Source: an uncultured Verrucomicrobiota bacterium | Lineage (GTDB): Bacteria; Verrucomicrobiota; Kiritimatiellia; RFP12; UBA1067 | Reading direction: 5' to 3' | DNA: 64,000 nucleotides | NCBI GenBank assembly: GCA_946055075.1 | Contig: CAMGEN010000002.1 | Location: 1,174-65,173 of the forward strand | Shown here: piece by piece, positions 1 to 64,000 of the stretch | How the letters are laid out: each line of letters starts with the position of its first letter | How positions within the stretch are numbered: the stretch's first letter is position 1 | Made by a program: the position numbers and the translations under genes | The notes under the pieces: generated by a model | What the model was told of the DNA's origin: nothing | The model's input: the letters and a program-made list of their open reading frames with translations, nothing else | Database searches by the model: none

Positions 1-1028
1 ATCCACGCGACATAGCGGTCCACATTCGTGTTCTGCCATCCGCTCGTGGCAACGGTCCATACCCCGCCGGCGGCAGCCAGCGGAAACACGAACTGACGCC
101 AGTCTTCCCATTTGCGGGAAATGACACCGGACCAGAACGCCACCGCGCCGATGACGGGAAGCATATAAAACACCCGCGGCGCATCATTGGCCGCGCCGAA
201 GAAGAACGCCCAACCCATCCGTACCAGGTCGTAAAGCGAACAGTACAGCGCGGCAAAGAAAGGTCGCGTGGCGAAATGCCCCTTCTTCGCGACACTCGCG
301 AACTGTGCCGCACCAGTCAGGGAGTAATTCAAGGCGAAAACCCCGAGCACGGAAAGAATGCCGACCGCGGCAAGAAGCGCGTCAGCTCTTCGGAGCTTCT
401 CCTTGGCAAATACACGAAGCGCACATATGACCATGATGAAAGCGATAGCGACAACCATACCCTCAGGACGCACCCACGGCCCCAGAAGCAGCATCGAACC
501 ATACAGCCACTTGCGATTTGCAGCAAGCCCGGCTACAAACGCCGAGGAAACCGCGAGCCAAAGCCCGATATCGCTGAGCGCCATCGCCGCATACGCAGTC
601 TGCCCGAAGAAGCCGAGCAACAACACCGCCATCAGTCTGGCGACGGGATCGGAAACCCAACGCCGGATCGTCACCCCCCAGCCAAAAAGGAAGACCAGAT
701 AAAAGAACGCATTGAGGACGAACGAACAACCGATGAACGAATCGCCCTTGAATCCGAGAAGATACGGAATCGCAAAGAGAAACGGATGCAGTACCGTCGT
801 CGATCCCGTGGAAACCGCCGAGCCGGCGGAAAACGAAAACGGAAAACCCTCCGCCACCCTCCGCGCCGACTGCAGATAAAGCGGAGTGTCGGGCTGGGGG
901 ATTGCCAACGGACCGTCTCCGTTGACCATCGCCCCGGCGAACCAGAATCCCGCGATCTGCAGGATTCCGATGGAAAAAAGAAGAGCGGCGAGAAGCCGCC
1001 CCTCTTTTTCTGGTTTAAACAAAACCAT
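1..1028 (-). CDS. Polytopic membrane protein, candidate GT-C (ArnT/PMT-like) glycosyltransferase; 3' end runs off the window
   Basis: Absent from the ORF track because there is no stop in the window. ATG at 1028 opens a frame that stays open to base 1 (MVLFKPEKEGRLLAALLFSIGILQIAGFWF...). Many hydrophobic segments. The first loop PQPDTPLYLQSARRVAEG resembles the GT-C D-x-x-x-Y...A...G loop. Starts 11 nt after the pilin stop. Confidence 0.6.
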   Translation of the reverse strand, partial: MVLFKPEKEGRLLAALLFSIGILQIAGFWFAGAMVNGDGPLAIPQPDTPLYLQSARRVAEGFPFSFSAGSAVSTGSTTVLHPFLFAIPYLLGFKGDSFIGCSFVLNAFFYLVFLFGWGVTIRRWVSDPVARLMAVLLLGFFGQTAYAAMALSDIGLWLAVSSAFVAGLAANRKWLYGSMLLLGPWVRPEGMVVAIAFIMVICALRVFAKEKLRRADALLAAVGILSVLGVFALNYSLTGAAQFASVAKKGHFATRPFFAALYCSLYDLVRMGWAFFFGAANDAPRVFYMLPVIGAVAFWSGVISRKWEDWRQFVFPLAAAGGVWTVATSGWQNTNVDRYVAW

Positions 1029-1039
1029 CTGCGGCACTA

Positions 1040-1405
1040 TCAGGGCGTGGTAGTGGTGGTCTTGTTAAGCGTGTGCGCGTAATCCGGCTCCGAAGTGATA
1101 GAGCAGGTCGGATCGCTCGTATCGTCTTGCGGGAGAGAATAATTACCAGCACCAGGGCACTTGGGCGTGACCTTGATATACTTGTCGCTACCGATGATAT
1201 CACCCCAGTTAACCTGCGCGACACCAGCCATCTTGGCCTGCTCGACGGCGGTCTGAATCTGCTTGAGGTTCGAGATGCAGGCGTTCATCTGCGAGGTCTT
1301 ACGATAGCGGGCGAAGTTCGGGATCGCGACAGCGGCCAAAATGGCGATGATAGCGACCACGATCATAATCTCTACAAGGGTAAAACCCTTCATCATCTTC
1401 TTCAT
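1040..1405 (-). CDS. Type IV pilin / pseudopilin-like protein (prepilin N-terminal cleavage-methylation motif)
   Basis: Internal Met of ORF 1040..1450 gives MKKMMKG|FTLVEIMIVVAIIAILAAVAIPNF (G-F-T-L-x-E class III signal). AGGAA sits 8 nt upstream of ATG 1405. Two Cys pairs in the C-terminal half. Ends in KTTTTTP. Confidence 0.85.
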   Translation of the reverse strand: MKKMMKGFTLVEIMIVVAIIAILAAVAIPNFARYRKTSQMNACISNLKQIQTAVEQAKMAGVAQVNWGDIIGSDKYIKVTPKCPGAGNYSLPQDDTSDPTCSITSEPDYAHTLNKTTTTTP

Positions 1406-1474
1406 GATTGTGTTCCTTTGTTTGTTTTTGTTTGTTATTGCCGCCGGCACCTTACCGACAGCGAAGATTCATTT

Positions 1475-1490
1475 AGCAATCAGCGTGCCA
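1475..1490 (-). promoter_or_regulatory. Sigma-54 (-24/-12) promoter for the pilin gene
   Basis: Minus strand reads TGGCACGCTGATTGCT, a perfect match to TGGCACG-N4-TTGCW, about 70 nt upstream of ATG 1405. rpoN and a sigma-54 activator are encoded nearby. Confidence 0.8.
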
Positions 1491-1560
1491 AAACACAAAA
1501 GCCGTCAATTTTTCGCCATTTACTTTATATTTTTTACGAGTTAGCATTTTCAAGCCTGGG

Positions 1561-1606
1561 ATTTTCGCGCATTTGAGAAATTTTGCATTCGCAAGAATGC
1601 GAAAAT
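1561..1606. promoter_or_regulatory. Candidate enhancer (UAS) repeats for the adjacent sigma-54 activator
   Basis: Three copies of ATTTT(C)GC(G)CAT: 1561-1572 and 1580-1590 direct, 1597-1606 inverted. A perfect hairpin GCATTC-GCAA-GAATGC lies at 1585-1600. The site is 70-130 nt upstream of the -24/-12 element. Confidence 0.4.
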
Positions 1607-2967
1607 CAATCCCCAAGTTTACGGTACAACGTCGAAAGATTGACTTTCAACGTTTCGGCCGCCTTTTCCTTATCGCCACCAGTCGCGTTAAGGATCTGGC
1701 CGATATACTCCTTCTCTTTCTGACGGAGAAACGACTTGAGTGAGGCAGACTGAGAGACCCCGGATGCGGGGACCTGACTAGAATCCACCGGAGATGGCTT
1801 GTGCTCAGCAACACGCGAAGGTAGATCTTTCGGGGAGATGACATCACCTTGCGCAAAAGCAACCGCATGTTTCATGCAGTTCTCGAGTTCACGCACGTTC
1901 CCCGGCCAATTATAAGAAAGCAGAATCTTCGCGGCTTCTTCAGAAATCACTGGAACCTTCCTGCTGCCAGCGATTTCAGCCTGCAGGAAATGCCGCGCCA
2001 ACGGAAGAATGTCTTCCGTGCGGGAGCGAAGCGGCGGAATATCGATCGTAATCACGGCAAAGCGGTAAAAGAGGTCGCTACGGAAAGTACCCTTCACGAC
2101 CGCCTCCTCAAGATTGATATTGGAGGCGGCGACGACCCGGACGTCGACATGGATATCCTTCGTTCCGCCCACCCGGCGGATCTCATGCTCCTGGAGCGCC
2201 CGAAGGAGCTTGCCCTGAAGAATCAGCGGCATAGAGGAGATTTCATCAAGGAAAAGCGTACCGCCGTTGGCGGTTTCGAAAAGGCCTTCCTTATCCGCAA
2301 CCGCGCCGGTGAACGCGCCCTTGACATGGCCAAACATCTCTGATTCCAACAGATTCTCGGGAATCGCAGCGCAATTGACCGCTACCCACGGCTTACGAGC
2401 GCGCGTAGAGGATTTATGTATCGTACGCGCGATCACCTCCTTACCGGTTCCGGACTCGCCGTTAATGAGAACGGTGGCTGCGGTCGGAGCGACCTTTGAA
2501 ATCGTCTCACAGACCTCGGTCATTGCGGGCGACGAAGCGATGAAATTCTCGAAACGATAGCGCAGCGGGTCGGAGATAGACACCGAAACTACCGTAGCGT
2601 TTGTACGGACCTTCTCCTGCGCGCGCTTAAGGCACGCAAGCATATCATCGACTTTGAAAGGCTTGGTAAGATAATCGAAGATACCGCTCTTCATCGCCTC
2701 GATGGCGGTCTCAACGCTCGCGTAGGCGGTAAGCAGGATTACGGGGATCTCCGGATTATACGCCTTAATTTCCTCGAACAGCTGCATACCGTCCATTGGC
2801 GACATTCGAAGATCGGTAATGACGATCTCAATCCCGCCCTTCTTGACGATTTCCAACGCCGATGGACCGTCTTTAGCGGTTTCGACATCGAATGAATTGG
2901 CCTTAAGCAGACTCTTCATCAAGAGGAGGATACGGGGCTCGTCGTCAACTATGAGTAGTTTCGTCAT
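1606..2967 (-). CDS. Sigma-54-dependent response regulator (receiver + AAA+ + Fis-type HTH; NtrC/PilR family)
   Basis: Receiver domain (LIVDDE...ITDLRMSPMDG), Walker A GESGTGKE, GAFTGA loop (ESEMFGHVKGAFTGA), C-terminal HTH (AAETLKVNLSTLYRKL). Confidence 0.93.
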   Translation of the reverse strand: MTKLLIVDDEPRILLLMKSLLKANSFDVETAKDGPSALEIVKKGGIEIVITDLRMSPMDGMQLFEEIKAYNPEIPVILLTAYASVETAIEAMKSGIFDYLTKPFKVDDMLACLKRAQEKVRTNATVVSVSISDPLRYRFENFIASSPAMTEVCETISKVAPTAATVLINGESGTGKEVIARTIHKSSTRARKPWVAVNCAAIPENLLESEMFGHVKGAFTGAVADKEGLFETANGGTLFLDEISSMPLILQGKLLRALQEHEIRRVGGTKDIHVDVRVVAASNINLEEAVVKGTFRSDLFYRFAVITIDIPPLRSRTEDILPLARHFLQAEIAGSRKVPVISEEAAKILLSYNWPGNVRELENCMKHAVAFAQGDVISPKDLPSRVAEHKPSPVDSSQVPASGVSQSASLKSFLRQKEKEYIGQILNATGGDKEKAAETLKVNLSTLYRKLGD

Positions 2968-2985
2968 AATTTAAATTCGTTTCAT

Positions 2986-2994
2986 ATTATATCA
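2986..2994 (-). promoter_or_regulatory. Extended -10 promoter TGATATAAT upstream of the response-regulator gene
   Basis: Reverse complement of attatatca. 18 nt separate the -10 from ATG 2967. Member of the recurring TGRTATAAT motif family. Confidence 0.6.
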
Positions 2995-3028
2995 TATCCT
3001 GCGACTTGTGTGTTTAACGTTTTTACAC

Positions 3029-3049
3029 TGGCACGATTTATGCTATAAT
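3029..3049 (+). promoter_or_regulatory. Overlapping sigma-54-like (TGGCACGATTTATGCT) and extended -10 (TGCTATAAT) promoter for the pilM-like operon
   Basis: GG-N10-GC spacing is correct, with one mismatch to TTGC. TATAAT at 3044-3049. Either promoter predicts a transcription start near 3055-3057. Confidence 0.55.
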
Positions 3050-4238
3050 GTTCGTTATGGTCATACAAGTCACAAAAACGAAATCGATCACCATTGGCGG
3101 CGCCAAGGGAAAGCACCGCCGATCGACCGATGTGGTCGGCATAGACATGTACGGCGGAGACGAACGCGGATTCCCTGCTGTACGGTTGGCTTACAAAAAG
3201 GGATCTGTCAAAGTGGTGGCGTCTGGTTTCATCCCAAGTCCAGGCGCGGATCTGCCGGACTCATGGGAAAGCGCTGTCAGGAATCCGACCTGGCTGATCC
3301 CGTCCCAATTCCAGGCGCCGCACGCGGCGTTCTCCGTATCCTCTTCTGAGTTGTTCCTCACGCAGACCACGCTGGAAACGGCGAAGAAAGACATCCTGAG
3401 CGGAGCGCACCAGGCAGAAGAGCCTGGCACTGCCGTCAAGGCGCGTCGCTTCGGCATCAAGCGAGAGGCGAAAAAGCCGGAGCCCAAGAAGAAAGACGAC
3501 AAGCCAGCAGAGTCCGGAATCGACATTTCGACGCTCGAACCAGGAGTACCGATCTCCAACGGCGGCACGCGCTTCGTGATGTGTCCGTTATCCGGCGCCG
3601 ACGATTTCGTAATTGAGGCCGGCATGCCGGAGTACCAGGTGCTGTGGCTTTCGAGGCTGCTACCCGAAGGCAGGCGTCCCACCGTCGCCTCGATCCAACC
3701 TCGACTCGCGGCGTTCACCGCCAGCATTCTCCGCGACCCTGAATTCCTCAAGGCCGGAGGCACCGGCATGGCGATCTTCATTGACGAAGACAATGTCATC
3801 CTCGCCGGTTTCAGAAACGGCGATCTCGTCATGTGGCGTAAATGCCGCGGCATCGAAGGAGCGAGATCTATCCGTGCCCAGCTCGCCAAGGGTTTGGGCA
3901 TCAGCGAAGACATGCTGGACGGGATTCTGAACGACAATATCATTGATCCGCGCCCTGTGCTTGAAAGCATCCTCATGCCCTTCTTCGACGAGTTGATCGT
4001 CTCACGAGACTATCTCGCGGGAAAACTGGGTATAGCGCTCAACACCGCCTTCATCTCGGGGCTCGACTCTGGAATCAACTACTGGAACGGGATTGCCGAA
4101 GACCACGCGCAACTGGAATTTATTGAATGCAAGTCATTCGCCGGCATTGAAGGTCATCTTCCCGAAGCGAAGGACGCAAAGGTCTTCACCTGCGCGCTCG
4201 GAGCGGCGCTGGCACTAATGGCGGAGGACGACGAATGA
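3048..4238 (+). CDS. PilM-like pilus assembly protein (divergent)
   Basis: N-terminal VVGIDMYGG...VRLAYKKGSVKVVASGFIPSP fits the PilM actin-like N-terminal pattern. First gene of an M-N-O-P-secretin block. ATG 3048 lies inside the -10 hexamer, so ATG 3057 (MVIQVTK...) is the more likely, leaderless start. Confidence 0.6.
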   Translation: MFVMVIQVTKTKSITIGGAKGKHRRSTDVVGIDMYGGDERGFPAVRLAYKKGSVKVVASGFIPSPGADLPDSWESAVRNPTWLIPSQFQAPHAAFSVSSSELFLTQTTLETAKKDILSGAHQAEEPGTAVKARRFGIKREAKKPEPKKKDDKPAESGIDISTLEPGVPISNGGTRFVMCPLSGADDFVIEAGMPEYQVLWLSRLLPEGRRPTVASIQPRLAAFTASILRDPEFLKAGGTGMAIFIDEDNVILAGFRNGDLVMWRKCRGIEGARSIRAQLAKGLGISEDMLDGILNDNIIDPRPVLESILMPFFDELIVSRDYLAGKLGIALNTAFISGLDSGINYWNGIAEDHAQLEFIECKSFAGIEGHLPEAKDAKVFTCALGAALALMAEDDE

Positions 4239-4936
4239 GTGCCAAGGCCATACACGTGAATCTGCTGCGGCGCAGCGAGATCGTCAGCTCTTCCCCGATT
4301 CGCATTCGAGTGATGCTGCCGGTTGCGGCAATGCTAGCGACCGCAGCGATGATACTCTGGTGGATCATCATCTATGGCGCGATTCTGCTCAACACCTCGT
4401 CCATAAAGACGCTGGAAGACGATATAGCCGCGAAAAAGGCGAGCCATCAGCGAATCATCGACCAGATGAATGACGCGAACGAGCTTGAGACCGAGCTTGA
4501 GCAGCTTGATTACTATCGCGCGGGGCGGCACGAATGGGGCAAGACCTTCGCGCACCTAGCGGAAGTCATTCCGCTAAAGATCCAGCTCACGCGCATCTTC
4601 ATTCCGGCTCCGCCGCCGCAGATGTTGGAACGGCCAAAAGGCTCAAAACTGCCGCCACTGTGGGGTCCTGAAGCCAACACCGAGGGAGTCTCGCTGACAA
4701 TTGCGGGGAGAACCACCAAGGAGACGCCAGTAATCTCCCTGATGGAGTCACTGGAGTCCGACACGTTCACCAACTCCCTCGTAATCTGCCACGATCCCAA
4801 GGAGTCGATTCAGAGTCCGCGGGTGAAGTCGTTCCGCCAAGACGCCGCGTCCAGCGCCAACGAATACATCGGCAAGCAGCGGCTGCTGTCCTTTGAAATC
4901 GAGTACACCGCCAAGGAAAGGAGGTTTGCGCGATGA
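4235..4936 (+). CDS. PilN-like bitopic membrane protein
   Basis: N-terminal HVNLLRRSE (compare the INLLP motif) followed by a single TM (VMLPVAAMLATAAMILWWIIIYGAILL) and a coiled coil. ATGA overlap with the upstream gene. Confidence 0.6.
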   Translation: MSAKAIHVNLLRRSEIVSSSPIRIRVMLPVAAMLATAAMILWWIIIYGAILLNTSSIKTLEDDIAAKKASHQRIIDQMNDANELETELEQLDYYRAGRHEWGKTFAHLAEVIPLKIQLTRIFIPAPPPQMLERPKGSKLPPLWGPEANTEGVSLTIAGRTTKETPVISLMESLESDTFTNSLVICHDPKESIQSPRVKSFRQDAASSANEYIGKQRLLSFEIEYTAKERRFAR

Positions 4937-5550
4937 ATCTTCAGAACATGGCTCCCAACGCCAAGCGTTCGATGCTGATCTCCATCGGATTCGGCCTGCT
5001 TTCCATCTGCATTTACATCGCCGCGGTCGAGCCGTCGATCACCCAACGCGACCAGACGGCAGCACAGCTCTCCGACCTTAGGACTCAACACGAGATAATG
5101 ATGCGGAACCTTTCCACGTCTGACAAGATCAAGGAGCGGATTGGAGCGTGCGAAGCCCGTCTCGCTCCCTACCGTGAGGCGATGCTCGAACCTTTGCTAG
5201 AATCGCTAGCGATGCGCGCGAAATCGCTGATCGATCCTCTGGCACTCGGTGCGGGCCTCGGCGAAACCGAATATCTCGAGCTTCCGCCATACGCCCTACC
5301 GCTGCCCAAACGGCTACCTCTGCAGCTTCACGCTCGGCAGCCGATCAAAATCAGCTGCCGCGGCTCCTACCAGGGCGCCATCTCGTTCTTGATGCGCGTA
5401 GAAAAGGAATTTCCCCTTGTCTCGCTGCAATCCATTGAAATCACCGCGCTCAAGGATCCGAACGTGCAGAAGATCGAAATGATACTCGAATGGCCCGTGA
5501 AAGGCAAGGTCACCAGAATCACCCCGCCGGCGAAAGGAGTGCGGAAATGA
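4933..5550 (+). CDS. PilO-like bitopic membrane protein
   Basis: One N-terminal TM (MLISIGFGLLSICIYIAAV), a coiled coil and an alpha/beta C-terminal domain. Position between the PilN-like and PilP-like genes. ATGA overlap. Confidence 0.5.
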   Translation: MNLQNMAPNAKRSMLISIGFGLLSICIYIAAVEPSITQRDQTAAQLSDLRTQHEIMMRNLSTSDKIKERIGACEARLAPYREAMLEPLLESLAMRAKSLIDPLALGAGLGETEYLELPPYALPLPKRLPLQLHARQPIKISCRGSYQGAISFLMRVEKEFPLVSLQSIEITALKDPNVQKIEMILEWPVKGKVTRITPPAKGVRK

Positions 5551-6014
5551 ATCTGATCCTCCCATTGTTCATCGCGGCGACGATTCCGCTCCGTAACCCC
5601 TTCTGGCCGATCGGCTACATCGGTGAGCGAGAAGCAATCAGCGACAAACCGAAGATCGAGGTCAAGACCACAGCCGAATCCGCAAATGAAGAAGACACCA
5701 AAACCGCGGTCAACGCCGAATCCATCGCCGCCGCCGAAGAGGCTGATGATAATCAATACGGCAACCGGCTGTGGATACAGGCGCGCAAGGCTCTTAAAAT
5801 CGGCGGAACGATGCGCACCAAGGACAAGGAAGGTTCTCACCAATCGGTGATGATCAATGGCAAGATCTACGCCGACGGAGATCTCATCTCAATGAATCTA
5901 GACGGGAAGCGCTACACCTGGAAAGTCAAGAACCTTACTGAAGGCGGAACCCTCAAGCTTCAAAGAATCAAATGCCGTGACCTCGAGGAAGCGGACGACA
6001 ACGAAGGAGAATAA
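5547..6014 (+). CDS. PilP/GspC-like small periplasmic protein
   Basis: Start taken at ATG 5547 (AGGAG 8 nt upstream; ATGA overlap with the PilO-like stop). Signal-like N-terminus. C-terminal beta domain SVMINGKIYADGDLI...YTWKVKNLTEGGTLKLQRI. Acidic linker. Confidence 0.5.
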   Translation: MNLILPLFIAATIPLRNPFWPIGYIGEREAISDKPKIEVKTTAESANEEDTKTAVNAESIAAAEEADDNQYGNRLWIQARKALKIGGTMRTKDKEGSHQSVMINGKIYADGDLISMNLDGKRYTWKVKNLTEGGTLKLQRIKCRDLEEADDNEGE

Positions 6015-6017
6015 TTC

Positions 6018-7841
6018 ATGAAGAAAATCATTACCATCCTCGCCACGGCGGGAACAATCAGCCTCTGCGCCCAGCAGTCGGTGCTTGACGATATCTCCGC
6101 GCAAACCGCGGAAACCAACGCTACAGAGTCGGCCGTAGCGCCAGTAGAAGCCAACAGTGAAGAGACTGTCGCGGCGCCGGTAGAAGCCAACGGCGAGGAG
6201 ACTGTCGCGGCGCTGGAGAAGAAGCCGAACGAGATCCGAGAGGAAGGCATGGACGAGATCGACCTTGAGGATATCGACGATTCCGCCGAGGCCGCCAAGA
6301 AGCCGACAATCAAGTCCAACCGCAAGGACATACAATTCGTCGACATCTCCTGCGACGAGGCGACCCTCGCCGACATCCTCCGTCAGTTCCGCAAGACTAC
6401 GAGCGCAAACATCATTTCCGACGACTCCACCAACCTTCAGCAGCGCGTCTCTGTGAACCTCGTGCATGTCCACTGGCTCAAGGGACTTGAAGCGATCCTC
6501 AACATGAAGAGCTTCCGTCTTGAGGATCGTGAGGGCATCTACCGCGTCGTCGAAGACAGACAGAAGATTCCGGTCTTCACCCGCACCTTCCAGCTCAATC
6601 ACGCGTCCTGCAAGGAACTCGCAGACCTTTTCAACAAGTCGTATGGGGTAAAGGACGCGAAAGGCAAGGTCATCGAAATCGCAACCGCCTTCCCGGCAGC
6701 CAACACCGTCGTGATCACCGCGAACGAAAAGCAGCTCTCTGAATGTGAGGCGATCATCAAGGCCGTAGACAAAGCCGTTCCGCAGATCTACATCGAAGCG
6801 AGATTCATGGAGCTCTCCTCCGACGCCATGCATCAGCTTGGCCTCCAATGGGATTCGTTGCAGAAGGTCGGAGTATCCGCGACCGACGTCAAGCTGTCCT
6901 ATAACGACAACAAGGGCGTGAACGTCAACAACGCCGGCGACTGGAGCAGCGAAGGCCACAAGAAAGTATTCTCTGGAACCCTTTCTGCGACCGACTTCGG
7001 AATCTTCCTCAGCGCATTCGAAAAGGCAAGCGGGAAACAGATATTCTCAAACCCCAAAGTCATCGTCTCCAACGGTAAGGATGCCATCATCGAGAAGACC
7101 ATCAAATATCCGAACCTCACCATCACCTCTCAGCGCAACAACCAGTCCGCCACCACCTATACCGACTATACCGCCAAGCTCGAACAGATACAGGGCGACA
7201 AGGCCGACCCGAAGAACGACATCAAAGGCGGTCTGTTCGCCGGGTCCTGCTTCTTCGAGTGGGGCATCACCCTTTCGGTCCGTCCGCGCATCGCTCCTGA
7301 CGGAATCATCTCAGTTACAATCACGCCGTCGATTTCCGACCTCAACAAGGACATCACCGAGGACGGATTCTACAGCGTCAACGGCGGAAGCTCGGCTCCT
7401 GACGACATCAAAGGTGCAGCCTACGGCAAATATCCGATTATCGAGGTCAAAAAGATCGAAACGGAATTCTCGATGATGGATGGTTCGACCGCGGTCATCG
7501 GAGGACTCACCCGCACTGAAGAAACCGATGTCGACTCCGGCATCCCTCTCCTCCGCAAGATACCCTGGATCGGACAGTGGCTGTTCGGATGGAAGAGCCG
7601 GCAGAAAGTGCAGAAGGAGATCATCATCTGCGTTACCTTAGGCATCGCCAATCCCACGAAACTCGACAAGGATATCGGCCTGCCCACTAACGCGGTCTAC
7701 GGACGTGAATACATCTCTGGTGTCCGCAAGGAACCGGGGTTCCGCGGTGACGCCGACACGTCGCTTCGCATCAATACCACGCCGATTCACGAGCGCCAGG
7801 TAAGCTCCGGCGAAGTAATCATCCGACCTTCGGAAGACTGA
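6018..7841 (+). CDS. Secretin (PilQ/GspD family outer-membrane channel)
   Basis: Signal peptide. C-terminal secretin signature ...STAVIGGLTRTEETDVDSGIPLLRKIPWIGQWLFG. Confidence 0.88.
   Translation: MKKIITILATAGTISLCAQQSVLDDISAQTAETNATESAVAPVEANSEETVAAPVEANGEETVAALEKKPNEIREEGMDEIDLEDIDDSAEAAKKPTIKSNRKDIQFVDISCDEATLADILRQFRKTTSANIISDDSTNLQQRVSVNLVHVHWLKGLEAILNMKSFRLEDREGIYRVVEDRQKIPVFTRTFQLNHASCKELADLFNKSYGVKDAKGKVIEIATAFPAANTVVITANEKQLSECEAIIKAVDKAVPQIYIEARFMELSSDAMHQLGLQWDSLQKVGVSATDVKLSYNDNKGVNVNNAGDWSSEGHKKVFSGTLSATDFGIFLSAFEKASGKQIFSNPKVIVSNGKDAIIEKTIKYPNLTITSQRNNQSATTYTDYTAKLEQIQGDKADPKNDIKGGLFAGSCFFEWGITLSVRPRIAPDGIISVTITPSISDLNKDITEDGFYSVNGGSSAPDDIKGAAYGKYPIIEVKKIETEFSMMDGSTAVIGGLTRTEETDVDSGIPLLRKIPWIGQWLFGWKSRQKVQKEIIICVTLGIANPTKLDKDIGLPTNAVYGREYISGVRKEPGFRGDADTSLRINTTPIHERQVSSGEVIIRPSED
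6138..6209 (+). repeat. 36-bp tandem duplication (x2) in the secretin N-terminal acidic region
   Basis: GCGCCAGTAGAAGCCAACAGTGAAGAGACTGTCGCG / GCGCCGGTAGAAGCCAACGGCGAGGAGACTGTCGCG, encoding APVEANSEETVA/APVEANGEETVA. Confidence 0.9.
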
Positions 7842-9215
7842 TCACCGCACCCGGCGCTTTGAGGCGCCGGGAATACCGAGTTTGACGTCGCGATATTTCG
7901 CGACTGCGCGGCGGGAAAGATAAAAACCCGCCGCGTTCATTTTCTCTGCGAGTTTTTCATCCGCCAGTGGAGCCGTCTTATCCTCTTCGTCAATCAGCCG
8001 CTTAAGCAGCTCCAGTGCCGCTGTCTGCGAAATCACCACGCCGGAAGCCGTCTTCACCGCGGACACGAAGAAGCGCCGCAGCTCGATCGTTCCGAACGGA
8101 GTGTCCGCATATTTGTTGCGCACCGTACGGGAAACCGTTGGAGCGGCAACACCGACCTTGGCGGCGACCTCAGTCTCGGTCAGCGGATTAAGCGCCTTAA
8201 GGCCCCCGGTGAAGAACTGCTGCTGACGGTCGAAGATCGTCTGCGCTATCGCCTCGATCGTCTCTTGGCGCTTCTCGATCATCTCACGGAAGGATCTTGC
8301 GCTGTCAATCCGTCCGCGGATGTATCGTTTCGTCTCCTCGGACTGATTTGGGTCCGCAAGCATTGCCATGAATTTCTTTGAAATCCTAATCTCCGGCAAC
8401 GACCGCTTGTCAGTGATCGCGCACCAATGTCCGTCCGCATCCTTGTAAGCATGCACCTCTGGATGAATATATTCTGGACTGTCGCTCTCGCTCCGGTAGG
8501 CACTGCCGGGATGCGGGTCAAGAGTACGCAACGCCTTAAGTGCCGGCGCGTAACGGACCAGATCGATCTTGCCGGACGGAATATCCTCAAGATGATTGAT
8601 AAGGTAAGATACATCCTTACGAACCGCCGCATCAACGAGATCCAGCTGAGCCAGTAGACACTCCTTCGCCGTCCGCGCGCCGCAACCGAGTGGATCAAAC
8701 TCCATCACCGCCTTAAGCAATGCGACAAGTTCCTGCTCAGAACGTTCATACGCCATACTGACATCAGCCAACGAGCCGGCATAAAATCCATTGGCATTGA
8801 TATCGCAGATGAGCGTCTCGACCAGTCCCCAGTCCGCTCGCGGTATATCTGACAGCGGCAGTTGCGCAAGCAGATGATCCTGTAGCGACTCTTCCTTAAC
8901 CTGCCGGTCGAACATCGCCTGTCTACGCTCCACCGCCTCCTCGTCATATCGACGCACCTGCGGTTCGAAATCATCTTCAGGAAAATCCCGCTCGCCATCG
9001 CCCTCCAATCCGCTACGCTGCGCCTCGATGTCAGACATGGGTGTCTCTAGCGGATGATCGGTATCTTCAATCGCAGGATTAGACTCGATCTCCTTCTGAA
9101 CTTCCGTCCGCAACTCGGGCAACGACATCTGCAGCAATCGCAGACCCTGCAACTGCTGCTGTCCCAGCACCTGCGTCTGCTTCTGGGCAGTCGACAATAC
9201 AAGGCCGTTATCCAT
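7842..9215 (-). CDS. rpoN: RNA polymerase sigma-54 factor
   Basis: Gln/Leu-rich region I (QKQTQVLGQQQLQGLRLLQMS), acidic region II, C-terminal RpoN box (SRRAVAKYR). The start overlaps the ligA stop by 8 nt. Confidence 0.95.
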   Translation of the reverse strand: MDNGLVLSTAQKQTQVLGQQQLQGLRLLQMSLPELRTEVQKEIESNPAIEDTDHPLETPMSDIEAQRSGLEGDGERDFPEDDFEPQVRRYDEEAVERRQAMFDRQVKEESLQDHLLAQLPLSDIPRADWGLVETLICDINANGFYAGSLADVSMAYERSEQELVALLKAVMEFDPLGCGARTAKECLLAQLDLVDAAVRKDVSYLINHLEDIPSGKIDLVRYAPALKALRTLDPHPGSAYRSESDSPEYIHPEVHAYKDADGHWCAITDKRSLPEIRISKKFMAMLADPNQSEETKRYIRGRIDSARSFREMIEKRQETIEAIAQTIFDRQQQFFTGGLKALNPLTETEVAAKVGVAAPTVSRTVRNKYADTPFGTIELRRFFVSAVKTASGVVISQTAALELLKRLIDEEDKTAPLADEKLAEKMNAAGFYLSRRAVAKYRDVKLGIPGASKRRVR

Positions 9216-11220
9216 TCAACAGCTCCTTCAGTCGGGCCTCGTCAATGACCTCGGTGCCGAGTTTCTTCGCCTTCTCCGTCTTCGTCGCGCCGGTATTCTC
9301 ACCTGCGACGAGATACCGAGTCTTCTTCGTCACCGAACTCTGGACGATACCGCCAGCAGCCTCAATCAGCTTCGCATACTCCTCACGCGGACGCGACAAA
9401 GTTCCGGTCAGCACGCAACCAACACCGGCCAAAGGTCCCTCGGACTTCACCTCACGTTTCGGCTCCGTAGGAACTATCCCGAGCTTCGCCAAGCGTTCCA
9501 GCCACGACTCGATCTGCAGTTTCACGTCTTCGGACGGCTCCAGTTCGCCGCTCGCAATCTTCTTTGCCGTAGTGACGCCGACGGAGGGAATACCCATCGC
9601 GAAGATCCAACGCGAAAGCGGCAATGTCCTAGACGCCGCGACCGCCTCGCGGAGATTATCGGCGTTTCTGCCGAACCTGCGTCCCGCCGCCTGCTTCTCC
9701 GCGAACGCGAACAGATCGTCCTCCCCATTCCCCGTTCCCCGTTCCCCATTCCCCGTTCCCTGCTCCTGGGAGACATCCAGGTCCCTGAGGTTATCGTAAT
9801 CAAGCGTAAACAGATCAAGCGGATCTCTGACGACCCCCTTCTCAACAAGGACTTCCGCCAGCCTTCCACCGAGCGCCTTGAGATCAAGCGCATTACGACT
9901 CGCGAAATGCTCAAGCCGACGACAGAGTTGCGCGGGACACGAAGGATTGACACAGCGAATGGCGACTTCACCTTCTTCACGGCGCGTTTCGCCGCCACAA
10001 ACCGGACAACGATCGGGCATCACGAAGATCTTTTCCGATCCGTCACGCTTCTCGACGATAACTGAATCAACCGCGGGAATAACGTCGCCAGCCTTCACCA
10101 GCCATACATGGTCTCCAACTCTCACGTCCTGACGCGCGATCTGATCGGCGTTATGCAGTGTCGCACGAGAAATCACGCTGCCGGCGAGTTCAGTAGGACG
10201 AAGCTCCGCCACGGGAGTGAGAATACCAGTACGACCGACCTGCACCGTAATGGACTCCACCACGGTCTCTGCACGCTCAGGAGCATATTTGAACGCGCGC
10301 GCCCAGCGCGGCCCATGAGCGGTCGCCCCCAGAAGCTCGTAAAACCGCCGCTCGTCAATCTTGATCACCGCGCCATCGATCTCAAAACGGAAGGTATGGC
10401 GCAGCCCCCCGAGTTCATTGATCGCCGTGAGCACCTCGTCGATATCGTGACAGAACCTCGACCACGGCGCGACCGGAAAACCCCACTTGGAGAAAGCCGA
10501 AATCATCTCGCTGTGCGAGGAAAAGCCCTCGCAGCCTACGCCACCTGCATTGTAAATGACGACATCGAGGGGCCGTTCGGCGGTGACCCTGGAATCAAGC
10601 TGCTTCAACGACCCCGCACAGGCGTTCCGGGGATTAGCGAACTCCTCCCTACCCTCGGACGCAAGCTTTTCGTTCAGCAGCACAAATCCGTCTCGGGTCA
10701 TATATGCCTCGCCGCGGACCTCCAGTTCGGCTGGCGCGGACTCAGGGAGCGTCTTCGGAACCGACGCAATCGTCATCACATTCGCGGTAATATCATCGCC
10801 GATGGTTCCGTTTCCACGTGTAGCCGCACGCACAAGTCGGCGACCCGAATACCTGAGCGACAGCGAAATCCCATCTATCTTCGGTTCCACGAGATAGGTA
10901 AAACCGGAAATCGACTTGGTGACGAATTCATCGAAGGTTCTGAGCTCGTCAAAGGAATGCGTCTTATCAAGCGATTGCATCGGCGGATCGTGACGGACCT
11001 TGGCAAAACCCTCGGTGATGTCGCTCGCGACATTACGGACCGGCGAATCTGCGCTGGCGAACTGCGGAAAGTCGTCCTCAAGCGCAAGCAGCTCTTTCTC
11101 CCAAAGATCATAATCGCGATCGCCGACCGTGGGCTGGTGCAATTCGTAGTAATCGCGATTGGCCTTCTCAATCAAAGCCCGCAGTTCCGCGATCCTCGCA
11201 CTGGCTTCTGATTCAGTCAT
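9208..11220 (-). CDS. ligA: NAD-dependent DNA ligase
   Basis: Adenylation motif EPKIDG, Zn-finger Cys4 (CPVCGG...CVNPSCPAQ), C-terminal BRCT (VLTGTL...AGENTGATKTEKA). Confidence 0.95.
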   Translation of the reverse strand: MTESEASARIAELRALIEKANRDYYELHQPTVGDRDYDLWEKELLALEDDFPQFASADSPVRNVASDITEGFAKVRHDPPMQSLDKTHSFDELRTFDEFVTKSISGFTYLVEPKIDGISLSLRYSGRRLVRAATRGNGTIGDDITANVMTIASVPKTLPESAPAELEVRGEAYMTRDGFVLLNEKLASEGREEFANPRNACAGSLKQLDSRVTAERPLDVVIYNAGGVGCEGFSSHSEMISAFSKWGFPVAPWSRFCHDIDEVLTAINELGGLRHTFRFEIDGAVIKIDERRFYELLGATAHGPRWARAFKYAPERAETVVESITVQVGRTGILTPVAELRPTELAGSVISRATLHNADQIARQDVRVGDHVWLVKAGDVIPAVDSVIVEKRDGSEKIFVMPDRCPVCGGETRREEGEVAIRCVNPSCPAQLCRRLEHFASRNALDLKALGGRLAEVLVEKGVVRDPLDLFTLDYDNLRDLDVSQEQGTGNGERGTGNGEDDLFAFAEKQAAGRRFGRNADNLREAVAASRTLPLSRWIFAMGIPSVGVTTAKKIASGELEPSEDVKLQIESWLERLAKLGIVPTEPKREVKSEGPLAGVGCVLTGTLSRPREEYAKLIEAAGGIVQSSVTKKTRYLVAGENTGATKTEKAKKLGTEVIDEARLKELLNG
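9723..9760 (-). repeat. (GGGGAAY) heptamer array, 5-6 units, in-frame in ligA
   Basis: Plus strand ccccattccccgttccccgttccccattccccgttccc. Coding strand GGGAACGGGGAATGGGGAACGGGGAACGGGGAATGGGG, encoding GTGNGERGTGNGE. Confidence 0.95.
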
Positions 11221-11891
11221 TCGTTAGCACCCCTGTATCGAACCTTCTTGGGATTCGCGTTCTGTACTGCGGCGGAACCGCCGCGGGCAGTACGGTCGAC
11301 GACCGCACTTTCGCCGTGCATATCGGTCACCAGTACCGAACGCCGATATCCGCGCATCGCAAGAAACGCCATGAAGGTGCGGACCGGCTTGAGATTGCGC
11401 TGCACAGCAGGAGTGATACCAATATGAATGACCGCATCCCTAGGGATCTGATACTCCTCGAGCAAGTCTGGCACGTCCTGGGGACGAACCGGTTTGCCGT
11501 TGAATCGGAGTTCGTTCTCGTCCAGGACAAGAATTGGGTGATTGACGCCGTACTGCACTTCGCGAACCGTAGTACAGCCAGAGACCAGGAACATGTAGAG
11601 AATCGTACCTACGACAATGGACAACAGAGAATTCTTCCTCCAGAGCTGAAGTCCGACGGTCAAGCCCCCCGCAAGATATGGCCATGCGGTCTTCCATTCG
11701 AGTCCGGAATAGGAATAGATGATGAGACCGGCGATGATCACTGGCGAAATGAAATCCCCGAACTTCAGCACCCAAGACGGAAGCTCACGGTCGCGACCGG
11801 AGAAGAGCAGAAATGGCAGCGCCCGAAGCGTGTAGTTCACCAAGAACCCCACGGTCACGATGCCGAGCATATACAGAATCTCTCTTTCCAT
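11217..11891 (-). CDS. AzlD-like membrane protein with an extra C-terminal soluble domain of about 115 aa
   Basis: N-terminal ~105 aa with 3-4 TM segments, AzlD-like, directly after azlC. GGAGGAGG RBS. The C-terminal pattern (LVLDENELRFNGKPV...VIHIGITPAV...MAFLAMRGYRRSVLVT) resembles the ExbD/TolR periplasmic fold. ATGA overlap with ligA. Confidence 0.55.
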   Translation of the reverse strand: MEREILYMLGIVTVGFLVNYTLRALPFLLFSGRDRELPSWVLKFGDFISPVIIAGLIIYSYSGLEWKTAWPYLAGGLTVGLQLWRKNSLLSIVVGTILYMFLVSGCTTVREVQYGVNHPILVLDENELRFNGKPVRPQDVPDLLEEYQIPRDAVIHIGITPAVQRNLKPVRTFMAFLAMRGYRRSVLVTDMHGESAVVDRTARGGSAAVQNANPKKVRYRGANE

Positions 11892-12550
11892 CACCGCCTC
11901 CTCCTGCAGAAATTACGCAACTGATCGGTCAGGATGACGATGAACAGCGCCGCCATGGAAAACTCCATGCCGTTAGTGTATTTCCGAATCACCTCGGGAT
12001 CGATGATATGACCAAGCACCATCACCATCAGCGCACCGACGGTGAGACCTCCAATCCAATAGGAATGGTTGAGTACCGAAAGCAACGTGCAGTAATACAA
12101 GTTCCTCGCCGGATCCTTCATCTTGCAGGCGTACTCGAGCGCATAGTTCTCGTCCGTCAGCATTAGCACCAGATACGCTTTGTGCAGCAGCGGAACCCTG
12201 CGCCAGCGCTCGAGCATCGAAAAGCCGTAGAAGGCGTATCGGAAGTTAACCGCCAAGGTCATCATCGCGAAGCCCCAGCATGACACATGCTTGGCGATTT
12301 CCGGCACCCCCGCGATGGACATCGTCCCTGTCACCCAGAGCGTGGACGTGAGAAACGCCCAGACTGGCGCGAGCACGAGCCCGGCCTTCGCGCCCAGCAG
12401 CACGCCAGCGACGAAGCCCATGGTCGAATACCCCATCAGCACCGGAACGGAATCAATGAAGGCGCGCTTCCTGATCGCACGCTTCTCGTAGAAAGGGATC
12501 TCCGGCTTCCAGTTCACCTCTACACCGTCCATTCGCGATTTCTGGTTCAC
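11891..12550 (-). CDS. AzlC-family branched-chain amino acid permease subunit
   Basis: Polytopic, ~219 aa, paired with an AzlD-like gene. The GTG start at 12550 is tentative. Confidence 0.6.
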   Translation of the reverse strand: MNQKSRMDGVEVNWKPEIPFYEKRAIRKRAFIDSVPVLMGYSTMGFVAGVLLGAKAGLVLAPVWAFLTSTLWVTGTMSIAGVPEIAKHVSCWGFAMMTLAVNFRYAFYGFSMLERWRRVPLLHKAYLVLMLTDENYALEYACKMKDPARNLYYCTLLSVLNHSYWIGGLTVGALMVMVLGHIIDPEVIRKYTNGMEFSMAALFIVILTDQLRNFCRRRR

Positions 12551-12552
12551 AG

Positions 12553-13335
12553 TTACCGATTTTTCTCCGCGAGCAGTTTCGCCACTCGCTCGGCGTCTTC
12601 GGGTGTATCCACGCCGACCCCCTCGTCATCGGTTCGCACCACAGCGATTCGAGCACCCATGTAAAGAGCACGAAGTTGTTCAAGTTTCTCGGTCTTCTCA
12701 AGCTCGCACTGCGGTTCGGCGATGTAACGCTTGAGGAATCCGCCGCGGTACGCGTAGATCCCAAGATGACGGACATAGAGAGACGTCGGGCACGAGCCGG
12801 AAAGCCGCACAGTCGAGAAGTCCGGAATATGATCGCGATCACAGGGAAGCGGAGCGCGCGAAAAATACAGCGCCGAATCGTCCTTCGCAAGCACCACCTT
12901 CACCACCGTCTTCGCCTCGTAGTCCTTGAATGTCTTGATCGGCGTCACCGCTGTCGCCATCTCGTAAGATCCGGACTTCATCTTCGCGACGAGCGAATCG
13001 ATCAGGGACGGATCAATCAACGGCTCGTCGCCCTGGATATTCACGAGGATGTCGTCATCTTCGAACTCACGTCCGAGGCGGTTTCTAAGCGCACACGCGA
13101 TACGGTCGGTGCCAGACGGCAGTTCACTCGGAGTCATCACTGCAACGCCACCGTATTCACCCACCGCATCTACAATCCGCTTGTCATCGGTGGCGACCAT
13201 CACCTCATCAAGCGACCTCGCCTTCTTAACCGCCTCGACAACCCACGCGACAAGCGGTTTGCCCGCGAGCATCGCGAGCGGCTTGCCAGGGAAACGGCTG
13301 GATCCGAAGCGACTGGGAATAATTCCGTAAATCAT
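12553..13335 (-). CDS. kdsB: 3-deoxy-manno-octulosonate cytidylyltransferase (CMP-Kdo synthetase)
   Basis: MIYGIIPSRFGSSRFPGKPLAMLAGKPLVAWV...NIQGDEPLI, the typical KdsB motifs. Confidence 0.9.
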   Translation of the reverse strand: MIYGIIPSRFGSSRFPGKPLAMLAGKPLVAWVVEAVKKARSLDEVMVATDDKRIVDAVGEYGGVAVMTPSELPSGTDRIACALRNRLGREFEDDDILVNIQGDEPLIDPSLIDSLVAKMKSGSYEMATAVTPIKTFKDYEAKTVVKVVLAKDDSALYFSRAPLPCDRDHIPDFSTVRLSGSCPTSLYVRHLGIYAYRGGFLKRYIAEPQCELEKTEKLEQLRALYMGARIAVVRTDDEGVGVDTPEDAERVAKLLAEKNR

Positions 13336-13347
13336 AATTGTTATCCT

Positions 13348-15468
13348 TTAGCTGTTAGATGTCTGCGACTGCTGGTCGGAAATGGTGTCGGCTATGGAAC
13401 GATTCTCCTCAACAATCGCAACCTTGCGGAAGAACATCTGCCGGAGCAACGGCAAACGCCGTTCCTGACGTTCGAGCGACCACATGATGAAATCCCATTT
13501 TCGCTTGAAGTTATAAGACCTCGGCAATTTCGGATTGAACGCCTCGAACTGATCACGCATCACCGAAAGTTGCCAGGAGAGAGCGTTTGTGCGGAATTCG
13601 AAACCATCCATGAACTGCGCCGCGAGATCTGCCATTGAGACACCGTGCTGACGCTGATATGATTTGAGCGCATGCGCATAGTGGGCAAGGTAGAAATTGC
13701 CCATCCGCTTCAGATTCTCCTCGGTAAACTCAAGATCCCGCCAGCCGAAACTGCCGCGCAACGAACAGGTCCGCACGGTCTTCGGCACGACGCGCTGACG
13801 GACGATGTCGTACTCGAACTCATAGATCTCCTTGCCGACGCCGAAAAGCGGAGACTGGGTCTTCGGATCGAAACGCTTCATCGCCATGTTCTGCGCCGCG
13901 GCATCACCCATAAGGCGGGCGAGTGCAAGCACTACCGACCGCTCCTCTACAGATGCATCATCAGCGTTGCAGAAGTAATTCTCCGGAATCGACTCAATCG
14001 GCTCGCCTTCGCACCGATCGCGGATATAGAAGTCGACCGCACGGCGCCCCTTAAGCACCCGACGGCGAAGCAGGATATAGTTAGGAGCCAGTGAAATTCC
14101 GAGCGACCGCATCGCCCCGATACGGGAAAGGAGATAACTGCCGTATTCCTTCTTGGCCGAGGAAAGCCGCTTCTCGATCAATGAATTCTCCAAGGGTCTG
14201 CGGTTGGTACGATAGACGATCTCCCGGGTCTTGCTTCGGCCTACCGGCGTCGTGTCGTCCTCACGGATCTCATAGACGTTCGCGTATACGACGATCTCGT
14301 CCTTGGACATAAGCCCACGCAGATTCGACAGAAGAATTTCACTACGCTCATCGACACCTGGATGATAAACTGGACGGCCGAGTATGTAAGTCGCGCCAGG
14401 AAGCGCAGTGCGCCGATCGTCGAATGCTGGCGTGGACCCCTCGCCCATCACCGAATAGATCTCGCCAGTGATGTGCATGTAAAGCTTCTCGATAAACGCT
14501 TTCGAAGATTCGTCCGCCAACTCCGCCTGTGACAACAACGACTCGTACAACCCGATGATTTCACGAACCCGACGCAGAATGCCATCCTGATCCGCCTTGT
14601 GCAGGACAATCGCCTCCATCAGCTTCTCGATCTCGGGAATCACGCGCTCGATGCCGACACCGCGCCGGAGCCCGAACAGCTCGATTTCATGATGCCCGCG
14701 ATACTTCGGCATTCGCGCAAAAGAATAACGCTGACCCTCGTAAACAGAGACAAGCTCCTTCACGCACTTCTGGAATTCTTCCGGATTAGTCTCCGCCAAT
14801 TCACCGATGCGCTTGAATTCGCCGAAGGTGAGGAAATGGACACCACGCGAAGAATGGTAATAATTGGCCTTCGTGGCGATGCGACGTCTGGAGGCGGAAA
14901 GCGCAACCTTCATTTCCGCCTCGGTCCACGCAAGCGGCTTGACACGCCATTCCTGCCCAAGTTCACGATAATGCTGAAGCGTCACCTCGTTACGATCGCC
15001 CATGACGATATCGTTGAGCGCGAATCCGCACGAGCCAAGCAGCCATTCGTCCGCAGCATACAGCTTCTTGGACGGAACATCACGCTGCGACGTCTCGATC
15101 GTCGAGCCGACAATGTTCGCACAGAGGATCGAACCCATCAGCACTTCACCGCGCTTCGCCGAAGGCAGAGAAGACAGTTTCCAGAACCGCCCGTCCAACA
15201 GCGGAAACGCCGCGACGGAATGATTGCCAGTGGTAATCGTCAGCACCCACCCTTTAGCCCTGCGCTTCAGTTCGTGCTTAGGCACGATCAATACGCTCGG
15301 TCGCTCGTCGAGATGACCTCGAATCCCATCTTCGAAGACGAACGTATCGTCACCGATATCCCAGGCCGAGAACAGCCGCTCCCGCCCCATCGCAACGGTC
15401 TTCACCTCGGTCGGACGCTTCACACCCGATTTCCGGACTCTCGCGAGGAACTGACGAATGGAGTTCAT
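13348..15468 (-). CDS. Uncharacterized 706-aa soluble protein
   Basis: Long ORF with coding-like composition, tightly packed between murU-amgK and kdsB. I recognise no canonical motif apart from GD-x4-N ... FGV-x-K-x-I-x-F-x-Y-D near the C-terminus. Confidence 0.7.
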   Translation of the reverse strand: MNSIRQFLARVRKSGVKRPTEVKTVAMGRERLFSAWDIGDDTFVFEDGIRGHLDERPSVLIVPKHELKRRAKGWVLTITTGNHSVAAFPLLDGRFWKLSSLPSAKRGEVLMGSILCANIVGSTIETSQRDVPSKKLYAADEWLLGSCGFALNDIVMGDRNEVTLQHYRELGQEWRVKPLAWTEAEMKVALSASRRRIATKANYYHSSRGVHFLTFGEFKRIGELAETNPEEFQKCVKELVSVYEGQRYSFARMPKYRGHHEIELFGLRRGVGIERVIPEIEKLMEAIVLHKADQDGILRRVREIIGLYESLLSQAELADESSKAFIEKLYMHITGEIYSVMGEGSTPAFDDRRTALPGATYILGRPVYHPGVDERSEILLSNLRGLMSKDEIVVYANVYEIREDDTTPVGRSKTREIVYRTNRRPLENSLIEKRLSSAKKEYGSYLLSRIGAMRSLGISLAPNYILLRRRVLKGRRAVDFYIRDRCEGEPIESIPENYFCNADDASVEERSVVLALARLMGDAAAQNMAMKRFDPKTQSPLFGVGKEIYEFEYDIVRQRVVPKTVRTCSLRGSFGWRDLEFTEENLKRMGNFYLAHYAHALKSYQRQHGVSMADLAAQFMDGFEFRTNALSWQLSVMRDQFEAFNPKLPRSYNFKRKWDFIMWSLERQERRLPLLRQMFFRKVAIVEENRSIADTISDQQSQTSNS

Positions 15469-15490
15469 GAAGAAATCTATCCTTAACCCT

Positions 15491-17158
15491 TCAACGCGAA
15501 TTCTTCATTTCTCTTCCAAGCAAATCTTCAGCAAGCGCTCCAACGGCATCAAGCCCAGCCTCGTCAGCGGCAACCAGCAGATTACGCAAGGCCGGAACGA
15601 CATGCCGCTTAAACTGTGGCTGCCCAACCGACGCCAAACGCCCGTACGCGCCGAGACACTGACAAAGTCGCTGAACTGCCGCAAACGGAACGACCTTCAC
15701 GAACTCCTCTCGCTTCGCGGTCTTTGCATAAAGCGCAATCAGCGCGGCACGATCCTTCTCCGAGAAATCGACATAGGGATCGTAGACAAGCGATGCAAGA
15801 TCGTATGCCGCGGGACCCAGACGCATCCCCTGAAAATCGATGAAGCAGAGCTCACCGTTCTTCCAGAGGACGTTCGTGGACTGAAAATCCCTATGAACGA
15901 GAGCCTTTGGCTCAGCCTCAAGCATCTCAGCTACACCCTCGAGTTCCTTGCGGACCGCATCCGGCATCTCCATCCCGAAATACGCCTTGAGGCAATACTT
16001 CTCGAACAGCATCCGCTCCCACTCCCACGTCTCGTCATCAAATGGCGGCAACAGATCCGGAAGACACTTCTCCGATCCGAGTGAATTGAACTTCACCAGC
16101 GTCTCGACCACCTTCGCATAATCGACGAGCGACATCTTCTTCTCAACGCCGGCGAACTCCATCGCCAGAGTCTTGATTTCCGGACGGTCGAAGAGGATCT
16201 CCGGCACCGGAATCCCGTGGGCCTTGAGCCAACGCGAGTGCCCCGCATACTTGCCGTTCTCATCACGGTTGCCGTCATCATACATGACAATGATCTTCCC
16301 GCCCTCGCGGAAGAACACACGCTCGGAACCTCGGGCCCCGAGGAACTCAATAGCAGCCGCGGAATCTTGCGCAGACACAGCGCCCTGGCCGCCGGAGAGA
16401 GAAACAAGAACCTCCCTGACCTGGGGAATCGCATCAAAGGCGTTGTCCGCGCCGTCACGGTTGAGGTCGATGTAGCTCATGATCGTACCAGCATCAGCCC
16501 AGTTCATCGAAGATGGAGCCAACGCCCTCACGAACTTCCCGTCCGCCATCGCCCGCTCGTACGCGGTGATGATCGAAGAGAATCCTTCTGGTTCTACATA
16601 ATCTAGGATCTCGGGCTTGAGAAGCGAGATGCCGGCGTAGGTGAAAGTACCCGGATAACCACGATCATCACTCTTCCAGTTAGTGACAAATCCGCTTTCG
16701 GGCTCAACCTCGATAGTGCGCGGCCCCTGTTCGGTGACGATCGCCTCGGCGATGACGTCTTTACGCTCGGCAAAATCGTCGAAGCGGAATTGGAAACCGT
16801 CAATACCGTCCACCACGATATCTCCATTCACCAACAGAAATGGCTCGTTACCGATCCACTCGCGAAGAGGATTCAAAGCGCCGCCGTTACCGAGGATCTC
16901 CGGCTCGTAACTGACCTTGACCCGAACCTTCTCTCCACGCTCCTGGAACCTCTTGCGCAATTTGTCGGACCAAGAACGGATCTGCTCGTGAAGATGATGA
17001 GAATTGAATGCAAAATCATCAACACCCCATCCGCGAAGCAGATCCACCATGCGATCAAGCATCGTCACGCCCCAGACCGGCATCAGCGGTTTGGGCGTAG
17101 CGCAAGTGAACGGCCGCAGCCGCGTCCCGTGCCCCGCCGCTAAAACAATCGCCTTCAT
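15491..17158 (-). CDS. Fusion protein: N-terminal sugar-1-phosphate nucleotidyltransferase (MurU-like) + C-terminal APH-type kinase (AmgK-like)
   Basis: N-terminus MKAIVLAAGHGTRLRPFTCATPKPLMPV (NTP-transferase G-x-G-T-R). C-terminus HRDFQSTNVLWKNGELCFIDFQGMRLGPAAYDLASL (APH/choline-kinase catalytic and DFQ motifs). Confidence 0.75.
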   Translation of the reverse strand: MKAIVLAAGHGTRLRPFTCATPKPLMPVWGVTMLDRMVDLLRGWGVDDFAFNSHHLHEQIRSWSDKLRKRFQERGEKVRVKVSYEPEILGNGGALNPLREWIGNEPFLLVNGDIVVDGIDGFQFRFDDFAERKDVIAEAIVTEQGPRTIEVEPESGFVTNWKSDDRGYPGTFTYAGISLLKPEILDYVEPEGFSSIITAYERAMADGKFVRALAPSSMNWADAGTIMSYIDLNRDGADNAFDAIPQVREVLVSLSGGQGAVSAQDSAAAIEFLGARGSERVFFREGGKIIVMYDDGNRDENGKYAGHSRWLKAHGIPVPEILFDRPEIKTLAMEFAGVEKKMSLVDYAKVVETLVKFNSLGSEKCLPDLLPPFDDETWEWERMLFEKYCLKAYFGMEMPDAVRKELEGVAEMLEAEPKALVHRDFQSTNVLWKNGELCFIDFQGMRLGPAAYDLASLVYDPYVDFSEKDRAALIALYAKTAKREEFVKVVPFAAVQRLCQCLGAYGRLASVGQPQFKRHVVPALRNLLVAADEAGLDAVGALAEDLLGREMKNSR

Positions 17159-17184
17159 TCCTTATTCCCAATTCCCCATTACCG
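17157..17184 (-). repeat. ATTCNNN heptamer array (x4) spanning a cistron junction
   Basis: Plus strand attcctt attccca attcccc attaccg. Minus strand CGGTAAT GGGGAAT TGGGAAT AAGGAAT G contains the upstream TAA stop (17179-17181) and the ATG (17158). Confidence 0.85.
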
Positions 17185-17988
17185 GTACACGCTGCGCTGA
17201 CGCTGAGCGTGAACCTTCGGCTCCTCAAGGAAAAGCGAATACCACTGATCACCAATCTGCGAGTTGGAGAAATGCGTGACACGGTTGTTCATGAGATTGA
17301 CGTGATTCGCTTTCAAAACTGCGTTGTCACTCTTCTTAAGCGCCTCGGTCAGCGCCTTGAACGCGCGATCGATCTCATTGCGCTGAACGAGAATCCAACT
17401 CCAGGTCGCAGCCAACAGCACATTACCATTGTAGCGCAACCGACGAACACCCTTCTTGTAGACCTTCTCAATCTCATCACTCGAAGCATTGAGCATATAC
17501 ATGCGAGACATCTTGATCGCAACCATTGTCGGATCGACAAGTAGCGCCTTGGGCATAAGTTTGTCGACCACCTTGAACTCCTTAATCATCCAGTTAAGCT
17601 GCAATTTAGCCGTAGCCATCTGACGCTCGATCATCGGCACCCACCACTTATACTTGGCAAGCACGTCAACCTCCTTGAGCGCCTCCTTGACAAAGATCTT
17701 GGTATCCTCGAAGATCTCCTTCTGAGCTGCCTGGATCGAACCCGGCGGACGCATCTGCCAGCGCTGCATCTTAGCCTGCAGACGCTTCTGCCCCGCAGCC
17801 AAGATGTTCTGCACGCCTTCCATATCGCGTTTAACGCGTTTCTGAATCAGAAATCCGAAGACGCCCTGAAACACGCCAAAACTCAAAACAGCGGCGAAGA
17901 CACATCCGCCGACACCCCAATCGAGGCCATAAAATGCCCCGCAATACCCACCGCCAGCGGCGGCAATCGCAAGAATAATCGTAATCAT
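17179..17988 (-). CDS. Hypothetical membrane-anchored protein
   Basis: Two Gly-rich N-terminal TM segments, then a ~200-aa helical domain. The ATG lies 7 nt downstream of a TATAAT. Confidence 0.6.
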   Translation of the reverse strand: MITIILAIAAAGGGYCGAFYGLDWGVGGCVFAAVLSFGVFQGVFGFLIQKRVKRDMEGVQNILAAGQKRLQAKMQRWQMRPPGSIQAAQKEIFEDTKIFVKEALKEVDVLAKYKWWVPMIERQMATAKLQLNWMIKEFKVVDKLMPKALLVDPTMVAIKMSRMYMLNASSDEIEKVYKKGVRRLRYNGNVLLAATWSWILVQRNEIDRAFKALTEALKKSDNAVLKANHVNLMNNRVTHFSNSQIGDQWYSLFLEEPKVHAQRQRSVYR

Positions 17989-17994
17989 GCCAAT

Positions 17995-18003
17995 ATTATA
18001 TCA
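17995..18003 (-). promoter_or_regulatory. Extended -10 promoter TGATATAAT (leaderless configuration)
   Basis: Reverse complement of attatatca. Only 6 nt lie between TATAAT and ATG 17988. Confidence 0.6.
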
Positions 18004-18031
18004 TAATACGGCATGACGGGATGACGAAATC

Positions 18032-19303
18032 TCACAGACCGATTCGCCTGACCGCCGCCAGCAGCCTGTCCTTCGCATCCGACGCCGCCGGCCACCCGTC
18101 GTAGCCGTTGTCGTCACCGCCCTTCTCGTAGACCACCCTCCCGCCGATGACCGTCTTCACGACGTCACTTGCGTGCATGGAATTGACTACGAGACTGGGG
18201 ATATCGAGCATGGGCGTTAGGTGGATGCGGTCGAGATCGACGACGCAGAAGTCCGCATGCTTGCCCACGGCGATCTCGCCCGTGTCTTCCATTCCCAGCG
18301 CCTTGGCTCCGTTCCTGGTAGCCATGTCGATCACATCCCACGCCGGCAGCACCGTCGGATCTTTCGCCAGTCCCTTGTGGATCAACGAGGCGAGATGCAT
18401 CTCCTCGAACATGTCGAGATTGTCATTCGACGCGCAGCCGTCCGTGCCGAGCGCCACGTTGACGCCGAGCTCCATCGCCCGAACGACCCGCGCGAAACCG
18501 CTGCCGAGCTTCATGTTGCTCGTCGGATTGTGAACGAGCGAAACGCCCTTCTCCGCCATGATCCGGAAATCGTCGTCCGTACACCACACGCAATGCGCGG
18601 CGTAGCCGCCGTGATCAAGGAGGCCGGTCGAGGCGAGATATGCGATCGGAGTCTTCCCGTGTCTTTCGATGCACTCGCAGTGCTCCTTCTCCGTTTCCGA
18701 GACATGCACGTGCAGGGGACGCTTCAGCTCCCTGTTGGCTTCGGCCAGTCCGCGGCAGAACGCCTCGTCCGTCAGATACTCGGAGTGAATGCAGATGTCT
18801 TCGTGCACATCCCCCTTGACCTCGCGGTCAATCCATTCGTTCCAGCTCCGGCAGGAGCCGATGCAGTCCTCCAGTCGTCCCGGAACGAAGTTAAGTCCGA
18901 CGCGGCAGATGCGGCCTTTCATCCCCGCCTCCAGCAACGCCACGCCCGTCTCTCCGGGGAAGTCATACATGTCAGCGACGCAGGTCGTGCCGCCAGCGAG
19001 CATCTCCATGATACCCCAGACGGCACCAGCGCGGACGTCTTCCGGTGTCATCTTCGCCTCGACCGGGAAGATCGCCTCCTCCAGCCAGCGCTGCAAGGGC
19101 AGTCCGCCGCCCAGTCCCCGCACCAGCGTCATCGCCGTGTGACCGTGACAGTTGATCAGTCCGGGAAGGACGAGCAGGTTGGAGGACGAAGTTGAAGGTT
19201 GAGGTTGAGAATGGATTGCGGTAATCCTTCCGCCTTCAAACTCAATGCTGCCGAAGCCAACCTTGTGACCCGGCAGCACCATGTGGACGTTCTCGAACTT
19301 CAT
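18032..19303 (-). CDS. Amidohydrolase-superfamily deaminase (MtaD/TrzA/SsnA-like)
   Basis: Metal ligands HGHTAM, HVHVSET, and GTDGCASNDNLDMF. Confidence 0.8.
   Translation of the reverse strand: MKFENVHMVLPGHKVGFGSIEFEGGRITAIHSQPQPSTSSSNLLVLPGLINCHGHTAMTLVRGLGGGLPLQRWLEEAIFPVEAKMTPEDVRAGAVWGIMEMLAGGTTCVADMYDFPGETGVALLEAGMKGRICRVGLNFVPGRLEDCIGSCRSWNEWIDREVKGDVHEDICIHSEYLTDEAFCRGLAEANRELKRPLHVHVSETEKEHCECIERHGKTPIAYLASTGLLDHGGYAAHCVWCTDDDFRIMAEKGVSLVHNPTSNMKLGSGFARVVRAMELGVNVALGTDGCASNDNLDMFEEMHLASLIHKGLAKDPTVLPAWDVIDMATRNGAKALGMEDTGEIAVGKHADFCVVDLDRIHLTPMLDIPSLVVNSMHASDVVKTVIGGRVVYEKGGDDNGYDGWPAASDAKDRLLAAVRRIGL
19175..19211 (+). repeat. TCRACC-family element, inverted orientation, in-frame in the amidohydrolase
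   Basis: Plus strand CAGGTTGGAGGACGAAGTTGAAGGTTGAGGTTGAGAA. It shares both termini (CAGGTTG...GAGGTYGAGAA) with the copies at 38610 and 63655. Here it is translated on the TCAACC strand as SQPQPSTSSSN. Confidence 0.8.
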
Positions 19304-19308
19304 TTCGC

Positions 19309-20322
19309 TCAGACGAGTCCGCGCTTGATGAGGTGTTCGGCGATCTCAACCGCGTTGAGCGCGGCGCCGCGCAGGAGCTGGTCGCCCGAAACGAACATCT
19401 CGAGCCCCTTCTTGTCGTCGCGGCTGATGTCCTGACGGATACGTCCCGCGAGCACGTCGTACTTCGCGGTCGCGTCGAGAGGCATCGGATAACCACCGTT
19501 CAGCGGATCGTCCACGACCTTGACGCCCTCGCACTTCGCGAGCACCTCGCGAGCCATCTCCGGCGTCACGTCCTGCTCGAACTCGAGGTTGAGCGACTCG
19601 GAGTGGGCGCGGGCGATCGGCACGCGCACGCAGGTGCAGGAGAGCTTGAGCTCGGGATGATGGAGCATCTTGCGCGCCTCGTTGCGCATCTTGAGCTCCT
19701 CAAGCGTATACCAGTTCTCCTGATCGAACTTGTCGATGTGCGGGATCAGGTTGTACATCAGCTGATGCTGGAACGCCTTGACGGTCAGCGGTTCGCCCTT
19801 CGCATAGGCGTGAATCTGATCCTCTAGCTCGTTGAGACCGGGGGCGCCGGCGCCGGAGGCGGCCTGATAGGTCGAGGCGACGAGGCGCTTCAATCCGAAC
19901 GCCTTGTGCAGCGGTGCGACCGCCTCGAGCATGATCGCGGTCGTGCAGTTAGGATTCGCGATCACGCCCTTATTCCAGTCGAGATCTTCGGGATTGACCT
20001 GCGGGACAACCAACGGCACCTCGGGATTCTGGCGGAACGCGCGGGAATTGTCGATCATCTTCGCACCGGCCGCGACCACCGCGTCCTTGAGTTCGATCGC
20101 AACATCTGTCTTGCCCGCAAAGAGGACGATGTCGAGTCCTTGGAAGGAATCCTTGTCGGCCTTGAGCACGTGATACGTTTCGCCGAGGATCTCCTCATCG
20201 CGTTCACGCGAAGCGAACACCTGCACCGGACCCGCAAGCGGAAAATTCCGCTCTTTGAGGACCTTGATCATTTCCGTTCCGACGGCGCCGACGCCGACCA
20301 AACCGACCTTGTACTGTTTCAT
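19309..20322 (-). CDS. asd: Aspartate-semialdehyde dehydrogenase
   Basis: MKQYKVGLVGVGAVG...NPNCTTAIML...STYQAASGAG. Start moved to ATG 20322 (AAAGGAG 7 nt upstream). Confidence 0.92.
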   Translation of the reverse strand: MKQYKVGLVGVGAVGTEMIKVLKERNFPLAGPVQVFASRERDEEILGETYHVLKADKDSFQGLDIVLFAGKTDVAIELKDAVVAAGAKMIDNSRAFRQNPEVPLVVPQVNPEDLDWNKGVIANPNCTTAIMLEAVAPLHKAFGLKRLVASTYQAASGAGAPGLNELEDQIHAYAKGEPLTVKAFQHQLMYNLIPHIDKFDQENWYTLEELKMRNEARKMLHHPELKLSCTCVRVPIARAHSESLNLEFEQDVTPEMAREVLAKCEGVKVVDDPLNGGYPMPLDATAKYDVLAGRIRQDISRDDKKGLEMFVSGDQLLRGAALNAVEIAEHLIKRGLV

Positions 20323-20366
20323 TCGTTTACTCCTTTGAAATCTCGCGGTTCGCGATTCGTTGTTCG

Positions 20367-22178
20367 TCACTTCTCTTTGATCGTTCCTTTAAGCACGGCG
20401 ATGAAGGCGCTCTGAGGGACATTCACATGGCCGAACTCCTTCATCCGCGCCTTACCGCGCTTCTGCTTCTCGAGAACCTTCATTTTACGCGTCACGTCAC
20501 CGCCGTAGAGCTTCGCCAAGACGTCCTTGCGGAACGGCTTTATGTCCTCTCGTGCAATAATCTCCTTGCCGATCGCCGCCTGCACCGGAATCTTGAACTG
20601 ATGCGGAGGAATCGTCTCGGAGAGCGCCTTGCACATCTGCTGTCCGCGCGCGCGCGCCTTCTCGCGGTGAACCATCGTCGCGAACGCGTCAACCGTCTCG
20701 CCGTTAAGCAGGATGTCCATCTTCACAATGTCGCTCACCTGGTATCCGTTCGGTTCGTAGTCCATCGAGGCGTACCCGTGCGAAACCGATTTGAGCGTGT
20801 CGTGGAAGTCGATCAGAATCTCGTTGAGCGGCAGCATGCAGTGCAACATCACGCGCTTCGCGTCGATCGTCTCGGTGCCCTCCACCAGCCCACGGCGGTC
20901 CATGACGATGCGCATCACGTCGCCGATCGACTCAGAAGGCGTGATGATACGCGCCTTGAGGATCGGCTCCGAGATCGTGTCGAGGGCGGACGGATCGGGC
21001 ATCTGGAGCGGATTGTCGAGATCCTTCTCCTCACCGTTCTTGAGCTTGAGCTTGTAGACGACGCCTGGCGAGGTCGAGATAATGTCGAGACCGAACTCGC
21101 GGCGGAGACGCTCCTGGACGATCTCCATATGGAGGAGCCCGAGGAAGCCGCAACGGAACCCGAAGCCGAGCGCAAGCGAGGACTCATGATGGAATGTGAA
21201 TGCGGCGTCGTTGAGATGCAGCTTCTCTAGTCCGGCGGAGACCTTTGGAAATTCGTCCGTCGACATCGGATAAATGCCGCAGAAGACCGTCGGTCTGATA
21301 TCCTGGAAGCCGGGTAGCGGCTCGGTAGCGCCGAGCCTGGAGGTCGTCACGGTATCGCCGATCTTGATCTCGCTTGGATCCTTGACCGTGCCGACGATAT
21401 AGCCGACCTCGCCAGCGGAAAGGAACGTGACGGGCTTCTTCGTCGGCGAGAAGATGCCGACCTCATGAACCGTCGTGGAAACGCCGGACCCCATGAACTT
21501 CACGTTCGTGCCGGCCGAAAGCGCGCCATCGATGACGCGCACATAGGTGATCACGCCGCGGAACTCGTCGAAGACCGAATCGAAGACGAGCGCACGGAGC
21601 GGCGCGTCGGTGCCCTTCGTCTCCGGCGGCGGGATGCGGTTGACGATCGCCTCGAGGACGTCGGGACACCCTACGCCGGTCTTGGCGGAGACGAGCAGCG
21701 GCTCGTCCATCGGAATCGCCAGGATATCCTCAATTTCGCGCGAGACCTCCTTGACGTCCGCCCCCGGCAGATCAACCTTATTGAGCACCGGCACGATCTC
21801 GAGCTTCGCATCCTGCGCGAAATAGGTGTTGGCGACGGTCTGCGCCTCCACACCCTGCGCGGCATCCACCACCAGTATCGCACCTTCACAAGCACCCATC
21901 GAACGACTCACCTCGTAGGCAAAGTCAACGTGGCCGGGAGTGTCGAGAAGATTGAAAAGATAGGTTTTACCGTCTTTAGCCTCATAATGCATCGAAACGG
22001 GATGACTCTTGATCGTAATGCCGCGTTCACGCTCCAGATCCATGGCATCCAGGGTCTGTTCCTTAAGCTCGCGCTGAGAAATCGCATGGGTAAGCTCGAG
22101 AATACGATCACTCAACGTGGTCTTACCATGGTCCACGTGCGCGATAATGCAGAAGTTACGAATGTGATCTAGGGTCAT
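20367..22178 (-). CDS. lepA: Translation elongation factor 4
   Basis: IRNFCIIAHVDHGKTTLSDR, DTPGHVDF, NKVDLP, and the LepA C-terminal domain. Confidence 0.96.
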   Translation of the reverse strand: MTLDHIRNFCIIAHVDHGKTTLSDRILELTHAISQRELKEQTLDAMDLERERGITIKSHPVSMHYEAKDGKTYLFNLLDTPGHVDFAYEVSRSMGACEGAILVVDAAQGVEAQTVANTYFAQDAKLEIVPVLNKVDLPGADVKEVSREIEDILAIPMDEPLLVSAKTGVGCPDVLEAIVNRIPPPETKGTDAPLRALVFDSVFDEFRGVITYVRVIDGALSAGTNVKFMGSGVSTTVHEVGIFSPTKKPVTFLSAGEVGYIVGTVKDPSEIKIGDTVTTSRLGATEPLPGFQDIRPTVFCGIYPMSTDEFPKVSAGLEKLHLNDAAFTFHHESSLALGFGFRCGFLGLLHMEIVQERLRREFGLDIISTSPGVVYKLKLKNGEEKDLDNPLQMPDPSALDTISEPILKARIITPSESIGDVMRIVMDRRGLVEGTETIDAKRVMLHCMLPLNEILIDFHDTLKSVSHGYASMDYEPNGYQVSDIVKMDILLNGETVDAFATMVHREKARARGQQMCKALSETIPPHQFKIPVQAAIGKEIIAREDIKPFRKDVLAKLYGGDVTRKMKVLEKQKRGKARMKEFGHVNVPQSAFIAVLKGTIKEK

Positions 22179-22188
22179 TTAGCGGCAT

Positions 22189-22197
22189 ATTATATCA
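22189..22197 (-). promoter_or_regulatory. Extended -10 promoter TGATATAAT upstream of lepA
   Basis: Preceded by a T5 run. 10 nt between TATAAT and ATG 22178. Confidence 0.6.
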
Positions 22198-22208
22198 AAA
22201 ATCCGCCG

Positions 22209-23066
22209 CTATCGCAGGATGGCAAGAGCCTGACGGAGCTGCTCGTCGGCAACGGACGAATTGGGCTCAAGTACTAAATGTTCACATTTCTCCATCATCG
22301 GCTTAAACAACTCGAAATTAATGTCGCCATCTCCGGGTGCCAGATGATCGTCACCACCCTTCGAATCATTAAGATGCATCCCGACAGGCACATACTCATC
22401 ATTCGGACTTTCCCACCGCAATCCCTCATTCCTAACACCGACTTCCTCATTCATCCTCGCGTACCAGTGCCCCGTATCGAACCAGGGGCGCACCCAGTCG
22501 CCAGTTACTTCACCGACTTCGGAAAGATTCGGGAACCCTTCAGGATAGGGAAGATTCTCGAGCCCGAGCTTAACATGATACTTCTCAAGTTCCGGCACCA
22601 ACGTTTCGAGTTCCTGCTTCAGGATGTCGATCATCATCCTGCCGCGCTTGACACGATTCTTTTCTAGCGGACCCTTCGCGATGCGAATCGGCAACAACCG
22701 AGTAAACAGAGACTCTCTACAAACACGTCCGGCATGCAGAACCAAAGCCGTCGCCCCCATTTCGGCGGCGAAGGCGATGTTGCGGCGGATCATGATCTGC
22801 GCCATCTTGCGCATCTCCTCATCGAACGACGCGAGCTGATAGAGCTCTGGATAGCCGTTTGGTGCGGAGATCGGAACGGGGCAGAACGCGTGAACGCTAC
22901 AAACCGGAATCCTGTCCAGGCGTGCCTTGAATCCGGCAACCTGCCGGACCGTCGTGTGGAACCCGAGCTCGAGTCCGTCAAACCCCAACTCCATCGCCTT
23001 GTCAGCAATCTCCTCTCCGAACTCAAAACGACGGTTGCACCAGTTCGTGGAAAGCGAGAACTTCAT
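22209..23066 (-). CDS. Sugar phosphate isomerase/epimerase (xylose isomerase-like TIM barrel)
   Basis: MKFSLSTNW...GFDGLELG...LVLHAG...LGLENL pattern. ATG 23066 forms an ATGA overlap with the upstream stop. Confidence 0.7.
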   Translation of the reverse strand: MKFSLSTNWCNRRFEFGEEIADKAMELGFDGLELGFHTTVRQVAGFKARLDRIPVCSVHAFCPVPISAPNGYPELYQLASFDEEMRKMAQIMIRRNIAFAAEMGATALVLHAGRVCRESLFTRLLPIRIAKGPLEKNRVKRGRMMIDILKQELETLVPELEKYHVKLGLENLPYPEGFPNLSEVGEVTGDWVRPWFDTGHWYARMNEEVGVRNEGLRWESPNDEYVPVGMHLNDSKGGDDHLAPGDGDINFELFKPMMEKCEHLVLEPNSSVADEQLRQALAILR

Positions 23067-24070
23067 CTTGATAACACCTCGCATCCGTCTTCGGTAATGA
23101 GGATCAGGTCTTCAATGCGAACACCAAGATTGCCCTCAAGATAGATTCCTGGCTCGATCGTCACTAGCATCCCTGGTTTCAGGATCCAGTCGGACTTCGT
23201 CGACACATTAGGCGCCTCGTGGATTTCGAGTCCGACACCGTGCCCGAGCGAATGCCCGAAACACTTTCCGAATCCGCCCCTCCGGATCACATCTCGCGCC
23301 ACCTTGTCGAGCGCCTTCCCGCTGATTCCGGGACGCGCCGCAGCAATGGCGGCATCATGTGCCTCCTTCACCAGGTTGTACACGCGACGATACGCGGAGC
23401 TCATCCGCTTCGGCAGGACGTTCCGCGTCAAATCACTACAGTAGCCGCCGAGTTTCACGCCCATGTCAATCAGCACCGGTTCACGTCCGTTCCACACGGT
23501 ACCATCAGGCACATGATGACATTCCGCGGCATTCTTACCGACGCAAACAATCGTCTCGAACGCCTCGCCTTCGCCACGCTCGACCATCATCATCTTGATG
23601 ATTGCAGCCATCCGCTGCTCAGTCATGCCAGGACGGAAACTCTTCACCGCGTCTTCGTAAATATCGCAATCAAGTCGCTCCGCCGCCCGTAGCTTCTCAA
23701 TTTCCTCCGCCGTCTTCACCGCCCTAATCTCCAGCAGATCATTCGCAATGTCAATGAACATCGCCTTCGGCGCAAACTTCTCAAACCGCAGGTAACGCGA
23801 ATGCGGTATGAAGCCTTCATAACCGATACGTTTGCCGGAAAAAGCGAATCGCCTGATATCGACGACCTTGAGTCCGCGGCACTTCCGCCGCGCTTCGGGA
23901 GCGTAACGGAAATCCGTGAATAATGAAAAATTATAACTACAGGACGAAGAACTGCGGCGGTCGGTTTTTTTGGCAACGACCAGAATTCCGTTATCACACG
24001 AAAAGCCAACGAGCGCCTGAAGGTTCGCCTCGCCGCACACGACGAGCGAATCCAGTTTCCGCTTCTTCAT
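23063..24070 (-). CDS. M24-family Xaa-Pro aminopeptidase
   Basis: C-terminal HSLGHGVGLEIHEAP...GMLVTIEPGIYL...GVRIEDLILITEDG. Start placed at ATG 24070 (MKKRKLDSLV). The upstream part of ORF 23063..24118 is a heptamer-repeat read-through. Confidence 0.85.
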   Translation of the reverse strand: MKKRKLDSLVVCGEANLQALVGFSCDNGILVVAKKTDRRSSSSCSYNFSLFTDFRYAPEARRKCRGLKVVDIRRFAFSGKRIGYEGFIPHSRYLRFEKFAPKAMFIDIANDLLEIRAVKTAEEIEKLRAAERLDCDIYEDAVKSFRPGMTEQRMAAIIKMMMVERGEGEAFETIVCVGKNAAECHHVPDGTVWNGREPVLIDMGVKLGGYCSDLTRNVLPKRMSSAYRRVYNLVKEAHDAAIAAARPGISGKALDKVARDVIRRGGFGKCFGHSLGHGVGLEIHEAPNVSTKSDWILKPGMLVTIEPGIYLEGNLGVRIEDLILITEDGCEVLSR

Positions 24071-24081
24071 CAGGTTTTCAA

Positions 24082-24133
24082 CACCACAACTGTTCACTGG
24101 TCGCGACTCCCCGTTCACTGCTCACTGATCACT
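24082..24133 (-). repeat. Heptamer array at the TadE-like/aminopeptidase junction plus a shared 17-mer
   Basis: Plus strand gttcact gctcact gatcact (24113-24133) and gttcact at 24092. The 17-mer caccacaactgttcact (24082-24098) recurs at 29469-29485 with 1 mismatch. Confidence 0.85.
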
Positions 24134-24392
24134 TTACAACAGTCATCTGCGGCATCTGACAATGCTCCTTCACCTTCATCGTTTCGACAACGACAGTACC
24201 GAACTGGAGGCCGACCTCGACATCGCCGTTACCCTCGGACCTGCCGGACCGCGTCGTATTCTGAGCGCGAAGGCTTCTGGCCATGAACACAGCGAATCCA
24301 CAAAGCGTAGAGACGACAATCACCAGCGTCAACATGCCTACCGCCAGCTCGACCATCGCCTGTCCGGAGCGAGCATATCCTTTAATGAGCAT
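24129..24392 (-). CDS. TadE-like pseudopilin
   Basis: MLIKGYARSGQAMVELAVGMLTLVIVV (G-Q-A-M-V-E plus a hydrophobic helix). GGAGGA lies 7 nt upstream of ATG 24392. Overlaps the upstream stop by 11 nt. Confidence 0.7.
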   Translation of the reverse strand: MLIKGYARSGQAMVELAVGMLTLVIVVSTLCGFAVFMARSLRAQNTTRSGRSEGNGDVEVGLQFGTVVVETMKVKEHCQMPQMTVVK

Positions 24393-25755
24393 GCGCGGTT
24401 CCTCCGTAGTCATTATTGGGACCCGGCCGCGGACGCACACAGTCGTCGGAATGATACTGTAGCCAACGACGCCCCTTATCTCGAAACGACTCGTTTTCCC
24501 ACAATTCCAACTGCAGACAGTACCAGCAATGCGAGAATGAAGGTCCGTTAACGAAATACCCTGGCAAATGGTCACGCACATGAATCATCCAGTCATAGTC
24601 CGCAGTGTGCAAATCCCGGCCGCCGACGGCATCGACCGGCACGAGACGAACATCGGTGAAGGCGGGAGTGACGATACGCTTGAGACAAGTGACGACATCC
24701 GTCTCCCCCTCGAGATTTTCAAGCGAACCGAATGGTTTCGCCGCGGCGGTCCAGGCGTAATCGCCGCGGATCACGCGACACAACGCCGCGCATCCGTAGA
24801 CATCGTACTCTGGTTTGACATCACCGACGATCGGAAAACCATGCTCAACGCTGAATCCAGACTCCGTCCAAGATCCCCAGCGATAGTCGTAAAACGCCAA
24901 CTTGACCGTACCGTTAGTCAGCATCCAGGACTGCGCGATATCTGCCGCAGTACACTCGGTCAGCCGCATGATGATATTGGTCCACTCTTCGTCCAGCACC
25001 ATCGGCAACGCCTTGACGTCAAGATGCAAGGAATAGACTTCGGAATTATCGCGCTTACGGTCTGGAGTATAGACAGGACGCGGCATGTTGTGAGAATCGC
25101 GATCGAAAAGCCACTCGCCGTTCCACTTGAACCAGCACCACATCCGCCCCGCGATCGCATTGTAAAACTCCTGATCGAGCAACGGAAAACACGTATAGGC
25201 GGACGCAAACTCAGCGTTCTCGGGACCAGCGATCACCTCGCCTCCGATCGCCAACTCTAGCCGCTGCGCATACTCTTCCCACGCGCCCTGCCATGGTTGC
25301 GGAAAGAGCTCAGGATCCGCGGCAAAAACGCCGCGGACATCGAAGACGTGCTGCTGGAGGATCTTTTGCATCTTGGAGGATTCGAACACCTCGGCATGAT
25401 CACCACCTCCGGATTCGCATCCTGCAAGCGCGTTCTTCGCCGCCATGCTACCGATTCGAATGCCTTCCAACGGTTCAAGGAAAATCAGCCGACGCTGACG
25501 CTCCATGATCTCCGCACACTCCGTCCAGTCATTAGCAAGTGCGCACTTAAGAAGTTCGACATTTTCCTCGCCGACTCGGTTCAAAAGCTGCCCTTGGAAC
25601 CCTGCAACCGCCAGTGCCGCAGCATCTCCGGCGTTGGTCGCATGATTCTTCGCGCGAATTGCAAGGAAGACATCTACATTCATGAAGACCAGGACCGCGA
25701 TCGCGACGAGCACCGCCACGAGATAAAGCGCAACCTGTCCCTTCCGTGCCTTCAT
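24382..25755 (-). CDS. TadG-like protein (Flp pilus-assembly TadG N-terminal motif) with a large C-terminal domain
   Basis: MKARKGQVALYLVAVLVAIAVLVFMNVDVFLAIRAKNHATNAGDAAALA. ATGA overlap with the upstream gene. Confidence 0.65.
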   Translation of the reverse strand: MKARKGQVALYLVAVLVAIAVLVFMNVDVFLAIRAKNHATNAGDAAALAVAGFQGQLLNRVGEENVELLKCALANDWTECAEIMERQRRLIFLEPLEGIRIGSMAAKNALAGCESGGGDHAEVFESSKMQKILQQHVFDVRGVFAADPELFPQPWQGAWEEYAQRLELAIGGEVIAGPENAEFASAYTCFPLLDQEFYNAIAGRMWCWFKWNGEWLFDRDSHNMPRPVYTPDRKRDNSEVYSLHLDVKALPMVLDEEWTNIIMRLTECTAADIAQSWMLTNGTVKLAFYDYRWGSWTESGFSVEHGFPIVGDVKPEYDVYGCAALCRVIRGDYAWTAAAKPFGSLENLEGETDVVTCLKRIVTPAFTDVRLVPVDAVGGRDLHTADYDWMIHVRDHLPGYFVNGPSFSHCWYCLQLELWENESFRDKGRRWLQYHSDDCVRPRPGPNNDYGGTAHAH

Positions 25756-26216
25756 AAGCCCTGATCGTTAAGATAAAAAGGATAATGCCTTTCAACTCCG
25801 GCCTCTCCATCAAGATCGAACCAGTCGGTCTTAAGCGACGTCTTGGAATCGGTTCCGTCACCTGGCTCGACGCGCACCGAATCCCAATGCTCGTAATCTA
25901 GAATACCTCGCGCGACGGCCCAGTCTTCTGATGTAAGATAATTACCGAAACGACCGAGCTCCATTCCGTAGTCGAACTCATCACCAACCGGCCAGAGACG
26001 CTTACCGGCAACCGGAATAACAGCTATGCGCGCCGCCTTCTTGCACATGAAGTCGTTCATGCCGACAGCCCTCGCGCGCGCGGACCGCATGGCCGCGTGC
26101 TCGAGGAGGATCTTCCCCGTGAGCATATGCGCAAGCTTGAAAAGACAGAGGAAGATCGAAGTGATGATCAAGACCGCGATCACGGTCTCAATCATCGCCT
26201 GACCTCGGCGCAACAT
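25752..26216 (-). CDS. TadE-like pseudopilin
   Basis: MLRRGQAMIETVIAVLIITSIFLCLF. TGATG overlap with the Flp gene. Confidence 0.7.
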   Translation of the reverse strand: MLRRGQAMIETVIAVLIITSIFLCLFKLAHMLTGKILLEHAAMRSARARAVGMNDFMCKKAARIAVIPVAGKRLWPVGDEFDYGMELGRFGNYLTSEDWAVARGILDYEHWDSVRVEPGDGTDSKTSLKTDWFDLDGEAGVERHYPFYLNDQGL

Positions 26217-26437
26217 CAGTTCTCGCCGATTTCCTTGATGGAATTCTCGCTAATGCCATCGGCCGCAGCCTTGGCCTTCGAGCCTTCCTCGCTGGAAAGC
26301 GCCTCGGTCGCGCCCGCGGCCTTTTTACCGACAGCACGGCTGAGATAGCTGAACACGCCGATCAGCGCAATCGCAATAAGGCAGACAATAATAATATATT
26401 CAACCATCGTCTGTCCCTTCCTGAGTTTCTTCATCAT
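26216..26437 (-). CDS. Flp-family (type IVb) pilin
   Basis: MMKKLRKG|QTMVEYIIIVCLIAIALIGVF matches the Flp G-XXXX-EY processing motif plus hydrophobic helix. GGAGGA RBS. Confidence 0.8.
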   Translation of the reverse strand: MMKKLRKGQTMVEYIIIVCLIAIALIGVFSYLSRAVGKKAAGATEALSSEEGSKAKAAADGISENSIKEIGEN

Positions 26438-26497
26438 TTTATTTTTCCTCCGATTGTTTCAAATTTCAACTTTACCAGGCACCGACCGCGCCACGAC

Positions 26498-26671
26498 TCA
26501 CGGATAATCGCTTTCCACTATGTTCTTCGTCCTTTCAGCACTTTTCATCGAGGCGGAGACCAGATAGCCCATCACCCCGATGATAAACACAATCCCAATC
26601 AGCGCGAGAACATACTCGACCGTCGCCTGACCACGATGTGAATTATACCAAAATGGATGATTCGATTTCAA
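26498..26671 (-). CDS. Flp-family pilin, 57 aa, TTG start (absent from the ORF track)
   Basis: My own translation: (TTG)MKSNHPFWYNSHRG|QATVEYVLALIGIVFIIGVMGYLVSASMKSAERTKNIVESDYP*. It has G-XXXX-EY. An in-frame TGA lies 5 codons upstream of the TTG. TGATATACT sits 9 nt upstream. Confidence 0.65.
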   Translation of the reverse strand: MKSNHPFWYNSHRGQATVEYVLALIGIVFIIGVMGYLVSASMKSAERTKNIVESDYP

Positions 26672-26680
26672 CTTATGATT

Positions 26681-26689
26681 AGTATATCA
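26681..26689 (-). promoter_or_regulatory. Extended -10-like promoter TGATATACT for the flp operon
   Basis: Reverse complement of agtatatca, directly after the ABC-F stop. 9 nt to TTG 26671. Confidence 0.45.
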
Positions 26690-26692
26690 AAA

Positions 26693-28663
26693 CTAGTCGA
26701 TCTTGATCGACTCCAGTTCTGTTGCCGCCTCTTCCCAATCCGCGGTGTAACGATCGATTTCAAACTGGAGCGTCCGGACCTCTCGGTTCTTTGCCGCGAA
26801 GTCGGTCGTCGGTTTCGGATTGAAGAGCTCTTCGGAGGCCGCATCCAAAGCCGCCTGCAGTTCGTCGATCTTCTTCTCTGCCGTCTCCACCCTTTTCTTC
26901 AGCTCCTTCACCCTAGGCGCGATCTTCGCCCTTTCCGCCGCCCGCTGCTGGCGCAGTTCCTTCGACGTGAGATTAGGTGTAGGTGTAGATGATAGGTGTA
27001 CAGTGGAATTTTTAACTTCCACTGTCAACCTCGACCTAGCACCTCGACCTTCGTCCCGCTCTGCCTTTTTCTCGCAATAATAGTCGTAACCGCCGGGGTA
27101 CTTGTTAAGTCCGTCACGGGTAATCTCGAGGATGCTAGTCGCCACCGCCCGGACGAAATCAATGTCGTGGGAAACCAGGAGGATCGTGCCCTTGTACTGC
27201 TGGAGCGCCTCCTGCAGAAGGCGACGTCCGTCAAGATCGAGATTCGTCGTCGGTTCGTCGAGAAGCAGGAAATTCGGCGCGGTGAGGAAGAGGCGTAGGA
27301 ACGCGAGACGAATCTTCTCGCCGCCGGACAATACGCCCGCCGGCTTTTCGACGTCGTTCTCATCAAAGCCGAAGGCGCCGAGCTGATTGCGAAAGATCTT
27401 CTCGGGGCCGCCACCATGTGCGTCCCACGCGTTCTTCGCGTTGCGATAGACGGAAAGATCCGGAGGGATCGTCTCGGCGAATTCCTGAGAAAGATAGCCA
27501 GGAACTACGTTGTGGCCTAGAACCGCCTTGCCTTCAGTCGCGGGTCTCGTCCCCGCGATAATGCGCATCAGTGTCGTCTTGCCGAGTCCGTTGTACCCAA
27601 TCAGCGCGACCTTATCTCCGCGCGTGATATTGAATTCAAGCCCCCGGAAGACAAAGCGCGGAGAAGGAGCATAACAAAACCCGAGATTCTCGCAGCGGAA
27701 CATCTCAATGCCGCTCGGCGGCGGTTCGGCGAGACGGAGACGTCCCGAATTCGTGTAGCGCTTCGGCAGCACGATCCGTTCCTCGTCGATCTTGTCGATC
27801 AGCTTCTGACGGCTCTGCGCCTGCGCGGCCTTCGTCGCCTGCGCGCGGAAACGGTCGACGAACCGCTGCAGCTGCTCGCGATGGTGATCCTGATTTTCCT
27901 TCGCGGCCTTGAGGTGTTCGTAACGGACCTCGCGTTCGGTCAGATAATAATCGAGATTGCCCTCATACCGCGTTGCCGTGCCAGCATCGACTTCGACGAT
28001 GATGTTCGTAAGCGTACGTAGCAGATACCGGTCGTGAGAAATCAGCATCAGCGTTCCGTCATAAGCCTTAAGGAACTTCTGAAGCCAATCGACGGCAGGA
28101 AGATCGAGATAGTTCGAGGGTTCGTCGAGGAGCAGCAGATCCGGCTTCGAGGCGAGTACGCGCGAGAGTTCCGCACGCATGCGCCAGCCGCCGGAGAACG
28201 ACTTGAACGGCTTAGCGAACTCGTCGACCGTGAAGCCGAGACCGCCGAGCGCAATTTTCACCCGCGTCTCGATGTCATAACCACCAAGATGCTCGAATCG
28301 CGTCTGCAGTTCGCCGTAGCGCTTCATCTTCTGCGGATCGGTAAGATCCTGTTCCAGCTCGGTCATTTCCGCTTCCATCTCGGAAAGCCCGGGAATGCCG
28401 CGTAGCGAATATTCAAGTAGCGTCTCCTCGGGCGTGTCCGGCTCTGGGTTCTGACGCGTGAAGCCGATGCGCGGATCAGATTCGATGATAAGCTCGCCCT
28501 TGTCCGTTGACATTTCGCCGAGGATGATCTTAAAGAGCGTTGACTTGCCCGAACCATTCGGACCCACCACGCCGATGCGATCGCCCTTGTTGACGCGGAA
28601 CGTGACGTCCGTCAGGACGTCCTGATGTCCGTAATGAACCGATACCCCCTGAAAATCTAGCAT
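26693..28663 (-). CDS. ABC-F family ATPase (two ABC domains, no TM domain)
   Basis: Two Walker A sites (GPNGSGKST, GYNGLGKTT), two signature motifs (FSGGWRMR, LSGGEKIR), C-terminal coiled coil. Confidence 0.92.
   Translation of the reverse strand: MLDFQGVSVHYGHQDVLTDVTFRVNKGDRIGVVGPNGSGKSTLFKIILGEMSTDKGELIIESDPRIGFTRQNPEPDTPEETLLEYSLRGIPGLSEMEAEMTELEQDLTDPQKMKRYGELQTRFEHLGGYDIETRVKIALGGLGFTVDEFAKPFKSFSGGWRMRAELSRVLASKPDLLLLDEPSNYLDLPAVDWLQKFLKAYDGTLMLISHDRYLLRTLTNIIVEVDAGTATRYEGNLDYYLTEREVRYEHLKAAKENQDHHREQLQRFVDRFRAQATKAAQAQSRQKLIDKIDEERIVLPKRYTNSGRLRLAEPPPSGIEMFRCENLGFCYAPSPRFVFRGLEFNITRGDKVALIGYNGLGKTTLMRIIAGTRPATEGKAVLGHNVVPGYLSQEFAETIPPDLSVYRNAKNAWDAHGGGPEKIFRNQLGAFGFDENDVEKPAGVLSGGEKIRLAFLRLFLTAPNFLLLDEPTTNLDLDGRRLLQEALQQYKGTILLVSHDIDFVRAVATSILEITRDGLNKYPGGYDYYCEKKAERDEGRGARSRLTVEVKNSTVHLSSTPTPNLTSKELRQQRAAERAKIAPRVKELKKRVETAEKKIDELQAALDAASEELFNPKPTTDFAAKNREVRTLQFEIDRYTADWEEAATELESIKID
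26975..27056 (-). repeat. Composite in-frame repeat insertion in the ABC-F C-terminal region
   Basis: AGGTGT x3 (26975-26999), a perfect hairpin CAGTGGAA-N8-TTCCACTG (27001-27024), then tcaacc tcgacc tagcacc tcgacc ttcgtcc (27025-27056). Encodes EGRGARSRLTVEVKNSTVHLSSTPTPN. Confidence 0.85.
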
Positions 28664-28664
28664 G

Positions 28665-29474
28665 TTATTCCCTCAGACTAAATGTTCCGTCACTCAGGCG
28701 AACCAGGGAAACCTTCCGTCCGTCTGCTAACATCCAAACCACAGAATAGGTTCGCCACCCGTCCACCAACGGCTTCGCCTCTGCAGGACCGAAGATGAAC
28801 GCGGTTGTCGAATACAAATCGGCATACATCGCTTCCGTTGCGACCACCGTAACCGAAGCGACATCGTTGGAAACCGCAAGTCCTGTCCGACCATCGTAGA
28901 TATGCTTGCCGCGGTAGTATTCGGCGCTAGTCGCACAGGACATTCCTTCTTTCAGGACAAACGTCTCATCACACCCGGCGATGCCAACTTTCCAATCGCC
29001 ACGAACCGATTTCAGATTTCCGCCTAGATCCAGTAGGACCCCACATTTCCCCTTCGGCACGCGAACGGACGCAAGATCAACGGCATAGCCCTTCGCAATC
29101 GCGCCCAAATCCAGAGTACCGGTCCCGCGCCAACACGGATTGAACGCACCCTTCGTCGCATCGCGCCAGGAGAAAGCCAGTTCATAACACGGCTTCATCG
29201 AGGGATCACACCTCTCGAGCACCTCGCTATCGGACAGCGTAGCTAGCCGGCTCAATTCAGAATTCGGATCATGCGCGTTGAGGAGCTTCTCAACATGTTC
29301 GAACTCCGCCTTCACGACTCGGACAATGGCCGCGGTCTCTTCCGCTGTCGCGTCCCGCGTCTGCAACGCGGCAACCGTGCCCATCACTGGCCATTCGACG
29401 CGTTCGATCCTGCCGCGCGAACACCCCGCCAGTAAAATCACCCCGACCCAAACTATCAAAACTTTTCCCACCAC
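28665..29474 (-). CDS. ApbE-family FAD:protein FMN transferase (lipoprotein)
   Basis: Lipobox LLAGC. FNP...LDLGAIAKGYAVD...LDLGGN...SCATSAEY pattern. GTG start. Confidence 0.8.
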   Translation of the reverse strand: MVGKVLIVWVGVILLAGCSRGRIERVEWPVMGTVAALQTRDATAEETAAIVRVVKAEFEHVEKLLNAHDPNSELSRLATLSDSEVLERCDPSMKPCYELAFSWRDATKGAFNPCWRGTGTLDLGAIAKGYAVDLASVRVPKGKCGVLLDLGGNLKSVRGDWKVGIAGCDETFVLKEGMSCATSAEYYRGKHIYDGRTGLAVSNDVASVTVVATEAMYADLYSTTAFIFGPAEAKPLVDGWRTYSVVWMLADGRKVSLVRLSDGTFSLRE

Positions 29475-29487
29475 AACTGCTCACTTC

Positions 29488-30297
29488 TCACGGTGTCAGT
29501 ATCTCCAGCTCAATATCCTCTCTCCGCATCTGCGCCAATGCCTCGCGCATCGTCTCTTCGGCGAAGCGCGGAGTGTTGCAATCCTGCGAGAGATGCGCGA
29601 GCATCAGTTTCTTAAGCCGCGGCGAAGCGAACTTCTTCACAAGCTCCGCCGCCTCCCAGTTCGCGAGATGTCCGCGAGGACCTGCGATCCGTTGGACTAG
29701 GCACGGCGCGCGCCCGGAAGTGCGGAGCATCACTGGATCGTGATTTGATTCCAATGTCGCGATCGTCGCCTCTTGCAGCTTTACACCGATCGAATCGAGC
29801 GGCGTCCCGATATCCGTCCCATGAAAATACACTGGAGCTTCCACACCTGATGCCTGATCACCGATCACCGATCCCTTAATCAGGTACCCGACTGGATCGG
29901 ACGTATCATGAGGAATGGGAAACGGGTTGACCACCAACGGACCAATCTCGAACTCCTGTCCGTTCTCAAAGCAGACGAACGCGTCCTCTGGAATCCCCTT
30001 TCCGGCGATGATCGCCTCGGCGGTCATCATGTTCGCATAGACGGGAACATCGTGTTTCTTCAGGAAAGTGCAGAGTCCGTCAACATGATCCCCGTGCGAA
30101 TGCGTGATCAGCACCGCCTGGATCATGTCACAGGACACGTTGGCACGGAGCGTCTGACACTCGGCGCCAACTTTTTCCTTGATGCGCCGGGTGAGATCGC
30201 GATAGGAAAGCCCGCAGTCGATGAGGATAACGGTACCCTCGTGTTCGACGAGATACGCGTTGCCCTTGGACGAAGAAGCGAGCGGAATTACATTCAC
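29488..30297 (-). CDS. MBL-fold metallo-hydrolase
   Basis: HSHGDHVDG motif and overall beta-lactamase-fold spacing. Confidence 0.8.
   Translation of the reverse strand: MNVIPLASSSKGNAYLVEHEGTVILIDCGLSYRDLTRRIKEKVGAECQTLRANVSCDMIQAVLITHSHGDHVDGLCTFLKKHDVPVYANMMTAEAIIAGKGIPEDAFVCFENGQEFEIGPLVVNPFPIPHDTSDPVGYLIKGSVIGDQASGVEAPVYFHGTDIGTPLDSIGVKLQEATIATLESNHDPVMLRTSGRAPCLVQRIAGPRGHLANWEAAELVKKFASPRLKKLMLAHLSQDCNTPRFAEETMREALAQMRREDIELEILTP
29842..29876 (-). repeat. Heptamer array in-frame in the MBL-fold gene
   Basis: Plus strand cacacct gatgcct gatcacc gatcacc gatccct, encoding GSVIGDQASGVE. Confidence 0.8.
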
Positions 30298-32852
30298 TTG
30301 ATCTCAACCGCGCCCTTGCCGCGGATGTCAGCGGACGAAGCACCGACAAGGATCTCGTACCTGCCGGGATCGACACGCCACTGATGACAAAGGATGTCCC
30401 AGTAAGCAAAATCACGCTTCGTGAGAGTAGCGGAGAGCACTTCCGATTCGCCCGGCTTAAGCAGTTTCGTCTTCGCGAAACCCTTGAGTTCCTTGACGGC
30501 ACGCTCAATCTTCGGATCGACCGGAGCCATATAGAACTGAACGGACTCCTTGCCGGCGACCTTACCAGTATTTGTCACGCGAACGGAGACCTTCCACTGT
30601 TCACCTTCGCATTCGACCTTCGCCTGATCATAGGCGAAAGTCGTATAGGAGAGTCCGTAACCAAACGGGAAGAGCGGCTTAATGCCCTTCGCGTCATACC
30701 AGCGGTAGCCGACGTAGAAACGCTCTTGATAGGTGACGTACTTATCGTTGTAGGTCCCACACTGAGCGACCCCGCAATCCTCGTACTTGCGCGGCCAGGT
30801 TAGGCAGAGCTTGCCAGAAGGATTGACATCACCGAAGAGCATGCGGGCGAGGATGTTGCCGGCCTCCTGTCCGAGATACGGCTGCAGGACCACGGTCTCA
30901 GCATCATCGATCCACGGCAGTTCGCACGGAGAGCAGGAACGATTGATGATGACGAGGTTCTTAAGATTCATCTTGAGCAACTTGGCAATCTCAGCGTCGT
31001 GTCCATCAGGATTCTTCATGTCCGGTCGGTCACCCGCCTCCTGTTCACGCGCCGGACCTACACCCATCGAAGTGCCGGTGAAGACAATGACGGCGTCCGC
31101 GGACCTGAGATCATCTTCCTTGGAGCCAGTCTGCGCCGCGAGGACGGACGGCAACACCCAGCCGAAGGAGAACGAGTTCTCCTTGCAGTCGCCGATATCA
31201 ATGGTAATCGTATAGATCCTGCCCTTCTCGAACGCTACCCGTACCGCATCGCCGTTGCCCTGACAATTGAAGATGAACTTGCCGTCAACCTTCACCGTCG
31301 CCGCGCCGAAGCCGATGTCCTTCGCGAAGCCGAGCAGGTAGTTGCCGGACTCGGGAGCGGTGACGCGCGCCTGGAAGCGGACCGCGCGGCGATTGATGCC
31401 AGTCGGATAGGTCACGTAATCGGTGATCTCGCCGTCACCCTGCCAATCATTGTCATCAGCCCACGTACGCACCTCCCACGCACGCTCTACAAACGCGTCC
31501 GTTGACTTCTTGGTGAAGGTGTCGAGGAGAAGATTATCAATCTGTGCAGGCTTGTCGCCGAGCGTCGATTCAGCACCGAGCGGCAGGAGCTTCACTTCGG
31601 CTTTGTCACCGAGCGCCGCCTTGACACCCTTGAAAGCGGTGACTTCATAAGGCGCGTGACCTTCGCAAGAGCAGCCGAGATGGCACTGGTCCATATCCGC
31701 GGCGCGACCGAGGAACACGACCTTCTTGATCTCGTCCTTCTTGAGCGGCAGCACACCGGCATCGTTCTTCGCGAGAACGATCGCCTCGTCACCGATCTTG
31801 CCGCAGACGTCATAGTGCTCCTGGACAAGCCGCTGCCCCTGAGGCTGGAGACCGTCCAGGAAGCCGGTCTTCGCCATCGTCCATAGGACATGGAGAGCCA
31901 TCTCGTCGACAGTCGCCTCAGGCACCTTCCCATCCTTCACCGCCTGAAGCAGAGGATGGACCTTGTCCTTGTGCCAGAAGTCGGTGAAGTGGATGATGCC
32001 CGCGCCGCGGTCCATTTCCACATTGCCGCCGTTGAGCGCTGCCATGACGGTCGAATGCGCCCCACCCCAGTCTGTCACGATCATACCCGGAAAGTGCCAG
32101 CGGTCGCGCACAATGCCGCGCTGGGTGTAGCCGTTCTCGCTCGCGAACTGTCCGTTGATGCGATTATATGAAGTCATCAGCGCGAGCGAACCGCCTTCGC
32201 AGATCGCCGCCTCGAACGCGGGAAGGTAGATCTCATTGAAGGTGCGCTCGTCACAGACGGTATCGACCGAGTTGCGGGCGAGTTCTTGGTTGTTGAGACA
32301 ATAGTGCTTTACCGTCGTTGCGACGCCTTCCTTTTGGACGGCCTTGATGAGAGGCACGACCATCTTCGCATTGAAGAACGGATCCTCGCTCATATACTCC
32401 CAATTGCGTCCGCAAAGCGGCGTTCTCGCGATATTGACGCCTGGACCGAGCATCATGTCCTTGTTACGCGCGCGGTTCTGTTCGCCCATCACCTTGCCGT
32501 GAAGCAGCGCGAGATCCTTATTCCATGTCTGCGCAAGAGCCGAGAGTGGAGGAAGCGAAGTCGAACGATCGTCAATGCCTTGCACATAAGGCCACTCGGC
32601 ACGTCCATGTTCAGGCTTCATGGTATGCGAGCAGTCGCTCATGCCCCACTCACGTGGAATCCCGACTTCGGGAATCGCGTTGATGTACATCGTTGCGCAG
32701 CCGCCGCAGAGCGTGACCTTCTGCTCGAGCGTCATCTTCTTCAGAATCGACTCCGCCTTATCACGCGCATACTCGTCCGACAGCGGCAATTCAGACGCGT
32801 TCGCAACCATCGCCGCGCCAACCGCCAGCAATCCAAGCATCATCTTCTTCAT
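30294..32852 (-). CDS. GH3 beta-glucosidase/glycosidase with a PA14-like insert, secreted
   Basis: GRNWEYMSEDPFF, MIVTDWGG. Signal peptide MKKMMLGLLAVGAAMVANA from ATG 32852 (AAGGA upstream). Confidence 0.88.
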   Translation of the reverse strand: MKKMMLGLLAVGAAMVANASELPLSDEYARDKAESILKKMTLEQKVTLCGGCATMYINAIPEVGIPREWGMSDCSHTMKPEHGRAEWPYVQGIDDRSTSLPPLSALAQTWNKDLALLHGKVMGEQNRARNKDMMLGPGVNIARTPLCGRNWEYMSEDPFFNAKMVVPLIKAVQKEGVATTVKHYCLNNQELARNSVDTVCDERTFNEIYLPAFEAAICEGGSLALMTSYNRINGQFASENGYTQRGIVRDRWHFPGMIVTDWGGAHSTVMAALNGGNVEMDRGAGIIHFTDFWHKDKVHPLLQAVKDGKVPEATVDEMALHVLWTMAKTGFLDGLQPQGQRLVQEHYDVCGKIGDEAIVLAKNDAGVLPLKKDEIKKVVFLGRAADMDQCHLGCSCEGHAPYEVTAFKGVKAALGDKAEVKLLPLGAESTLGDKPAQIDNLLLDTFTKKSTDAFVERAWEVRTWADDNDWQGDGEITDYVTYPTGINRRAVRFQARVTAPESGNYLLGFAKDIGFGAATVKVDGKFIFNCQGNGDAVRVAFEKGRIYTITIDIGDCKENSFSFGWVLPSVLAAQTGSKEDDLRSADAVIVFTGTSMGVGPAREQEAGDRPDMKNPDGHDAEIAKLLKMNLKNLVIINRSCSPCELPWIDDAETVVLQPYLGQEAGNILARMLFGDVNPSGKLCLTWPRKYEDCGVAQCGTYNDKYVTYQERFYVGYRWYDAKGIKPLFPFGYGLSYTTFAYDQAKVECEGEQWKVSVRVTNTGKVAGKESVQFYMAPVDPKIERAVKELKGFAKTKLLKPGESEVLSATLTKRDFAYWDILCHQWRVDPGRYEILVGASSADIRGKGAVEIK

Positions 32853-32893
32853 GTTTTCAATTCCTTTCTCAACGTTTAACCTAAACTCTAATC

Positions 32894-34210
32894 TCATCCA
32901 CGCTCAAACGCCCGATGCGCGATGTCCTTACGATAGAACATCCCGTCAAAGGAGATGCTGGAGATGCGCTCATAAGCGTTATCAACGGCCTCACGGAGAT
33001 TCGTGCCGAGCCCGGTGACGCTCATCACTCGTCCGCCGCTCGTCACGACCTTGTCGCCGTCGAATCTCGTTCCACAGTGGAATACGATGGAATCGCCTTC
33101 CCCCCATTCCCCTTTCCCCGTTCCCCTGATTTCCTTGCCCTTCTCGTACGAACCAGGATAGCCGTCGGAAGCAAGAATGACGGTCGCGGCAGTTTCATCA
33201 CGAACCACGACATCCTCCTCCTTAAGACAACCACTTGCGGCGTGTAGAAGCGCAGTCGCAAAGCTGCCGCCGAGACGCGGAAGCACCGCTTCGGTCTCAG
33301 GATCGCCGAACCTAGCGTTAAACTCGACGACGTTGACATCGCTGCCGCTGATGGCGGTTGGACCATGCGGATTGGAGTGTTCGTTATTGACCATAAGCCC
33401 CGCATAGAGGATACCGCGGTAGACGATACCACGCTTCTTGAGCTCGTTAACGACGGGCATGATGATCTTATCCTTGATCATCGGAAGCTTGTCGCTCGTA
33501 ATCACGGGAGCAGGCGAATACGCGCCCATGCCACCGGTGTTCGGGCCCTTGTCGCCGTCGAAAACCCGCTTATGGTCCTGCGAACTAGGCAGCAACACAG
33601 CGTCATTGCCGTCCACCATCGCGAGAATTGAGCACTCTTCACCGTGGAGGAACTCCTCGATCAACACCTCGGCGCCGGCGGCACCGAACTTGTTGCCGAC
33701 GAGCATATCGTCAATCGCCGCCTCTGCCTGGTCGTTCGTCTCGGCGACGATCACGCCCTTGCCGGCGGCGAGGCCGTCCGCCTTGATGACGACGGGGAGT
33801 CCGTACGCAGGAAGTGCCGCCTTTGCCTTCACGGCATCAGTGAATACTTCGGCCTTGCCCGTCGGGACGCCTGCCGCGTCCATGATCTCCTTGGCGAAGC
33901 GCTTGGAACCTTCCATGCGCGCGCCGGCGGCGACGGGACCGAACGCCTTTATCCCCGCCTTCTCCAGCGCGTCCACGAGCCCGATCACCAGCGGGGCTTC
34001 GGGACCGACCACGACGAGGTCAGGTTTTTCCGCCTTCGACCAAGCGACAATGCCCTCGACATCGTCCGCCTTGATCGCGACACATTCTGCGACCTCGGCG
34101 ATACCGGCGTTACCGGGCGCGGCATAAAGCTCGTGCTCTTCAGGATCGTGCGCAAGTCTCCACGCAATCGCATGTTCACGTCCGCCAGAACCGACTACCA
34201 GAATCTTCAT
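32894..34210 (-). CDS. purD: Phosphoribosylamine-glycine ligase
   Basis: MKILVVGSGGREHAIAWRL...ATP-grasp...RFGDPE. ATG 34210 has GGAGGA 8 nt upstream. Confidence 0.95.
   Translation of the reverse strand: MKILVVGSGGREHAIAWRLAHDPEEHELYAAPGNAGIAEVAECVAIKADDVEGIVAWSKAEKPDLVVVGPEAPLVIGLVDALEKAGIKAFGPVAAGARMEGSKRFAKEIMDAAGVPTGKAEVFTDAVKAKAALPAYGLPVVIKADGLAAGKGVIVAETNDQAEAAIDDMLVGNKFGAAGAEVLIEEFLHGEECSILAMVDGNDAVLLPSSQDHKRVFDGDKGPNTGGMGAYSPAPVITSDKLPMIKDKIIMPVVNELKKRGIVYRGILYAGLMVNNEHSNPHGPTAISGSDVNVVEFNARFGDPETEAVLPRLGGSFATALLHAASGCLKEEDVVVRDETAATVILASDGYPGSYEKGKEIRGTGKGEWGEGDSIVFHCGTRFDGDKVVTSGGRVMSVTGLGTNLREAVDNAYERISSISFDGMFYRKDIAHRAFERG
33099..33125 (-). repeat. (GGGGAAN) heptamer array in-frame in purD
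   Basis: Coding strand GGGGAACGGGGAAAGGGGAATGGGGGG, encoding GTGKGEWGEG. Same reading frame as the ligA copy. Confidence 0.9.
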
Positions 34211-34226
34211 ATGATCTTTCCTCCGC

Positions 34227-34239
34227 AATGTTCAACATT
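34227..34239. promoter_or_regulatory. Perfect 13-bp palindrome AATGTT-C-AACATT just upstream of the purD RBS
   Basis: Seen directly. Its centre lies ~23 nt upstream of ATG 34210. Confidence 0.3.
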
Positions 34240-34270
34240 CAATCCGCGGCTCACAACCGGAAACCAGACG

Positions 34271-34786
34271 TCATTTCGCCGGCACCCGGAGCTTCTGTCC
34301 GATACGGATATTATTGCTCTTAAGATTATTAAGCTCCTTGATCGTCTGAACCTTGGTACCGAAAGCTTCGGAAATAATGGTCAAATTATCGCCAGCAGCC
34401 ACCGTATAAAGCTTGGTTGGTCCGTCATAGGCTGAAGCTGGGGGCGGTGGCGCCGGACGTCTATTCTCCTCTTGCTTGATCCTCGAAGCGAGATCGTTAA
34501 CGATCTCTTCGCGTTGCTTCGCGAGCGCCGCTTTGAGGTCCGCCACCTGCGCCTGCAGCGACGAGACCAGGCTCTTAAGGTCGGCGATCTCCTGTTTCAT
34601 CGGCTCAATCTTGGATACGCGATTGACCAAGTCGTTATGATTCTGCTCGAGGCAGTCTACCTGGCCGGAAACGCGCTGCATCTCCTCGAACGCCTGCTGT
34701 TTGAGAAAGTTATCCTTCGCCTGCCCGAACAACGGACACGAAAAGGACGCCAACGAGACGAATGCCAATAATAATGCTTGCTTCAT
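34271..34786 (-). CDS. Secreted coiled-coil protein with a C-terminal LysM domain
   Basis: Signal MKQALLLAFVSLASFSCPLFGQA. LysM: YTVAAGDNLTIISEAFGTKVQTIKELNNLKSNNIRIGQKLRVP. Confidence 0.8.
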   Translation of the reverse strand: MKQALLLAFVSLASFSCPLFGQAKDNFLKQQAFEEMQRVSGQVDCLEQNHNDLVNRVSKIEPMKQEIADLKSLVSSLQAQVADLKAALAKQREEIVNDLASRIKQEENRRPAPPPPASAYDGPTKLYTVAAGDNLTIISEAFGTKVQTIKELNNLKSNNIRIGQKLRVPAK

Positions 34787-34799
34787 ATTACCCTTTCCT

Positions 34800-35072
34800 T
34801 TAAAACACAAGTAGACACAACCAGATCACGAATCCAATCGTGACGACAACGAGAAACCGAGTCTGACGATGACTGCGAATCTCCTGCCGAATCGTCCGCC
34901 CGAAGGTTCGCATCCCGCCGCCAGAGATATAGTGAAAGAGCTTCCATCCATACTCCTTGCCGTACGAAGTCTCGCCATGCGCTGCAGTGTATTCGTCCAG
35001 CTGCCAAGGTTCGTCCGAGCGCGTATAGGAATGCTCGGCGGTCACCAGCGTCGGAAAGATTCGTTCGTTCAC
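34800..35072 (-). CDS. Small tail-anchored membrane protein (hypothetical)
   Basis: GTG 35072 forms a GTGA overlap with the upstream stop. C-terminal TM FLVVVTIGFVIWLCLLVF. Confidence 0.4.
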   Translation of the reverse strand: MNERIFPTLVTAEHSYTRSDEPWQLDEYTAAHGETSYGKEYGWKLFHYISGGGMRTFGRTIRQEIRSHRQTRFLVVVTIGFVIWLCLLVF

Positions 35073-35998
35073 GGCAAAACAATCTTCTGTCCGGTTCTGA
35101 TACGTCCGTCGGTAGAGATCGTCGTCTTGTTGGCATCGCGAATCTTCTGCCACGCGGAACGAAGGCCGTAAAATCGCACCGCAAGCTTGTAAAGGGTGTC
35201 TCCGTCCTGAACCACATATTCTGCAGGTCGCGGCTCATGAGGCGGCTCCGGTCGAGCATCCTTCTTCGCAAAGATCGACTTCGTCGGCTTCGACGACACC
35301 TCAAACGGAGCATCGGACTTCTCCTCGTCGCCATCCAGAAGAAGATTCTTCACATCCTCCGAAACCCGAATCCTATCCGATGGGCTTTCATCCTCATCAT
35401 CAAGTAACGCGGTCTCAGTCATGATCACAGGGCGCGACGAGTCTTCCGACACCTCACCGGTCAGCATCCGCCGCATCCGCTCAAGATCCTTGGCACCCGC
35501 CTCGGCCTTGGCCAGCGCACGTTCAAGACGCTTCTCAAGATCCTTGTTCGCCTTCTCCAGCTCTACGACCCGTTCGGCAAGCTCCGCATTGCGAGATGCC
35601 GCAGCGTCATCACCTGCAGAATACTTCTTGGTCAATTCTGGACCCAATAGCCGTTCACACTGGACGATTCGGTCTTTGGCAAGTCCAGACTTCTCACCAG
35701 TCTTGTCCTGCGCCATAAACTCCCGGTAATTGCACAAAGCACCAAGATAATCCTTTTTCACATCCTGCAACAAACATGCCAACTGGAATCTCGCCGACGC
35801 ATTACCTGGAGTGGCGCAAACCACCCGTTCGAGCCCAGCCACAGCCTTATCGACACGCCCTGCCGCATAATCATCCATCGCAGCGCGATAAATTGAATCA
35901 GAGCGTTCGCGATCAAGCGCGCGACTGCCGATGTAATCGCAGCCAACGGAAACAATAAGCGAAAGCGAGAAAACCCAAAGTGCGGAATTACTCTTCAT
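35069..35998 (-). CDS. Lipoprotein with TPR-like region, coiled coil and C-terminal LysM domain
   Basis: Start taken at ATG 35998 (MKSNSALWVFSLSLIVSVGC lipobox). LysM: YVVQDGDTLYKLAVRFYG...GQKIVLP. Confidence 0.7.
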   Translation of the reverse strand: MKSNSALWVFSLSLIVSVGCDYIGSRALDRERSDSIYRAAMDDYAAGRVDKAVAGLERVVCATPGNASARFQLACLLQDVKKDYLGALCNYREFMAQDKTGEKSGLAKDRIVQCERLLGPELTKKYSAGDDAAASRNAELAERVVELEKANKDLEKRLERALAKAEAGAKDLERMRRMLTGEVSEDSSRPVIMTETALLDDEDESPSDRIRVSEDVKNLLLDGDEEKSDAPFEVSSKPTKSIFAKKDARPEPPHEPRPAEYVVQDGDTLYKLAVRFYGLRSAWQKIRDANKTTISTDGRIRTGQKIVLP

Positions 35999-36926
35999 CC
36001 TCACCATCTCCGTCTTCTTCATCATCTTCGTCATCTTCATCGTCATCCTCATCATCAAATTCATCCGGCGTGTCGTCAATGAAGAAATCGTCGTCATCCT
36101 CCGACTTTTCAGCCCCTTCAGTTTCGGCATCGGAATCGTTGAGCAGAAGTTCCGCCTCGTCGTCGATCGGCGCTTCAGAAGCCTGCTCCCCACCTTCGTC
36201 AGCGTTCGCCTTACCAACGCCAGCCACATCCTCATCCTTCACAGCCTCCGCATTCGCCGCCTCAGCAGCCGCTTCAAGCTCGGTCTTAGATTCTTTCTTC
36301 TTGTAGGACTCGGCCTTAAGGCGCGGATTGGAGCGCTGAAGCGTAGGATCAAGCTCATTGAGCTGTTGCAGATTCGCAAGGCCGAAATGATCAAGAAAGA
36401 TCGGAGTCGTGCCGTAAAGAAAAGGATGCCCCGGAAGCTCAGACTTGCCGACAATGCGGATCAGCTGAAGATCCATCAGCGTCTTGATATTCGCTGTGAC
36501 GTCGACCCCCCGAATCTCCTCGATCTCACTCTTGGTAAGCGGCTGGCGGTATGCGATAATCGCAAGCGTCTCGAGCGAAGCGCGCCCGAGGCGCGATGGA
36601 CGATCCATCTTCAACATCGCCCGCACATAACGCCCGCACGAAGGAGCGGTCTGAAGCCGATAAGTGCCGCCGGTGCAAACGAGCTTAAAACCGCAGTGAG
36701 CTACGTTCAACGCCTTCTCCAGACCTTTCAGAGCCTCGTCGATCTCACGGTTCGTGCAGCTCTGATAAACATCCATGATCTCCTTGTTCTCTCCGTCTTC
36801 CGCCTGAACGGCCTTGACGGCCGCACGAAGCTCAGCAGCGGTAAGGGGATCCTGACTGGCGAACAACAGCGAACCGATAATCTCTTGCAGGGACTGCGGC
36901 AACGGAATCTTCACTTCATCACTCAT
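35988..36926 (-). CDS. scpB: Segregation and condensation protein B with a ~110-aa acidic C-terminal tail
   Basis: SLQEIIGSLLFASQDPLTAAEL..., two winged-helix domains. The tail ends ...DDEDDDEDDEDDEEDGDGEDEE. ATG 36926 overlaps the scpA stop. Confidence 0.88.
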   Translation of the reverse strand: MSDEVKIPLPQSLQEIIGSLLFASQDPLTAAELRAAVKAVQAEDGENKEIMDVYQSCTNREIDEALKGLEKALNVAHCGFKLVCTGGTYRLQTAPSCGRYVRAMLKMDRPSRLGRASLETLAIIAYRQPLTKSEIEEIRGVDVTANIKTLMDLQLIRIVGKSELPGHPFLYGTTPIFLDHFGLANLQQLNELDPTLQRSNPRLKAESYKKKESKTELEAAAEAANAEAVKDEDVAGVGKANADEGGEQASEAPIDDEAELLLNDSDAETEGAEKSEDDDDFFIDDTPDEFDDEDDDEDDEDDEEDGDGEDEE

Positions 36927-37719
36927 AATCGTCCGGTTTCTCCAAAGGCTTGTCTTCCTCGATCTCCTTCGAGGCGACGATGGTAATCTCATGAAATGCC
37001 GCGTTCTGATAGACAATCACGCGGTGCTGACGCAGCAACTCAAGAAGCGCGAGGAATGTAACGATGATTTCGCCGCGGGGCGCTTCCGGTTTGAACAAAG
37101 TGGCGAACGAAACCTGACCTTCGGCCCGAGAGCGTTCAAGAACATAATCCATCTTCTCAGGAACCGAGAAACGGATACCTTTAAGTTCCTCGTGAGGGAT
37201 CTCATTGGCACGTGCTAGAACCTCCTGAAACGCGGACAGCAGATCGTAGAGGTCTAGATTCGCAATCGCAGTCTTAGCATCCGCCGCCGTCTTCTCGAAC
37301 TTAGGACGCCCGCCACCGTAGTCAAAGCAGTTGGCCTTCATCGCCTCCATCGTCTCAAGGCGTAGCGCTGCATCCTTAAACTTCTTGTATTCAACGAGCT
37401 GCCGCACGAGATCGAGACGAGGATCCACCCACTCTTCGTCACCCTCGTTCTCGGCCATACGACGGCTCACCGGTAGCAACATCCGCGACTTGATAACCAT
37501 CAACGTCGCCGCCATCACGATGAATTCACCTGCGATATCAAGATCAAGCTCGCGAGCCTCGTTGATGAACTTCATGTACTCGGTCGTGATGTGCTCAATC
37601 GGGATATCATAAATATCGAGCTCTTCACGACGAATAAGATACAGAAGCAAGTCAAGCGGACCCTCGAAAACATCGAGAGTCACCTTATAATCGTCAGCAA
37701 ATAACTGCTTCTCCGCCAT
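36919..37719 (-). CDS. scpA: Segregation and condensation protein A (kleisin)
   Basis: FEGPLDLLLYLIRREELDIYDIPI. Confidence 0.92.
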   Translation of the reverse strand: MAEKQLFADDYKVTLDVFEGPLDLLLYLIRREELDIYDIPIEHITTEYMKFINEARELDLDIAGEFIVMAATLMVIKSRMLLPVSRRMAENEGDEEWVDPRLDLVRQLVEYKKFKDAALRLETMEAMKANCFDYGGGRPKFEKTAADAKTAIANLDLYDLLSAFQEVLARANEIPHEELKGIRFSVPEKMDYVLERSRAEGQVSFATLFKPEAPRGEIIVTFLALLELLRQHRVIVYQNAAFHEITIVASKEIEEDKPLEKPDDYE

Positions 37720-37727
37720 TCATGAAT

Positions 37728-37736
37728 ATTATATCA
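37728..37736 (-). promoter_or_regulatory. Extended -10 promoter TGATATAAT upstream of scpA
   Basis: Preceded by a T5 run. 8 nt between TATAAT and ATG 37719. Confidence 0.6.
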
Positions 37737-37811
37737 AAAATCTGCGCCAAATGGACTTGAAAGCCGGACAAAACCTGCGTTAAATTCTGCACCGGCGGTC
37801 AGTCAGCCAGC

Positions 37812-39776
37812 CTAAGAAAAGCAAACCTCCGGAAACAGTTCGACGCCTTTGCGAAGAAGGACACGATTACGCATAATCTGCATAAGCGCAAGGAAATCGG
37901 AGGCTGTCGCGGAATCTGGCGGAGCAACGATCACGTTCGCGTGCTCCGACCAGACACTGGCACCGCCGACTCGGAGCCCCTTGCAACCGCAGTCTTCAAG
38001 CAACCGTCCCGCGAAATCTCCTTCCGGATTCCTGAAGACGCTACCCCGAGTGTGCGCTGGAAACTTCCGCCGCTTCGCGAGATAGTACTCCACGCTCTCG
38101 CATTCCCCATTCTTCACTCCCCGTTCCCCTTTAAAACGGACGTCCTGAATCTCGCCGGTCAGATCGGAATGACGATAGGAGAAGCCGCATTCGGAAGCCG
38201 GTATCCATTTGCCGTCCACCTTCACCGATTCGATCACTTCGCAAATTGAGTGTCCGTGCGCTCCGGCGTTCATCTTCACCCACCCGCCGAGCGTACCGGG
38301 AATACCGGACATCCACGGGAAAAGAGTGCTTAGCGCAGGGTGCTTTGTGCCGAGTTGAGACACAGGACCACTCGACTTCACATACTCGACGGATAGATTA
38401 AGGTCGGTCTTGACAGTATTGGTCCCTGCCCCAATCCAAATCTTACGAACCTTAACACCGCCATTCCTAATTCCTAATTCACACTTCCTAATTCTCTCCA
38501 AGATGTCCCCTGCGCCCTGAACCAACGTAACGTCGCCCGGACGCATCGAGTTCCGCGCATGCTCCCACGCATCCTCGCAGCTCTTCGCCAGAAACACTCT
38601 GGCATTCCCTTCTCGACCTCGACCTTCAACCTCAACCTGCCGCAAGGCGGCATACAGATCGCAGCTGTCCCCGCCTTCGATCGGCTTCTCGAACGCGGAA
38701 TAGATCGGACAGATCACCACCTCGTCCGCGAGCATCAGCGCCTCGGCAAACTCGCGTTTGAACGCCGCAGTTCGCGAATAACGGTGCGGCTGAAAAAGAA
38801 CACGGACAATCGGCCGAGAGGACGGGTAAGAGCCAAGAATCTGGGGCGCCCCAAGCAGAACGCGGGCGCGAGTGATGGCGTAACGGATTTCGGTCGGGTG
38901 ATGTCCATAATCCGCATAGACGCCTTCGGCGATTCTCTGGAAGCGACGGTCGGGGAGTTCGGCGGTCACCCGCGGCAGAACCGCCGCGATCGCCGCGGCG
39001 GAATGCCCGCGGGACAACGCGACCCGCACTGCCAGCATCGCATTAGGATCGTGTAGCAAGTGATCAGAGAACAGCAGACGGCTATCGGTTGAGGAACTGC
39101 AGATCCGCAACTGCTCGCTGCCAACCGCTCCCTGTTCGCCCCCCTCGATAACGCGATCGGCATTCGCACGAGCGGTCTCGTAGCATGCGAAGTAATCGGC
39201 AATGGTCTTAAAGTGGTCGGGATGGTCGTATTCACAGTTGGTGACGACAAGCGTCTTCGCATGATAAAGCGCCAGTGTACCGTCCGATTCATCCGCCTCA
39301 ACAACGAGAACGCCGGTATTGGAATCCGATGCCGAAGAATGAATGCCAGCCACCGGAAAGTTTCCGGTCTCGCCGCCGATCGCCCATTCGACCGATTCTC
39401 CGAGCTCGATCAACAGCTTCGCGATAAAGGTCGAAGTCGTGGTCTTACCGTGAGAACCGCAAACGGCGATCGAATCCGAGGACTCGTTAACGATCTCCGC
39501 CAGCACCTCACCGCGGCATCTGCGCCGCGATTCCGCAACGACGTATTCCGGATTGTCCTTGGCGACGGCAGGAGTAACAATCACGAGATCGTGCCCGTCG
39601 ACATGCGCGGCGTCATGCCCGATTGCCACGGGAATCCCAAGTGACTCGAGCCACCGCGTACGCGGCGTTGCCTTCAGATCGCAACCATCGACCTGATGTC
39701 CCCTTGCCTTCAAGAGAACGGCGAGGCCGGCCATGCCAACCCCGCCAATACCTACGAAATGAATCCTCATCATCAC
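37812..39776 (-). CDS. MurC-MurB fusion (UDP-MurNAc:L-Ala ligase + UDP-GlcNAc-enolpyruvyl reductase)
   Basis: N-terminus IHFVGIGGVGMAGLA, GSHGKTTT (MurC). C-terminus SGIPGTLGGWVKMNAGAHG, GSVFRNP, GGASVWSEHANVIV (MurB). Confidence 0.88.
   Translation of the reverse strand: MMMRIHFVGIGGVGMAGLAVLLKARGHQVDGCDLKATPRTRWLESLGIPVAIGHDAAHVDGHDLVIVTPAVAKDNPEYVVAESRRRCRGEVLAEIVNESSDSIAVCGSHGKTTTSTFIAKLLIELGESVEWAIGGETGNFPVAGIHSSASDSNTGVLVVEADESDGTLALYHAKTLVVTNCEYDHPDHFKTIADYFACYETARANADRVIEGGEQGAVGSEQLRICSSSTDSRLLFSDHLLHDPNAMLAVRVALSRGHSAAAIAAVLPRVTAELPDRRFQRIAEGVYADYGHHPTEIRYAITRARVLLGAPQILGSYPSSRPIVRVLFQPHRYSRTAAFKREFAEALMLADEVVICPIYSAFEKPIEGGDSCDLYAALRQVEVEGRGREGNARVFLAKSCEDAWEHARNSMRPGDVTLVQGAGDILERIRKCELGIRNGGVKVRKIWIGAGTNTVKTDLNLSVEYVKSSGPVSQLGTKHPALSTLFPWMSGIPGTLGGWVKMNAGAHGHSICEVIESVKVDGKWIPASECGFSYRHSDLTGEIQDVRFKGERGVKNGECESVEYYLAKRRKFPAHTRGSVFRNPEGDFAGRLLEDCGCKGLRVGGASVWSEHANVIVAPPDSATASDFLALMQIMRNRVLLRKGVELFPEVCFS
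38102..38129 (-). repeat. ATTCNNN/GGGGAAY heptamer array in the MurB part
   Basis: Plus strand attcccc attcttc actcccc gttcccc, encoding KGERGVKNGE. Confidence 0.85.
38463..38497 (-). repeat. TAGGAAT-type heptamer array (x5) at the MurC/MurB domain junction
   Basis: Plus strand attccta attccta attcaca cttccta attctct, encoding RKCELGIRNGG. Confidence 0.88.
38610..38639 (-). repeat. TCRACC-family 30-mer in-frame in the MurC part
   Basis: TTCTCGACCTCGACCTTCAACCTCAACCTG matches 63655-63684 at 28/30 positions. Encodes QVEVEGRGRE. Confidence 0.92.
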
Positions 39777-39797
39777 CCGCAGACAGCCCGAACCACG

Positions 39798-40361
39798 TCA
39801 GATCGGCATGTAGACGATACCGTAGATAGAAGCTGGCTCGGCATTAAGCGCACGAAGACCGTGTTTCACGACAGAGTTGTAGTAAGCGGTATCTCCGGGC
39901 TTGAGAATATGTTTTTCGCGCCCGTAAGTAAGCTCGACTTCGCCAGCAAGACAAATAATCAGCTCCTCGCCTTCATGTGACGACACCTCATCCACTCCAT
40001 CGGCGACAAACTCAATGCGGAACGGATCCATGTGACGATCGGTCTTGCCGATCGCGAGCGAATGAGAGGCGTAGCCGAGGGCGTTAGCACCCTCTCCGGC
40101 GACCTTGTTCGCCATGAGTTCCTTAGCGCGCGTAATGATCGGATCCGGCTTGAACTGATCATCCATAAACGTGCCGAGTCGCTGACCGAGAGCACGGGAA
40201 ATCTTCGTCAAGTAACCGAGAGCAGGAAGCACCTTCCCCTTCTCGATGTCATTGATGACCGCTTCTTTAATGCCGGTCTGTTTCGCGAGATCATAAACGC
40301 TCATCTCAAGACGTTCGCGATACACCCTGATACGGTTGCCGACTTTATTGCCCTTTGCCAT
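39798..40361 (-). CDS. XRE-family HTH regulator with a C-terminal cupin domain
   Basis: HTH: IRVYRERLEMSVYDLAKQTGIKEAVINDIEKGK. Cupin: HEGEELIICLAGEVEL...GDTAYY. Confidence 0.85.
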   Translation of the reverse strand: MAKGNKVGNRIRVYRERLEMSVYDLAKQTGIKEAVINDIEKGKVLPALGYLTKISRALGQRLGTFMDDQFKPDPIITRAKELMANKVAGEGANALGYASHSLAIGKTDRHMDPFRIEFVADGVDEVSSHEGEELIICLAGEVELTYGREKHILKPGDTAYYNSVVKHGLRALNAEPASIYGIVYMPI

Positions 40362-40384
40362 GATTCAATAGTCCTTTGCCCGCT

Positions 40385-40393
40385 ATTATACCA
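40385..40393 (-). promoter_or_regulatory. Extended -10 promoter TGGTATAAT upstream of the XRE/murCB unit
   Basis: 23 nt to ATG 40361, with an AAAGGA SD in between. Confidence 0.55.
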
Positions 40394-40424
40394 AAAAAAC
40401 GGACGGTTCAGTGAAGAACCGCCC
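40393..40424 (-). terminator. Rho-independent terminator after rplI
   Basis: Minus strand GGGCGGTTC-TTCACT-GAACCGTCC followed by GTTTTTTTGG. 9-bp stem with 1 mismatch and a T7 tract. Confidence 0.8.
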
Positions 40425-40451
40425 GCCTTTCAATTCGCGATTACGCGACGT

Positions 40452-40922
40452 TTATTCAGCCGCAGCGGCCTGCTCGTCGAGAATCGTGATCTTGCACTTC
40501 GCCTCAACCCCGTGACCCAGGTTGATCGTGGCGTCGTACTCGCCGACTTCGCGGAGCGAATCCTCAAGCGAGAACTGACCGCGCTCGATCTTGACGCCGC
40601 GCTGTGCCTCGATCGCCGCAAGGAGATCGGTGATGCTGACGGAGCCGTAGAGCTTCTTGCCGTCCGTCGTAGCGGCGGAAACGGTGAGCGCGAGCTTGTC
40701 GAGCTTTTTGGCAACCTCGAGAGCCGCCTTCTTCTCCTCGGCAGCACGAGCGGCACGCTCGGCCTCGAGCTTCTTGAGACGACGCTTCGCCGCTTCAGTA
40801 GCGACGGCCGCGAGACCTTTCGTGAAGAGGTAGTTGCGGGCATAGCCAGGGGCGACCTTGACGATCTCGCCGGCCTTGCCGAGCTTCTTCACGTTATCCA
40901 TGAGCATAACTTCAATAGCCAT
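40452..40922 (-). CDS. rplI: 50S ribosomal protein L9
   Basis: MAIEVMLMDNVKKLGKAGEIVKVAPGYARNYL. Confidence 0.95.
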   Translation of the reverse strand: MAIEVMLMDNVKKLGKAGEIVKVAPGYARNYLFTKGLAAVATEAAKRRLKKLEAERAARAAEEKKAALEVAKKLDKLALTVSAATTDGKKLYGSVSITDLLAAIEAQRGVKIERGQFSLEDSLREVGEYDATINLGHGVEAKCKITILDEQAAAAE

Positions 40923-40940
40923 TGTCGTATTCCTTTCGAC

Positions 40941-41171
40941 TTAAGCCATGAGGCCCATGTTACGGGCGCGCTTAACACCCTGGCGGATCTGACGCTGCTG
41001 CGCGGCGGTGATGCCGGTGATACGAGCGGGCAGAATCTTGCCGTAATCGGTGATGTAATGCTTCAGAGTCTCGATGTCATTGACGTCGATCTGATCGTTC
41101 TTGCCGAGCGGCGGACGCTTACGCGCCGCGAATTCTTCTCCGGCAGAGCTGTTGGATTTCTTGAAAGCCAT
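40941..41171 (-). CDS. rpsR: 30S ribosomal protein S18
   Basis: LKHYITDYGKILPARITGITAAQQRQIRQGVKRARNMGLM. Confidence 0.95.
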   Translation of the reverse strand: MAFKKSNSSAGEEFAARKRPPLGKNDQIDVNDIETLKHYITDYGKILPARITGITAAQQRQIRQGVKRARNMGLMA

Positions 41172-41222
41172 AACTTTTAAAAGTGTTTGGATTATGAGTT
41201 AGTGAGTGTTTGATTCGAAACC

Positions 41223-41657
41223 TCAGAAAGGAATGTCGTCAGGGTCAGCCTCAAGCGGATTCACGGCCGATACCGGAGCGGCGGCAGGCGTTTCCTCGAC
41301 ATTGCGGGGACCGCCGGCGAGCCGATCGCCTTTCGGCAGGAACTTGATCGTCTGAGCACGAACCTTCAGCTTCTGGTGCTTCTGACCGTCCTTCTCCCAC
41401 GAATCCATCTGCAGACGCCCCTCAACGAGAATCGAACTTCCCTTAGAGAGATACTGCCCGCAGAGTTCGGCAAGCTTATCCCAGGCATCCACGTCAATAA
41501 AGACGGGATTGTCAATGACATTGCCATTGCGATCCTTACGTCGCTCCGAAACCGCGAGACCAAGGCGCGCAACTTTCATGCCGCTCGCACCGGTCGCGCG
41601 CACATCGGGATCACGCGTGAGGTTGCCCATTAGGATTACACGGTTAAAGGATGCCAT
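41223..41657 (-). CDS. ssb: Single-stranded DNA-binding protein
   Basis: MASFNRVILMGNLTRDPDVR..., OB fold, C-terminal DDIPF tip. Confidence 0.95.
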   Translation of the reverse strand: MASFNRVILMGNLTRDPDVRATGASGMKVARLGLAVSERRKDRNGNVIDNPVFIDVDAWDKLAELCGQYLSKGSSILVEGRLQMDSWEKDGQKHQKLKVRAQTIKFLPKGDRLAGGPRNVEETPAAAPVSAVNPLEADPDDIPF

Positions 41658-41675
41658 GTCGCACCTTCGCTTTCC

Positions 41676-42065
41676 TTAGGCCTCGATCTTGGCGGCGATG
41701 GCGGCGGCAGCGGCCGCATCCTTCTTCGCCTGCTTCTCGGCGCGAGCCTGGCGTTCAGCCGCGATCTTCGCCTCGCGGCGATCGTCGACAGCGAGAATCT
41801 GGACACGGAAGACCTCTTCAACGAGATGGTAGCGGTTGACGAGCTCGTCGACCTTGAGAGGATCGAGCTCGAAACGCACCTTCACGTACACTCCGGATTC
41901 CTTCTTCGACATCGGGCGCGAGAACACACGCTTACCGAGGTTAACCTGCTCGAGCACATTGCCACCGAGACGGGAAACTTCCGCCAGTGCCTTCTCGAGA
42001 TAGGCTTCGAGGGCGTCTTCCTTGGCGACACCGACGAAGATGTAGAGAGCATCGTACTTCTTCAT
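41676..42065 (-). CDS. rpsF: 30S ribosomal protein S6
   Basis: MKKYDALYIFV...RFELDP..., with a Lys/Ala-rich tail. Confidence 0.9.
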   Translation of the reverse strand: MKKYDALYIFVGVAKEDALEAYLEKALAEVSRLGGNVLEQVNLGKRVFSRPMSKKESGVYVKVRFELDPLKVDELVNRYHLVEEVFRVQILAVDDRREAKIAAERQARAEKQAKKDAAAAAAIAAKIEA

Positions 42066-42745
42066 TACTTCTTCTCCTCCTTCTTGTCAGCGGCCGCAGA
42101 AGCTTCCTCCTCCTTACCCTTCTTGATGACCTCCGGGGCCTTCTCGGCCTCACCGGCCGCAGAAGCCGCACCAGTAGCGGGAAGATCATCCGGAGCCTTG
42201 ACAACGGCCACCGGAATCTCGCCGCGGGTCACGATCGTCTGCTTATCACCGAGCTTGAGGTCACGAACGAACAGCGTCTGGTCGACGTTGAGCGCCGAGA
42301 CATCGATCTCGAACTTCTCCGCGATATCCGTCGGCAGGCAGTCGACATCGATCGTGCGGAGCGTCTGTTCCAGAACGCCGCCACCGATCTTCACGCCGAT
42401 CGCTTCGCCCACGAGATACAACGGAACCGTGACGCGGACCTTCTGGGTCAGCGACACTTCGCTGAAATCAACGTGAATGGGAGTACCCGCCAGGACGTCG
42501 TTCTGCATTTCACGCATGAGCGCCGGAACCTCGGTACCGTTCATATCCAGCGTAACCAACAGCTGCTTGCTAGCATGGCCACGCATCGCCATCATGAACT
42601 CGTGCTTGGGGAGCTTGATGAGCTCCGTGCCGCCCTTGTTCATCTTCATGAGCGAGCCGGGGATCATACCCGACTTGCGCAAACGACGGACCGCACCCGT
42701 TCCCTGCTCGGAACGTGTATCCGCCTTGATCTTGATCTGATCCAT
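42065..42745 (-). CDS. rplY: 50S ribosomal protein L25/general stress protein Ctc
   Basis: Long-form L25 (226 aa): ...GMIPGSLM...VTLDMNG...QNDVLAGTPIHVDF. Acidic/Lys-rich tail. Confidence 0.88.
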   Translation of the reverse strand: MDQIKIKADTRSEQGTGAVRRLRKSGMIPGSLMKMNKGGTELIKLPKHEFMMAMRGHASKQLLVTLDMNGTEVPALMREMQNDVLAGTPIHVDFSEVSLTQKVRVTVPLYLVGEAIGVKIGGGVLEQTLRTIDVDCLPTDIAEKFEIDVSALNVDQTLFVRDLKLGDKQTIVTRGEIPVAVVKAPDDLPATGAASAAGEAEKAPEVIKKGKEEEASAAADKKEEKK

Positions 42746-42820
42746 TTATTGCCTTTTTTGGTAATCCGACCACATACTCTCGCGGCACACGCCGCTACCC
42801 TCCGTGGCAAAACGCGGTAT

Positions 42821-42829
42821 ATTATATCA
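42821..42829 (-). promoter_or_regulatory. Extended -10 promoter TGATATAAT for the rplY-rpsF-ssb-rpsR-rplI unit
   Basis: Preceded by a T5 run. 75-nt leader to ATG 42745. Confidence 0.6.
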
Positions 42830-42859
42830 AAAAGCGCAATTACGACGCAATCCCCTAAA

Positions 42860-44086
42860 TTAGAAAATATGCCCCATCTTTTCGCGCTTGGTATCGAGAT
42901 AGCGCCGGTCGTGAATATTAGCGGGAATCACGATCGGCACCCGCTCGGTGATGGTAAGCCCGTAGCCCTCGAGTCCCTTGATCTTACAAGGATTATTGGT
43001 CATCAACCGAAGCTTGCGGATACCGAGTTCGACGAGAATTTGCGCCCCTTCACCGTAATCACGAAGATCGGGCGCGAAGCCTAACGCGACATTGGCCTCA
43101 ACAGTATCCATGCCTTTCTCCTGCAGATGATAAGCATGGAGTTTGTTCGCAAGCCCTATGCCGCGTCCCTCCTGGCGCATGTAGATAATGGCGCCTCTCC
43201 CTTCCTTCTCAATCATCTCCATCGCCGTATGGAGCTGCGGACCGCAGTCGCAGCGCTCGGATCCGAGCACGTCGCCAGTGAAGCATTCGGAATGCACCCG
43301 CACCAACACCGGTTCGCCGTCCGCTACATCACCCTTCACGAGCGCGAGATGCTCGAGGCCGGAAAGGCGCGAGCGGAACATCGTCAGCTTGAAGTCACCG
43401 TGCTCCGTCGGCAGATCCACCGTCTCGACCCTGTCGACAAGAACGTTGTCACCGCTGTCGACCTCCTCCTCGTTCCTCGACCTTCTGTAGGCGATGAGAT
43501 CGGCTATCGTCATAAGGTGCAGCTTATGCTCCGCGGCGAACGCCTTGATGTCATCCATCCGCGCCATCGTGCCGTCATCCTTCATGATCTCGCAGCAGAG
43601 CCCCACTTCCTTGAGCCCGGCGAGCCGGCAGAGATCGACCGTCGCCTCGGTGTGTCCCGCGCGTTTGAGGACACCGCCTTCACGGGCCTGCAGCGGAAAC
43701 ATGTGCCCCGGGCGGCGGAAGTCCGTCGGCTTCACGTCATCCGCCACGCACCGGAGCGCGGTCATCGAGCGTTCCGCGGCGGATATGCCGGTCGTCGTAT
43801 CGACGCCGTCGATGGAGACGGTGAAGGCGGTCTGATGGTTGTCGGTGTTCTGACGGACCATCTGCGGGAGGTCGAGCTTCTCACACCATGCACGGCTCAT
43901 CGGCATGCAGATGAGACCCTTCGCATACGTGGCCATGAAATTGACGTTCTCCGTCGTCGCGAACTCGGCGGCGCAGATACAGTCTCCCTCGTTCTCCCGG
44001 TCCTCGTCATCTGTGACCAGCACGATCTCGCCGCGCTTCAACGCTTCCAGACACGCTTCTACCGAACTGAATTCACCGCTCTTCAA
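42860..44086 (-). CDS. ribBA: Bifunctional 3,4-dihydroxy-2-butanone-4-phosphate synthase / GTP cyclohydrolase II
   Basis: [10 protein letters not shown] (RibB) and [21 protein letters not shown] (RibA). TTG start with GGAGG 7 nt upstream. Confidence 0.93.
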
Positions 44087-44109
44087 CCTTTAACCTCCAG
44101 CCTTCAGCC
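44082..44109 (-). repeat. Heptamer array (x4) filling the VIT-vWA/ribBA junction
   Basis: Plus strand ttcaacc tttaacc tccagcc ttcagcc. On the minus strand it supplies the SD (GGAGG) and the TTG start, and it abuts the TAA stop at 44110-44112. Confidence 0.88.
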
Positions 44110-46533
44110 TTATTTGATTTCAATCTCGCCGATCGGATGCTTGTCCTTCGGCTTGTCCAGCCGCAGGGACATGATCTGGCGCTTCTCGTCCTTCGTTCCC
44201 CAGCCCGTGTACACGGTCGCCGAAATCGTCGCCGCGCCGGTAAGCTGCTGACGATGAGAAGCGAAATAATTGGCGAGGATCTTGTATACGCCCTTGTCAG
44301 CGGTCTTGCGCAGATACTCCTCCGGACCATATCCGGTCGTCACGTCTTCCGACACGAAGCCGCCGGAAGAGGTTCTGCGATGTCCGTAGAACGCCTCTTC
44401 TCCATCCGGTTCGAGAACATGCAGATCGACGTCCGTCTCGTCCGTATCCCACGAGAGCATGATGCGGAGCTCACACGGCATATCGCGGCGGAACGCGGCA
44501 TCGATTTCAGGAAGCTTCCAGTCAAGTCCGTTCTCCTTGACCCACGCATAGACGCCGTTCAGCTCCTCAAGCGCGAAAACGCTCGTCTGAAGATCGTTGC
44601 CGCGGCGTCCGCTACGACGGGCAACGGGATTGAACGCAGCGTCCTTAAGCAGTAAGACCGCCTCGTTGATATCACGGGAATCCTTCTTCTCCTTGCCGCG
44701 CTCGGTAAGGACGAGCGCAAGGTCGCGCCTGGACTGCGGCTCCTCTGGACGCATCTCGAGGACGTGGCGGAACGCCTCGACCGCCTCGTCGTAGAGTCCC
44801 GCCTCGCGCAGACGCCACGCCATCGTGCGCCACATCCCAACATCCTCAAGTTTCATCTCCGAAAGATTGGAGATGATCCGCGCACCGAGCTTCAGGTCTT
44901 TCGCCTTGAAGAACCAGCCCGCGCAATCGAGATAGAACGCCGGCGAATTGCCATAGACTTCACGCTGCTTGAGATATTCGGCATAGGCACAGCCGTTCGC
45001 CACGCCACTCATCGCCTTCAGATACGGCATATCCGGATTCCACGCGGCGATCTTCACGTTCGCGACATTCTCCGCAGCCTCGGATCCGGACTTTGCCTTC
45101 GCGACGCGCCCCCCGTACGCGGAAACCCAGCGCACCCCGCCGACGGGTGCAAGCCCTTCCGCCGCCGGAGGCACCGGCTCTTCGGCCTCTTCCACCATCG
45201 GAGCGGACTCCTCCCTCGAAGCCGCCCTTAACGAAGACGACCTCGCCACGCCATCGAAGAGTCCGCTCTTAGGAGTCTTCTTAGGCGGCACCGGATCGTT
45301 CCACCACTTCACCCTCTCCTGCCAGTAGTTGAGCAGCTGCGAACGATGCTCCGCCTTCGCCTTTTCCGCGGCGATCGGATCGTCTTCGGATGCGCGCCAC
45401 TTCTTCCACTCGTCGTAGAAGCTCATGCATTTCGGCGGCTCGATCTTGTAGGTCTTGTACTGCTCGAGCGATTCAAGGACGATCATCGAAGTGACGGACG
45501 ACGCGACGCCGTATCTTCTGCCGATTTCAACAAGCTCGTCCTTATGAGACTGCGCATCATCGGCGAGATCTTCGACCCGGCACGCCGCCCATGCCGCAGC
45601 AAGAAGCGTTCCCTCCTTCGGCTCCGCATCCGGCTTCTCGTCCTTATCAAGTTTCCTCACTGAAATCTGCCGCGGTTTCGATTCCTTGTATTCGTCAGAA
45701 AAGACGAAGCAGGCGGCTGGCAGTTGGCAGTCGGCGGACTTCAGTGCCTTTCCGAGACAGGTGCCGCCGTCGTAAACGAGTGAATCAACCGCCTTGAGGA
45801 GATCCATGCGATTGGAGAACCTGAGCGGTTCTTCAATGACATTGCGAAACACGGTCAAAGTGAAATCACCATTCTCTGGCAGACATTCAAGCAGATTGCG
45901 GTCGGACTGGAAGCTGTCCTTGCGGGACATCGAAGCGTCCCAGTAGATCACGGCCTTCGCCGCATTGCGAAGCCGGTCGGCAAGCGGAATGGACCGAGCC
46001 GACCCTTTGCCAGGGTATTCTCCGACGAACACCTCGTCGCCGAACTTCTCATAGACCTTCTTCGTATCCTTCACGGTCACCTCGTCGGCAATGATGTAAG
46101 CGACCATCGCCTTGCGGGGAGTGTTCGGCATCAGGGGATAGATACGCGTCTTCCAGACATTCCCCTTCACATGCTCGACGATGCCCGGATCGACACCTTG
46201 TCTCTTTTCGTTCTCGAAGGCGACACGGGCCTCTTTCTTGGGGACGACGACGCCGGGTACCATCGATCCGTTGACCTCGAGCTGATAGCCGCAGACGGTC
46301 GCGCCGTCTGGAACGGGGAATTCGAGCTCGCCCTCGAAGGCCCGTCCGTTGGGGTTAGTAAAGACGATCGTCGTCTCGACGCGACGGAAGAGTCCGTTAT
46401 CTTCGACAATCTTCGCGCTCGTCTCGACGACGACCGGTTTCTCATCCGCCTTAATGACGGAGGGATGGAATATCGGCTCGGGATTGGACACGATGAGAGA
46501 CTGGGCAAGCATCACGACTGGTAGAATATTCAT
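44110..46533 (-). CDS. Large VIT + vWA-like + TPR protein with a C-terminal YfaP/DUF2135-like beta domain
   Basis: VIT-like N-terminus (TIVFTNPNGRAFEGELEFPVPDGATVCGYQLEVNG...VWKTRIYPL). TPR region (EAVEAFRHVLEMRPEEPQSRRDLA). C-terminus LSWDTDETDVDLHVLEPDGEEAFY. Confidence 0.7.
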   Translation of the reverse strand: MNILPVVMLAQSLIVSNPEPIFHPSVIKADEKPVVVETSAKIVEDNGLFRRVETTIVFTNPNGRAFEGELEFPVPDGATVCGYQLEVNGSMVPGVVVPKKEARVAFENEKRQGVDPGIVEHVKGNVWKTRIYPLMPNTPRKAMVAYIIADEVTVKDTKKVYEKFGDEVFVGEYPGKGSARSIPLADRLRNAAKAVIYWDASMSRKDSFQSDRNLLECLPENGDFTLTVFRNVIEEPLRFSNRMDLLKAVDSLVYDGGTCLGKALKSADCQLPAACFVFSDEYKESKPRQISVRKLDKDEKPDAEPKEGTLLAAAWAACRVEDLADDAQSHKDELVEIGRRYGVASSVTSMIVLESLEQYKTYKIEPPKCMSFYDEWKKWRASEDDPIAAEKAKAEHRSQLLNYWQERVKWWNDPVPPKKTPKSGLFDGVARSSSLRAASREESAPMVEEAEEPVPPAAEGLAPVGGVRWVSAYGGRVAKAKSGSEAAENVANVKIAAWNPDMPYLKAMSGVANGCAYAEYLKQREVYGNSPAFYLDCAGWFFKAKDLKLGARIISNLSEMKLEDVGMWRTMAWRLREAGLYDEAVEAFRHVLEMRPEEPQSRRDLALVLTERGKEKKDSRDINEAVLLLKDAAFNPVARRSGRRGNDLQTSVFALEELNGVYAWVKENGLDWKLPEIDAAFRRDMPCELRIMLSWDTDETDVDLHVLEPDGEEAFYGHRRTSSGGFVSEDVTTGYGPEEYLRKTADKGVYKILANYFASHRQQLTGAATISATVYTGWGTKDEKRQIMSLRLDKPKDKHPIGEIEIK

Positions 46534-46590
46534 GATCAGTGTTCCTTTCTACCTTATAAAGGTGCCCATCCCGGAGTTTTTCCACCGAAG

Positions 46591-46614
46591 CCCATTCCCT
46601 ATTCCCTATTCCCC
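46591..46614 (-). repeat. Intergenic GGGAAT(A) heptamer array with four G-runs
   Basis: Minus strand GGGGAATAGGGAATAGGGAATGGG, about 58 nt upstream of ATG 46533. Confidence 0.9.
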
Positions 46615-46654
46615 ATCACTTGATCTCCTGCGCTCCCTTGCCGGCCATTGCACC

Positions 46655-47266
46655 TCACGAACCGGGGTGAACAGGCTTCGTGCCAGCCTTGCACATGGGG
46701 CAGTCCTTGGCCTCCCAGGTCTCAGGCGTCATCTGCATGAGCGAGAACATCGGAATTCGCCCGAACTTCACCTTGCCCGCGCTACGATCGACGAGCAGGA
46801 TCACTCCTGCGACTTTGGCGCCTGCGGCCTTAACAAGGTCGATCGTCTCCTGAACGCGTCCGCCCTTGGTGACGACATCTTCTGCGACAACATAGCGCTC
46901 CCCCTTCTTGATCGTGAAGCGGCGCATCGCGAGCACGGTATTGGGCTTGCCGGTAGCGTCAACGCCCTCGCCCTGCACCTTTTCAGCGAAGACGCACTTG
47001 ACGTTGAGCTCTCGCGCGACCTCGTGCCCCACGAGAATGCCGCCCACCGCAGGGGAGATGACTCCGTCGATCTTCTTACCCAGCTTGCCGCTCTTCACCG
47101 CCTGCCGGGTGACTTCGCGGCAAAGCTTCTCGGCGATACGTGGATAACGAAGCACATTCGCGCACTGGAAATAGCGGTTGGAATGAAGCTTGGAACGAAG
47201 CTCAAAATGACCTTCGAGCAACGCGCCCGTAGTTTTAAAGGCCTTGAGGACTTGATTCTGAGTCAT
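46655..47266 (-). CDS. pyrE: Orotate phosphoribosyltransferase
   Basis: GHFELRSKLHSNRYFQ... and PRPP motif VVAEDVVTKGGRV. Confidence 0.92.
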   Translation of the reverse strand: MTQNQVLKAFKTTGALLEGHFELRSKLHSNRYFQCANVLRYPRIAEKLCREVTRQAVKSGKLGKKIDGVISPAVGGILVGHEVARELNVKCVFAEKVQGEGVDATGKPNTVLAMRRFTIKKGERYVVAEDVVTKGGRVQETIDLVKAAGAKVAGVILLVDRSAGKVKFGRIPMFSLMQMTPETWEAKDCPMCKAGTKPVHPGS

Positions 47267-47282
47267 GATGGTTTTCCTTAAT

Positions 47283-47753
47283 TTAGTTCAACTTCAAAAG
47301 CTCTGAACGGGGCAACAAAGGATCAGACGATCCGGGTTCTTCAGCGGGAAGGACGGCTGGGGGGGCTGCACCGACCCCGTGAGGAACGGCATCGATATCA
47401 TAATCGGTCACTGGAGACATCCTCTCAACTACGGGGGGACGGAGCCCTGACGCGATACGTGAATCGTATTCGGAAAATCCACACGCAAGAAGATCCGCTC
47501 GGATACCGCGGCGACTGGCTGAATCTGACTGCCAGGAGGCGCGTGCGGACGCAAGAAGACTGGCTTCACGATCAGCGTCTAGCAAGATAAATGCGTTCGT
47601 GATCGTCTTGGCCGAGACAGAACAGGAGGGGTTAAAACCGACGGCTCCGCTGGGAAACGCAAGATAAATCGCCAGCGGCAACGAGAGAATCACTGCCAGC
47701 GGGAAAACCTCACTGCGGAGACGACGCCGGGGATGGGATCTGGAAGCGCTCAT
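47283..47753 (-). CDS. Hypothetical membrane-anchored protein (in the TonB/TolA position)
   Basis: One N-terminal TM. ATGA overlap with exbD. No recognisable TonB C-terminal motif. Confidence 0.45.
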   Translation of the reverse strand: MSASRSHPRRRLRSEVFPLAVILSLPLAIYLAFPSGAVGFNPSCSVSAKTITNAFILLDADREASLLASARASWQSDSASRRGIRADLLACGFSEYDSRIASGLRPPVVERMSPVTDYDIDAVPHGVGAAPPAVLPAEEPGSSDPLLPRSELLKLN

Positions 47754-48232
47754 TCCTCCGACGCCCTCCGAGTCTTATTTGCCATCAACAGCCGCTTCAC
47801 TCCGCTAACGCTTGCCACGGAGGCAAGCTTGGATAGTTCCCCGACGGGAACCCTCTGATCCGCCAGAACGACCAGTGTCTGATCATTGACCTTCGATACG
47901 CGCGATGACAAATGCTCACCGAAAGATTTCATCGCCTCGCGATCACCTAGCGAATAACGAGCATCGTCAAAGAATACAAGCGTATCGCGAACGGATGGCA
48001 CGACAAGCGCAACCAACGGAGAGGACGAGCCGTCCAGCTGATCGCCTTCCGGAAGCTCGAACAAGACCCCCCTCGCTGTGGTCAGAGCACCGGAGACGAG
48101 ATACATCATGACGAATAGCAGCATCACGGTAAGCCAAGGTATCGCCACCGCCATCGGCTTAAGCCATCGCGGACCATACTTCGACAGTCCTGACGGACGG
48201 GGCGTCACCCAGTTCCAGGAAGAAGCCTTCAC
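47750..48232 (-). CDS. ExbD/TolR-family biopolymer transport protein
   Basis: Single TM plus periplasmic domain ...TLVVLADQRVPVGELSKLASVASVSGVKRLLMA. Confidence 0.8.
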   Translation of the reverse strand: MKASSWNWVTPRPSGLSKYGPRWLKPMAVAIPWLTVMLLFVMMYLVSGALTTARGVLFELPEGDQLDGSSSPLVALVVPSVRDTLVFFDDARYSLGDREAMKSFGEHLSSRVSKVNDQTLVVLADQRVPVGELSKLASVASVSGVKRLLMANKTRRASEE

Positions 48233-48855
48233 TTACGCGCCTCCTTGGCAGCCACCTCCCTGTTGGCTATATAGCCAATGATGGACGAAGCGGCGGCTTC
48301 GAACTCGAGCACCAGGCGATCCATGCGCGTGCGCAGCATCCCGTACATAACCGCGACCGGAATCGCAACACAGAGCCCCATCGCAGCGGAAACGAGAGCC
48401 TCCATCGAAGAGGACAGGAGATCTGCACGCGACACTGGCATCAGCGAAGAATCCGCTACCATCATCACCGTTTTCATGAATCCAAAGATCACTCCGAGCA
48501 GCCCGATCCCAGGCGAGATCTGCCCAATGATCGACAATGCCGCCAACCGGCGGTCGAGCCGCCCCGTCTCGGCACGGCCGGCAGAATCAACCGCCTCGCG
48601 AAGGACACGAGCAGCCCCCTTGCGATGACGAATCGCCGTCGCAACGATGTTAGCCACAGGAACCGCGGTATCCTCGCAAATCGCCAACGCCTCATCCTCG
48701 CCCCCGCCTTCCAGGACGTTGATTACACCATTAAGGAAATCCTGCCAATCTATATGCGCACGGCGAAGCTCGATCAGCCGCTCGAAGAAGATCACGATCG
48801 CGGCCACCGCAAGAACAAGGAGAATCCAAAATACCGGTCCACCCGTAATGGTCAT
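48229..48855 (-). CDS. MotA/TolQ/ExbB-family proton channel
   Basis: Three TM segments. Conserved LSIIGQISPGIGLLGVIFG. Confidence 0.85.
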   Translation of the reverse strand: MTITGGPVFWILLVLAVAAIVIFFERLIELRRAHIDWQDFLNGVINVLEGGGEDEALAICEDTAVPVANIVATAIRHRKGAARVLREAVDSAGRAETGRLDRRLAALSIIGQISPGIGLLGVIFGFMKTVMMVADSSLMPVSRADLLSSSMEALVSAAMGLCVAIPVAVMYGMLRTRMDRLVLEFEAAASSIIGYIANREVAAKEARK

Positions 48856-50981
48856 AGGATATTGCCCTTTCTATGAATTCGTTCAATACGTTTTTCCGCC
48901 TCTGCGGACGCTGGCACCGACGCAGTAACGACAAGACGCAGTACCGCAACCGCCTGCGCGTCGGAGCCACGGCTTTCGTATTCTTCAGCGAGTCGAAAAG
49001 CCGCGCGCGAAAAAGCCGCACGCGCATCATCGTCGTAGGGGATACCTTCAGTCCTCCCGTCACGATATGCCAAAACCACCCGCGAATAATACTCGTCGAT
49101 CGCCTGATCCATCCGCTTCAGACGTTCAAGCGTCTTGGCGAGCTTATAAGAGAGCCGGATCTTGACGGACGGCGAAAGCTTCTCGCCTGAACGGAGCGCC
49201 GTGTAGGCCTCCAAGGCCTGGCGGTAACGAACCGGATCATCCGCTCCCATCGCAAACAACGCATCCGCCCTCAGCAACTGCGCACGAAGGCGAAGCGTCG
49301 CGTCGGCCTCCGCCGCAATTGACACGCGTTCAGCGACGAGAATCGACTCATCGAACCGCGCAAGCTCAATCAGCGACTCGGCCTGCAACAGCATGCCCTC
49401 GACAGAGGAGCGAGTCCCGGGGCAAGTCGAATCAAGCCGCGTGGCGTTTTGCACCGTCTTTTGGAAATCGCCCGCCGCAAAGGCTGCCCGAGTCGCCCAC
49501 AGCAACGGTTCTGACGCAACGGACGGATCTTCAGCCCGGTCCGCACAAGTGCTGAAACCAGCCTCCGCTTCGCGATACCGTCCGCGGTTGTAAAGATACT
49601 TGGCAAGCCACATGGACGCATCAAAACGCACCCGCCGGTCCTCCGAACTAGAAGAAATCTCAACTGCCTTCTTCTCCGCCGCAGCATCCTGATTGAGCCC
49701 ATACAGACAGACCATGTCGTAGTACGCCATCCGCGGAGCCAAAGAAGAATCACGCTTCGCGACCTCCGCGAAGATCGTTCGCGCATCGTCGAAACGATAC
49801 GCAGCGAAAGCATCGTACCCCTTCTGTTCAAGCTCCCGCACCGACACCATTTCCTTGACCTTCCTCGCCGCCACCGTATCCGAGTAACTTGCAAGAGCCT
49901 CGCGATAACGGGACATTGACTCCTCACGCTTGCCGAGATTGGCGAGGACGTCTCCCGACTTCACCATCGCAAGCGCCTTCGTCTCGTCATCAGCCGACAT
50001 CGCAAGCGCAATCGAGAACTCGGTTAGCGCCTCTTCATTACGCCCAGTCTCGGCCAGCGCCCAACCGATACCAAGCCGCACGGACGCCTCTTTCGCCGTC
50101 TCCGGCCAGGTCTCCATCGCCTCGCGATAAGTCTGAATGCAGACGGCGTAATCGCCACGTGAGAGCTCCACATCGGCCAACGACAGAAACGCCTCCTTCG
50201 CCCCGCGGAAATCCGGAGAATCCTTAGCGATACGGCGGATAATCGACGCGCCCTCCGAAAAGCTGCCCTTCTCGCGAACAAGCAGCATGCCGAGTTGAAT
50301 ACCGGCGAAACGAACGACATCGGGATCAGTGGACTCCGAAACCACTCGGCGAAGCGCTGCAACGTCAGCAAGGTTAGCAGCCGCAATCGACACCGCCGAT
50401 TCAGGAGCATTCGTCATCGCAACCACTTCCCGCCAGAGCGCCTCCGCCTCGGCGTCTTCCCCGCGAGATTTGTGAATCGCTGCGGACACCATCTTCGAAT
50501 CCGCACCACCGCCACTGGCTTCAAGCTTCGATAGCGCCGCATCGACATAACCCTCGCGCCGAAGCACCGCCGCATGCAACAATGAGGCGTCCGCAGCAAT
50601 GACACCGCGGGAGAAGTCGGTAGATTCGAGCAGCCGTCGCGCGGCATCGTGTTCACCGGTACGATAAAGCGCCGCCGCCTTATAGTATGCGAATTCCGGG
50701 ACTTCAGACTTGCCGTACGCCTCAACCGTGGACAGCACATCCGACCACTTGTGCTCGCGCGCGAAGCTCTCGAGCACCACGATCTTTGCAAGGTCACCGT
50801 CTGCTTTACGGGCATGTGTGCGCGCGACCTCCCAGAGGCCATCCCGCAGCGCCTGCCGCGCAACGTCGATTTCGCCAGCATAAGCAGCCGAAATCGAATG
50901 AAGCATGAAAAACGAAAGATGAAGAACGAAAAGAAGGCAGTGCCTTCCGCAATTCCTCATTCTCAATTCTTCAATCTTCAT
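48852..50981 (-). CDS. Large secreted TPR-repeat protein
   Basis: Signal-like CLLFVLHLSFFMLHSISAAYA, followed by many TPR-like helices. TAATG overlap with era. Confidence 0.75.
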   Translation of the reverse strand: MKIEELRMRNCGRHCLLFVLHLSFFMLHSISAAYAGEIDVARQALRDGLWEVARTHARKADGDLAKIVVLESFAREHKWSDVLSTVEAYGKSEVPEFAYYKAAALYRTGEHDAARRLLESTDFSRGVIAADASLLHAAVLRREGYVDAALSKLEASGGGADSKMVSAAIHKSRGEDAEAEALWREVVAMTNAPESAVSIAAANLADVAALRRVVSESTDPDVVRFAGIQLGMLLVREKGSFSEGASIIRRIAKDSPDFRGAKEAFLSLADVELSRGDYAVCIQTYREAMETWPETAKEASVRLGIGWALAETGRNEEALTEFSIALAMSADDETKALAMVKSGDVLANLGKREESMSRYREALASYSDTVAARKVKEMVSVRELEQKGYDAFAAYRFDDARTIFAEVAKRDSSLAPRMAYYDMVCLYGLNQDAAAEKKAVEISSSSEDRRVRFDASMWLAKYLYNRGRYREAEAGFSTCADRAEDPSVASEPLLWATRAAFAAGDFQKTVQNATRLDSTCPGTRSSVEGMLLQAESLIELARFDESILVAERVSIAAEADATLRLRAQLLRADALFAMGADDPVRYRQALEAYTALRSGEKLSPSVKIRLSYKLAKTLERLKRMDQAIDEYYSRVVLAYRDGRTEGIPYDDDARAAFSRAAFRLAEEYESRGSDAQAVAVLRLVVTASVPASAEAEKRIERIHRKGNIL

Positions 50982-50986
50982 TACAC
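50952..50986 (-). repeat. ATTCNNN heptamer array (x5) across the era/TPR-gene junction
   Basis: Plus strand attcctc attctca attcttc aatcttc attacac. Both candidate ATGs (50981, 50960) and the era TAA fall at unit boundaries. Confidence 0.8.
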
Positions 50987-51934
50987 AAGCTCTCCCAAAT
51001 ACCCCATCTCAGCGAGCAGTCGCTCGTTCTTCATCCAGTTGCGTTCCACCCGAACATTGATCTCGAGCTCGACCTTGAGCCCGAAGATCTCCTTGAGCTC
51101 CTTCTCCGCCGCCTTGCGCACCCCCTTCACGGTCGATGCTCCGCGGCCGATCGCCATCGGCTTCTGCGACTCGCGGTTGACCAGCGCATCGACCTGCACC
51201 ACCCACTTGTCCGTCTTCTCTTCGATACGCTTGACCAGAATCCCGAGTTCATGCGGCAACTCCTGGAAAAGCTTGCCGATGTACTTCTCGCGGATCACGT
51301 CCGCGATCGTGAGCTTGCGCGGATAATCGGTGACGATATCGTCATCGAACAGTGCCTCCCCATCTTCAGCGAAATTAAAAAGCGCATCCATCACCGCATT
51401 AGCCCCACCTTCGGTCGTGGAGATGGACTTAATCCACACGGGAGACAAGTCGAAGTCCAGAGTCGAAGTCGAAGCAATTCCCTGTTCGACCTCGGCTTTC
51501 GACTTCGACTCCGCCTGGGCCTCGACCCAAGCGGACTTGTATTCGTCTTCGAAAAACGGACTCTTATCCGCCTTGTTAAGCACAAATACGACCTTCTCCG
51601 GGTGCTCCTTGGAAACGCGCTGCATCCATCCGATGTCCTCAAGCTGCGGCGGCTGCGAAGCGTCGAAGACCACGCAAGTGACGTCCGTTCCCGCAGCACT
51701 GCGACGCGCCATGCGGTTAAGGAGACGACCGAGAGTGCCTACGGCCTTGTGAAGGCCGGGAGTATCCAGCAACACGAGCTGCCCCCGCGGATCGGACACG
51801 ATCCCGCGGATGGTGTTACGGGTAGTCTGTTCGACCGGAGACACGATCGAAACCTTCTCTCCCACAAGCGCATTCACGAGCGTCGATTTCCCGGCGTTCG
51901 TCCTGCCTACAACTCCGACAACGGCAACCTTCAT
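50981..51934 (-). CDS. era: GTPase Era
   Basis: GRTNAGKSTL, DTPG, NKAD, C-terminal KH domain (VIREKYIGKLFQELPHEL). Confidence 0.93.
   Translation of the reverse strand: MKVAVVGVVGRTNAGKSTLVNALVGEKVSIVSPVEQTTRNTIRGIVSDPRGQLVLLDTPGLHKAVGTLGRLLNRMARRSAAGTDVTCVVFDASQPPQLEDIGWMQRVSKEHPEKVVFVLNKADKSPFFEDEYKSAWVEAQAESKSKAEVEQGIASTSTLDFDLSPVWIKSISTTEGGANAVMDALFNFAEDGEALFDDDIVTDYPRKLTIADVIREKYIGKLFQELPHELGILVKRIEEKTDKWVVQVDALVNRESQKPMAIGRGASTVKGVRKAAEKELKEIFGLKVELEINVRVERNWMKNERLLAEMGYLGELV
51460..51511. repeat. Perfect 14-bp inverted repeat with a 24-nt spacer inside era
   Basis: GAGTCGAAGTCGAA (51460-51473) pairs with TTCGACTTCGACTC (51498-51511). The spacer gcAATTCCCTGTTCGACCTCGGct resembles the start of the 38610 element. 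Encodes part of AESKSKAEVEQGIASTSTLDFDLS. Confidence 0.92.
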
Positions 51935-51946
51935 ATCTTTGCCGAT

Positions 51947-51955
51947 ATTATACCA
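51947..51955 (-). promoter_or_regulatory. Extended -10 promoter TGGTATAAT upstream of era
   Basis: 12 nt between TATAAT and ATG 51934. Confidence 0.55.
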
Positions 51956-52001
51956 AAATCGGGCCGCGGCATTTCACTCAACATCGCTCCTAACGACTCG
52001 G

Positions 52002-53630
52002 CTAACGACGGACGAAATGAGGAATACGGTCAAGTGGGGTGGAGACCACGATTTCACGCGGACCATCAAAGACCTTGCCGTCATCTCCGATCCACCAACC
52101 TTCGGGAATGACCACCTTGCGCTCCTTCGCGCCCTTCTCGACTTGTGGCGCGACGATAAGAAAATCGCCCATGACGAACTGATCCTTGATAAGCTCGTAA
52201 CCATGGCCGGGGAACTGGTATTCCATCGATCTGAGCATCGGCTCGCCGGAAACGGCGCATTCTCGGGCGAGTTCGACGAAACGCGGTGCAAACTTCTGAC
52301 GGATCGCCACCGCCTTCTTGACCGCGGCAAAATGCTCGGCGTCCAACACCCGCCAAGGCGCAGCGGAGAACTGCATCATCGGACAGAGCGCGTGAACCTG
52401 TGCAGACCGGACAAAGCACTCCTGATCAAGCTCGGAATTAAGATACGCCCCGAGATCACCTCCGCCTATCATATCAGGACACACGAAGTTATTGCCCATA
52501 AGCCCAGTGTTGATCATATCGGGAATCAGCTGCTGCACCGCTCCGAAATCACAGCCCTTGTCGCAGAGGCGCTGAACTAGCGGCTGCCCTCCGCACTTCC
52601 AGGAGGCGCGCATCTCGTTGAACTGATACTGCGCGGCGAAAAGCGACCAATTGCGGTTGTGACGATTAAGATCGCCCTCTTGCTCATAGCCGACGAACTT
52701 GAGACGCTGATCGGCGGTATCGTAATAACCGGTATCGCCCGCATCGAACTTGAAGCCGTCGATTCCGTAGTCTTTCACGAGCTTGTCCAGCTCGCCCTTA
52801 TACCACTCCTTCGCATACGGCACATCAAAATTCAGAACGGCGCTCACGCCGTCCCACCAGGTGATAGCCGCGGGGCGCCCCCACCCGTCCTTCAAGAGCG
52901 CGCCCTTCTCGGAGAGATGGCGGTACTCTGCGGAATCCATCGAAACAAAGGGACAGGTCCAGAGAATGATGCGAAATCCGAGCCGGTGGAGCTCGTCGCA
53001 CATCGCCTTGGGATCGGGGAACGCGGAGTTGTCAAAACGCCAGACGCCGTAATCGCGCTGCCAGGTATCGTCGATCATCATCACACCGGCGGGGAAACCG
53101 CTGTCAACGATCTTGTGCGCGTATTCAAGCACCGCCTTCTGGTTCTGCTTAAGCCCGAGTTCAATCCAGGTGTTCCACTGCGGAGCGGCAACAAAGAGAA
53201 GGTCAGGAGTCTTTCCAGACGTCGGCAGAAAGTTCTTGGATACGAACTTGAACGCTTCGCGGAGCGTCGTTCCCGCCTTGCCGATCTTGAATTCCTTTTC
53301 GTTGGACGTAAGCGTCACCTTGCCATTTTCAATCTTGAAGTCAAATCCCTCATCGCACCAGACATAGCGCCCGCGATTGGAAATCAGCACTGGCGCGGTG
53401 TGATTGCCGTAGTTATGGCGACGAAGATCGTAATCGCACGACTGGGTCGCCAGACCGAACGGAACCTTCCGTCCGAAAGTAGCGGCCGCGCCGTAAAGCC
53501 CTTCGCCATCATCAAGCCGAAACTCGACAATCTTCTGCGGACGATCAGGGATCTCAATTCCGGCAGGCGTCTTCGCCGCGAATACGGCTACGGATAAAAA
53601 TGCGGTGAATGCCAGAACGATACTCTTCAT
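52002..53630 (-). CDS. GH31-like glycoside hydrolase, secreted
   Basis: Signal peptide. MMIDDTWQRDYGVWRFDNSAFPDP...LWTCPF and GIDGFKFDAGD (compare the YicI-type ...FKTDFGE). Confidence 0.7.
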   Translation of the reverse strand: MKSIVLAFTAFLSVAVFAAKTPAGIEIPDRPQKIVEFRLDDGEGLYGAAATFGRKVPFGLATQSCDYDLRRHNYGNHTAPVLISNRGRYVWCDEGFDFKIENGKVTLTSNEKEFKIGKAGTTLREAFKFVSKNFLPTSGKTPDLLFVAAPQWNTWIELGLKQNQKAVLEYAHKIVDSGFPAGVMMIDDTWQRDYGVWRFDNSAFPDPKAMCDELHRLGFRIILWTCPFVSMDSAEYRHLSEKGALLKDGWGRPAAITWWDGVSAVLNFDVPYAKEWYKGELDKLVKDYGIDGFKFDAGDTGYYDTADQRLKFVGYEQEGDLNRHNRNWSLFAAQYQFNEMRASWKCGGQPLVQRLCDKGCDFGAVQQLIPDMINTGLMGNNFVCPDMIGGGDLGAYLNSELDQECFVRSAQVHALCPMMQFSAAPWRVLDAEHFAAVKKAVAIRQKFAPRFVELARECAVSGEPMLRSMEYQFPGHGYELIKDQFVMGDFLIVAPQVEKGAKERKVVIPEGWWIGDDGKVFDGPREIVVSTPLDRIPHFVRR

Positions 53631-53664
53631 TGGGGATTTCCTTTCGTGAAATGCGCCAAAAACT

Positions 53665-53757
53665 TGGCGGAGGGAGGGGGATTCGAACCCCCGATACGGG
53701 TTTACCCCGTATGACGATTTAGCAAACCGTTGCCTTCAGCCACTCGGCCATCCCTCC
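53665..53757 (-). tRNA. tRNA-Ser (anticodon GCU), 93 nt with encoded CCA
   Basis: Hand-folded: acceptor GGAGGGA/TCCCTCC, anticodon stem ACGGT/ATCGT with loop TTGCTAA, long variable arm, T arm GGGGG-TTCGAAT-CCCCC, GCCA end. Confidence 0.93.
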
Positions 53758-53778
53758 AAATCGTACAAAACGGCGAGT

Positions 53779-53787
53779 ATTATATCA
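53779..53787 (-). promoter_or_regulatory. Extended -10 promoter TGATATAAT for tRNA-Ser, overlapping the nagA stop codon
   Basis: The TGA of nagA (53785-53787) is the TG(A) of TGATATAAT. 21 nt to the tRNA 5' end. Confidence 0.6.
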
Positions 53788-54951
53788 TATCCGCTGGACA
53801 CCGTCAACGAAGACCGCCGCGGGCTTCCAAGTCTTCTTGTCAATGACGACAAGATCGGCAACGAAGCCCTTTTCTACCTTACCGAGCTCACGACCCCAGC
53901 CGAATTCGAGCGCCTGGTTCCAAGAGGTAGTACGAACAAGGTCCTTCAACGGAATACCGGTGACTTCATGAACATTCTTCAAGCCCATGCCCATCCAAAG
54001 CGTCGAACCCGCGAGATTGCCAGCCTCTACAAGACGCGCCTCGCCGTTCTTGAGCGCGACCTTCAGCCCTCCCATCTCGAACTCGTACCCATCGGGGCAA
54101 TGCGAACAACGAAGCGAATCGGTGATCATCTGGATGTGCTCGAGACTGCGACGCGCGAAGATCAGCTTTAACATGTCCGGACAAAGATGAATCTTGTCAC
54201 AGATCACTTCGGTATTGAGGTCTTCAATCAGGAAACCTGCGCCAACCATGCCAATCTCGCGATGATGAAGCGGAGTCATCTGATTGCAGAAATGCGTAAT
54301 ATGACGGAGCCCGTTCTCATACGCCGGCATAAAGTCAGCAAGCTTCGCTCCAGTGTGTCCACAACTGGGAACGATCCCAAGTTTGATCATCTCCTTGGCG
54401 AATCTCGCGCCGTCCTTCGCTTCAACGGCATAGGAGATTTCCTTGACCGGATAGATTTTCGCGATGCCCTTCACCTCGGCGACGGACGGATTGCGGACGA
54501 ATTTAGGATTCTGCGCGCCACAGCACTTGACGTTGATGAATGGACCTTCCAAATGGATTGCCGGGACCTTGGCGTAAGGCATTCCAGCGTCGGCGTATCT
54601 TCTGGCATTCTTCGCCGCCGTCTTGAGCTCCGCATTGGAAACGGTAAGCGTCGTCGGCAGCATGGTCGTAACCCCCTCCTCCAGCTTCGCCTTCGCAAAT
54701 TCGAAAACAGCCTTCGGATCCGCGTCGCAGAAATCGTAGCCGAGCGCACCGTGGGTATGAACATCGATGAAGCCAGGCATCACATACTTTCCGCGCACGT
54801 CAACCACGGTGCAGTTCCTGTCCGGCTTCGCAGACTTCGGACCATTGGCGACAACCCCTTTGATCTTCCTGCCTTCGATGACAATGGTTGCGTTCCGGAG
54901 ATCGACGCCGGGGGAAATCACGTGCGCGTTGATGATGACGGTCTTCTGCAT
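53785..54951 (-). CDS. nagA: N-acetylglucosamine-6-phosphate deacetylase
   Basis: PGFIDVHTHGALGYDF, HLEGPF, HFCNQM pattern. Confidence 0.9.
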   Translation of the reverse strand: MQKTVIINAHVISPGVDLRNATIVIEGRKIKGVVANGPKSAKPDRNCTVVDVRGKYVMPGFIDVHTHGALGYDFCDADPKAVFEFAKAKLEEGVTTMLPTTLTVSNAELKTAAKNARRYADAGMPYAKVPAIHLEGPFINVKCCGAQNPKFVRNPSVAEVKGIAKIYPVKEISYAVEAKDGARFAKEMIKLGIVPSCGHTGAKLADFMPAYENGLRHITHFCNQMTPLHHREIGMVGAGFLIEDLNTEVICDKIHLCPDMLKLIFARRSLEHIQMITDSLRCSHCPDGYEFEMGGLKVALKNGEARLVEAGNLAGSTLWMGMGLKNVHEVTGIPLKDLVRTTSWNQALEFGWGRELGKVEKGFVADLVVIDKKTWKPAAVFVDGVQRI

Positions 54952-54969
54952 GACGAATACTCCTTGTAC

Positions 54970-57453
54970 TTAATATGTCTCTCGCAGATGCTTGAGCGAG
55001 AACGCCTTGCGAAACGCATCAGGAGTAACTCCTTCGCACTTAGGCGTGAACTTCAGCGTAACGGGACGTCCCGGAAGGACGGTCACGCAATTGTCGTCAA
55101 ATTCGCCGCGGATGCCGTCCACGTTCGCCCAGCAGAAGAACGCGGGATTATCGGCATTAAGCGTAACTTCAAAGCCATTGAACACAACCTCAACCTTCGC
55201 CTTCGGGAACACATATTCCTTGTAACGATCGAAGAACGTGTCATAGATCTGGCCGTCAACCTCAAGTCGCAGGAAAGCGCCCTTTTTCGCGGCAAGCGAT
55301 CCAACTTTGACCGACGTCCTGGAAGGCGCTTCCGCATCAAAAACACCGCGCCCCAAAGAGTTTCCGTTGGCGTCAAAATACTCCCACTTGAGGTCGCCCT
55401 TGAAGGTCTCATCCTTGTCGTTCACGACGAAGACGCCGCCGTCAGGGGAGCGCACCGCGATGACTGGCGCGAAAAAGCGCTTCGCGGCGTACTGGAGCAT
55501 CTTCCACTTGCCGCCGTATTCGATCGAACTCCACGAGGCGACAGGCCAGTTGTCGTTGAGCTGCCAGAAAAGCGTACCCATGCAGTGCGGGGTCTCGCTA
55601 CGCCAGGCACGGACGCCCATTTCGATCGCGAGTGCCTGCTGGAGCTGCGAAAGATAGAGGATGTTTTCGGTGCCTTCGCCGAAACGGAAGTAACGTGAAA
55701 TCGTCTCGAGAATGCGGCGGTTGCCTCCGGCATTCTTCTGATGCCATTCGAAGTCCGGCGAGGTCGGATTGAGATCCTCGGGCCTGACGAACGTGAGCGC
55801 GACCTCCTTTGATGAGAACGACTGGAAGCCAAACTCGCTACAGAAGCGCGGATGGAAGTTGAAGTACCACTCGAAATCCTGTCCCTCATGCCAGACATCC
55901 CAGTTGTGCATGTCGCCGCGCGAATCCTCCTTCCACGCGTCGCCGAAGTCGTCGGGACCGCAACAAGGCGAAGTCGGCCAAAAGGTCCGCGCGGGATCGT
56001 ACTGCTTCACCAACTTTTCCGTAAGCTTAACGCGCTTGAGCCAGGTGCCGCGATAGAAATCGGGATTCTGCTTCGAGACCTGGAACCACTTGAGCGCGCC
56101 GAGGCACTCGTTATCGCCGCACCACATCGCGATGGATGCGTAATCCCGGAGGCGCTTGAGCTGATGGATGATCTCGGGCTCGATCTGACCGAGGAAGTAC
56201 TCGTCACCGGGATAGATCGCGCAGGAGAACATGAAGTCGTGCCAGATGAGGAGACCGAGTTCGTCGCAGATCTCGTAGAACTCCTTCTTCTCGTACTGTC
56301 CGCCGCCCCAGAGGCGGATCATGTTCATATTCGCGGCCTTGGCGCTTTCGAGGAGATCGCGGTACTTCGACGCGGTAATGCGGTTCTCGTAGGCGTCGCA
56401 GGGAATCCAGTCGGCGCCCTTCGCGAAGATGCGGCGTCCGTTCACCGCGAACGTCATCGAGAGCTCCTCCTTACCATTCTTGCCAATCGTCTTCTCGTTG
56501 ATCACCTCGACCTTGCGGAGCCCGATCTTCTTCTTGATCTTCTGTCCCGCGAACGTCACCTGGAGATCATAAAGGTTCTGCTCGCCCTGTCCGGCAGGCC
56601 ACCAGAGTTCGGGGTTCTTCACGGTGAAGGAGACCGAGGACTTGTTCTCGAAGGAAATCCGTCTGACGGCGGTATCCATATAGCCAACGCGACCGTCGGT
56701 ACGACCAAAGGAGAACTGAGCCTCGCCGGCGCCGAGGGTCTCGGCGGTGACCGTGACCTCGACGGACGAATAGTCGTCCGCGAACTTCTGGTCGACATAG
56801 ACGTAATCGAGACGCGCGGGAGCGGCGATGAGCTTCACATCGCCGCAGAAGCCGACGATCATCTGGCAGAGACCCCAGTCCCAGCCGCCGTGACACTGCG
56901 GCTTGCGGATAAGGCACATGTCCTTGACGAAGCAATTGGCGATGCAGTACTGTTCCTTATACTTCGAGACCTCCTTCTTCGAGCGGTTCTCGGGAGCTTC
57001 GAAGACGCCGCGGACGATGTTCTTGCCGACCTTGAGGAACTTCTTCACATCGAAATGATAGCGGATGAAGCGGTTGGCGGTTTCGCCGACCTTCTGTCCG
57101 TTGATATAGATCGTGCAGAACGTATCGCAGTCCTCGAGACGCAACCAGACGAACGGCTCCTTGAGGAAGTCGGCGGAAACGTCGAACTCACGCTCGATGA
57201 TCCAGTCCGTCTCGCCGACCCAGCGAGCCTTGATCTCGTTGCGTCCGAAATACGAATCCTCGAGCTTGCCAGCCTTCACGAGCGCGGAATGGACGCCACC
57301 GGGAACCGTGATCGGGCAGGCGTATGCAGCGTCTTGCGCCTTAGAGAGCTTCCACTCTCCCGCGAGATTGAGTTCACCTCCAGCGAACAGTGCGGAGTGC
57401 AGGGTGCAGAGTGCAGTGACAACTGCAAGTTTGATGTTCATATTTGACCTCAT
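54970..57453 (-). CDS. GH2 beta-mannosidase, secreted
   Basis: NMIRLWGGGQYEKKEFYEICDELGLLIWHDFMFSCAIYP and FCSEFGFQS. Confidence 0.88.
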   Translation of the reverse strand: MRSNMNIKLAVVTALCTLHSALFAGGELNLAGEWKLSKAQDAAYACPITVPGGVHSALVKAGKLEDSYFGRNEIKARWVGETDWIIEREFDVSADFLKEPFVWLRLEDCDTFCTIYINGQKVGETANRFIRYHFDVKKFLKVGKNIVRGVFEAPENRSKKEVSKYKEQYCIANCFVKDMCLIRKPQCHGGWDWGLCQMIVGFCGDVKLIAAPARLDYVYVDQKFADDYSSVEVTVTAETLGAGEAQFSFGRTDGRVGYMDTAVRRISFENKSSVSFTVKNPELWWPAGQGEQNLYDLQVTFAGQKIKKKIGLRKVEVINEKTIGKNGKEELSMTFAVNGRRIFAKGADWIPCDAYENRITASKYRDLLESAKAANMNMIRLWGGGQYEKKEFYEICDELGLLIWHDFMFSCAIYPGDEYFLGQIEPEIIHQLKRLRDYASIAMWCGDNECLGALKWFQVSKQNPDFYRGTWLKRVKLTEKLVKQYDPARTFWPTSPCCGPDDFGDAWKEDSRGDMHNWDVWHEGQDFEWYFNFHPRFCSEFGFQSFSSKEVALTFVRPEDLNPTSPDFEWHQKNAGGNRRILETISRYFRFGEGTENILYLSQLQQALAIEMGVRAWRSETPHCMGTLFWQLNDNWPVASWSSIEYGGKWKMLQYAAKRFFAPVIAVRSPDGGVFVVNDKDETFKGDLKWEYFDANGNSLGRGVFDAEAPSRTSVKVGSLAAKKGAFLRLEVDGQIYDTFFDRYKEYVFPKAKVEVVFNGFEVTLNADNPAFFCWANVDGIRGEFDDNCVTVLPGRPVTLKFTPKCEGVTPDAFRKAFSLKHLRETY

Positions 57454-58232
57454 TTCGTTTCGGAAAGCGGTTCGGGATCGTTCTTGCGGAGCAGGAGCGA
57501 AGGATTGTTCTTCAAGGTCTCGGCGAGTTCATCGACGGAGTCGGATGCCTCCTGGATGTTACGGACGATTATCGACATACCGACCTTTTCGGTACGGATG
57601 AATTCACTAACCTCTTTCGTCACCTGGGCCGAGGATTCCGCAACAGCAGAGATATTGCTCCAGACGGACTTGAAATCAGTTTTGTTGAACTGGTGCAGCG
57701 CATTCGCCAACGACGAGGAGAGATTCTCCATCAGCGACGGTTGCGGAGGGATCTGATAATAACGCGGCTTCCAAGCCAGTTTCGCCGGAGGGACAGGATC
57801 ATCGGGGATGTTGAACTCGATACGCGACATTCCGGTAACCGCATTCGAGGCGATAGTCGCCCGGAGGCCAGCCACGCTGTAACGTCCGGATATCCGCCGC
57901 ATGTTCTCGGTTGAATCGACGTCAAGCTTGCGGCAGTCAAGAGCCATAACTATGATGATGCGTTGATAATCTTCGGGCGTAATCTCGTCTTCATCATAGA
58001 TTGCACTGGCGAAGCTGATCTCACGGACCTCTCCGATCTTGACGCCTCGGAAATTAACGGCACTGCCGACAGAAAGCCCGCTCACCGGATAGTCATAGTA
58101 GGTCTCGATAAGAAATTCGTTCGCCTTGTCGCCAATACCGGCTATGTAGATAAGGGCAATCGCGATTGCAATCGCACCGATGAATACGGTGAATCCAACG
58201 CGTCCGAAATTGGCGTGGTTATCTTTGGCCAT
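57450..58232 (-). CDS. MlaD-like MCE-domain protein
   Basis: N-terminal TM plus MCE core GLSVGSAVNFRGVKIGEV. Confidence 0.8.
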   Translation of the reverse strand: MAKDNHANFGRVGFTVFIGAIAIAIALIYIAGIGDKANEFLIETYYDYPVSGLSVGSAVNFRGVKIGEVREISFASAIYDEDEITPEDYQRIIIVMALDCRKLDVDSTENMRRISGRYSVAGLRATIASNAVTGMSRIEFNIPDDPVPPAKLAWKPRYYQIPPQPSLMENLSSSLANALHQFNKTDFKSVWSNISAVAESSAQVTKEVSEFIRTEKVGMSIIVRNIQEASDSVDELAETLKNNPSLLLRKNDPEPLSETK

Positions 58233-58978
58233 TATTCCTCTCCTCTCCTGAAAAACCTGCGTACAAACGGATCCTCGCTCTTTTCCATGAGTTCCCGCGG
58301 ATCTCCGATGGCGATCATCGCCTTCCGCGCCTTATCAAACATCGCGGCTCTGTCTGCGATTTTGAAGATGCTCGGCAACTCATGGGTGACAACCACGAAA
58401 GTCATCTGCCTTTCGCGCTTAAACTTCAAGATCAGATCATCGAGCGCCGAAGACGTGATCGGATCGAGACCGGCAGACGGCTCATCAAGGAAAACGACGG
58501 CTGGATCAAGCGCCATTGCGCGCGCGATTGCGACGCGTTTCTTCATGCCGCCAGAAATTTCATTCGGCATCTTGTCCGCAGCGTCGGCAAGCTCCACGTC
58601 ATCAAGCAGGGACATCGCCTTGGCGATACGATCGCGGCGCTTCATCTTGGTAAATTCATCAAGCGGAAGCATCACGTTCTCAAGACATGTCATCGATCCA
58701 AAGAGCGCCCCGGACTGGTACATCACGCCGATCTTACGATAAAGCTCATCACGAGTCTTCATCGACCATTCCAATCCGCACACAGTCAGCCGGCCTCCGA
58801 GTACGGGATTGAGACCGATCATATGCTTCATGATAGTGGACTTGCCACATCCTGAGCCTCCTAGCAAAATGAAGATCTCTCCTTTTTTCACGGAAAAGGA
58901 GACATCATCAAGAATCACCGCGTCGGGATAACCGGCGGTAACGTGCTCCACTTCTATGATGTTCTCGCTCACCTTCAA
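58232..58978 (-). CDS. MlaF-like ABC transporter ATPase
   Basis: GGSGCGKST, ISGGMKKRVAIARA, VVFLDEPSAGLD. Confidence 0.88.
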   Translation of the reverse strand: MKVSENIIEVEHVTAGYPDAVILDDVSFSVKKGEIFILLGGSGCGKSTIMKHMIGLNPVLGGRLTVCGLEWSMKTRDELYRKIGVMYQSGALFGSMTCLENVMLPLDEFTKMKRRDRIAKAMSLLDDVELADAADKMPNEISGGMKKRVAIARAMALDPAVVFLDEPSAGLDPITSSALDDLILKFKRERQMTFVVVTHELPSIFKIADRAAMFDKARKAMIAIGDPRELMEKSEDPFVRRFFRRGEE

Positions 58979-59791
58979 CTATCTCGCCCCGATCTGCATT
59001 CCGATGTCCCATGCATAGGTTATCACCGCCAGAAGCCCGTCCGTAACGGCAATAGCGATAATGCCTCCGACCACTGCGCTGGTCGCCGCAACACCGACGC
59101 CATCAGACGTCGACCGCGTCCGCATGCCGCACGAACATCCGATCAGCGACACGAGAAATCCGAAAAGAGCCCCCTTTGCGAGACCGAAAAGAATCGCAAA
59201 AGCAGTCGTAGAGGATACAACATGACGCCAATACACCTGGTTCGGGACATTCATGATCTCCAGTACGATTGCGCCGCCGATGAGACCGGCTAGTTCTGCA
59301 AAGATGGTGAGTATCGGCATCGCGCACACGGCGGCAACGACACGCGGCAGCACAAGGAACCGGACCGGCGGAAGTCCCATCGTGGTCAACGCATCAAGCT
59401 CCTCATTCACCTTCATCGTGCCGATTTCAGCGGCGAAAGCGCTACCCGAGCGTCCGGCGAGAATGATCGCGGTGATTATAGGACCGAGCTCCTGAAACAT
59501 CGTGATTGCCAGGAGATCCGCCACGAACACCTCCACTCCGAACATCTTGAGTGCGGCGGCGGACTGAAAAGCAAGGATGACCCCCAGCAGAAACCCGATG
59601 CCGATGGAGATCGGGATGCCACCATAGGCGGCACGTTCGAACGCCAATAACGCATCCCCAATACGAAACCGCCGCGGATGAAACGGCAAGACAAGCGCCT
59701 CGACCACCGTCTCGCCCAAGAAAACCATCGACGCCCAGAAGGACGCAAGGCGTTCGGAAGTCGCGCGACCGATCGCTTCGAACGGACCCAT
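58979..59791 (-). CDS. MlaE-like ABC transporter permease
   Basis: Polytopic, with the MlaE-type EIGTMKVNEELDAL motif. Confidence 0.85.
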   Translation of the reverse strand: MGPFEAIGRATSERLASFWASMVFLGETVVEALVLPFHPRRFRIGDALLAFERAAYGGIPISIGIGFLLGVILAFQSAAALKMFGVEVFVADLLAITMFQELGPIITAIILAGRSGSAFAAEIGTMKVNEELDALTTMGLPPVRFLVLPRVVAAVCAMPILTIFAELAGLIGGAIVLEIMNVPNQVYWRHVVSSTTAFAILFGLAKGALFGFLVSLIGCSCGMRTRSTSDGVGVAATSAVVGGIIAIAVTDGLLAVITYAWDIGMQIGAR

Positions 59792-60252
59792 CAGCGCCGA
59801 TCCCTGGAGACGAGCTTTGACGCCGCCGCCGCGAATGCGGCGGAAAACGCCTTGGAATAATCGCCGTCAGCAGCCGATACCGACGCCTCTGATCGACCCA
59901 GAGAAGATCGCGACGTACGGAGCTGAAGTTCCACAAGCGCCTTCCGTTCGCCATCCTGACGGCAGTCCAGCGCTAGCCGGCGGACGACGAGTTCGGGTCC
60001 GTCAGGATCATTGAGCACCGCAGCCCGAACCAACGACACCGGGCGAGCAGAGAAGACGTTGAACGAATCAAACGCAATCGATCCGTCTGGACGCAACACC
60101 GCAAAGCGGGTACCGTCATACGGCGAGTTAACCGTCACGGACGAAACCGCCAGCGCGGTATCCGCATCGAGATTCCAGGCGACCGGAGGTTTCGGAGCCG
60201 ACGAAAAACATCCGGCGAAAAACACGAGCGAGACCAGCGGTGCGAACTTCAT
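59791..60252 (-). CDS. Lipoprotein, probable auxiliary component of the Mla-like transporter
   Basis: Lipobox VFFAGC. TGATG-type overlap with the permease gene. Confidence 0.5.
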   Translation of the reverse strand: MKFAPLVSLVFFAGCFSSAPKPPVAWNLDADTALAVSSVTVNSPYDGTRFAVLRPDGSIAFDSFNVFSARPVSLVRAAVLNDPDGPELVVRRLALDCRQDGERKALVELQLRTSRSSLGRSEASVSAADGDYSKAFSAAFAAAASKLVSRDRR

Positions 60253-60264
60253 TATGAATTCTCC

Positions 60265-61617
60265 TTATCGATCCGAAATCCGAACGTATGCCTTCGGATG
60301 GAAGATCGGCTTGTAGGCGGGACGGATGATCGGACCCGCGTTAACGAGCTCTTCCATACGGTGAGCGCACCACGAAACGCAACGCGCCACTGCGAACAAC
60401 GGCGTATAGAGATCCTTCGGAATCCCCAGCATGTCATAGACGAATCCGGAGTAGAGGTCAACGTTGGCGCAGACATCCTCAGCCCGAGGATGATGAGCCT
60501 TGATGATCGCCGGACCGTAATCCTCGATCATCTCGAAGAGCTTCATCTGCTCTTCACGACCCTTCTCCTTGGCCAGCACGCGAGCCTTTTCCTTGAGCAG
60601 CTGCGCACGCGGATCGGAGATGGTGTAGACGGCGTGACCGAGGCCGTAGATAAGCCCCGAACGATCCCCGGCCTTCTTGTCGGCGATGCGCTCAAGGTAC
60701 TTCTTCACGTTTTCCGGATTCGACCAGTCCTTCACGTTCCACATGATCTCCTCCATCTGCTTCATCACCCGCAGATTTGCACCGCCATGACGCGACCCCT
60801 TGAGCGAAAGGATTGAGGCCGCAACCGACGAATAGATATCGGAATGCGAGGAGGTGACGACATGCGTCGTGAAGGAGGAGTTGTTGCCGCCGCCGTGTTC
60901 GGCGTGAAGAATCAAAGCGAGATCCAGAGTCTCGGCCTCGAGACGCGAGTACTTGCCGTCCTCACGGGTCAGCAACAGAATGTTCTCGGCCGTAGACTTC
61001 TCGGGATCGGGATTACGGATCATCAGCGACTTGCCATCGTGATAATGCGCCTTGGCTTGATAGGCGTATGCGACGATCGTCGGAATGGAACCGATAAGAT
61101 CGACGGACTGCTCAAGGCACTTCTCGATCGATATCTCGTCGGGATTGCCGTCAGGATCGAACGCATACGCGAAGAGAACTGAACGCGCGAGCGCGTTCAT
61201 CAGGTCTTTCGGCGGATGCTTCATCACCGCGGTATCACGGAACGATTCCGAAAGCTTGCGATAGGAGCCGATCTTGTTCTTCCAGTCCGCAAGCTCCTTC
61301 ATAGTCGGCAGCTCTCCGAACAGCAGCAGATAAGCCGTCTCTTCGTAACCGAAACGATGCTCACGCTTGTCGGCCTTGACGATATCTTTGACGTTAATGC
61401 CGCGATAATAGAGCTCGCCTGGAATCGCTCGCTTCTCGCCTTCGTCCATGACGTAGCCATGGACGTTGCCGATGTTCGTGAGCCCGACCAGCACACCGGT
61501 ACCGTTATCGTTGCGAAGACCGCGCTTAACCCCGTATTTACGGTAGAGCGCGGGGTCGATATAGTCGACCTCGCGCACGGTCTGCGCCTTCTTCTTAAGC
61601 CACTTCTTCTCTAGCAT
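60265..61617 (-). CDS. Citrate synthase
   Basis: ILHAEHGGGNNS, GLGHAVYTISDPRA, and SGFVYDMLGIP pattern. Confidence 0.9.
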   Translation of the reverse strand: MLEKKWLKKKAQTVREVDYIDPALYRKYGVKRGLRNDNGTGVLVGLTNIGNVHGYVMDEGEKRAIPGELYYRGINVKDIVKADKREHRFGYEETAYLLLFGELPTMKELADWKNKIGSYRKLSESFRDTAVMKHPPKDLMNALARSVLFAYAFDPDGNPDEISIEKCLEQSVDLIGSIPTIVAYAYQAKAHYHDGKSLMIRNPDPEKSTAENILLLTREDGKYSRLEAETLDLALILHAEHGGGNNSSFTTHVVTSSHSDIYSSVAASILSLKGSRHGGANLRVMKQMEEIMWNVKDWSNPENVKKYLERIADKKAGDRSGLIYGLGHAVYTISDPRAQLLKEKARVLAKEKGREEQMKLFEMIEDYGPAIIKAHHPRAEDVCANVDLYSGFVYDMLGIPKDLYTPLFAVARCVSWCAHRMEELVNAGPIIRPAYKPIFHPKAYVRISDR

Positions 61618-61623
61618 TGGCGC

Positions 61624-62349
61624 TTAACGAAAATTGACGTTGATCACCGCCATAATCGGAAGGGCTCCGTTGGCGTTGAGGTTCAGCAGACCGATCTGCG
61701 CGCCGGCGTGGTCGTCGGAAGCGTTGAAGAGACCGACCTGGAGTCCGTTCGAATGCCCGAACACCATATTGAACACGCCGATCTGGCAACCGCCGAGATT
61801 ACCCTTGCAGTAGTTCACGAAACCGACCGCTCCGCCCTCGAAATCGGCGGTGCCGACGTTGATCGCGCCGAGTGCAAGGCCGGTATTGAGACCCGCATCC
61901 CAGTTGATCAGGCCAGCCTGGATACCGGTATAGGCACCAGAGAAGTTGAAGCAGCCGAGCTCGACACCGGCGCCGTCATCCAGACCCCAGTTGACGATAC
62001 CCGCGATCTGAAGCCCGTACGTGATCTTCGTGGTGAAGCTGCCGATAGGAGCGATTTCGACACCACGGAAGAAGCCGTCGATGAAATTGAAGCAGTTGAG
62101 CTGGAGCCCGTAGCAATTGCCGCGGTTGGCGCCGACAAGACCGAAGTCGAGGCCGAACGTATCAAGCGACTGTCCGTAAAGGATGTTGGCACGGACACCG
62201 TAGACGTTACGCTCGGCCCAAGGAAGCCCTAAAGGAGAGACGAGATTGATTTCGATGGGAGTAGCCCAACGCTCTTCATTAATATCGTCTTCCGCGAAGA
62301 CGTTTCCGACAAGCGCGACAAGCGCGGCGGCCATGAGGAGTTTCTTCAT
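61624..62349 (-). CDS. Secreted repeat protein with ~11 G-[LVI]-Q/E-x-G-[LVI]-x-N units
   Basis: Signal MKKLLMAAALVALVGNVFA. Units include YGLQLNCFNF, YGLQIAGIVNW, TGIQAGLINW, GGCQIGVFNM, NGLQVGLFNA, AGAQIGLLNL. Confidence 0.7.
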   Translation of the reverse strand: MKKLLMAAALVALVGNVFAEDDINEERWATPIEINLVSPLGLPWAERNVYGVRANILYGQSLDTFGLDFGLVGANRGNCYGLQLNCFNFIDGFFRGVEIAPIGSFTTKITYGLQIAGIVNWGLDDGAGVELGCFNFSGAYTGIQAGLINWDAGLNTGLALGAINVGTADFEGGAVGFVNYCKGNLGGCQIGVFNMVFGHSNGLQVGLFNASDDHAGAQIGLLNLNANGALPIMAVINVNFR

Positions 62350-62379
62350 CTGATTTATTCCTTTCGCTGGTGGTTTAGA

Positions 62380-64000
62380 TTAGAATTCAAGGGCCTCGTA
62401 AACCATGGCGATGAATTCGCCGTAGTTCATGCGCTTCTGCTCCATGGTATCACGGTCACGGACAGTGAACGTGCCATCCTGGACCGACTGGGCATCGACG
62501 GTGATGCACCAGGGCGTGCCAGCCTCGTCCTGACGGCGATAGCGGCGGCCGATGGCACCGGAGACATCCCACTGACAGTTAAACTTCTTCTGGAGCTTCG
62601 TGAAGAGGTCGCGCGCGAACTTCATCTGCGCCTCGTCCTTCTTGATGAGCGGGAAGACCGCCACCTTGACCGGGGCGACCTTCGGGGAGAAATGCAGCAC
62701 CGTACGGACATCCTCCTTGCCCTTCTCGTCCGTAAGCTTCTGCTCCTCATACGCCTCGCAGAGAAGCGCGAGCATCAGACGGTCGACGCCGGCAGACGGC
62801 TCGATGACGTGCGGGATGTACTTGCCGTCGAAAAGGTTGAGGCAGAACTTCTCGGCTGCGGCCGCAATCTCCGCCTTCTGCTCGTCGGTGAACGGAACGG
62901 ACTTCCCGGCCTTCGCATCCGCAGCCTTCTGCTTGCGGTCGAGCCACTCGGCCTGGGTCTTCGCGATAAACGCCTTACGCGCCGCCTCGTCGAGCTTCTT
63001 CGCCGCCTGCTTCAGCGGATCGTCGAAGAACATCTGCGACTCGCCGGACCACTTCTGATGCTGCGTGAGGTCGAAGTCGCTGCGCGCGGCGATACCCTCG
63101 AGCTCCTGCACGCCGAACGGGAACGAGTATTCGATATCAACCGTCGCGCGGGCGTAGTGGGCGAGCTCGTCCGGCTTCTGCCAGTACTCGACGAAATGCT
63201 CGGTCGGCAGACCCACCGCATTGAGGAAACGCTTACGCTGCTCGACCCAGTACTTGTGCCAGACCTCCCAACCCCAGTCGTCCTGCACGGGACCGTTGAT
63301 GTCGGGATTGTCGGCGAGCGTCACCACATGACCGTGGAGGATCTCCACCGCCTCATCAGGACGGATGAAGAACTCGAGCTCCATCTGCTCGAACTCGCGG
63401 CTGCGGAACGTGTAGTTGCGCGGCGTGACCTCGTTGCGGAAGCTCTTGCCCATCTGCGCGATGCCGTAGGGGACCGCCATACGGGAGGTCGCCGTAACGT
63501 TGTTGAACTGCGCGAAGATCGCCTGGGCGGTCTCGGGCCTGAGATACGCGACGTTCGAAGGATCCTCGATCGGACCAACGATCGTCTTGAACATGAGGTT
63601 GAACGGCTTCGGCTCGGTGAGCTCGCCGCCGCAGTACGGACAAAATTCACCAATTTCTCGACCTCGACCTCCAACCTCTACCTGTGCCTTCGGCACCGGC
63701 TTCTTCTTCTGATCGGCGTAGATATCCTTCACCTGGTCGGCGCGCATCAGCTTCTTGCAGTCCTTGCACATCGTCATCGGATCGGCGAAGGTGTCGAGAT
63801 GGCCGGACGCCTTCCAGATCTTCGGATTCATGATGATCGTCGCATCGAGACCCGCGACATCCTCGCGTCCGCGGACCGTAGCCTGCCACCAGGCCTGCTT
63901 CACATTCGCCTTCAGCTCGCAACCAAGCGGACCGTAATCCCAGAAGCCGGGCATGCCGCCGTAGATCTCGGACGAGTGATAAATGAATCCGCGACGCTTG
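62380..64000 (-). CDS. glyQS: Glycine-tRNA ligase (dimeric class II type); 5' end beyond the window
   Basis: The frame is open upstream of the listed Met (…RRGFIYHSSEIYGGMPGFWDYGPLG). Motif 2/3 pattern and a C-terminal anticodon-binding domain. Confidence 0.92.
   Translation of the reverse strand, partial: KRRGFIYHSSEIYGGMPGFWDYGPLGCELKANVKQAWWQATVRGREDVAGLDATIIMNPKIWKASGHLDTFADPMTMCKDCKKLMRADQVKDIYADQKKKPVPKAQVEVGGRGREIGEFCPYCGGELTEPKPFNLMFKTIVGPIEDPSNVAYLRPETAQAIFAQFNNVTATSRMAVPYGIAQMGKSFRNEVTPRNYTFRSREFEQMELEFFIRPDEAVEILHGHVVTLADNPDINGPVQDDWGWEVWHKYWVEQRKRFLNAVGLPTEHFVEYWQKPDELAHYARATVDIEYSFPFGVQELEGIAARSDFDLTQHQKWSGESQMFFDDPLKQAAKKLDEAARKAFIAKTQAEWLDRKQKAADAKAGKSVPFTDEQKAEIAAAAEKFCLNLFDGKYIPHVIEPSAGVDRLMLALLCEAYEEQKLTDEKGKEDVRTVLHFSPKVAPVKVAVFPLIKKDEAQMKFARDLFTKLQKKFNCQWDVSGAIGRRYRRQDEAGTPWCITVDAQSVQDGTFTVRDRDTMEQKRMNYGEFIAMVYEALEF
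63655..63684 (-). repeat. TCRACC-family 30-mer in-frame in glyQS
   Basis: TTCTCGACCTCGACCTCCAACCTCTACCTG, encoding QVEVGGRGRE. Same frame and orientation as the murC-murB copy. Confidence 0.92.

Follow-up and report, generated by a model that had tools for sequence, protein, structure and literature searches.

Heptanucleotide repeat arrays at cistron junctions and inside housekeeping genes of an uncultured pig-gut bacterium

How can tandem arrays of a 7-nt unit, whose period is not a multiple of 3, lie both inside essential genes and exactly on the junctions between cistrons? The question arises from 64,000 nucleotides of DNA from an uncultured bacterium (the whole stretch that was analyzed, here called the window), for which a preliminary description had claimed seven arrays of four to six heptamers. 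Upon rereading the sequence and calling arrays with TRF and period scans, we found all seven at, or a few bases from, the positions given for them, and Pfam confirmed the gene identities. The claimed unit number holds for four arrays but was overstated for the other three, which have about 3 units each; the seven sites have 3 to 5.6 units. The arrays are probably heptanucleotide simple-sequence repeats (microsatellites) with the sense-strand unit NGGGAAY and the decayed variants NNGGAAT and NGARGAA. The arrays discussed here are as follows.

9722-9760, minus strand: ligA array, in-frame, 5.6 units (GGGAAC GGGGAAT GGGGAAC GGGGAAC GGGGAAT GGGGA)
17156-17184, minus strand: array at the junction of a 269-aa open reading frame (ORF) and amgK/murU, 3 units (TAA-TGGGGAA-TTGGGAA-TAAGGA-ATG)
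24116-24136, minus strand: (AGTGANC) x3 junction array, from the stop of the upstream gene to the candidate GTG start of ORF 23063-24118
33096-33127, minus strand: purD array, in-frame, 4 units (GGGGAAC GGGGAAA GGGGAAT GGGGGG)
38102-38129, minus strand: murC-murB array in the MurB part, in-frame, degenerate (GGGGAAC GGGGAGT GAAGAAT GGGGAAT)
38463-38497, minus strand: murC-murB linker array, in-frame, 5 units (GAATTAG GAAGTGT GAATTAG GAATTAG GAATGGC)
44081-44112, minus strand: VIT gene/ribBA junction array (TAAGGCT GAAGGCT GGAGGTT AAAGGTT G), lag-7 identity 0.73
46591-46614, minus strand: VIT-upstream array, intergenic, 3 units plus a fourth G-tract (GGGGAAT AGGGAAT AGGGAAT GGG)
50900-50932, minus strand: pyrimidine-rich heptamer array, inverted partner of 50950-50986
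50950-50986, minus strand: TPR-gene start array, purine-rich, degenerate, with one 8-nt unit

The junction arrays at 24116-24136 and 44081-44112 are missing from the earlier list.

Scanning the window for at least 3 RTTC units at a period of 7 returned 6 arrays on the plus strand and 0 on the minus strand, and the same scan at periods of 5, 6, 8, and 9 returned 0. Read on the minus (coding) strand as at least 3 GAAY units at a period of 7, the 6 observed arrays compare with 0.067 on average over 300 dinucleotide-preserving shuffles of the window, of which 0 reached 6. Within the window, the arrays are thus enriched over shuffled sequence. The G-rich strand is the coding strand in all seven window arrays, which hints at a constraint beyond neutrality. 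Because all genes from 7.8 to 64 kb lie on the minus strand, which is also the G-rich strand, the effects of transcription and replication are inseparable over that range. The preliminary description had also held that every intragenic array keeps its frame open. For GGGGAAY, none of whose six frames contains a stop triplet, that is trivial, but it is meaningful for the GAATTAG and TGA-containing arrays: among units bearing a stop triplet, the mutated copies are those in which the stop would be in frame. Arrays as a point-mutation hotspot were considered and rejected, as segregating sites (8/215 in arrays) did not exceed the 2.8% background significantly (P = 0.25).

The intragenic arrays occupy variable segments of their proteins. 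The ligA array encodes QGTGNGERGTGNGE (amino acids 487 to 500) within the helix-hairpin-helix domain, in a variable loop that distant LigA homologues lack, and the purD array encodes RGTGKGEWGEG (amino acids 368 to 378) in the PurD C domain; the shared reading phase claimed for these two arrays is borne out by the peptides. Compared with the 6 units found here, a relative whose LigA is 91% identical (L005) has 9, a difference of exactly 3 units, or 7 amino acids, in frame. This step between species agrees with the prediction that copy number within genes changes in multiples of 3 units. LigA relatives at 87 to 88% identity have a loop of similar length that is encoded by nonrepetitive DNA, and structures 2yw2 and 3mjf have an equally long nonrepetitive segment, with a gap of 1 to 2 residues, in place of the PurD array. 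The same segments encoded by nonrepetitive DNA elsewhere had been named as counterevidence, and these LigA relatives and PurD structures supply it in part; they also imply that the repeats fill variable segments and add no needed function.

In murC-murB, the 38102-38129 array (4 units, 2 of them degenerate) encodes GERGVKNGEC directly before the MurB C-terminal domain, and at the same position relatives have other repeat-encoded peptides (VQGNGEQGIGNREQG, EEVRVKSEELR, and ENGERGTGNGEC). The 38463-38497 array is the MurC-MurB interdomain linker (peptide ERIRKCELGIRNG), and TAG is replaced in exactly the two of its units that would place it in frame. The linker and loop peptides of relatives differ and are encoded by heptamer arrays of other units. 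An internal MurB start at the GGAATG of the linker array was rejected because the ATG is out of frame. Among 4 to 10 strains, all intragenic arrays were constant in length. Besides the MurC-MurB fusion, the proteins of the window include N_methyl pilins and one faint Chlam_PMP match; these features, with the Kiritimatiellae array described below, hint at a host in the PVC group (the Planctomycetes-Verrucomicrobia-Chlamydiae superphylum), perhaps in Kiritimatiellae. A tblastn comparison of the window's proteins with 120 named loci returned no close match, and NCBIfam revealed no family specific to a lineage.

Length polymorphism within the species was found in one array only, at the amgK/murU junction. 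This array fills the whole 20-nt spacer (17159-17178) between the TAA that ends the 269-aa ORF and the ATG, and that ATG is made, as had been claimed, by the last unit boundary, GGAAT/G. Strains were compared via exact-protein look-ups, with contigs from pig-gut metagenomes. The array has 3 units in the window and in two other strains (L001 and L002), 9 in a third (L003), and 14 in a fourth (L004), as counted in short-read metagenome assemblies, in which repeats may be miscounted, even though a read is longer than any of the arrays. The proposed comparison of copy number between strains therefore does reveal a difference, and it does so among strains that are about 99.2% identical and have identical LigA proteins. 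Across these alleles the spacer ranges from 20 to 97 nt, all three share the terminal ...AAGGAATG, and TAG or TAA units end every upstream ATG after 5 to 12 codons. At the orthologous junction, one relative (L230) has a different heptamer unit; in another (L231), the array is absent and the genes overlap.

Other junctions carry similar arrays. The local Shine-Dalgarno (SD) consensus is AAAGGAA(Y), 8 to 9 nt upstream of the ATG, and the claim that arrays supply SD-like sequences and start codons at junctions holds in that a start codon lies exactly at the end of three independent junction arrays. The 44081-44112 array runs from the VIT gene stop codon through to the TTG start of ribBA. In the 24116-24136 array, unit 1 is the upstream TGA stop and unit 3 is the candidate GTG start, which comes from a mechanical ORF list and not from a gene call. 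Like those at the amgK/murU junction and at the junctions in loci L227 and L228, these arrays lie next to a start codon, overlap an upstream stop, or both. The 50950-50986 array spans the overlap of the era stop and TPR-gene start (TAATG) plus the first 11 codons (MKIEELRMRNC), with a 1-nt insertion that moves a TGA that otherwise would be in frame. With the 50900-50932 array it forms a predicted long RNA hairpin (-41.2 kcal/mol, z = -4.66; none of 200 shuffles matched its stability), and the two encode the hydrophobic part of the TPR protein N terminus. A distance of 41 nt separates the VIT-upstream array from the preceding stop codon, that of a phosphoribosyltransferase-domain gene, and the VIT-domain gene ATG follows about 58 nt further downstream. 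Its length is invariant in 8 strains, and a scan for promoter or terminator consensus sequences near it found none. Across the host species and six relatives, 12 of 58 short same-strand intercistronic spacers have at least 60% lag-7 identity, versus 0 to 1 at any other lag, and several of the 12 extend from stop codon to start codon; the arrays are thus spread across the clade. An Rfam scan of the window returned one tRNA only, and the ribBA protein matched only distant relatives, at 62% identity or less, in metagenomes.

We favor, at a probability of about 0.7, a repeat family generated by slippage and resized in this lineage, with selection deciding where arrays survive. The earlier reading of slippage repeats tolerated in loops fits the strain alleles, the 3-unit ligA step, and the placement in variable segments. 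The lineage would make and resize 7-nt-unit arrays, with replication slippage as the most likely mechanism. In spacers between cistrons, copy number would be free to vary, and the units there carry TAA or TAG; because 7 and 3 have no common factor, three such units stop all three frames. The GGA core matches the local SD consensus, and the ...GGAAT/G boundary provides the ATG, 7 nt upstream of which lies another GGA, so that slippage may leave the ribosome-binding geometry undisturbed and arrays may be of benefit at junctions. Within genes, survival would be limited to loops, linkers, and other segments in which any sequence is tolerated, and to arrays whose total length keeps the frame and whose units place no stop in it; such arrays are presumably neutral for the protein. 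GGGGAAY encodes hydrophilic Gly/Asn/Glu/Arg peptides. A near-identical in-frame (GGGGAAY)7 array is present in a Kiritimatiellae locus (L021). Slippage alone leaves the recurrence of one unit at unlinked loci unexplained.

It is possible, though we hold it only tentatively, that the junction arrays are selected translation elements, with all-frame stops and standby or reinitiation sites in register with the start, whose 3, 9, or 14 copies tune the downstream cistron, perhaps through an S1-, Csp-, or CsrA-like protein. This overlaps with slippage and selective survival, since the intragenic copies would be spillover from the same mutational process. Stop-to-start arrays do turn up at unrelated junctions in four species, lag 7 is the only lag at which spacers are periodic (the 12 of 58 above), the units TAAGGAG, TAAGGAA, and GTAGGAA match the SD consensus AAAGGAA/AAGGAG, the end ...AAGGAATG is unchanged across the three alleles, and the L230 junction has its own heptamer; MacGregor proposed likewise for TAACTGA repeats (PMC4679880). 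However, SD character is absent from several junction units (GGTAGTT, AGTAAAA, and TTGTTGG), the L231 junction does without an array, no csrA was found in the window, and a spread of 3 to 14 units among near-identical strains looks unconstrained. Somewhat more speculative still is the idea that period-7 arrays are selected as self-registering intercistronic cassettes, with stops in all frames and an SD sequence about 7 nt from a boundary-made start at any copy number. Because the period approximates the SD-to-AUG spacing, a GGA unit would always leave an SD sequence about 7 nt from the start; slippage could then act as a heritable, reversible dial on translational coupling, and the same engine might seed new linkers, loops, and signal-peptide-like N termini. 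Titration of a CsrA-like protein, which had been suggested for the GGA motifs, finds no support: with E. coli and B. subtilis CsrA as queries, tblastn found no match below E = 0.9 in the window and none at E ≤ 0.001 in 125 loci, and the GGA motifs show no hairpin-loop presentation.

We consider it unlikely that the arrays act in DNA or mRNA as G-quadruplex regulatory elements, a role proposed for the Xanthomonas GGGAATC repeats. The window contains just three canonical quadruplex motifs, the ligA, purD, and VIT-upstream arrays, all on the sense strand, the 9- and 14-unit amgK/murU alleles have 8 and 12 G-tracts, and oligonucleotides of a related repeat fold into quadruplexes in vitro (PMC4692102). 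The earlier suggestion of quadruplex motifs thus applies to 3 of the 7 arrays, but the other 4 lack four G3 tracts, and the motif count is not above that of shuffled sequence (3 versus a mean of 1.33 and a maximum of 5). Furthermore, stable RNA quadruplexes in essential ORFs would be expected to impede translation, and relatives place the G-poor heptamers GTGAAGA, AGTAAAA, GGTAGTT, and AACAGGT in similar positions, so the shared property is the period and not the G-tracts. A mobile or templated insertion that drops preformed GGGGAAY repeats, in place of local expansion, would account for one unit at unlinked loci and for the peptide GTGNGER in different MurC-MurB and LigA loops of relatives and in a Kiritimatiellae glycosyltransferase. 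We give this very little credence, as neither conserved flanking sequence nor terminal inverted repeats nor target duplications were seen on reading the array borders, the amgK/murU alleles differ at one site by whole units, positions recur while the unit varies by species, and the Pfam-annotated gene calls of the partly annotated window include no transposase or reverse transcriptase. Just as improbable is protein-level selection for flexible Gly-rich linkers, in which the DNA periodicity of the intragenic arrays would be incidental. Their location in loops and linkers and their Gly/Asn/Glu/Arg-rich peptides would suit it, but the periodicity is at the nucleotide level (7 nt) with near-perfect units, noncoding spacers hold the same units, and in relatives these sites hold non-Gly peptides or lack a loop, one relative having the complementary orientation, encoding SSLFTLH. 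Searching the protein sequences of 240 homologues for 7-aa periodicity gave too few cases for a strand-bias comparison.

Heptanucleotide repeats are overrepresented in some bacteria. Those of Haemophilus influenzae hmw1A are phase-variable contingency repeats, which resemble the present arrays in having a unit length that is not a multiple of 3 and in that copy number varies by strain just upstream of a gene. However, here no frameshifted alleles occurred in intragenic arrays among the 4 to 10 strains, and the hosts are housekeeping genes (ligA, purD, and murC-murB) with no evident on/off switching. The cyanobacterial short tandemly repeated repetitive (STRR) heptamers of Calothrix and Nostoc are dispersed families of tandem heptanucleotides with canonical units of their own. 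A pattern scan for (GGGAAYN)x4 placed 67 of 120 hits in cyanobacterial loci, where 75 of 79 arrays were intergenic; the lineage and canonical units differ from those here, and the gene content of the window is not cyanobacterial.

Among the closest known repeats are the G-rich heptamers described by Rehm et al. (2015, PLoS One; PMC4692102), GGGAATC in Xanthomonas and GGGGA(C/T)T in Nostoc, which occur at many dispersed loci in 2 to 26 units with lengths that differ between related genomes. Both those repeats and ours are tandem 7-nt units with a GGGAAT core (the heterogeneous definition of Rehm et al. being GGGANTN) at dispersed loci, with length differences between genomes (here 3/9/14 and, in ligA, 6 versus 9). 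Both often lie between co-oriented ORFs near stop or start codons, include some inverted pairs capable of forming hairpins, and have no tie to surface or virulence genes; many fit the four-G-tract quadruplex rule (3 of 7 here versus 42 to 56% in Xanthomonas). All arrays here are tandem heptamers of at least 2 units (14 bp or more), as in that study. In contrast to its search rule of at least 1 exact GGGAATC, position 7 is G, A, or T here and GGGAATC is absent from the array sequences; the units are GGGAATG/A/T or GGGAACG, so the looser form GGGANTN covers the GGGAATN units but not GGGAACN. Furthermore, the host is an uncultured pig-gut bacterium, probably from the PVC group, and neither a xanthomonad nor a cyanobacterium, 5 of 7 arrays in this 64-kb sample overlap ORFs versus 7 to 11% there (89 to 93% being intergenic; PMC4692102), all are on the coding strand versus roughly equal strands there, and the unit resembles the local SD sequence, with the array end supplying the start codon.

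The TAACTGA direct repeats of marine Beggiatoaceae, cyanobacteria, and Bacteroidetes (MacGregor, 2015, Front Microbiol; PMC4679880), for which translational regulation and binding of S1, Csp, or CsrA were proposed, are alike in having 2 to 6 or more units a few nucleotides from start codons, in often overlapping the upstream stop codon with stops in all three frames, and in lying inside ORFs in a minority of cases, in peripheral or nonconserved segments. Their unit is unrelated in sequence and has no SD character, and canonical SD sequences are rare beside them, whereas here the unit itself is SD-like and in-frame copies stand out in conserved housekeeping enzymes.

Taken together, these comparisons identify the arrays as a known kind of bacterial microsatellite in a new lineage, unusually often inside genes. 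Because the arrays include ATGs and can be read through in several frames, they may mislead the calling of start codons in annotation, and heptamer arrays are liable to miscounting in short-read assemblies. In this clade, about one in five short operon spacers is heptamer periodic. The natural alleles of 3, 9, and 14 units in a spacer that makes its own start codon provide a compact test case for heptanucleotide repeats, and the in-frame copies in LigA, PurD, and MurC-MurB reveal parts of these enzymes that accept arbitrary sequence.

The preliminary description had reported seven arrays of tandem 7-nt repeats: in ligA, between a 269-aa ORF and the amgK/murU gene (an NTP-transferase/APH fusion directly downstream), in purD, at two positions in the MurC-MurB fusion gene, upstream of the VIT-domain gene, and at the era/TPR-gene junction. 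By direct reading and with Tandem Repeats Finder, tandem units were present at every site, although the reported length of 4 to 6 units is generous for three arrays, which have about 3 units each. From 7.8 kb onward, every gene of the window lies on the minus strand, so the sense-strand unit is NGGGAAY (NNGGAAT or NGARGAA in decayed arrays). A window scan for RTTC at a fixed period in at least 3 units found six period-7 arrays on the plus strand, none at periods 5, 6, 8, or 9, and none on the minus strand. A lack of enrichment over shuffled sequence had been named as evidence against the family; three GAAY cores at period 7 occurred 6 times against 0.067 expected in 300 dinucleotide-preserving shuffles. 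Pfam matches supported the hosts (LigA, the amgK/murU-like fusion, PurD, the MurC-MurB fusion, the VIT-domain protein, the TPR protein, and Era), and translation confirmed that the ligA and purD arrays are read in the same phase.

Exact-protein look-ups recovered the locus from many pig-gut metagenome assemblies, in strains about 99.2% identical to the window. Prepilin-type N_methyl genes, a faint Chlam_PMP match and a giant beta-helix protein in a relative, and the MurC-MurB fusion found throughout the clade hint that the source may belong to the PVC group. In these strains, the spacer upstream of amgK/murU varied in whole units, with the same flanks and the same terminal TAAGGAATG in each allele.

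Spacer alleles, 269-aa ORF to amgK/murU
Window and strains L001 and L002: 20 nt, 3 units
Strain L003: 62 nt, 9 units
Strain L004: 97 nt, 14 units

Within genes, changes in steps of 3 units had been proposed as a check. This held between relatives for ligA, whose array has 6 units in the window and 9 in a relative with a 91% identical LigA, adding exactly 7 residues (peptide QGMGNGEQGMGNGEEGMGNGEE), but no length change of intragenic arrays was found among 4 to 10 strains. We rejected the reading of the arrays as point-mutation hotspots, as segregating sites amount to 8 of 215 within arrays, against a background of 2.8% (P = 0.25). Strain length differences also occur in ScpB, which has 312 or 310 aa and in strain L210 is divided into parts of 216 and 79 aa. 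A TCA-rich repeat of period 3/9/18 (35995-36057, minus strand) lies in the ScpB/LysM gene overlap near the ScpB-gene 3' end and encodes an acidic, D/E-rich segment; the strain indels, at 36129-36134 and 36284-36285, are outside it.

The intragenic arrays lie at positions that vary among homologues. In LigA, the array is part of an insertion of about 30 residues in the helix-hairpin-helix domain, directly before the G-x-x-N-A motif; homologues of about 76% identity or less lack this insertion, those of 87 to 88% identity have it in nonrepetitive form, and one close relative carries a deletion of it. In PurD, solved structures have an unrelated segment of equal length between I-x-G and VFHAGT, to which the array segment aligns with a gap of only 1 to 2 residues; a related species has a longer nonrepetitive segment there. 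In MurC-MurB (37812-39776, minus strand), a fusion of 588 to 754 aa kept across the clade, one array forms the interdomain linker and the other is directly N-terminal to the MurB C-terminal domain. Relatives carry, at these two sites and in two further variable loops, other 7-residue-periodic peptides (VKSEELR, KGKSEGE, and GTGNGER) encoded by heptamer arrays of different units (GTGAAGA and GGAAAAG); a single MurC-MurB gene of one relative holds five arrays, including a complementary-orientation (CTCTTCA)5 encoding SSLFTLH. The intragenic arrays therefore fill sequence-unconstrained segments and turn over quickly. The MurB part, only about 217 aa, appears to be N-terminally shortened: Pfam gives no FAD_binding_4 match, and the alignment to solved MurB structures begins only near residue 110.

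Arrays in coding frames occur elsewhere too. In a sheep-rumen Kiritimatiellae genome, a long ORF contains, in frame, an almost identical (GGGGAAC/T)7 array; read by eye, the translation of this ORF resembles a glycosyltransferase. At 57389-57416 (minus strand), the window contains (CTGCACY)x4, with an unrelated pyrimidine-rich unit; it encodes TALCTLHSAL, the hydrophobic core of what appears to be the signal peptide of a glycoside hydrolase resembling beta-galactosidase, for which NCBIfam LacZ-type matches were far under the cutoff.

The preliminary description had also stressed that the intragenic arrays keep the frame open. For ligA and purD this is automatic, because GGGGAAY yields no stop triplet in any of the six frames; in the MurC-MurB linker and TPR-gene arrays it is not. 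The linker array reads GAATTAG-GAAGTGT-GAATTAG-GAATTAG-GAATGGC, in which only units 2 and 5 would place TAG in frame, and exactly these units have TAG replaced. The TPR-gene array has TGA every 7 nt, and the potentially in-frame TGA is displaced by a 1-nt insertion. Intergenic units start with A or T, forming TAG or TAA, and all ATGs within the 9- and 14-unit spacer alleles are closed after 5 to 12 codons (e.g., MGNRE*).

At three junctions, arrays run from stop to start.

Stop-to-start arrays in the window
269-aa ORF-amgK/murU junction
44081-44112, minus strand: TAAGGCT GAAGGCT GGAGGTT AAAGGTT, filling the spacer that separates the VIT-gene stop and the TTG start of ribBA
About 24116-24136, minus strand: AGTGATC AGTGAGC AGTGAAC, to the candidate GTG start of ORF 23063-24118

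In the last of these, the upstream TGA stop (unit 1) and the candidate GTG start (unit 3) are equivalent in position. Eight strains conserve the VIT-ribBA array, and L218, the ninth, has a single-base difference. Over the L25-S6-SSB ribosomal-protein region (window about 40937-42185), L218 has many small indels and an identity of just 96.5%, which points to recombination involving a more distant relative. Relatives have stop-to-start arrays at six or more junctions, e.g., TAA-ggag-taaggag-caaggag-taaggag-taagt-GTG and TGA-gtagggaatagggaatagggaagaggga-ATG. In a set of 58 same-strand spacers (14 to 140 nt) drawn from this species plus six relatives, self-identity was 0.394 at lag 7 versus 0.26 to 0.32 at other lags; lag 7 was the best lag in 24 spacers and reached at least 60% identity in 12, versus 0 or 1 for any other lag. 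The proposal that arrays supply start codons and Shine-Dalgarno (SD)-like cores is plausible, given the stop-to-start arrays and an SD consensus of AAAGGAA(Y) or AAGGAG 8 to 9 nt 5' of ATG at about 30 called starts, which reads as essentially the repeat unit. However, other junction units are not SD-like (GGTAGTT, AGTAAAA, and TTGTTGG), and at the orthologous amgK/murU junction one relative has another heptamer and a second lacks a spacer. Because junction units vary in this way, the constant feature is period 7 rather than a motif.

A separate element also precedes starts. The 11-mer TGATATAATAT occurs five times on the minus strand (0 expected), at 2984-2994, 17993-18003, 22187-22197, 37726-37736, and 42819-42829. 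Each copy is 5' of the nearest placeable gene start (gene calls at 17988, 37719, and 2967; an ORF start at 22178), with three copies ending 4 to 8 nt before the start, one 16 nt, and another about 73 nt before it; copies also lie 5' of genes in relatives L226, L227, L230, and L231. The element resembles an extended -10 promoter, and a position so near the ATG points to mRNAs that are leaderless or have a very short leader.

At era/TPR, the purine-rich array and a pyrimidine-rich array at 50900-50932 form an inverted pair within a predicted long RNA hairpin (50885-50995, minus strand; -41.2 kcal/mol, z = -4.66) that begins at the era-stop/TPR-start overlap. The indel that avoids an in-frame stop suggests that this region is translated; it reads as an N terminus in which a hydrophobic segment comes after a charged one. 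In three strains, the in-frame ATG at codon 26 is ACG, so that translation probably starts at the first ATG. Relative L227 has a similar inverted purine-/pyrimidine-rich pair downstream of a gene (19505-19650), directly followed by a third array, (AACAACT/AACCACT)x5, so that one spacer holds several heptamer families. Immediately upstream of era, the genes of strain L216 (1-9943, versus window 51935-62000) are different ones, among them a restriction-like gene of the helicase family and an N6/N4 DNA methyltransferase, where the window and strain L219 have a GH31 glycosidase; this is a strain-variable island.

Similar repeats are known. Rehm et al. (2015; PMC4692102) described GGGAATC and GGGGA(C/T)T heptamers, 183 to 186 per Xanthomonas genome in 2 to 26 units, 89 to 93% intergenic and often between co-oriented ORFs close to stops and starts; they formed quadruplexes in vitro, their function is unknown, and some form convergent inverted pairs, similar to that at era/TPR. 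MacGregor (2015; PMC4679880) described TAACTGA heptamers that adjoin start codons, overlap upstream stops, and place stops in all frames, and proposed translational control via S1, Csp, or CsrA. Our scan for (GGGAAYN)x4, with one genome per species, found at least 120 loci, which look mostly intergenic among the matches listed.

Loci matching (GGGAAYN)x4 among the matches listed
Cyanobacteria: at least 67
Xanthomonadales: at least 12
Gemmatimonadota: at least 10
Acidobacteriota: at least 8
Others, including Kiritimatiellae and Lentisphaerota: at least 23

The arrays described here are repeats of the same kind in a new lineage. They differ in the last position of the unit, in the large fraction of copies that are in frame within housekeeping enzymes, in a uniformly coding-strand orientation in this window, and in a unit that resembles the local SD sequence.

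Of the explanations offered previously, G-quadruplex formation fits the ligA, purD, and VIT-upstream arrays, which are the only three canonical motifs in the window, but that count is not above that in shuffles, the other four arrays are unable to form a quadruplex, and the units of relatives are G-poor. Titration of a CsrA-like protein found no support, as no csrA-like ORF was found in the 64-kb window. A selected role of the arrays at operon junctions, for which the SD resemblance might speak, seems to us rather unlikely. The suggestion of slippage-generated repeats tolerated in loops is supported by the 3-, 9-, and 14-unit spacer alleles, the 6 versus 9 units in ligA, and the variable protein segments that the arrays occupy. 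Taken together, the most likely account, to which we give a probability of about 0.7, is that a lineage-specific tendency creates and resizes 7-nt tandem repeats, which selection then filters.

Follow-up and report, generated by a model that had tools for sequence, protein, structure and literature searches.

Rickettsia palindromic elements (RPEs) are repeats of ~100–150 bp that form about ten sequence families, each with a conserved peptide, in obligate intracellular Alphaproteobacteria (PMC10969869, summarising Ogata et al. 2000, 2002). The repeats described here, from a pig-gut Kiritimatiellia bacterium, are in frame and resemble RPEs, but they are smaller and occur in a phylum unrelated to Rickettsia. 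They were analysed in a DNA stretch of 64,000 nt (the window), and their host genes include the essential murC, glyQS and era as well as one ABC-F gene. As far as RPEs are covered by this summary, both groups are dispersed, lie in frame in unrelated housekeeping genes without destroying them, are palindromic and hairpin-forming, occupy structurally tolerant positions and have copies at orthologous sites in related species that decay with time. The present elements differ by their length (35–110 nt), their tandem 6–7-nt units with slippage polymorphism, the presence of half-elements as well as hairpins and the lack of a conserved peptide, since at least five frame/orientation combinations are used; in addition, they reside in a free-living gut bacterium that belongs to the PVC superphylum. 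The era, ABC-F and TPR copies are true hairpins and bear out the likeness to RPEs proposed in an earlier, sequence-only reading; the three clean 30-mers, being non-palindromic half-elements, do not.

REP/REPIN sequences, which are associated with RAYT transposases, are likewise short imperfect palindromes (20–40 nt) whose consensus differs from species to species; they are found alone or in inverted pairs that make up a longer hairpin. However, REPs lie outside genes, bear GTAG or CGTC tags (PMC3733652) and are linked to a RAYT gene, whereas the elements studied here are mostly intragenic and translated, with no partner gene among the annotated genes of the (partially annotated) window. Intragenic MITEs (ERIC, BOX, QMITE1 and Anabaena MITEs; PMC10969869) are also small non-autonomous repeats that can form in-frame fusions with host ORFs, but they are typically far larger and have terminal inverted repeats, target-site duplications and related IS, none of which was found at the glyQS junction. 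Simple-sequence and heptamer repeats (cyanobacterial STRR, Beggiatoaceae TAACTGA; PMC4679880) share the tandem 6–7-nt units, the abundance within a lineage and the changes in copy number by slippage; they are mainly intergenic and form pure direct arrays, whereas the arrays described here are in frame, are shared between loci and come with a fixed interruption and a conserved core that is not repetitive. PARCELs, finally, are coding DNA with dyad symmetry dispersed among genes, but encode a defined 25-residue amphipathic protein domain, in tandem in accessory or surface proteins, whereas the present elements lack a constant peptide and reside in core housekeeping enzymes.

Architecture and reading frames of the repeat family

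Members of the family occur as single arms or as hairpins and are built from 6-base units. The half-element (~35–38 nt) consists of ATTCC(N)CTNT (with G or C at the second N), followed by (CRACCT)2, one nucleotide and (CAACCT)2. In full hairpins (80–110 nt), two inverted modules are arranged around a short loop, with the conserved core ACAG.GGAAT-N(5-9)-ATTCC.CTGT. Approximately three half-elements and three hairpins are present in the 74 kb examined, with no copies in the extra 10 kb beyond the window (Table 1). All five sequences noted previously were recovered at their positions, in host genes located on the minus strand.

Table 1. Repeat elements and related arrays in the window
Feature	Position	Strand	Details
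LigA (NAD-dependent DNA ligase) heptamer array (GGGGAAY)n	9722..9760	-	in frame, QGTGNGERGTGNGE
Amidohydrolase half-element (MTA/SAH-deaminase-like gene)	19175..19216	-	nhmmer 29.0 bits
ABC-F (YheS-like) full hairpin	26966..27060	.	fold -38.1 kcal/mol, z -5.5
purD heptamer array (GGGGAAN)n	33096..33127	-	in frame, RGTGKGEWGEG
murC-murB heptamer array	38463..38494	-	ATTCCTA on +, GAATTAG on coding strand; reads RIRKCELGIRN
murC-murB half-element	38604..38639	+ (gene -, residues ~380-391)	nhmmer 33.4 bits
ribBA degenerate copy	43448..43486	-	inter-domain linker, includes ...AGGTCGAGGAACGAGGAGGAGGTCGACAGCGG...
(CTTCAAC/CAACCTT)-like heptamer array	44081..44111	+	intergenic plus gene ends
(ATTCCCT)3 array	46594..46613	+	intergenic
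TPR-gene hairpin, heptamer units (TGAAGAA-like)	50900..50985	.	TRF arrays; fold -32 kcal/mol, z -4.7
era full hairpin	51440..51520	.	fold -39.6 kcal/mol, z -3.7; in the comparison with relatives -44.8 kcal/mol, z -5.0
glyQS half-element	63653..63684	+ (gene -)	reads QVEVGGRGRE on - strand

The copies in murC-murB (38610-38639) and glyQS (63655-63684) are identical at 28/30 positions and read in the same frame (QVEVEGRGRE and QVEVGGRGRE). With up to 3 mismatches allowed, the 30-mer consensus matched only these two sites in the window and nothing in 100 shuffles, and an all-against-all 30-mer scan of both strands returned them as the only pair with ≤2 mismatches (0 in 5 shuffles), so that the pair reported previously is real. 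The 16-nt identical run that had been offered as evidence against chance is weak, as the window contains about a dozen further recurring 16-mers; the significance derives from the 28/30 match and the shared internal structure. Eight aligned copies (four genomes, six genes) have in common the 1-nt interruption between the hexamer pairs and a related ATTCC..CT.T leader, and an HMM built from them gave full-length matches only within this clade. The 49 matches in other phyla cover only the 20 nt used as search pattern and look like chance. None of the GTDB representative genomes had more than 1–2 exact matches, and an Rfam search of the feature returned no matches.

The copies use at least five frame/orientation combinations (SQPQPSTS, LNLDLQPQP, PSTSTSNLNL, QVEVEGRGRE, EGRGARSRLTVE and RRSRSEVEVD), and the unit is therefore DNA rather than a peptide motif. 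These readings agree with the proposal of a dispersed DNA-level family that lies in both orientations and several frames in unrelated housekeeping genes and always keeps the frame open. Pure CAACCT units in the frame used in murC, glyQS and ABC-F would give GGT TGA; at the TGA-prone positions, the window lineage has CGA or GCT, and L059 and L004 have GGA.

The murC-murB half-element has the sequence ATTCCCTTCT + CGACCTCGACCT + T + CAACCTCAACCT + G and is read as QVEVEGRGREGN on the minus strand. Its position is gapped and variable compared to solved MurC structures and is occupied by different hexamer arrays in relatives. In the amidohydrolase gene, CRACCT lies on the coding strand; the element is read there as HSQPQPSTSSSNL and has a degenerate second half, which bears out the opposite orientation and the reading SQPQPSTSSSN given earlier. 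The extra residues had been expected to form surface loops on alignment to orthologues. In era, there are ~22 extra residues compared to solved Era structures. In the amidohydrolase, the region falls short of that in 15 family representatives by ~9 residues, so that the repeat replaces native sequence instead of adding a loop.

The ABC-F hairpin, located between the second ABC domain and the C-terminal coiled coil, comprises a left arm of (TAGGTG)n, the core ACAGTGGAATTTTTAACTTCCACTGT (27000-27025) and the right arm CAACCTCGACCT-A-GCACCTCGACCT, and is read as RDEGRGARSRLTVEVKNSTVHLSSTPTPN; E. coli YheS has a 14-residue gap at this position. What had been described as a degenerate copy (27017-27056) is real and constitutes the right arm of this hairpin. 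The era hairpin lies in the linker that joins the GTPase domain to the KH domain, where Era residues 151-160 have a pLDDT of <50 in the model. Its 26-nt arms (51448-51473 and 51485-51510; 85% complementary), made of (GTCGAA)n and (TTCGAC)n, flank the shortened core CAGGGAATTGC, and the element is read as AESKSKAEVEQGIASTSTLDFDLS. The fragment previously assigned to its spacer is present, but includes the start of the right arm in addition to the shortened core. The hairpin core also occurs in the ABC-F gene of the window (7 matches vs 0–1 in shuffles). In the TPR gene that directly follows era, a third hairpin covers the start codon and the N-terminus (MKIEELRMRNCGRHCLLFVLHLSFFM). The core of this hairpin, AGGAATTGCGGAAGG, is similar to that of era, and the orthologous hairpin of L142 folds with a z-score of -9.0.

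Recent gain in glyQS and lineage-specific variants

Every 555-aa allele of the window species (including L148–L150) has the glyQS insert, which is missing from ~45 close GlyRS homologues (clusters), among them L058 and the 89.5% identical (nt) L057; the copy is therefore a recent lineage-specific gain. The changed segment reaches from ~63640 to 63700 and takes in EIGE and a small upstream hairpin. In the one available comparison of an empty and a filled site, ~17 nt are exchanged for ~41 nt, and the junction shows no target-site duplication, no clean boundary and no defined termini. The empty site has a native AGGTCG. The notion of an inserted repeat thus stands in so far as relatives lack the extra sequence, but it was not a clean insertion. 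The window and L059 alleles share an 'EIG' after the array, which could alternatively reflect one old gain in glyQS followed by many losses rather than two gains.

Related copies were also detected in genes of related genomes: two in murC of L002, and others in gluQ-RS and a second gene of L012 and in ribBA of L144. The window murC copy has a similarity of 0.94 to that in glyQS of the window, but of 0.67 and 0.58 to the murC copies of L003 and L004, respectively, and the two glyQS copies (window and L059) score 0.56, although values for low-complexity hexamer arrays that share a unit are inflated. The copies in L059 glyQS and L004 murC, perhaps not from the same lineage, score 0.81. Judged from these sequences, paralogous similarity appears to exceed orthologous similarity, and a second lineage may carry its own variant at glyQS (L059) and murC (L004). 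Matching variants are specific to lineages elsewhere as well: at the ribBA site, L144 has (AGGTCG)4 + ACAGTGAAG (nhmmer 24.5 bits), and L146 has a GGTGAA-type array that resembles its own era arm and is built from the same units.

Relatives with 60–80% identity carry related arrays at the murC (residue 380), era and ribBA sites, and these copies are therefore old; they probably evolve in place by slippage, and divergence in place alone could account for them. Slippage is evident from a same-species allele (P0266; L060, L061) whose murC-murB half-element has one additional hexamer. Across 120 homologues, the era site is variable or absent, and several close alleles have a central deletion or carry no insert at all. 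Hairpins at the era site of relatives differ in arm sequence yet stay complementary (L144: -48.2 kcal/mol, z -5.8; L146: -57.1 kcal/mol, z -8.3, with arms GGTGAA/TTCACC instead of GTCGAA/TTCGAC). In L142, the left arm and core of era are retained and the right arm is of the ABC-F type, which suggests an exchange at the core. The presence/absence polymorphism between strains envisaged earlier was not seen within the species: the amidohydrolase (15/15 same-cluster alleles), ABC-F, murC and glyQS copies are fixed. The same alleles recur in numerous independent contigs from ENA, Logan and NCBI and are thus not assembly artefacts.

Possible origins of the repeats

To the reading of an RPE-like in-frame repeat family, shaped by copying between loci, remodelling by slippage and filtering for an open frame, we assign about an even chance of being correct. 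The modules would be of non-coding origin, with the genome acting as host of very short modules that are copied from locus to locus, probably by a template-directed process that needs no dedicated enzyme (for example microhomology-mediated template switching or short-patch ectopic conversion); the AGGTCG already present in the empty glyQS site could seed this process. Modules would be retained only at residue-tolerant protein sites (linkers, variable loops, termini) and only as variants without a stop in the frame used. They would then change rapidly in place by hexamer or heptamer slippage, by arm-to-arm templating, which would keep the hairpins complementary, and by central deletions and exchange between copies. 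The elements are presumably selfish or neutral, not useful.

Alternatively, a protein that recognises the conserved hairpin core, such as a HUH/Y1 RAYT-like or IS200/IS605-type single-strand transposase, might act in trans to move non-autonomous elements of the MITE or REP/REPIN kind, each lineage variant co-evolving with its own enzyme. The conserved palindromic core with variable arms, the single and inverted-pair forms (cf. REP vs REPIN), the consensus variants differing by species and the recent gain at a formerly unoccupied glyQS site are compatible with this scenario. It is nonetheless unlikely, given that the annotated genes of the window (a partial annotation) include no transposase-like gene, that the glyQS junction has neither target-site duplication nor defined termini and that the elements, unlike REPs, are intragenic.

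We are more doubtful still of a purely local simple-sequence expansion, in which tolerant loops and linkers independently grow microsatellites and quasi-palindromes through slippage and intramolecular template switching, and the resemblance between copies reflects no more than a preference for the same few stop-free units. Such a process would fit the one-unit length polymorphism within the species, the many unit types found in relatives at the same sites (AGTGAAG, GAGTTAA, GCAGTGA, GGGGAAC), the enrichment of period-7 arrays in this clade (9.4 per 100 kb in the window and 38 in close relatives vs 3.8 in controls), the central deletions in era and the native AGGTCG in glyQS. However, it leaves unexplained the interruption and leader shared by eight copies, the 28/30 identity with the same mixed unit order, unique in the window, the 26–28-mers that are identical between murC of L002 and gluQ-RS of L012, two different genes in two genomes, and the non-repetitive core common to the ABC-F and era hairpins.

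A selected function is improbable, be it of hairpins or purine-rich GAGGT/GGAGG-like arrays in mRNA or DNA (RNase III or regulatory stem-loops, Shine-Dalgarno-like pause sites at domain boundaries, protein-binding sites) or of the peptides as flexible linkers. The complementarity of the era arms survives two-sided changes across 76–77% identical orthologues, inter-domain linkers are frequent sites (era, ribBA, ABC-F), and GAGGT is present in the coding-strand units of murC, glyQS, ABC-F and ribBA. Yet arm complementarity is missing in L142 era (93% identical protein; z -1.8), several close era alleles have a central deletion or no insert, most GlyRS relatives lack the insert, neither RNA motif nor peptide is constant because copies lie in both orientations, and Rfam gave no matches. 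Although exact repeats of 16 nt are frequent in the window and matches to the 20-nt pattern in other phyla look random, an explanation by chance resemblance between low-complexity sequences or by faulty assembly is effectively refuted by the shuffles, the uniqueness of the pair, the clade-restricted HMM matches and the independent assemblies.

Further heptamer arrays

Several arrays in the window are built from heptamers. The LigA array lies in a 28-residue segment missing from the L146 orthologue, and the position of the purD array is occupied by unrelated sequence in L003, which carries (GAGTTAA)n at the site of the murC-murB heptamer array. The array at the ribBA start also covers the stop of the VIT-domain gene. 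The murC and era copies have ATTCCCT, the unit of the intergenic (ATTCCCT)3 array, as their core half.

Architecture and distribution of the repeats

All five repeat sequences described in the sequence-only reading were recovered in place, in host genes that are without exception encoded on the - strand. The 30-mers of murC-murB and glyQS were identical at 28 of 30 positions and read in one common frame, as QVEVEGRGRE and QVEVGGRGRE, respectively. Exhaustive self-comparison of the window on both strands identified them as the sole pair of 30-mers with ≤2 mismatches, and a search with the consensus 30-mer (≤3 mismatches) retrieved only these two sites in the window and none in 100 shuffles. The earlier argument from a 16-nt identical run was weak, as the window contains about a dozen further 16-mers in more than one copy. 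An assembly artefact was excluded, since the alleles recur across many independent assemblies from ENA, Logan and NCBI. Contig ERZ940760 k127_4428 from a pig-gut metagenome, 112.5 kb long, matches the window at 99.1% identity; other same-species contigs (L001, L060 and L061) are 99.0-99.3% identical.

Positions of host genes, repeat copies and further features in the window
Feature	Position	Strand	Remarks
murC-murB fusion gene	37812-39776	-	host gene; one fused ORF
Half-element in murC-murB	38604-38639		does not fold, z about 0
glyQS	62380-63954	-	host gene; N-terminus runs off window
Half-element in glyQS	63653-63684		does not fold, z about 0
Amidohydrolase gene, MTA/SAH-deaminase-like	18032-19303	-	host gene
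Half-element in amidohydrolase gene	19175-19216		does not fold, z about 0
ABC-F gene, YheS-like	26693-28663	-	host gene
Hairpin in ABC-F gene	26966-27060		complete; -38.1 kcal/mol, z -5.5
era	50981-51934	-	host gene
Hairpin in era	51440-51520		complete; -39.6 kcal/mol, z -3.7
Hairpin at TPR gene	50900-50985		TGAAGAA-like heptamers; -32 kcal/mol, z -4.7
scpB gene	35988-37016
TCA/TCATCN-type array	35995-36057		C-terminal end of ScpB gene
Metallo-beta-lactamase-fold gene	29488-30297
(GATCACC)2.6	29856-29873		encodes GSVIGDQ
Tandem duplication in secretin gene	6138-6213		36 nt, 2.1 copies, 90% identical
TGATATAAT	2986-2994, 17995-18003, 22189-22197, 37728-37736, 42821-42829, 53779-53787	-	extended -10 consensus
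tRNA gene	53668-53757	-	single; only Rfam match in window

Eight copies were aligned in the CRACCT orientation: those in murC-murB, glyQS, the amidohydrolase gene and the ABC-F gene of the window, two sites in murC of the related locus L002, one in the gluQ-RS-like gene of L012 and one in L036. They followed a common plan, in which a leader (~ATTCC(N)CT(G/C)T) is followed by CRACCT CRACCT, one base, usually T, and CAACCT CAACCT. The single-base interruption lay at the identical place in every aligned copy, a constancy that independent microsatellite growth would not yield.

The copies in ABC-F and era formed complete hairpins, and a third hairpin overlapped the beginning of the TPR gene that lies downstream of era, including its start codon and N-terminus; the orthologue of this hairpin in the related locus L142 folded with z -9.0. 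The 30-mers of murC, glyQS and the amidohydrolase gene, which do not fold, are half-elements. The palindromic character implied by the earlier comparison with Rickettsia palindromic elements (RPEs) therefore holds for the three hairpins and not for these copies. A non-repetitive core, ACAG.GGAAT-N(5-9)-ATTCC.CTGT, was present in the ABC-F element of the window; three other species (L142, L144 and L146) had it at their era site, and a search for it gave seven matches, four of them independent, compared with 0-1 in shuffles. The core of the window era element was shortened to CAGGGAATTGC. Since the murC copy retains AGGGAAT, the leader of the half-elements corresponds to one half of the hairpin core; an intergenic (ATTCCCT)3 array is likewise a repeat of a core half.

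RNAalifold, applied to the four era-site elements, recovered the core stem alone; their arms are unequal in length and could not be aligned by column, so that arm complementarity was judged from individual folds. Few of the JGI era loci (L062-L141) contained the core, and they gave no help for covariation; their linker was variable too, carrying mostly other arrays (GGAGTT, GGGGAAC or proline-rich). A census of long inverted repeats, in which terminators dominate the count, gave a density of 6-10 compared with 7 per 100 kb in control phyla; it showed no excess and carries no information on this family.

Full-length matches (above 23 bits) to a hidden Markov model (HMM) built from seven copies were confined to the window, same-species sequences, two sites in L002, two genes of L012, ribBA of L144 and the odd contig L017. 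An exact-pattern scan with TCTCRACCTCRACCTYCAAC of 185,579 species genomes, a collection from which the window's own genome is apparently absent, returned 52 single matches across many phyla. The 49 matches in other phyla covered only the 20 nt searched when scored with the HMM (14-20 bits) and are probably chance occurrences; only those in the PVC clade and L017 extended further. In 74 kb of the window species, three half-elements, three hairpins and additional degenerate copies were found, and copies lay nearly all inside ORFs; the 10 kb past the window that were accessible via the pig-gut contig held no further copy. Further copies were seen as full-length matches in related loci; exact matches did not exceed 1-2 in any GTDB representative, and for the species itself the result refers to the 74 kb covered.

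The match in L017 (positions 965-998, TTCCATTCTCGACCTCAACCTTCAACCTCGACCT, 32.7 bits) is a full-length half-element including the leader. This contig (GC 52%) is labelled Limosilactobacillus gorillae and comes from a gorilla sample, in which it was assigned to a Lactobacillaceae genome bin; this may be a binning error, with a Kiritimatiellia-like organism as the true source, or may indicate a wider host range of the element.

Reading frames, insertion sites and remodelling

Copies were read in at least five combinations of frame and orientation, yielding SQPQPSTS... (window amidohydrolase, L002 murC and L012 gluQ-RS), LNLDLQPQP (second site in L002 murC), PSTSTSNLNL (second gene of L012), the QVEV-type peptide of window murC and glyQS, EGRGARSRLTVE (window ABC-F) and RRSRSEVEVD (L144 ribBA); the repeat is a DNA element and not a peptide motif. 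As proposed earlier, the frame stays open at all sites, with the insertion in frame and the murC-murB, glyQS, amidohydrolase, ABC-F, era, ribBA and TPR genes uninterrupted. Pure CAACCT would give GGT TGA in the frame that murC and glyQS use and that also applies to the first half of the ABC-F arm; at this would-be TGA, the window lineage has CGA or GCT and the related loci L059 (glyQS) and L004 (murC) have GGA, and the 'A' form is kept where the frame gives GTT GAG or AGG TTG. An open-frame filter on the units is visible in this pattern and accounts for the mosaic of TCGACC and TCAACC that had been noticed previously.

The glyQS site provided a comparison of empty and filled states. About 45 close homologue clusters, including L057 (89.5% nucleotide identity to the window) and L058 (83%), read PQPKVAGAEFFCPYCGG, whereas every 555-aa allele of the window species has PVPKAQVEVGGRGREIGEFCPYCGG; the named GlyRS homologues are labelled Kiritimatiellia. 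About 17 nt are swapped for about 41 nt (net gain 24 nt), the empty site already has AGGTCG, and comparison of the window with L057 and L058 revealed no target-site duplication. The orthologue alignment supports the proposed addition of residues, and the copy is best read as a recent insertion relative to these clusters. The window and L059 alleles share EIG after the array, and one old gain with many losses could also have produced this distribution.

At the other sites, the picture was more varied. The murC copy lies at a gapped position relative to solved MurC structures; relatives with 60-80% identity carry other arrays there ((GTCGAA)-type in L002 and L003, GGAGAAAAAAGGTGGAGG in L004), and more distant ones a short loop. 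Relative to solved structures, Era is longer by about 22 residues between its GTPase and KH domains; nearly all of 120 homologues contain some insert at this site and a few none, with central deletions in close strains. The AlphaFold model of Era (mean pLDDT 65.7; residues 151-160 below 50) is too weak for surface mapping. The ABC-F protein exceeds YheS by 14 residues ahead of the C-terminal coiled coil. The amidohydrolase copy is not an added loop: compared with 15 family representatives, this segment has about 9 residues fewer, and the usual xxIDxxGxx stretch has given way to the repeat. Presence/absence polymorphism between strains was not found within the species, in which the copies are fixed.

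Several comparisons speak for copying between loci. Identity between copies was 0.94 across loci for window murC and glyQS, compared with 0.67 (L003 murC) and 0.58 (L004 murC) at the orthologous site of window murC and 0.56 at that of window glyQS (L059). L059, whose DNA is 78% identical to the window, carries AAGGTGGAGAAAAAAGGTGGAGGTGGAGGTGAG at the glyQS site, which matches the murC-site insert GAGTCGGAGAAAAAAGGTGGAGGGGGA of L004 (identity 0.81; the two loci may come from one lineage). The ribBA linker and the left era arm of L146 have common GGTGAA units with 13-nt periodicity, and 26 of the 27 positions of the window era arm AGTCGAAGTCCAGAGTCGAAGTCGAAG agree with the murC insert of L003. 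In L142, era has kept the left arm and core and has a right arm of the window ABC-F type, a mix that recombination at the core would produce.

Remodelling in place was also evident. The same-species murC allele P0266 (L060 and L061; 99% nucleotide identity) contains one extra hexamer of the GGTCGA type (EDRGRGRE). The era-site hairpins of L144 (77% aa identity to window Era; -48.2 kcal/mol, z -5.8) and L146 (76%; -57.1 kcal/mol, z -8.3) are strongly folded although the arm units differ on both sides, with GGTGAA/TTCACC instead of GTCGAA/TTCGAC in L146. In the closer relative L142 (93%; -24.5 kcal/mol, z -1.8), arm complementarity is lost, so that selection for the era hairpin is not absolute. 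In relatives, murC-murB contains indels built of other 6-7-nt units at eight or more sites, some forming hairpins, and L002 folds at 5735-5835 with -52.8 kcal/mol (z -8.1). Window ligA and purD carry in-frame (GGGGAAY)n heptamer arrays that their orthologues lack. Period-7 arrays numbered 9.4 per 100 kb in the window, 38 in the loci of close relatives, 3.8 in control loci and 0-4 in shuffles.

The murC-murB homologues of 60-80% identity range from 588 to 754 aa because simple-repeat-encoded peptides occupy at least eight indel hot spots, a variation far above that of neighbouring genes. The array at the end of the ScpB gene encodes an acidic Asp/Glu tail on the coding strand, and the L003 orthologue has (GTCGAA)n arrays instead. 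In the metallo-beta-lactamase-fold gene, the (GATCACC)2.6 array lies in a 10-residue segment missing from the L003 orthologue, relative to which there is also a 16-residue insert; a further C-terminal stretch of 55 residues is unaligned because the L003 locus ends there. The tandem duplication in the N-terminal region of the secretin gene encodes APVEANSEETVA twice.

Relation to known systems and possible origin

The RPEs of Rickettsia are essentially the one textbook case of repeats that proliferate in frame within essential genes, and their mechanism is still unknown. They are also the closest analogue of the elements studied here, with a like in-frame presence in protein genes without disruption, and the likeness drawn in the sequence-only reading holds to this extent. 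RPEs are about 150 bp long, comprise ten families and account for 44 insertions in R. conorii genes, each family with a conserved peptide (PMC10969869). Compared with these descriptions (about 100-150 bp, RPE-1 to RPE-10, genus Rickettsia), the present elements are 35-110 nt long, occur in Kiritimatiellia, are built of tandem units and encode peptides that vary with frame and orientation, so that membership is excluded by size, peptide, build and taxon. Like REP/REPIN sequences, they occur as single units (murC, glyQS, amidohydrolase) and as inverted pairs with a common core (era, ABC-F), but unlike these extragenic repeats they are nearly all intragenic; unlike a MITE, the glyQS copy lacks a target-site duplication. 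Heptamer direct repeats (PMC4679880), PARCELs (PMC2996958), REP/REPIN and intragenic MITEs each have one or two traits in common with them. The literature searched contained no account of comparable elements, whether in Kiritimatiellia or in the PVC group.

The reading with the best support is that these repeats form a family of short modules resembling RPEs. These modules would be copied from locus to locus and would persist only as stop-free, in-frame versions at protein sites that permit them; slippage, arm-to-arm templating and exchange between copies would then reshape them. Copying would preferably be template-directed without a dedicated enzyme, by microhomology-mediated template switching or ectopic conversion; this is favoured because the sole empty/filled junction is ragged, lacks a duplication and begins from the native AGGTCG. 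A serious rival is that a core-recognising, REP/RAYT-like enzyme moves the modules, against which stands the lack of a transposase among the annotated window genes, a partial annotation. Pure local slippage, or microsatellite expansion, would account for the length polymorphism and unit diversity, given the tandem short units whose number differs between close strains (P0266, L060, L061), but leaves unexplained the interruption, leader and core common to loci and genomes as well as the unique 28/30 pair. Three findings weaken the idea of selection for an RNA or peptide function, which retains some plausibility: both orientations are in use, some alleles have a broken hairpin or none, and the elements have no Rfam matches. 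A CRISPR-spacer-like or intein-remnant origin was rejected as the anatomy lacks matching features, and a replication-oriented polar motif (Chi- or KOPS-like) as both orientations occur on one replichore with uniformly negative GC skew.

More speculatively, the RPE-like family might represent an undescribed class of micro-elements spreading into the coding regions of a free-living gut bacterium, a proposal that we consider possible but rather doubtful. Its 35-nt half-hairpin modules, composed of hexamer repeats and a conserved core, would be homogenised in each genome by a cognate core-recognising enzyme or by transposase-free templated insertion, with each lineage fixing a stop-free variant. 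If true, this would provide a natural system for how proteins acquire new loops. 

RPE-like behaviour is now seen in an unrelated, abundant gut lineage with hundreds of metagenomic relatives. Among these relatives, sites occur both filled and empty, and there are variants specific to a lineage, slippage alleles and compensatory arm changes, so that copying, the stop-free state and the gain of loops or linkers become directly testable by comparative genomics. The inserts also inflate apparent divergence and length variation in markers used for MAG phylogeny and annotation (murC, glyQS, era, ligA and purD).

Other features of the window

The extended -10 consensus TGATATAAT occurred six times (0.09 expected), always on the gene strand, with 7-76 nt separating each copy from a downstream start codon or from the tRNA. 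Several copies lie 7-11 nt before starts (17988, 22178 and 37719), and the mRNAs produced from them are probably leaderless because of this proximity. The flank upstream of glyQS, contained in the same-species contig L148 (1-2765, 10 kb beyond the window end), varies between strains: a Tn7 TnsA-like/S24 peptidase gene and an AbiEii toxin gene are found in L148 and L150, and in L149 their place is taken by a type I restriction HsdR-like gene. The flank is a strain-variable defence or mobile island beside a conserved block.

Follow-up and report, generated by a model that had tools for sequence, protein, structure and literature searches.

The window, the whole 64,000-nucleotide stretch of DNA analysed here, comes from an uncultured gut or rumen Kiritimatiellia and carries on its minus strand a 317-residue open reading frame (50981–51934 in the ORF list) that encodes the GTPase Era and hosts a hairpin-forming insert. 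The translation displays the motifs GRTNAGKS, DTPG and NKAD, and the protein has the layout of Era, with an N-terminal Ras-like GTPase domain followed by a C-terminal KH domain (Pfam MMR_HSR1, 2.8e-21, and KH_2, 6.7e-10). Membership of the family is further supported by matches to the Era chains 9jkp, 1wf3, 3iev and 1ega of the PDB (1e-31 to 1e-41). The gene is single-copy, with one strong match in the whole source genome (G000, a 2.0-Mb MAG of 107 contigs and 89.9% completeness), and is presumably essential in this bacterium.

The insert is a 65-nt element (Table 1) that a sequence-only reading of the same DNA had described as a 52-nt hairpin with perfect 14-nt arms. The arms are indeed exact reverse complements separated by 24 nt, and the extra GTCGAAGTC copy that the reading placed beside them is present at 51449–51457. 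The perfect repeat, however, is the register with the best match within a longer hairpin, which the repeat finder resolved into 26-nt arms (51448–51473 and 51485–51510) that are 85% complementary and enclose an 11-nt loop, so that the structure is larger than had been thought. In the sense of era, the element reads GAG TCGAAG TCGAAA GCCGAG GTCGAA - CAGGGAATTGC - TTCGAC TTCGAC TCTGGAC TTCGAC. Folding this strand as RNA, a check that had been suggested together with the hairpin, confirmed a stable structure, with a free energy of -39.6 kcal/mol compared to -26.1 +/- 3.6 kcal/mol for shuffled sequences (z = -3.7; one of 200 shuffles folded as well). Because the element is palindromic and its core degenerate, efforts to fix its orientation relative to era were unsuccessful.

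Table 1 Coordinates of the era hairpin element, its parts and its relatives in the window.
Feature	Coordinates	Strand	Basis or detail
Whole hairpin element, 65 nt	51447–51511	no strand	inverted-repeat and fold analysis, alignments
Left arm of the perfect 14-nt inverted repeat, GAGTCGAAGTCGAA	51460–51473	+	repeat finder
Right arm of the perfect 14-nt inverted repeat, TTCGACTTCGACTC	51498–51511	+	repeat finder
Arm 1, 25-nt module AGTCGA AGTCCAG AGTCGA AGTCGA (U6-v7-U6-U6)	51448–51472	+	exact back-reference search, C2:52621
Loop/core GCAATTCCCTG (era sense CAGGGAATTGC)	51474–51484	+	compared with 26 paired-array loops, S23p junctions and the L048 insert
Arm 2, 25-nt module TTCGAC CTCGGCT TTCGAC TTCGAC	51485–51509	+	exact back-reference search, C2:52658
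Second family member, at the era stop and the start of the TPR gene	50908–50985	no strand	C2:52078–52153; purine-rich heptamer array, GGAATTGCGGAAGGCACTGCCTTC, pyrimidine-rich array
Single-arm relative in murC-murB ("TCGACC element"), ATTCCCTTC TCGACC TCGACC TTCAACC TCAACC	38610–38639	+	
Single-arm relative in glyQS	63655–63684	+	agrees with era arm 2 at 18 of 24 positions
Single-arm relative in an amidohydrolase gene	19175–19211	-	opposite orientation; junction CCGCAATCCATTC-TCAACC

The 2.0-Mb genome has 27 loci with a perfect inverted repeat of at least 14 nt and a loop of at most 40 nt, whereas each of five triplet-shuffled genomes has none, and the inverted repeat is therefore not a product of chance. 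An Rfam search with the element returned only noise (scores of 19 and 17 bits, where the gathering thresholds are 100 and 80). When six homologous inserts were compared with RNAalifold, no two-sided compensatory changes were found, and we consequently make no claim of selection for pairing of the hairpin. A GTCGGA/TCCGAC covariation in the insert of another species (L048) was apparent only, and vanished once the pairing registers were compared.

In the protein, the hairpin insert encodes residues E142–L163 and lengthens Era by a net ~20 residues compared with relatives that have no insert. The inserted peptide (...QAESKSKAEVEQGIASTSTLDFDLS...) lies C-terminal of NKAD (the G4 motif) and N-terminal of the beta6/G5 stretch, and thus falls in the surface loop between helix alpha4 and strand beta6, which in Ras-like folds is on the opposite side from the nucleotide site. 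The Era chains of the PDB cover only residues 1 to ~140 and ~170 to 313, with nothing aligned opposite the insert. The AlphaFold model of the protein (mean pLDDT 73) places the insert between a helix (residues 129–150) and a strand (residues 166–170); the flanks are modelled confidently, while the pLDDT drops below 50 at residues 150–160, which suggests that this portion of the predicted structure is disordered. Ten other families of the same order possess a fixed short loop of the LQQEKSRTR type, and a congener with 84% Era identity (L003) has only IATPT at this position. Since the PDB chains, the ten families and this congener all go without it, the extra segment that had been noticed downstream of NKAD is, on these alignments, lineage-specific. 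As had also been proposed, the element is kept in frame: the 317-residue ORF is intact and the insert is devoid of stop codons in all six frames.

Both arms of the hairpin share a stereotyped 25-nt architecture in which a hexamer is followed by any 7 nt and then by two further copies of the same hexamer (U6-v7-U6-U6). An exact back-reference search for this module returned 55 matches in the genome and 44 for its complement, both era arms being in the list, which amounts to about 80 loci once phase duplicates are removed; the same search with spacers of 4, 5, 6, 8, 9 or 10 nt gave between 0 and 5 matches. The commonest unit type, AGTTGG, forms the module 23 times in this genome, and its module is present in 13 of the 41 genomes of the genus and absent from all 120 genomes examined elsewhere in the class. 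The variable heptamer differs between nearly all loci. We considered whether these heptamers could be target duplications and discarded the idea, as paired modules have heptamers that neither match nor complement each other. The modules are accompanied by an abundance of short tandem arrays: at a TRF score of at least 40 the genome contains 141 period-7, 28 period-6, 65 period-13 and 80 period-14 arrays, compared to 0, 0, 5 and 3, respectively, in a triplet-shuffled genome. Open frames of at least 200 codons contain approximately three quarters of the arrays (~200), a lower proportion than the 91% obtained for random segments. Many module pairs elsewhere in the genome are non-complementary, so that a hairpin is not a requirement of the family. 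The membership of the era element is a matter of architecture and a short core rather than of alignable sequence.

The same modules border a family of genes. The genome contains seven PF05635 (S23p) genes, five of which are located between a purine-rich array and an inverted, pyrimidine-rich counterpart with units of 6–7 nt. One of them, the C19 copy at C19:30737–31045, has exactly one AGTTGG module per side (the right junction reads ATTCCGCT-CTCCAAC); the module pair in era carries no gene. In gene-less paired arrays (at most 80 nt apart) the loop typically begins with GGAGG or GGAAT, and its last bases, directly before the pyrimidine array, are ATTCC(g/a)c. Since GGAGG is the Shine-Dalgarno sequence of S23p in the full cassettes, pairs without a gene have the appearance of internal-deletion derivatives. 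The era loop, gcAATTCCctg, resembles a degenerate, collapsed form of this core, with GGAATTGC / GCAATTCC where the family has GGAATTCCGC. The homologous era inserts of both L048 and L040 contain the full GGAAT...ATTCCGC motif, as do other loci, and the L048 insert (76% Era identity) has a complete AGGAATgttgaaAATTCCGCT core and folds with a z score of -5.8. The arrangement of modules around the S23p gene matches that published for the intervening sequence (IVS) of the Coxiella 23S rRNA, an element with a terminal stem of 28 bp and tandem heptamers of strain-variable number that is excised by RNase III (PMC4990558). The present genome encodes an RNase III of its own at C16:30408–31040 (165.8 bits).

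Further relatives are found within the window. The element at the 3' end of era sits exactly between the stop codon and the next gene, has the GGAATTGC core in common with the era insert, and is absent or replaced by other array types in related strains; the remaining three relatives consist of a single arm (Table 1). The resemblance of the hairpin spacer to the TCGACC element, also pointed out from the sequence, was borne out: from ATTCCCT on, the plus strand equals the murC-murB element at 26 of 33 positions without gaps. More generally, GTCGAAGTCGA sites are more frequent in the genome than expected (20 observed against ~4), most of the others being ordinary coding sequence.

The sequence-only reading had gone on to call the segment MITE-like, and had made this depend on the existence of other copies of the inverted repeat in the genome. 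There are none: exact searches, searches with up to three mismatches per arm and blastn-short detected no second copy of an arm, of the whole element or of the 100-nt region in the 2.0 Mb. The likeness to MITEs, and equally to REP/REPIN sequences, lies in the build of the era element, a small (65 nt), gene-less, non-autonomous-looking unit with terminal inverted repeats that resembles an internal-deletion derivative of a gene-carrying parent. Unlike those elements, however, the era family has neither multiple near-identical copies nor a transposase or RAYT partner, and many of its members have arms that do not pair. Nor is a target-site duplication visible, in that no direct repeat was seen where the element meets CAGGCG on one side and TCTCCC on the other; the "empty" alleles to which these borders can be compared carry remnants of other arrays. 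The gene-bearing relatives with matching module ends encode S23p, which has no known mobility function, instead of a transposase, and a search for a RAYT or IS200-type mobiliser yielded a single Y1_Tnp match in the genome, partial and unlinked. "MITE-like" is thus a resemblance, and the element does not qualify as a MITE.

Comparison of strains revealed many different states of the insert. A protein search recovered Era alleles at 80–99% identity and of varied lengths, and the DNA was compared for ten of them (the percentages that follow are era DNA identities to the window with the insert excluded). Single units are missing from L041 (97%), which is without one TTCGAC, and from L042 (90%), which is without GCCGAG, and in L038 (91%) the whole hairpin centre is gone (ESK joined to STPEFD). 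Other alleles have exchanged one half of the element: L040 (90%) retains the left arm and the CGGAATTCCG core and has a CTCCAAC module as its right half, which agrees with the right flank of the C19 S23p cassette of the source genome at 32 of 35 positions, and L039 and L044 (91% and 82%) have a TACACC-type right half in common (28 of 31 positions). The array insert of L043 (95%) is entirely different, 26 of 27 left-arm nucleotides survive in L045 (78%), and the "empty" allele of L003 still holds a CGCTACACCTACACCT remnant. The GAATT core is translated in a frame that varies by strain (GGA ATT, AAT TGT, CGG AAT TCC); taken together with the six stop-free frames, this indicates that the DNA, and not the peptide, is what is conserved and exchanged. 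As close strains trim, delete or half-swap the element, the ~20 additional residues of Era seem to be an incidental product of DNA that is selfish or unstable.

The same loop is a recurrent site of such changes across the genus. Among 37 congeneric species the baseline alpha4–beta6 loop measures 7–12 residues, and at least 12 of them carry in it arrays or hairpins that reach up to 53 residues and represent eight or more unit types. Inverted inserts occur in L084 (z = -5.4), L062, L061, L060 and L048, and direct arrays in L050/L056 (two AGTTGG modules), L063/L066 and L059; L003, L012 and about ten other species have the short loop only.

Elements with some of these properties have been described in other bacteria. 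S23p-encoding IVS interrupt the 23S rRNA genes of Coxiella burnetii, Leptospira and Salmonella (PMC4990558). As in these, the terminal inverted repeats of the era element form a stem of ~26–28 bp and include heptamers in tandem, in numbers that differ from strain to strain; relatives of full length in this genome hold a PF05635 gene between the arms, and a selfish-looking element resides inside a presumably essential gene without destroying it. In contrast to the IVS, which are excised from the rRNA and occupy one site per rRNA operon, the era element is translated within a protein gene, has no gene of its own, measures 65 nt with strict U6-v7-U6-U6 arms, and belongs to a module family with ~80 loci per 2 Mb. 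A different parallel is offered by the Rickettsia palindromic elements (RPE), which Ogata et al. reportedly described in 2000 and which are said to be 100–150 bp long and to form families recognisable by sequence. The era insert resembles them as an in-frame palindrome that is translated as part of a conserved protein, the 317-residue frame being intact, and as an extra surface segment that, to judge from the AlphaFold model, the fold tolerates. It differs from them in its length of 65 nt, its host (Kiritimatiellia) and its lack of sequence-similar copies, which set it apart from a 100–150-bp Rickettsia family, and in that the module family shares an architecture and a short core, has unit sequences that vary by locus, and is linked to S23p cassettes. 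The era segment, in short, behaves like an in-frame palindrome of the RPE kind and is built like the ends of S23p/IVS cassettes.

The period of the repeats invites a further comparison. Cyanobacteria harbour dispersed heptanucleotide tandem repeats known as STRR. Those of the Beggiatoaceae, the TAACTGA arrays, are likewise dispersed tandem heptanucleotides (PMC4679880). Both resemble the arrays described here as short, abundant, lineage-restricted, slippage-prone period-7 repeats that are often found at gene borders. They consist mostly of one heptamer per genome, however, and are direct and intergenic, whereas the arrays of this genome comprise many unit types, a fixed four-unit module and inverted pairing, and often lie in frame within genes.

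We consider it likely that the 65-nt segment represents, in miniature and without a gene, a family of S23p/IVS-like repeat-module cassettes that abounds in this Kiritimatiellia genus, and that it is tolerated in a permissive loop of Era. The full form of such a cassette would consist of one purine-rich and one pyrimidine-rich module bracketing a small S23p gene (PF05635, a four-helix bundle), and the miniature form of two modules joined through the short GGAAT...ATTCCGC core. One miniature would have entered the alpha4–beta6 loop in an ancestor of the species cluster, possibly with the participation of S23p in the original insertion or movement. As era is presumably essential, only in-frame, stop-free and structurally harmless variants would survive there, and the peptide would be a by-product. 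Each kind of remodelling observed among the strains suggests a route: whole 6-nt units would be gained or lost probably by slippage, the deletion of the hairpin centre probably made use of TCGA microhomology, and the replacement of an arm by another unit type probably took place by recombination at the shared core. By analogy with the stems of the IVS, the 26-bp stem in the era mRNA may also be cut by RNase III.

A purely local origin, in which a hexamer run grew by slippage and was inverted by intrastrand template switching (quasipalindrome correction) without any relation to a dispersed element, would account for the element sequence being unique in the genome, for the one-unit indels between strains, which are classic slippage, and for the direct rather than inverted arrays in the same loop of L063/L066, L050/L056 and L059; heptanucleotide repeats are, moreover, slippage-prone in many bacteria (PMC4679880). 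Such an origin does not predict, however, that both arms conform exactly to a U6-v7-U6-U6 layout that recurs at ~80 loci but is very rare with spacers of another length, nor that the loop has a version of the family core also seen at S23p cassette junctions. It is also at odds with L043, where a wholly different insert lies between flanks that are 95% identical, and with L040, whose right half matches the multi-copy CTCCAAC module at 32 of 35 positions and hence needs an outside donor. We therefore regard it as unlikely.

An adaptive role, either as a functional surface loop of Era (for instance in contacting the ribosome or a partner) or as an mRNA hairpin that tunes expression through RNase III or ribosome pausing, seems very unlikely, even though several observations would agree with it. 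In E. coli the rnc-era operon is controlled via RNase III cleavage of a leader hairpin. The era hairpin is strong (-39.6 kcal/mol), a homologous one persists at 76% Era identity (L048, z = -5.8), 26 of 27 nt of the left arm are kept in L045 where the flanks are only 78% identical, the genome encodes RNase III, and IVS stems of the same build are substrates of this enzyme (PMC4990558). Against this, the peptide is not conserved and is deleted, halved or replaced in close strains, a single DNA core is translated in more than one frame, the short loop alone is present in L003, L012 and some ten further species, the low pLDDT at residues 150–160 hints at disorder in the model, and the six homologous inserts show no compensatory pair changes. 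A chimeric or mis-assembled repeat would be a natural concern in a MAG of 107 contigs and 89.9% completeness, given that short repeats can mislead assemblers; the chance of such an assembly or binning artefact is nevertheless negligible, since the identical Era protein is recorded on 10 contigs, near-identical era alleles (97–99%) that carry this insert were recovered from several ENA and Logan assemblies made independently, and the reading frame is intact.

The element shows that rapidly changing DNA can be accommodated in a surface loop of an essential and highly conserved GTPase, and the insertion in Era appears to be dictated by the dynamics of DNA repeats and not by protein function. The era locus offers a population-level view of unit slippage, centre deletion and arm swapping between flanks that are 90–97% identical, and ties in-frame repeats to a stereotyped 25-nt module common to S23p cassettes. 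More speculatively, and with some doubt on our part, the modules may be the ends of a transposase-free copying or recombining cassette system that is restricted to this genus of gut Kiritimatiellia and has S23p as its cargo. Such a system may exchange whole modules at the GGAAT/ATTCCGC core and may repeatedly colonise and remodel the surface loops of essential genes such as era, and the non-pairing heptamers may constitute a fixed internal loop of the stem that is recognised by a protein or by RNase III. Were the modules mobile, the long-unexplained IVS of 23S rRNA and the heptamer repeats of bacteria would be joined under one mechanism, and many odd low-complexity inserts in the proteins of gut metagenomes would find an explanation. 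Inserts of this kind can mislead annotation, alignment and strain typing. The alpha4–beta6 loop is not their only site in Era: close relatives have additional array-like inserts in the loop after alpha3 and in the KH domain, and the arrays of this protein fit widespread insertion or expansion with survival only in permissive loops, together with the remodelling of sites already colonised.

In the window, the gap between the era stop codon and the start of a 709-residue TPR gene is occupied by an array hairpin from the family to which the in-frame insert within era belongs, and the N-terminus of the TPR protein as called by the gene callers (MKIEELRMRNCGRHCLLFVLHLSFF...) is the translation of this hairpin. 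Related strains carry GTAAGAG- or GAAAGAG-type arrays at this position, or none, and the called TPR start shifts among those strains where the array differs or is missing. At the protein level, two further Era loops of close relatives contain low-complexity inserts, found in alleles P0025/P0027/P0029, P0026 and P0030/P0032/P0033 of protein alignment A3.

In some module pairs of the genome that holds the window (G000), the arms do not complement each other: one such pair has AGTTGG/AGTTGA as its left arm and TACCAC as its right. A chimera of this kind also occurs at era in strain L040. Across the 23 G000 loci of the AGTTGG module, both flanking hexamer blocks are constant, while the second unit has five central bases that vary at almost every locus in a barcode-like manner. 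The module is present in 13 of the 41 genomes surveyed in the genus and in none of 120 genomes from the remainder of the class.

A separate inverted-repeat family, GGAGCGGAAAGGATTCCGCATCCCC...GGGGATGCGGAATCCCTTCCGCTCC, is conserved in sequence, with arms of 27-36 nt; every listed copy sits within a long open frame (314-675 codons), and the family has the ATTCCGCA motif in common with the array cores, the short segments between paired arrays. A REP-like hairpin, ATGCTATAAGTCTCATTGG...CCAATGAGACTTATAGCAT, is present in five copies, of which three lie outside long open frames. Only one stretch of the genome matches Y1_Tnp (IS200/IS605-type); it covers just part of the profile (positions 3-59), and a perfect 30-nt palindrome, TGGGATTATCATAATTCGAGAAAATCGGTC, lies ~0.8 kb away from it.

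Locations of the features (C, contigs of G000)
Feature	Sequence	Location
Array hairpin, era/TPR gap		window 50908-50985
Era insert after MQRIAREK	YSNNQNNRIGAED, or GEGEGKGKGVGGGGQR	close relatives, A3
Era insert in KH domain	EKRLEIRDERLDAEVK	close relatives, A3
Non-complementary paired modules		C47:10144-10248, C8:12215-12305, C11:13241-13312
Inverted-repeat family	GGAGCGGAAAGGATTCCGCATCCCC...GGGGATGCGGAATCCCTTCCGCTCC	C1:51098-51169, C12:28511-28587, C13:7760-7871, C60:1042-1108
REP-like hairpin	ATGCTATAAGTCTCATTGG...CCAATGAGACTTATAGCAT	C10:51895, C15:6195, C8:15282, C8:54447, C81:3649
Y1_Tnp match and 30-nt palindrome		C11:26875-27045 and C11:27885-27945
Heptamer hairpin and S23p gene		C6:12871-12980

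Finally, a tRNA/tmRNA-like 3' end (GGTTCGACTCCCCTCACCTCCA) in G000 is followed directly by a heptamer hairpin of the AATAGGG type together with an S23p gene, which suggests a cassette adjoining an RNA gene.
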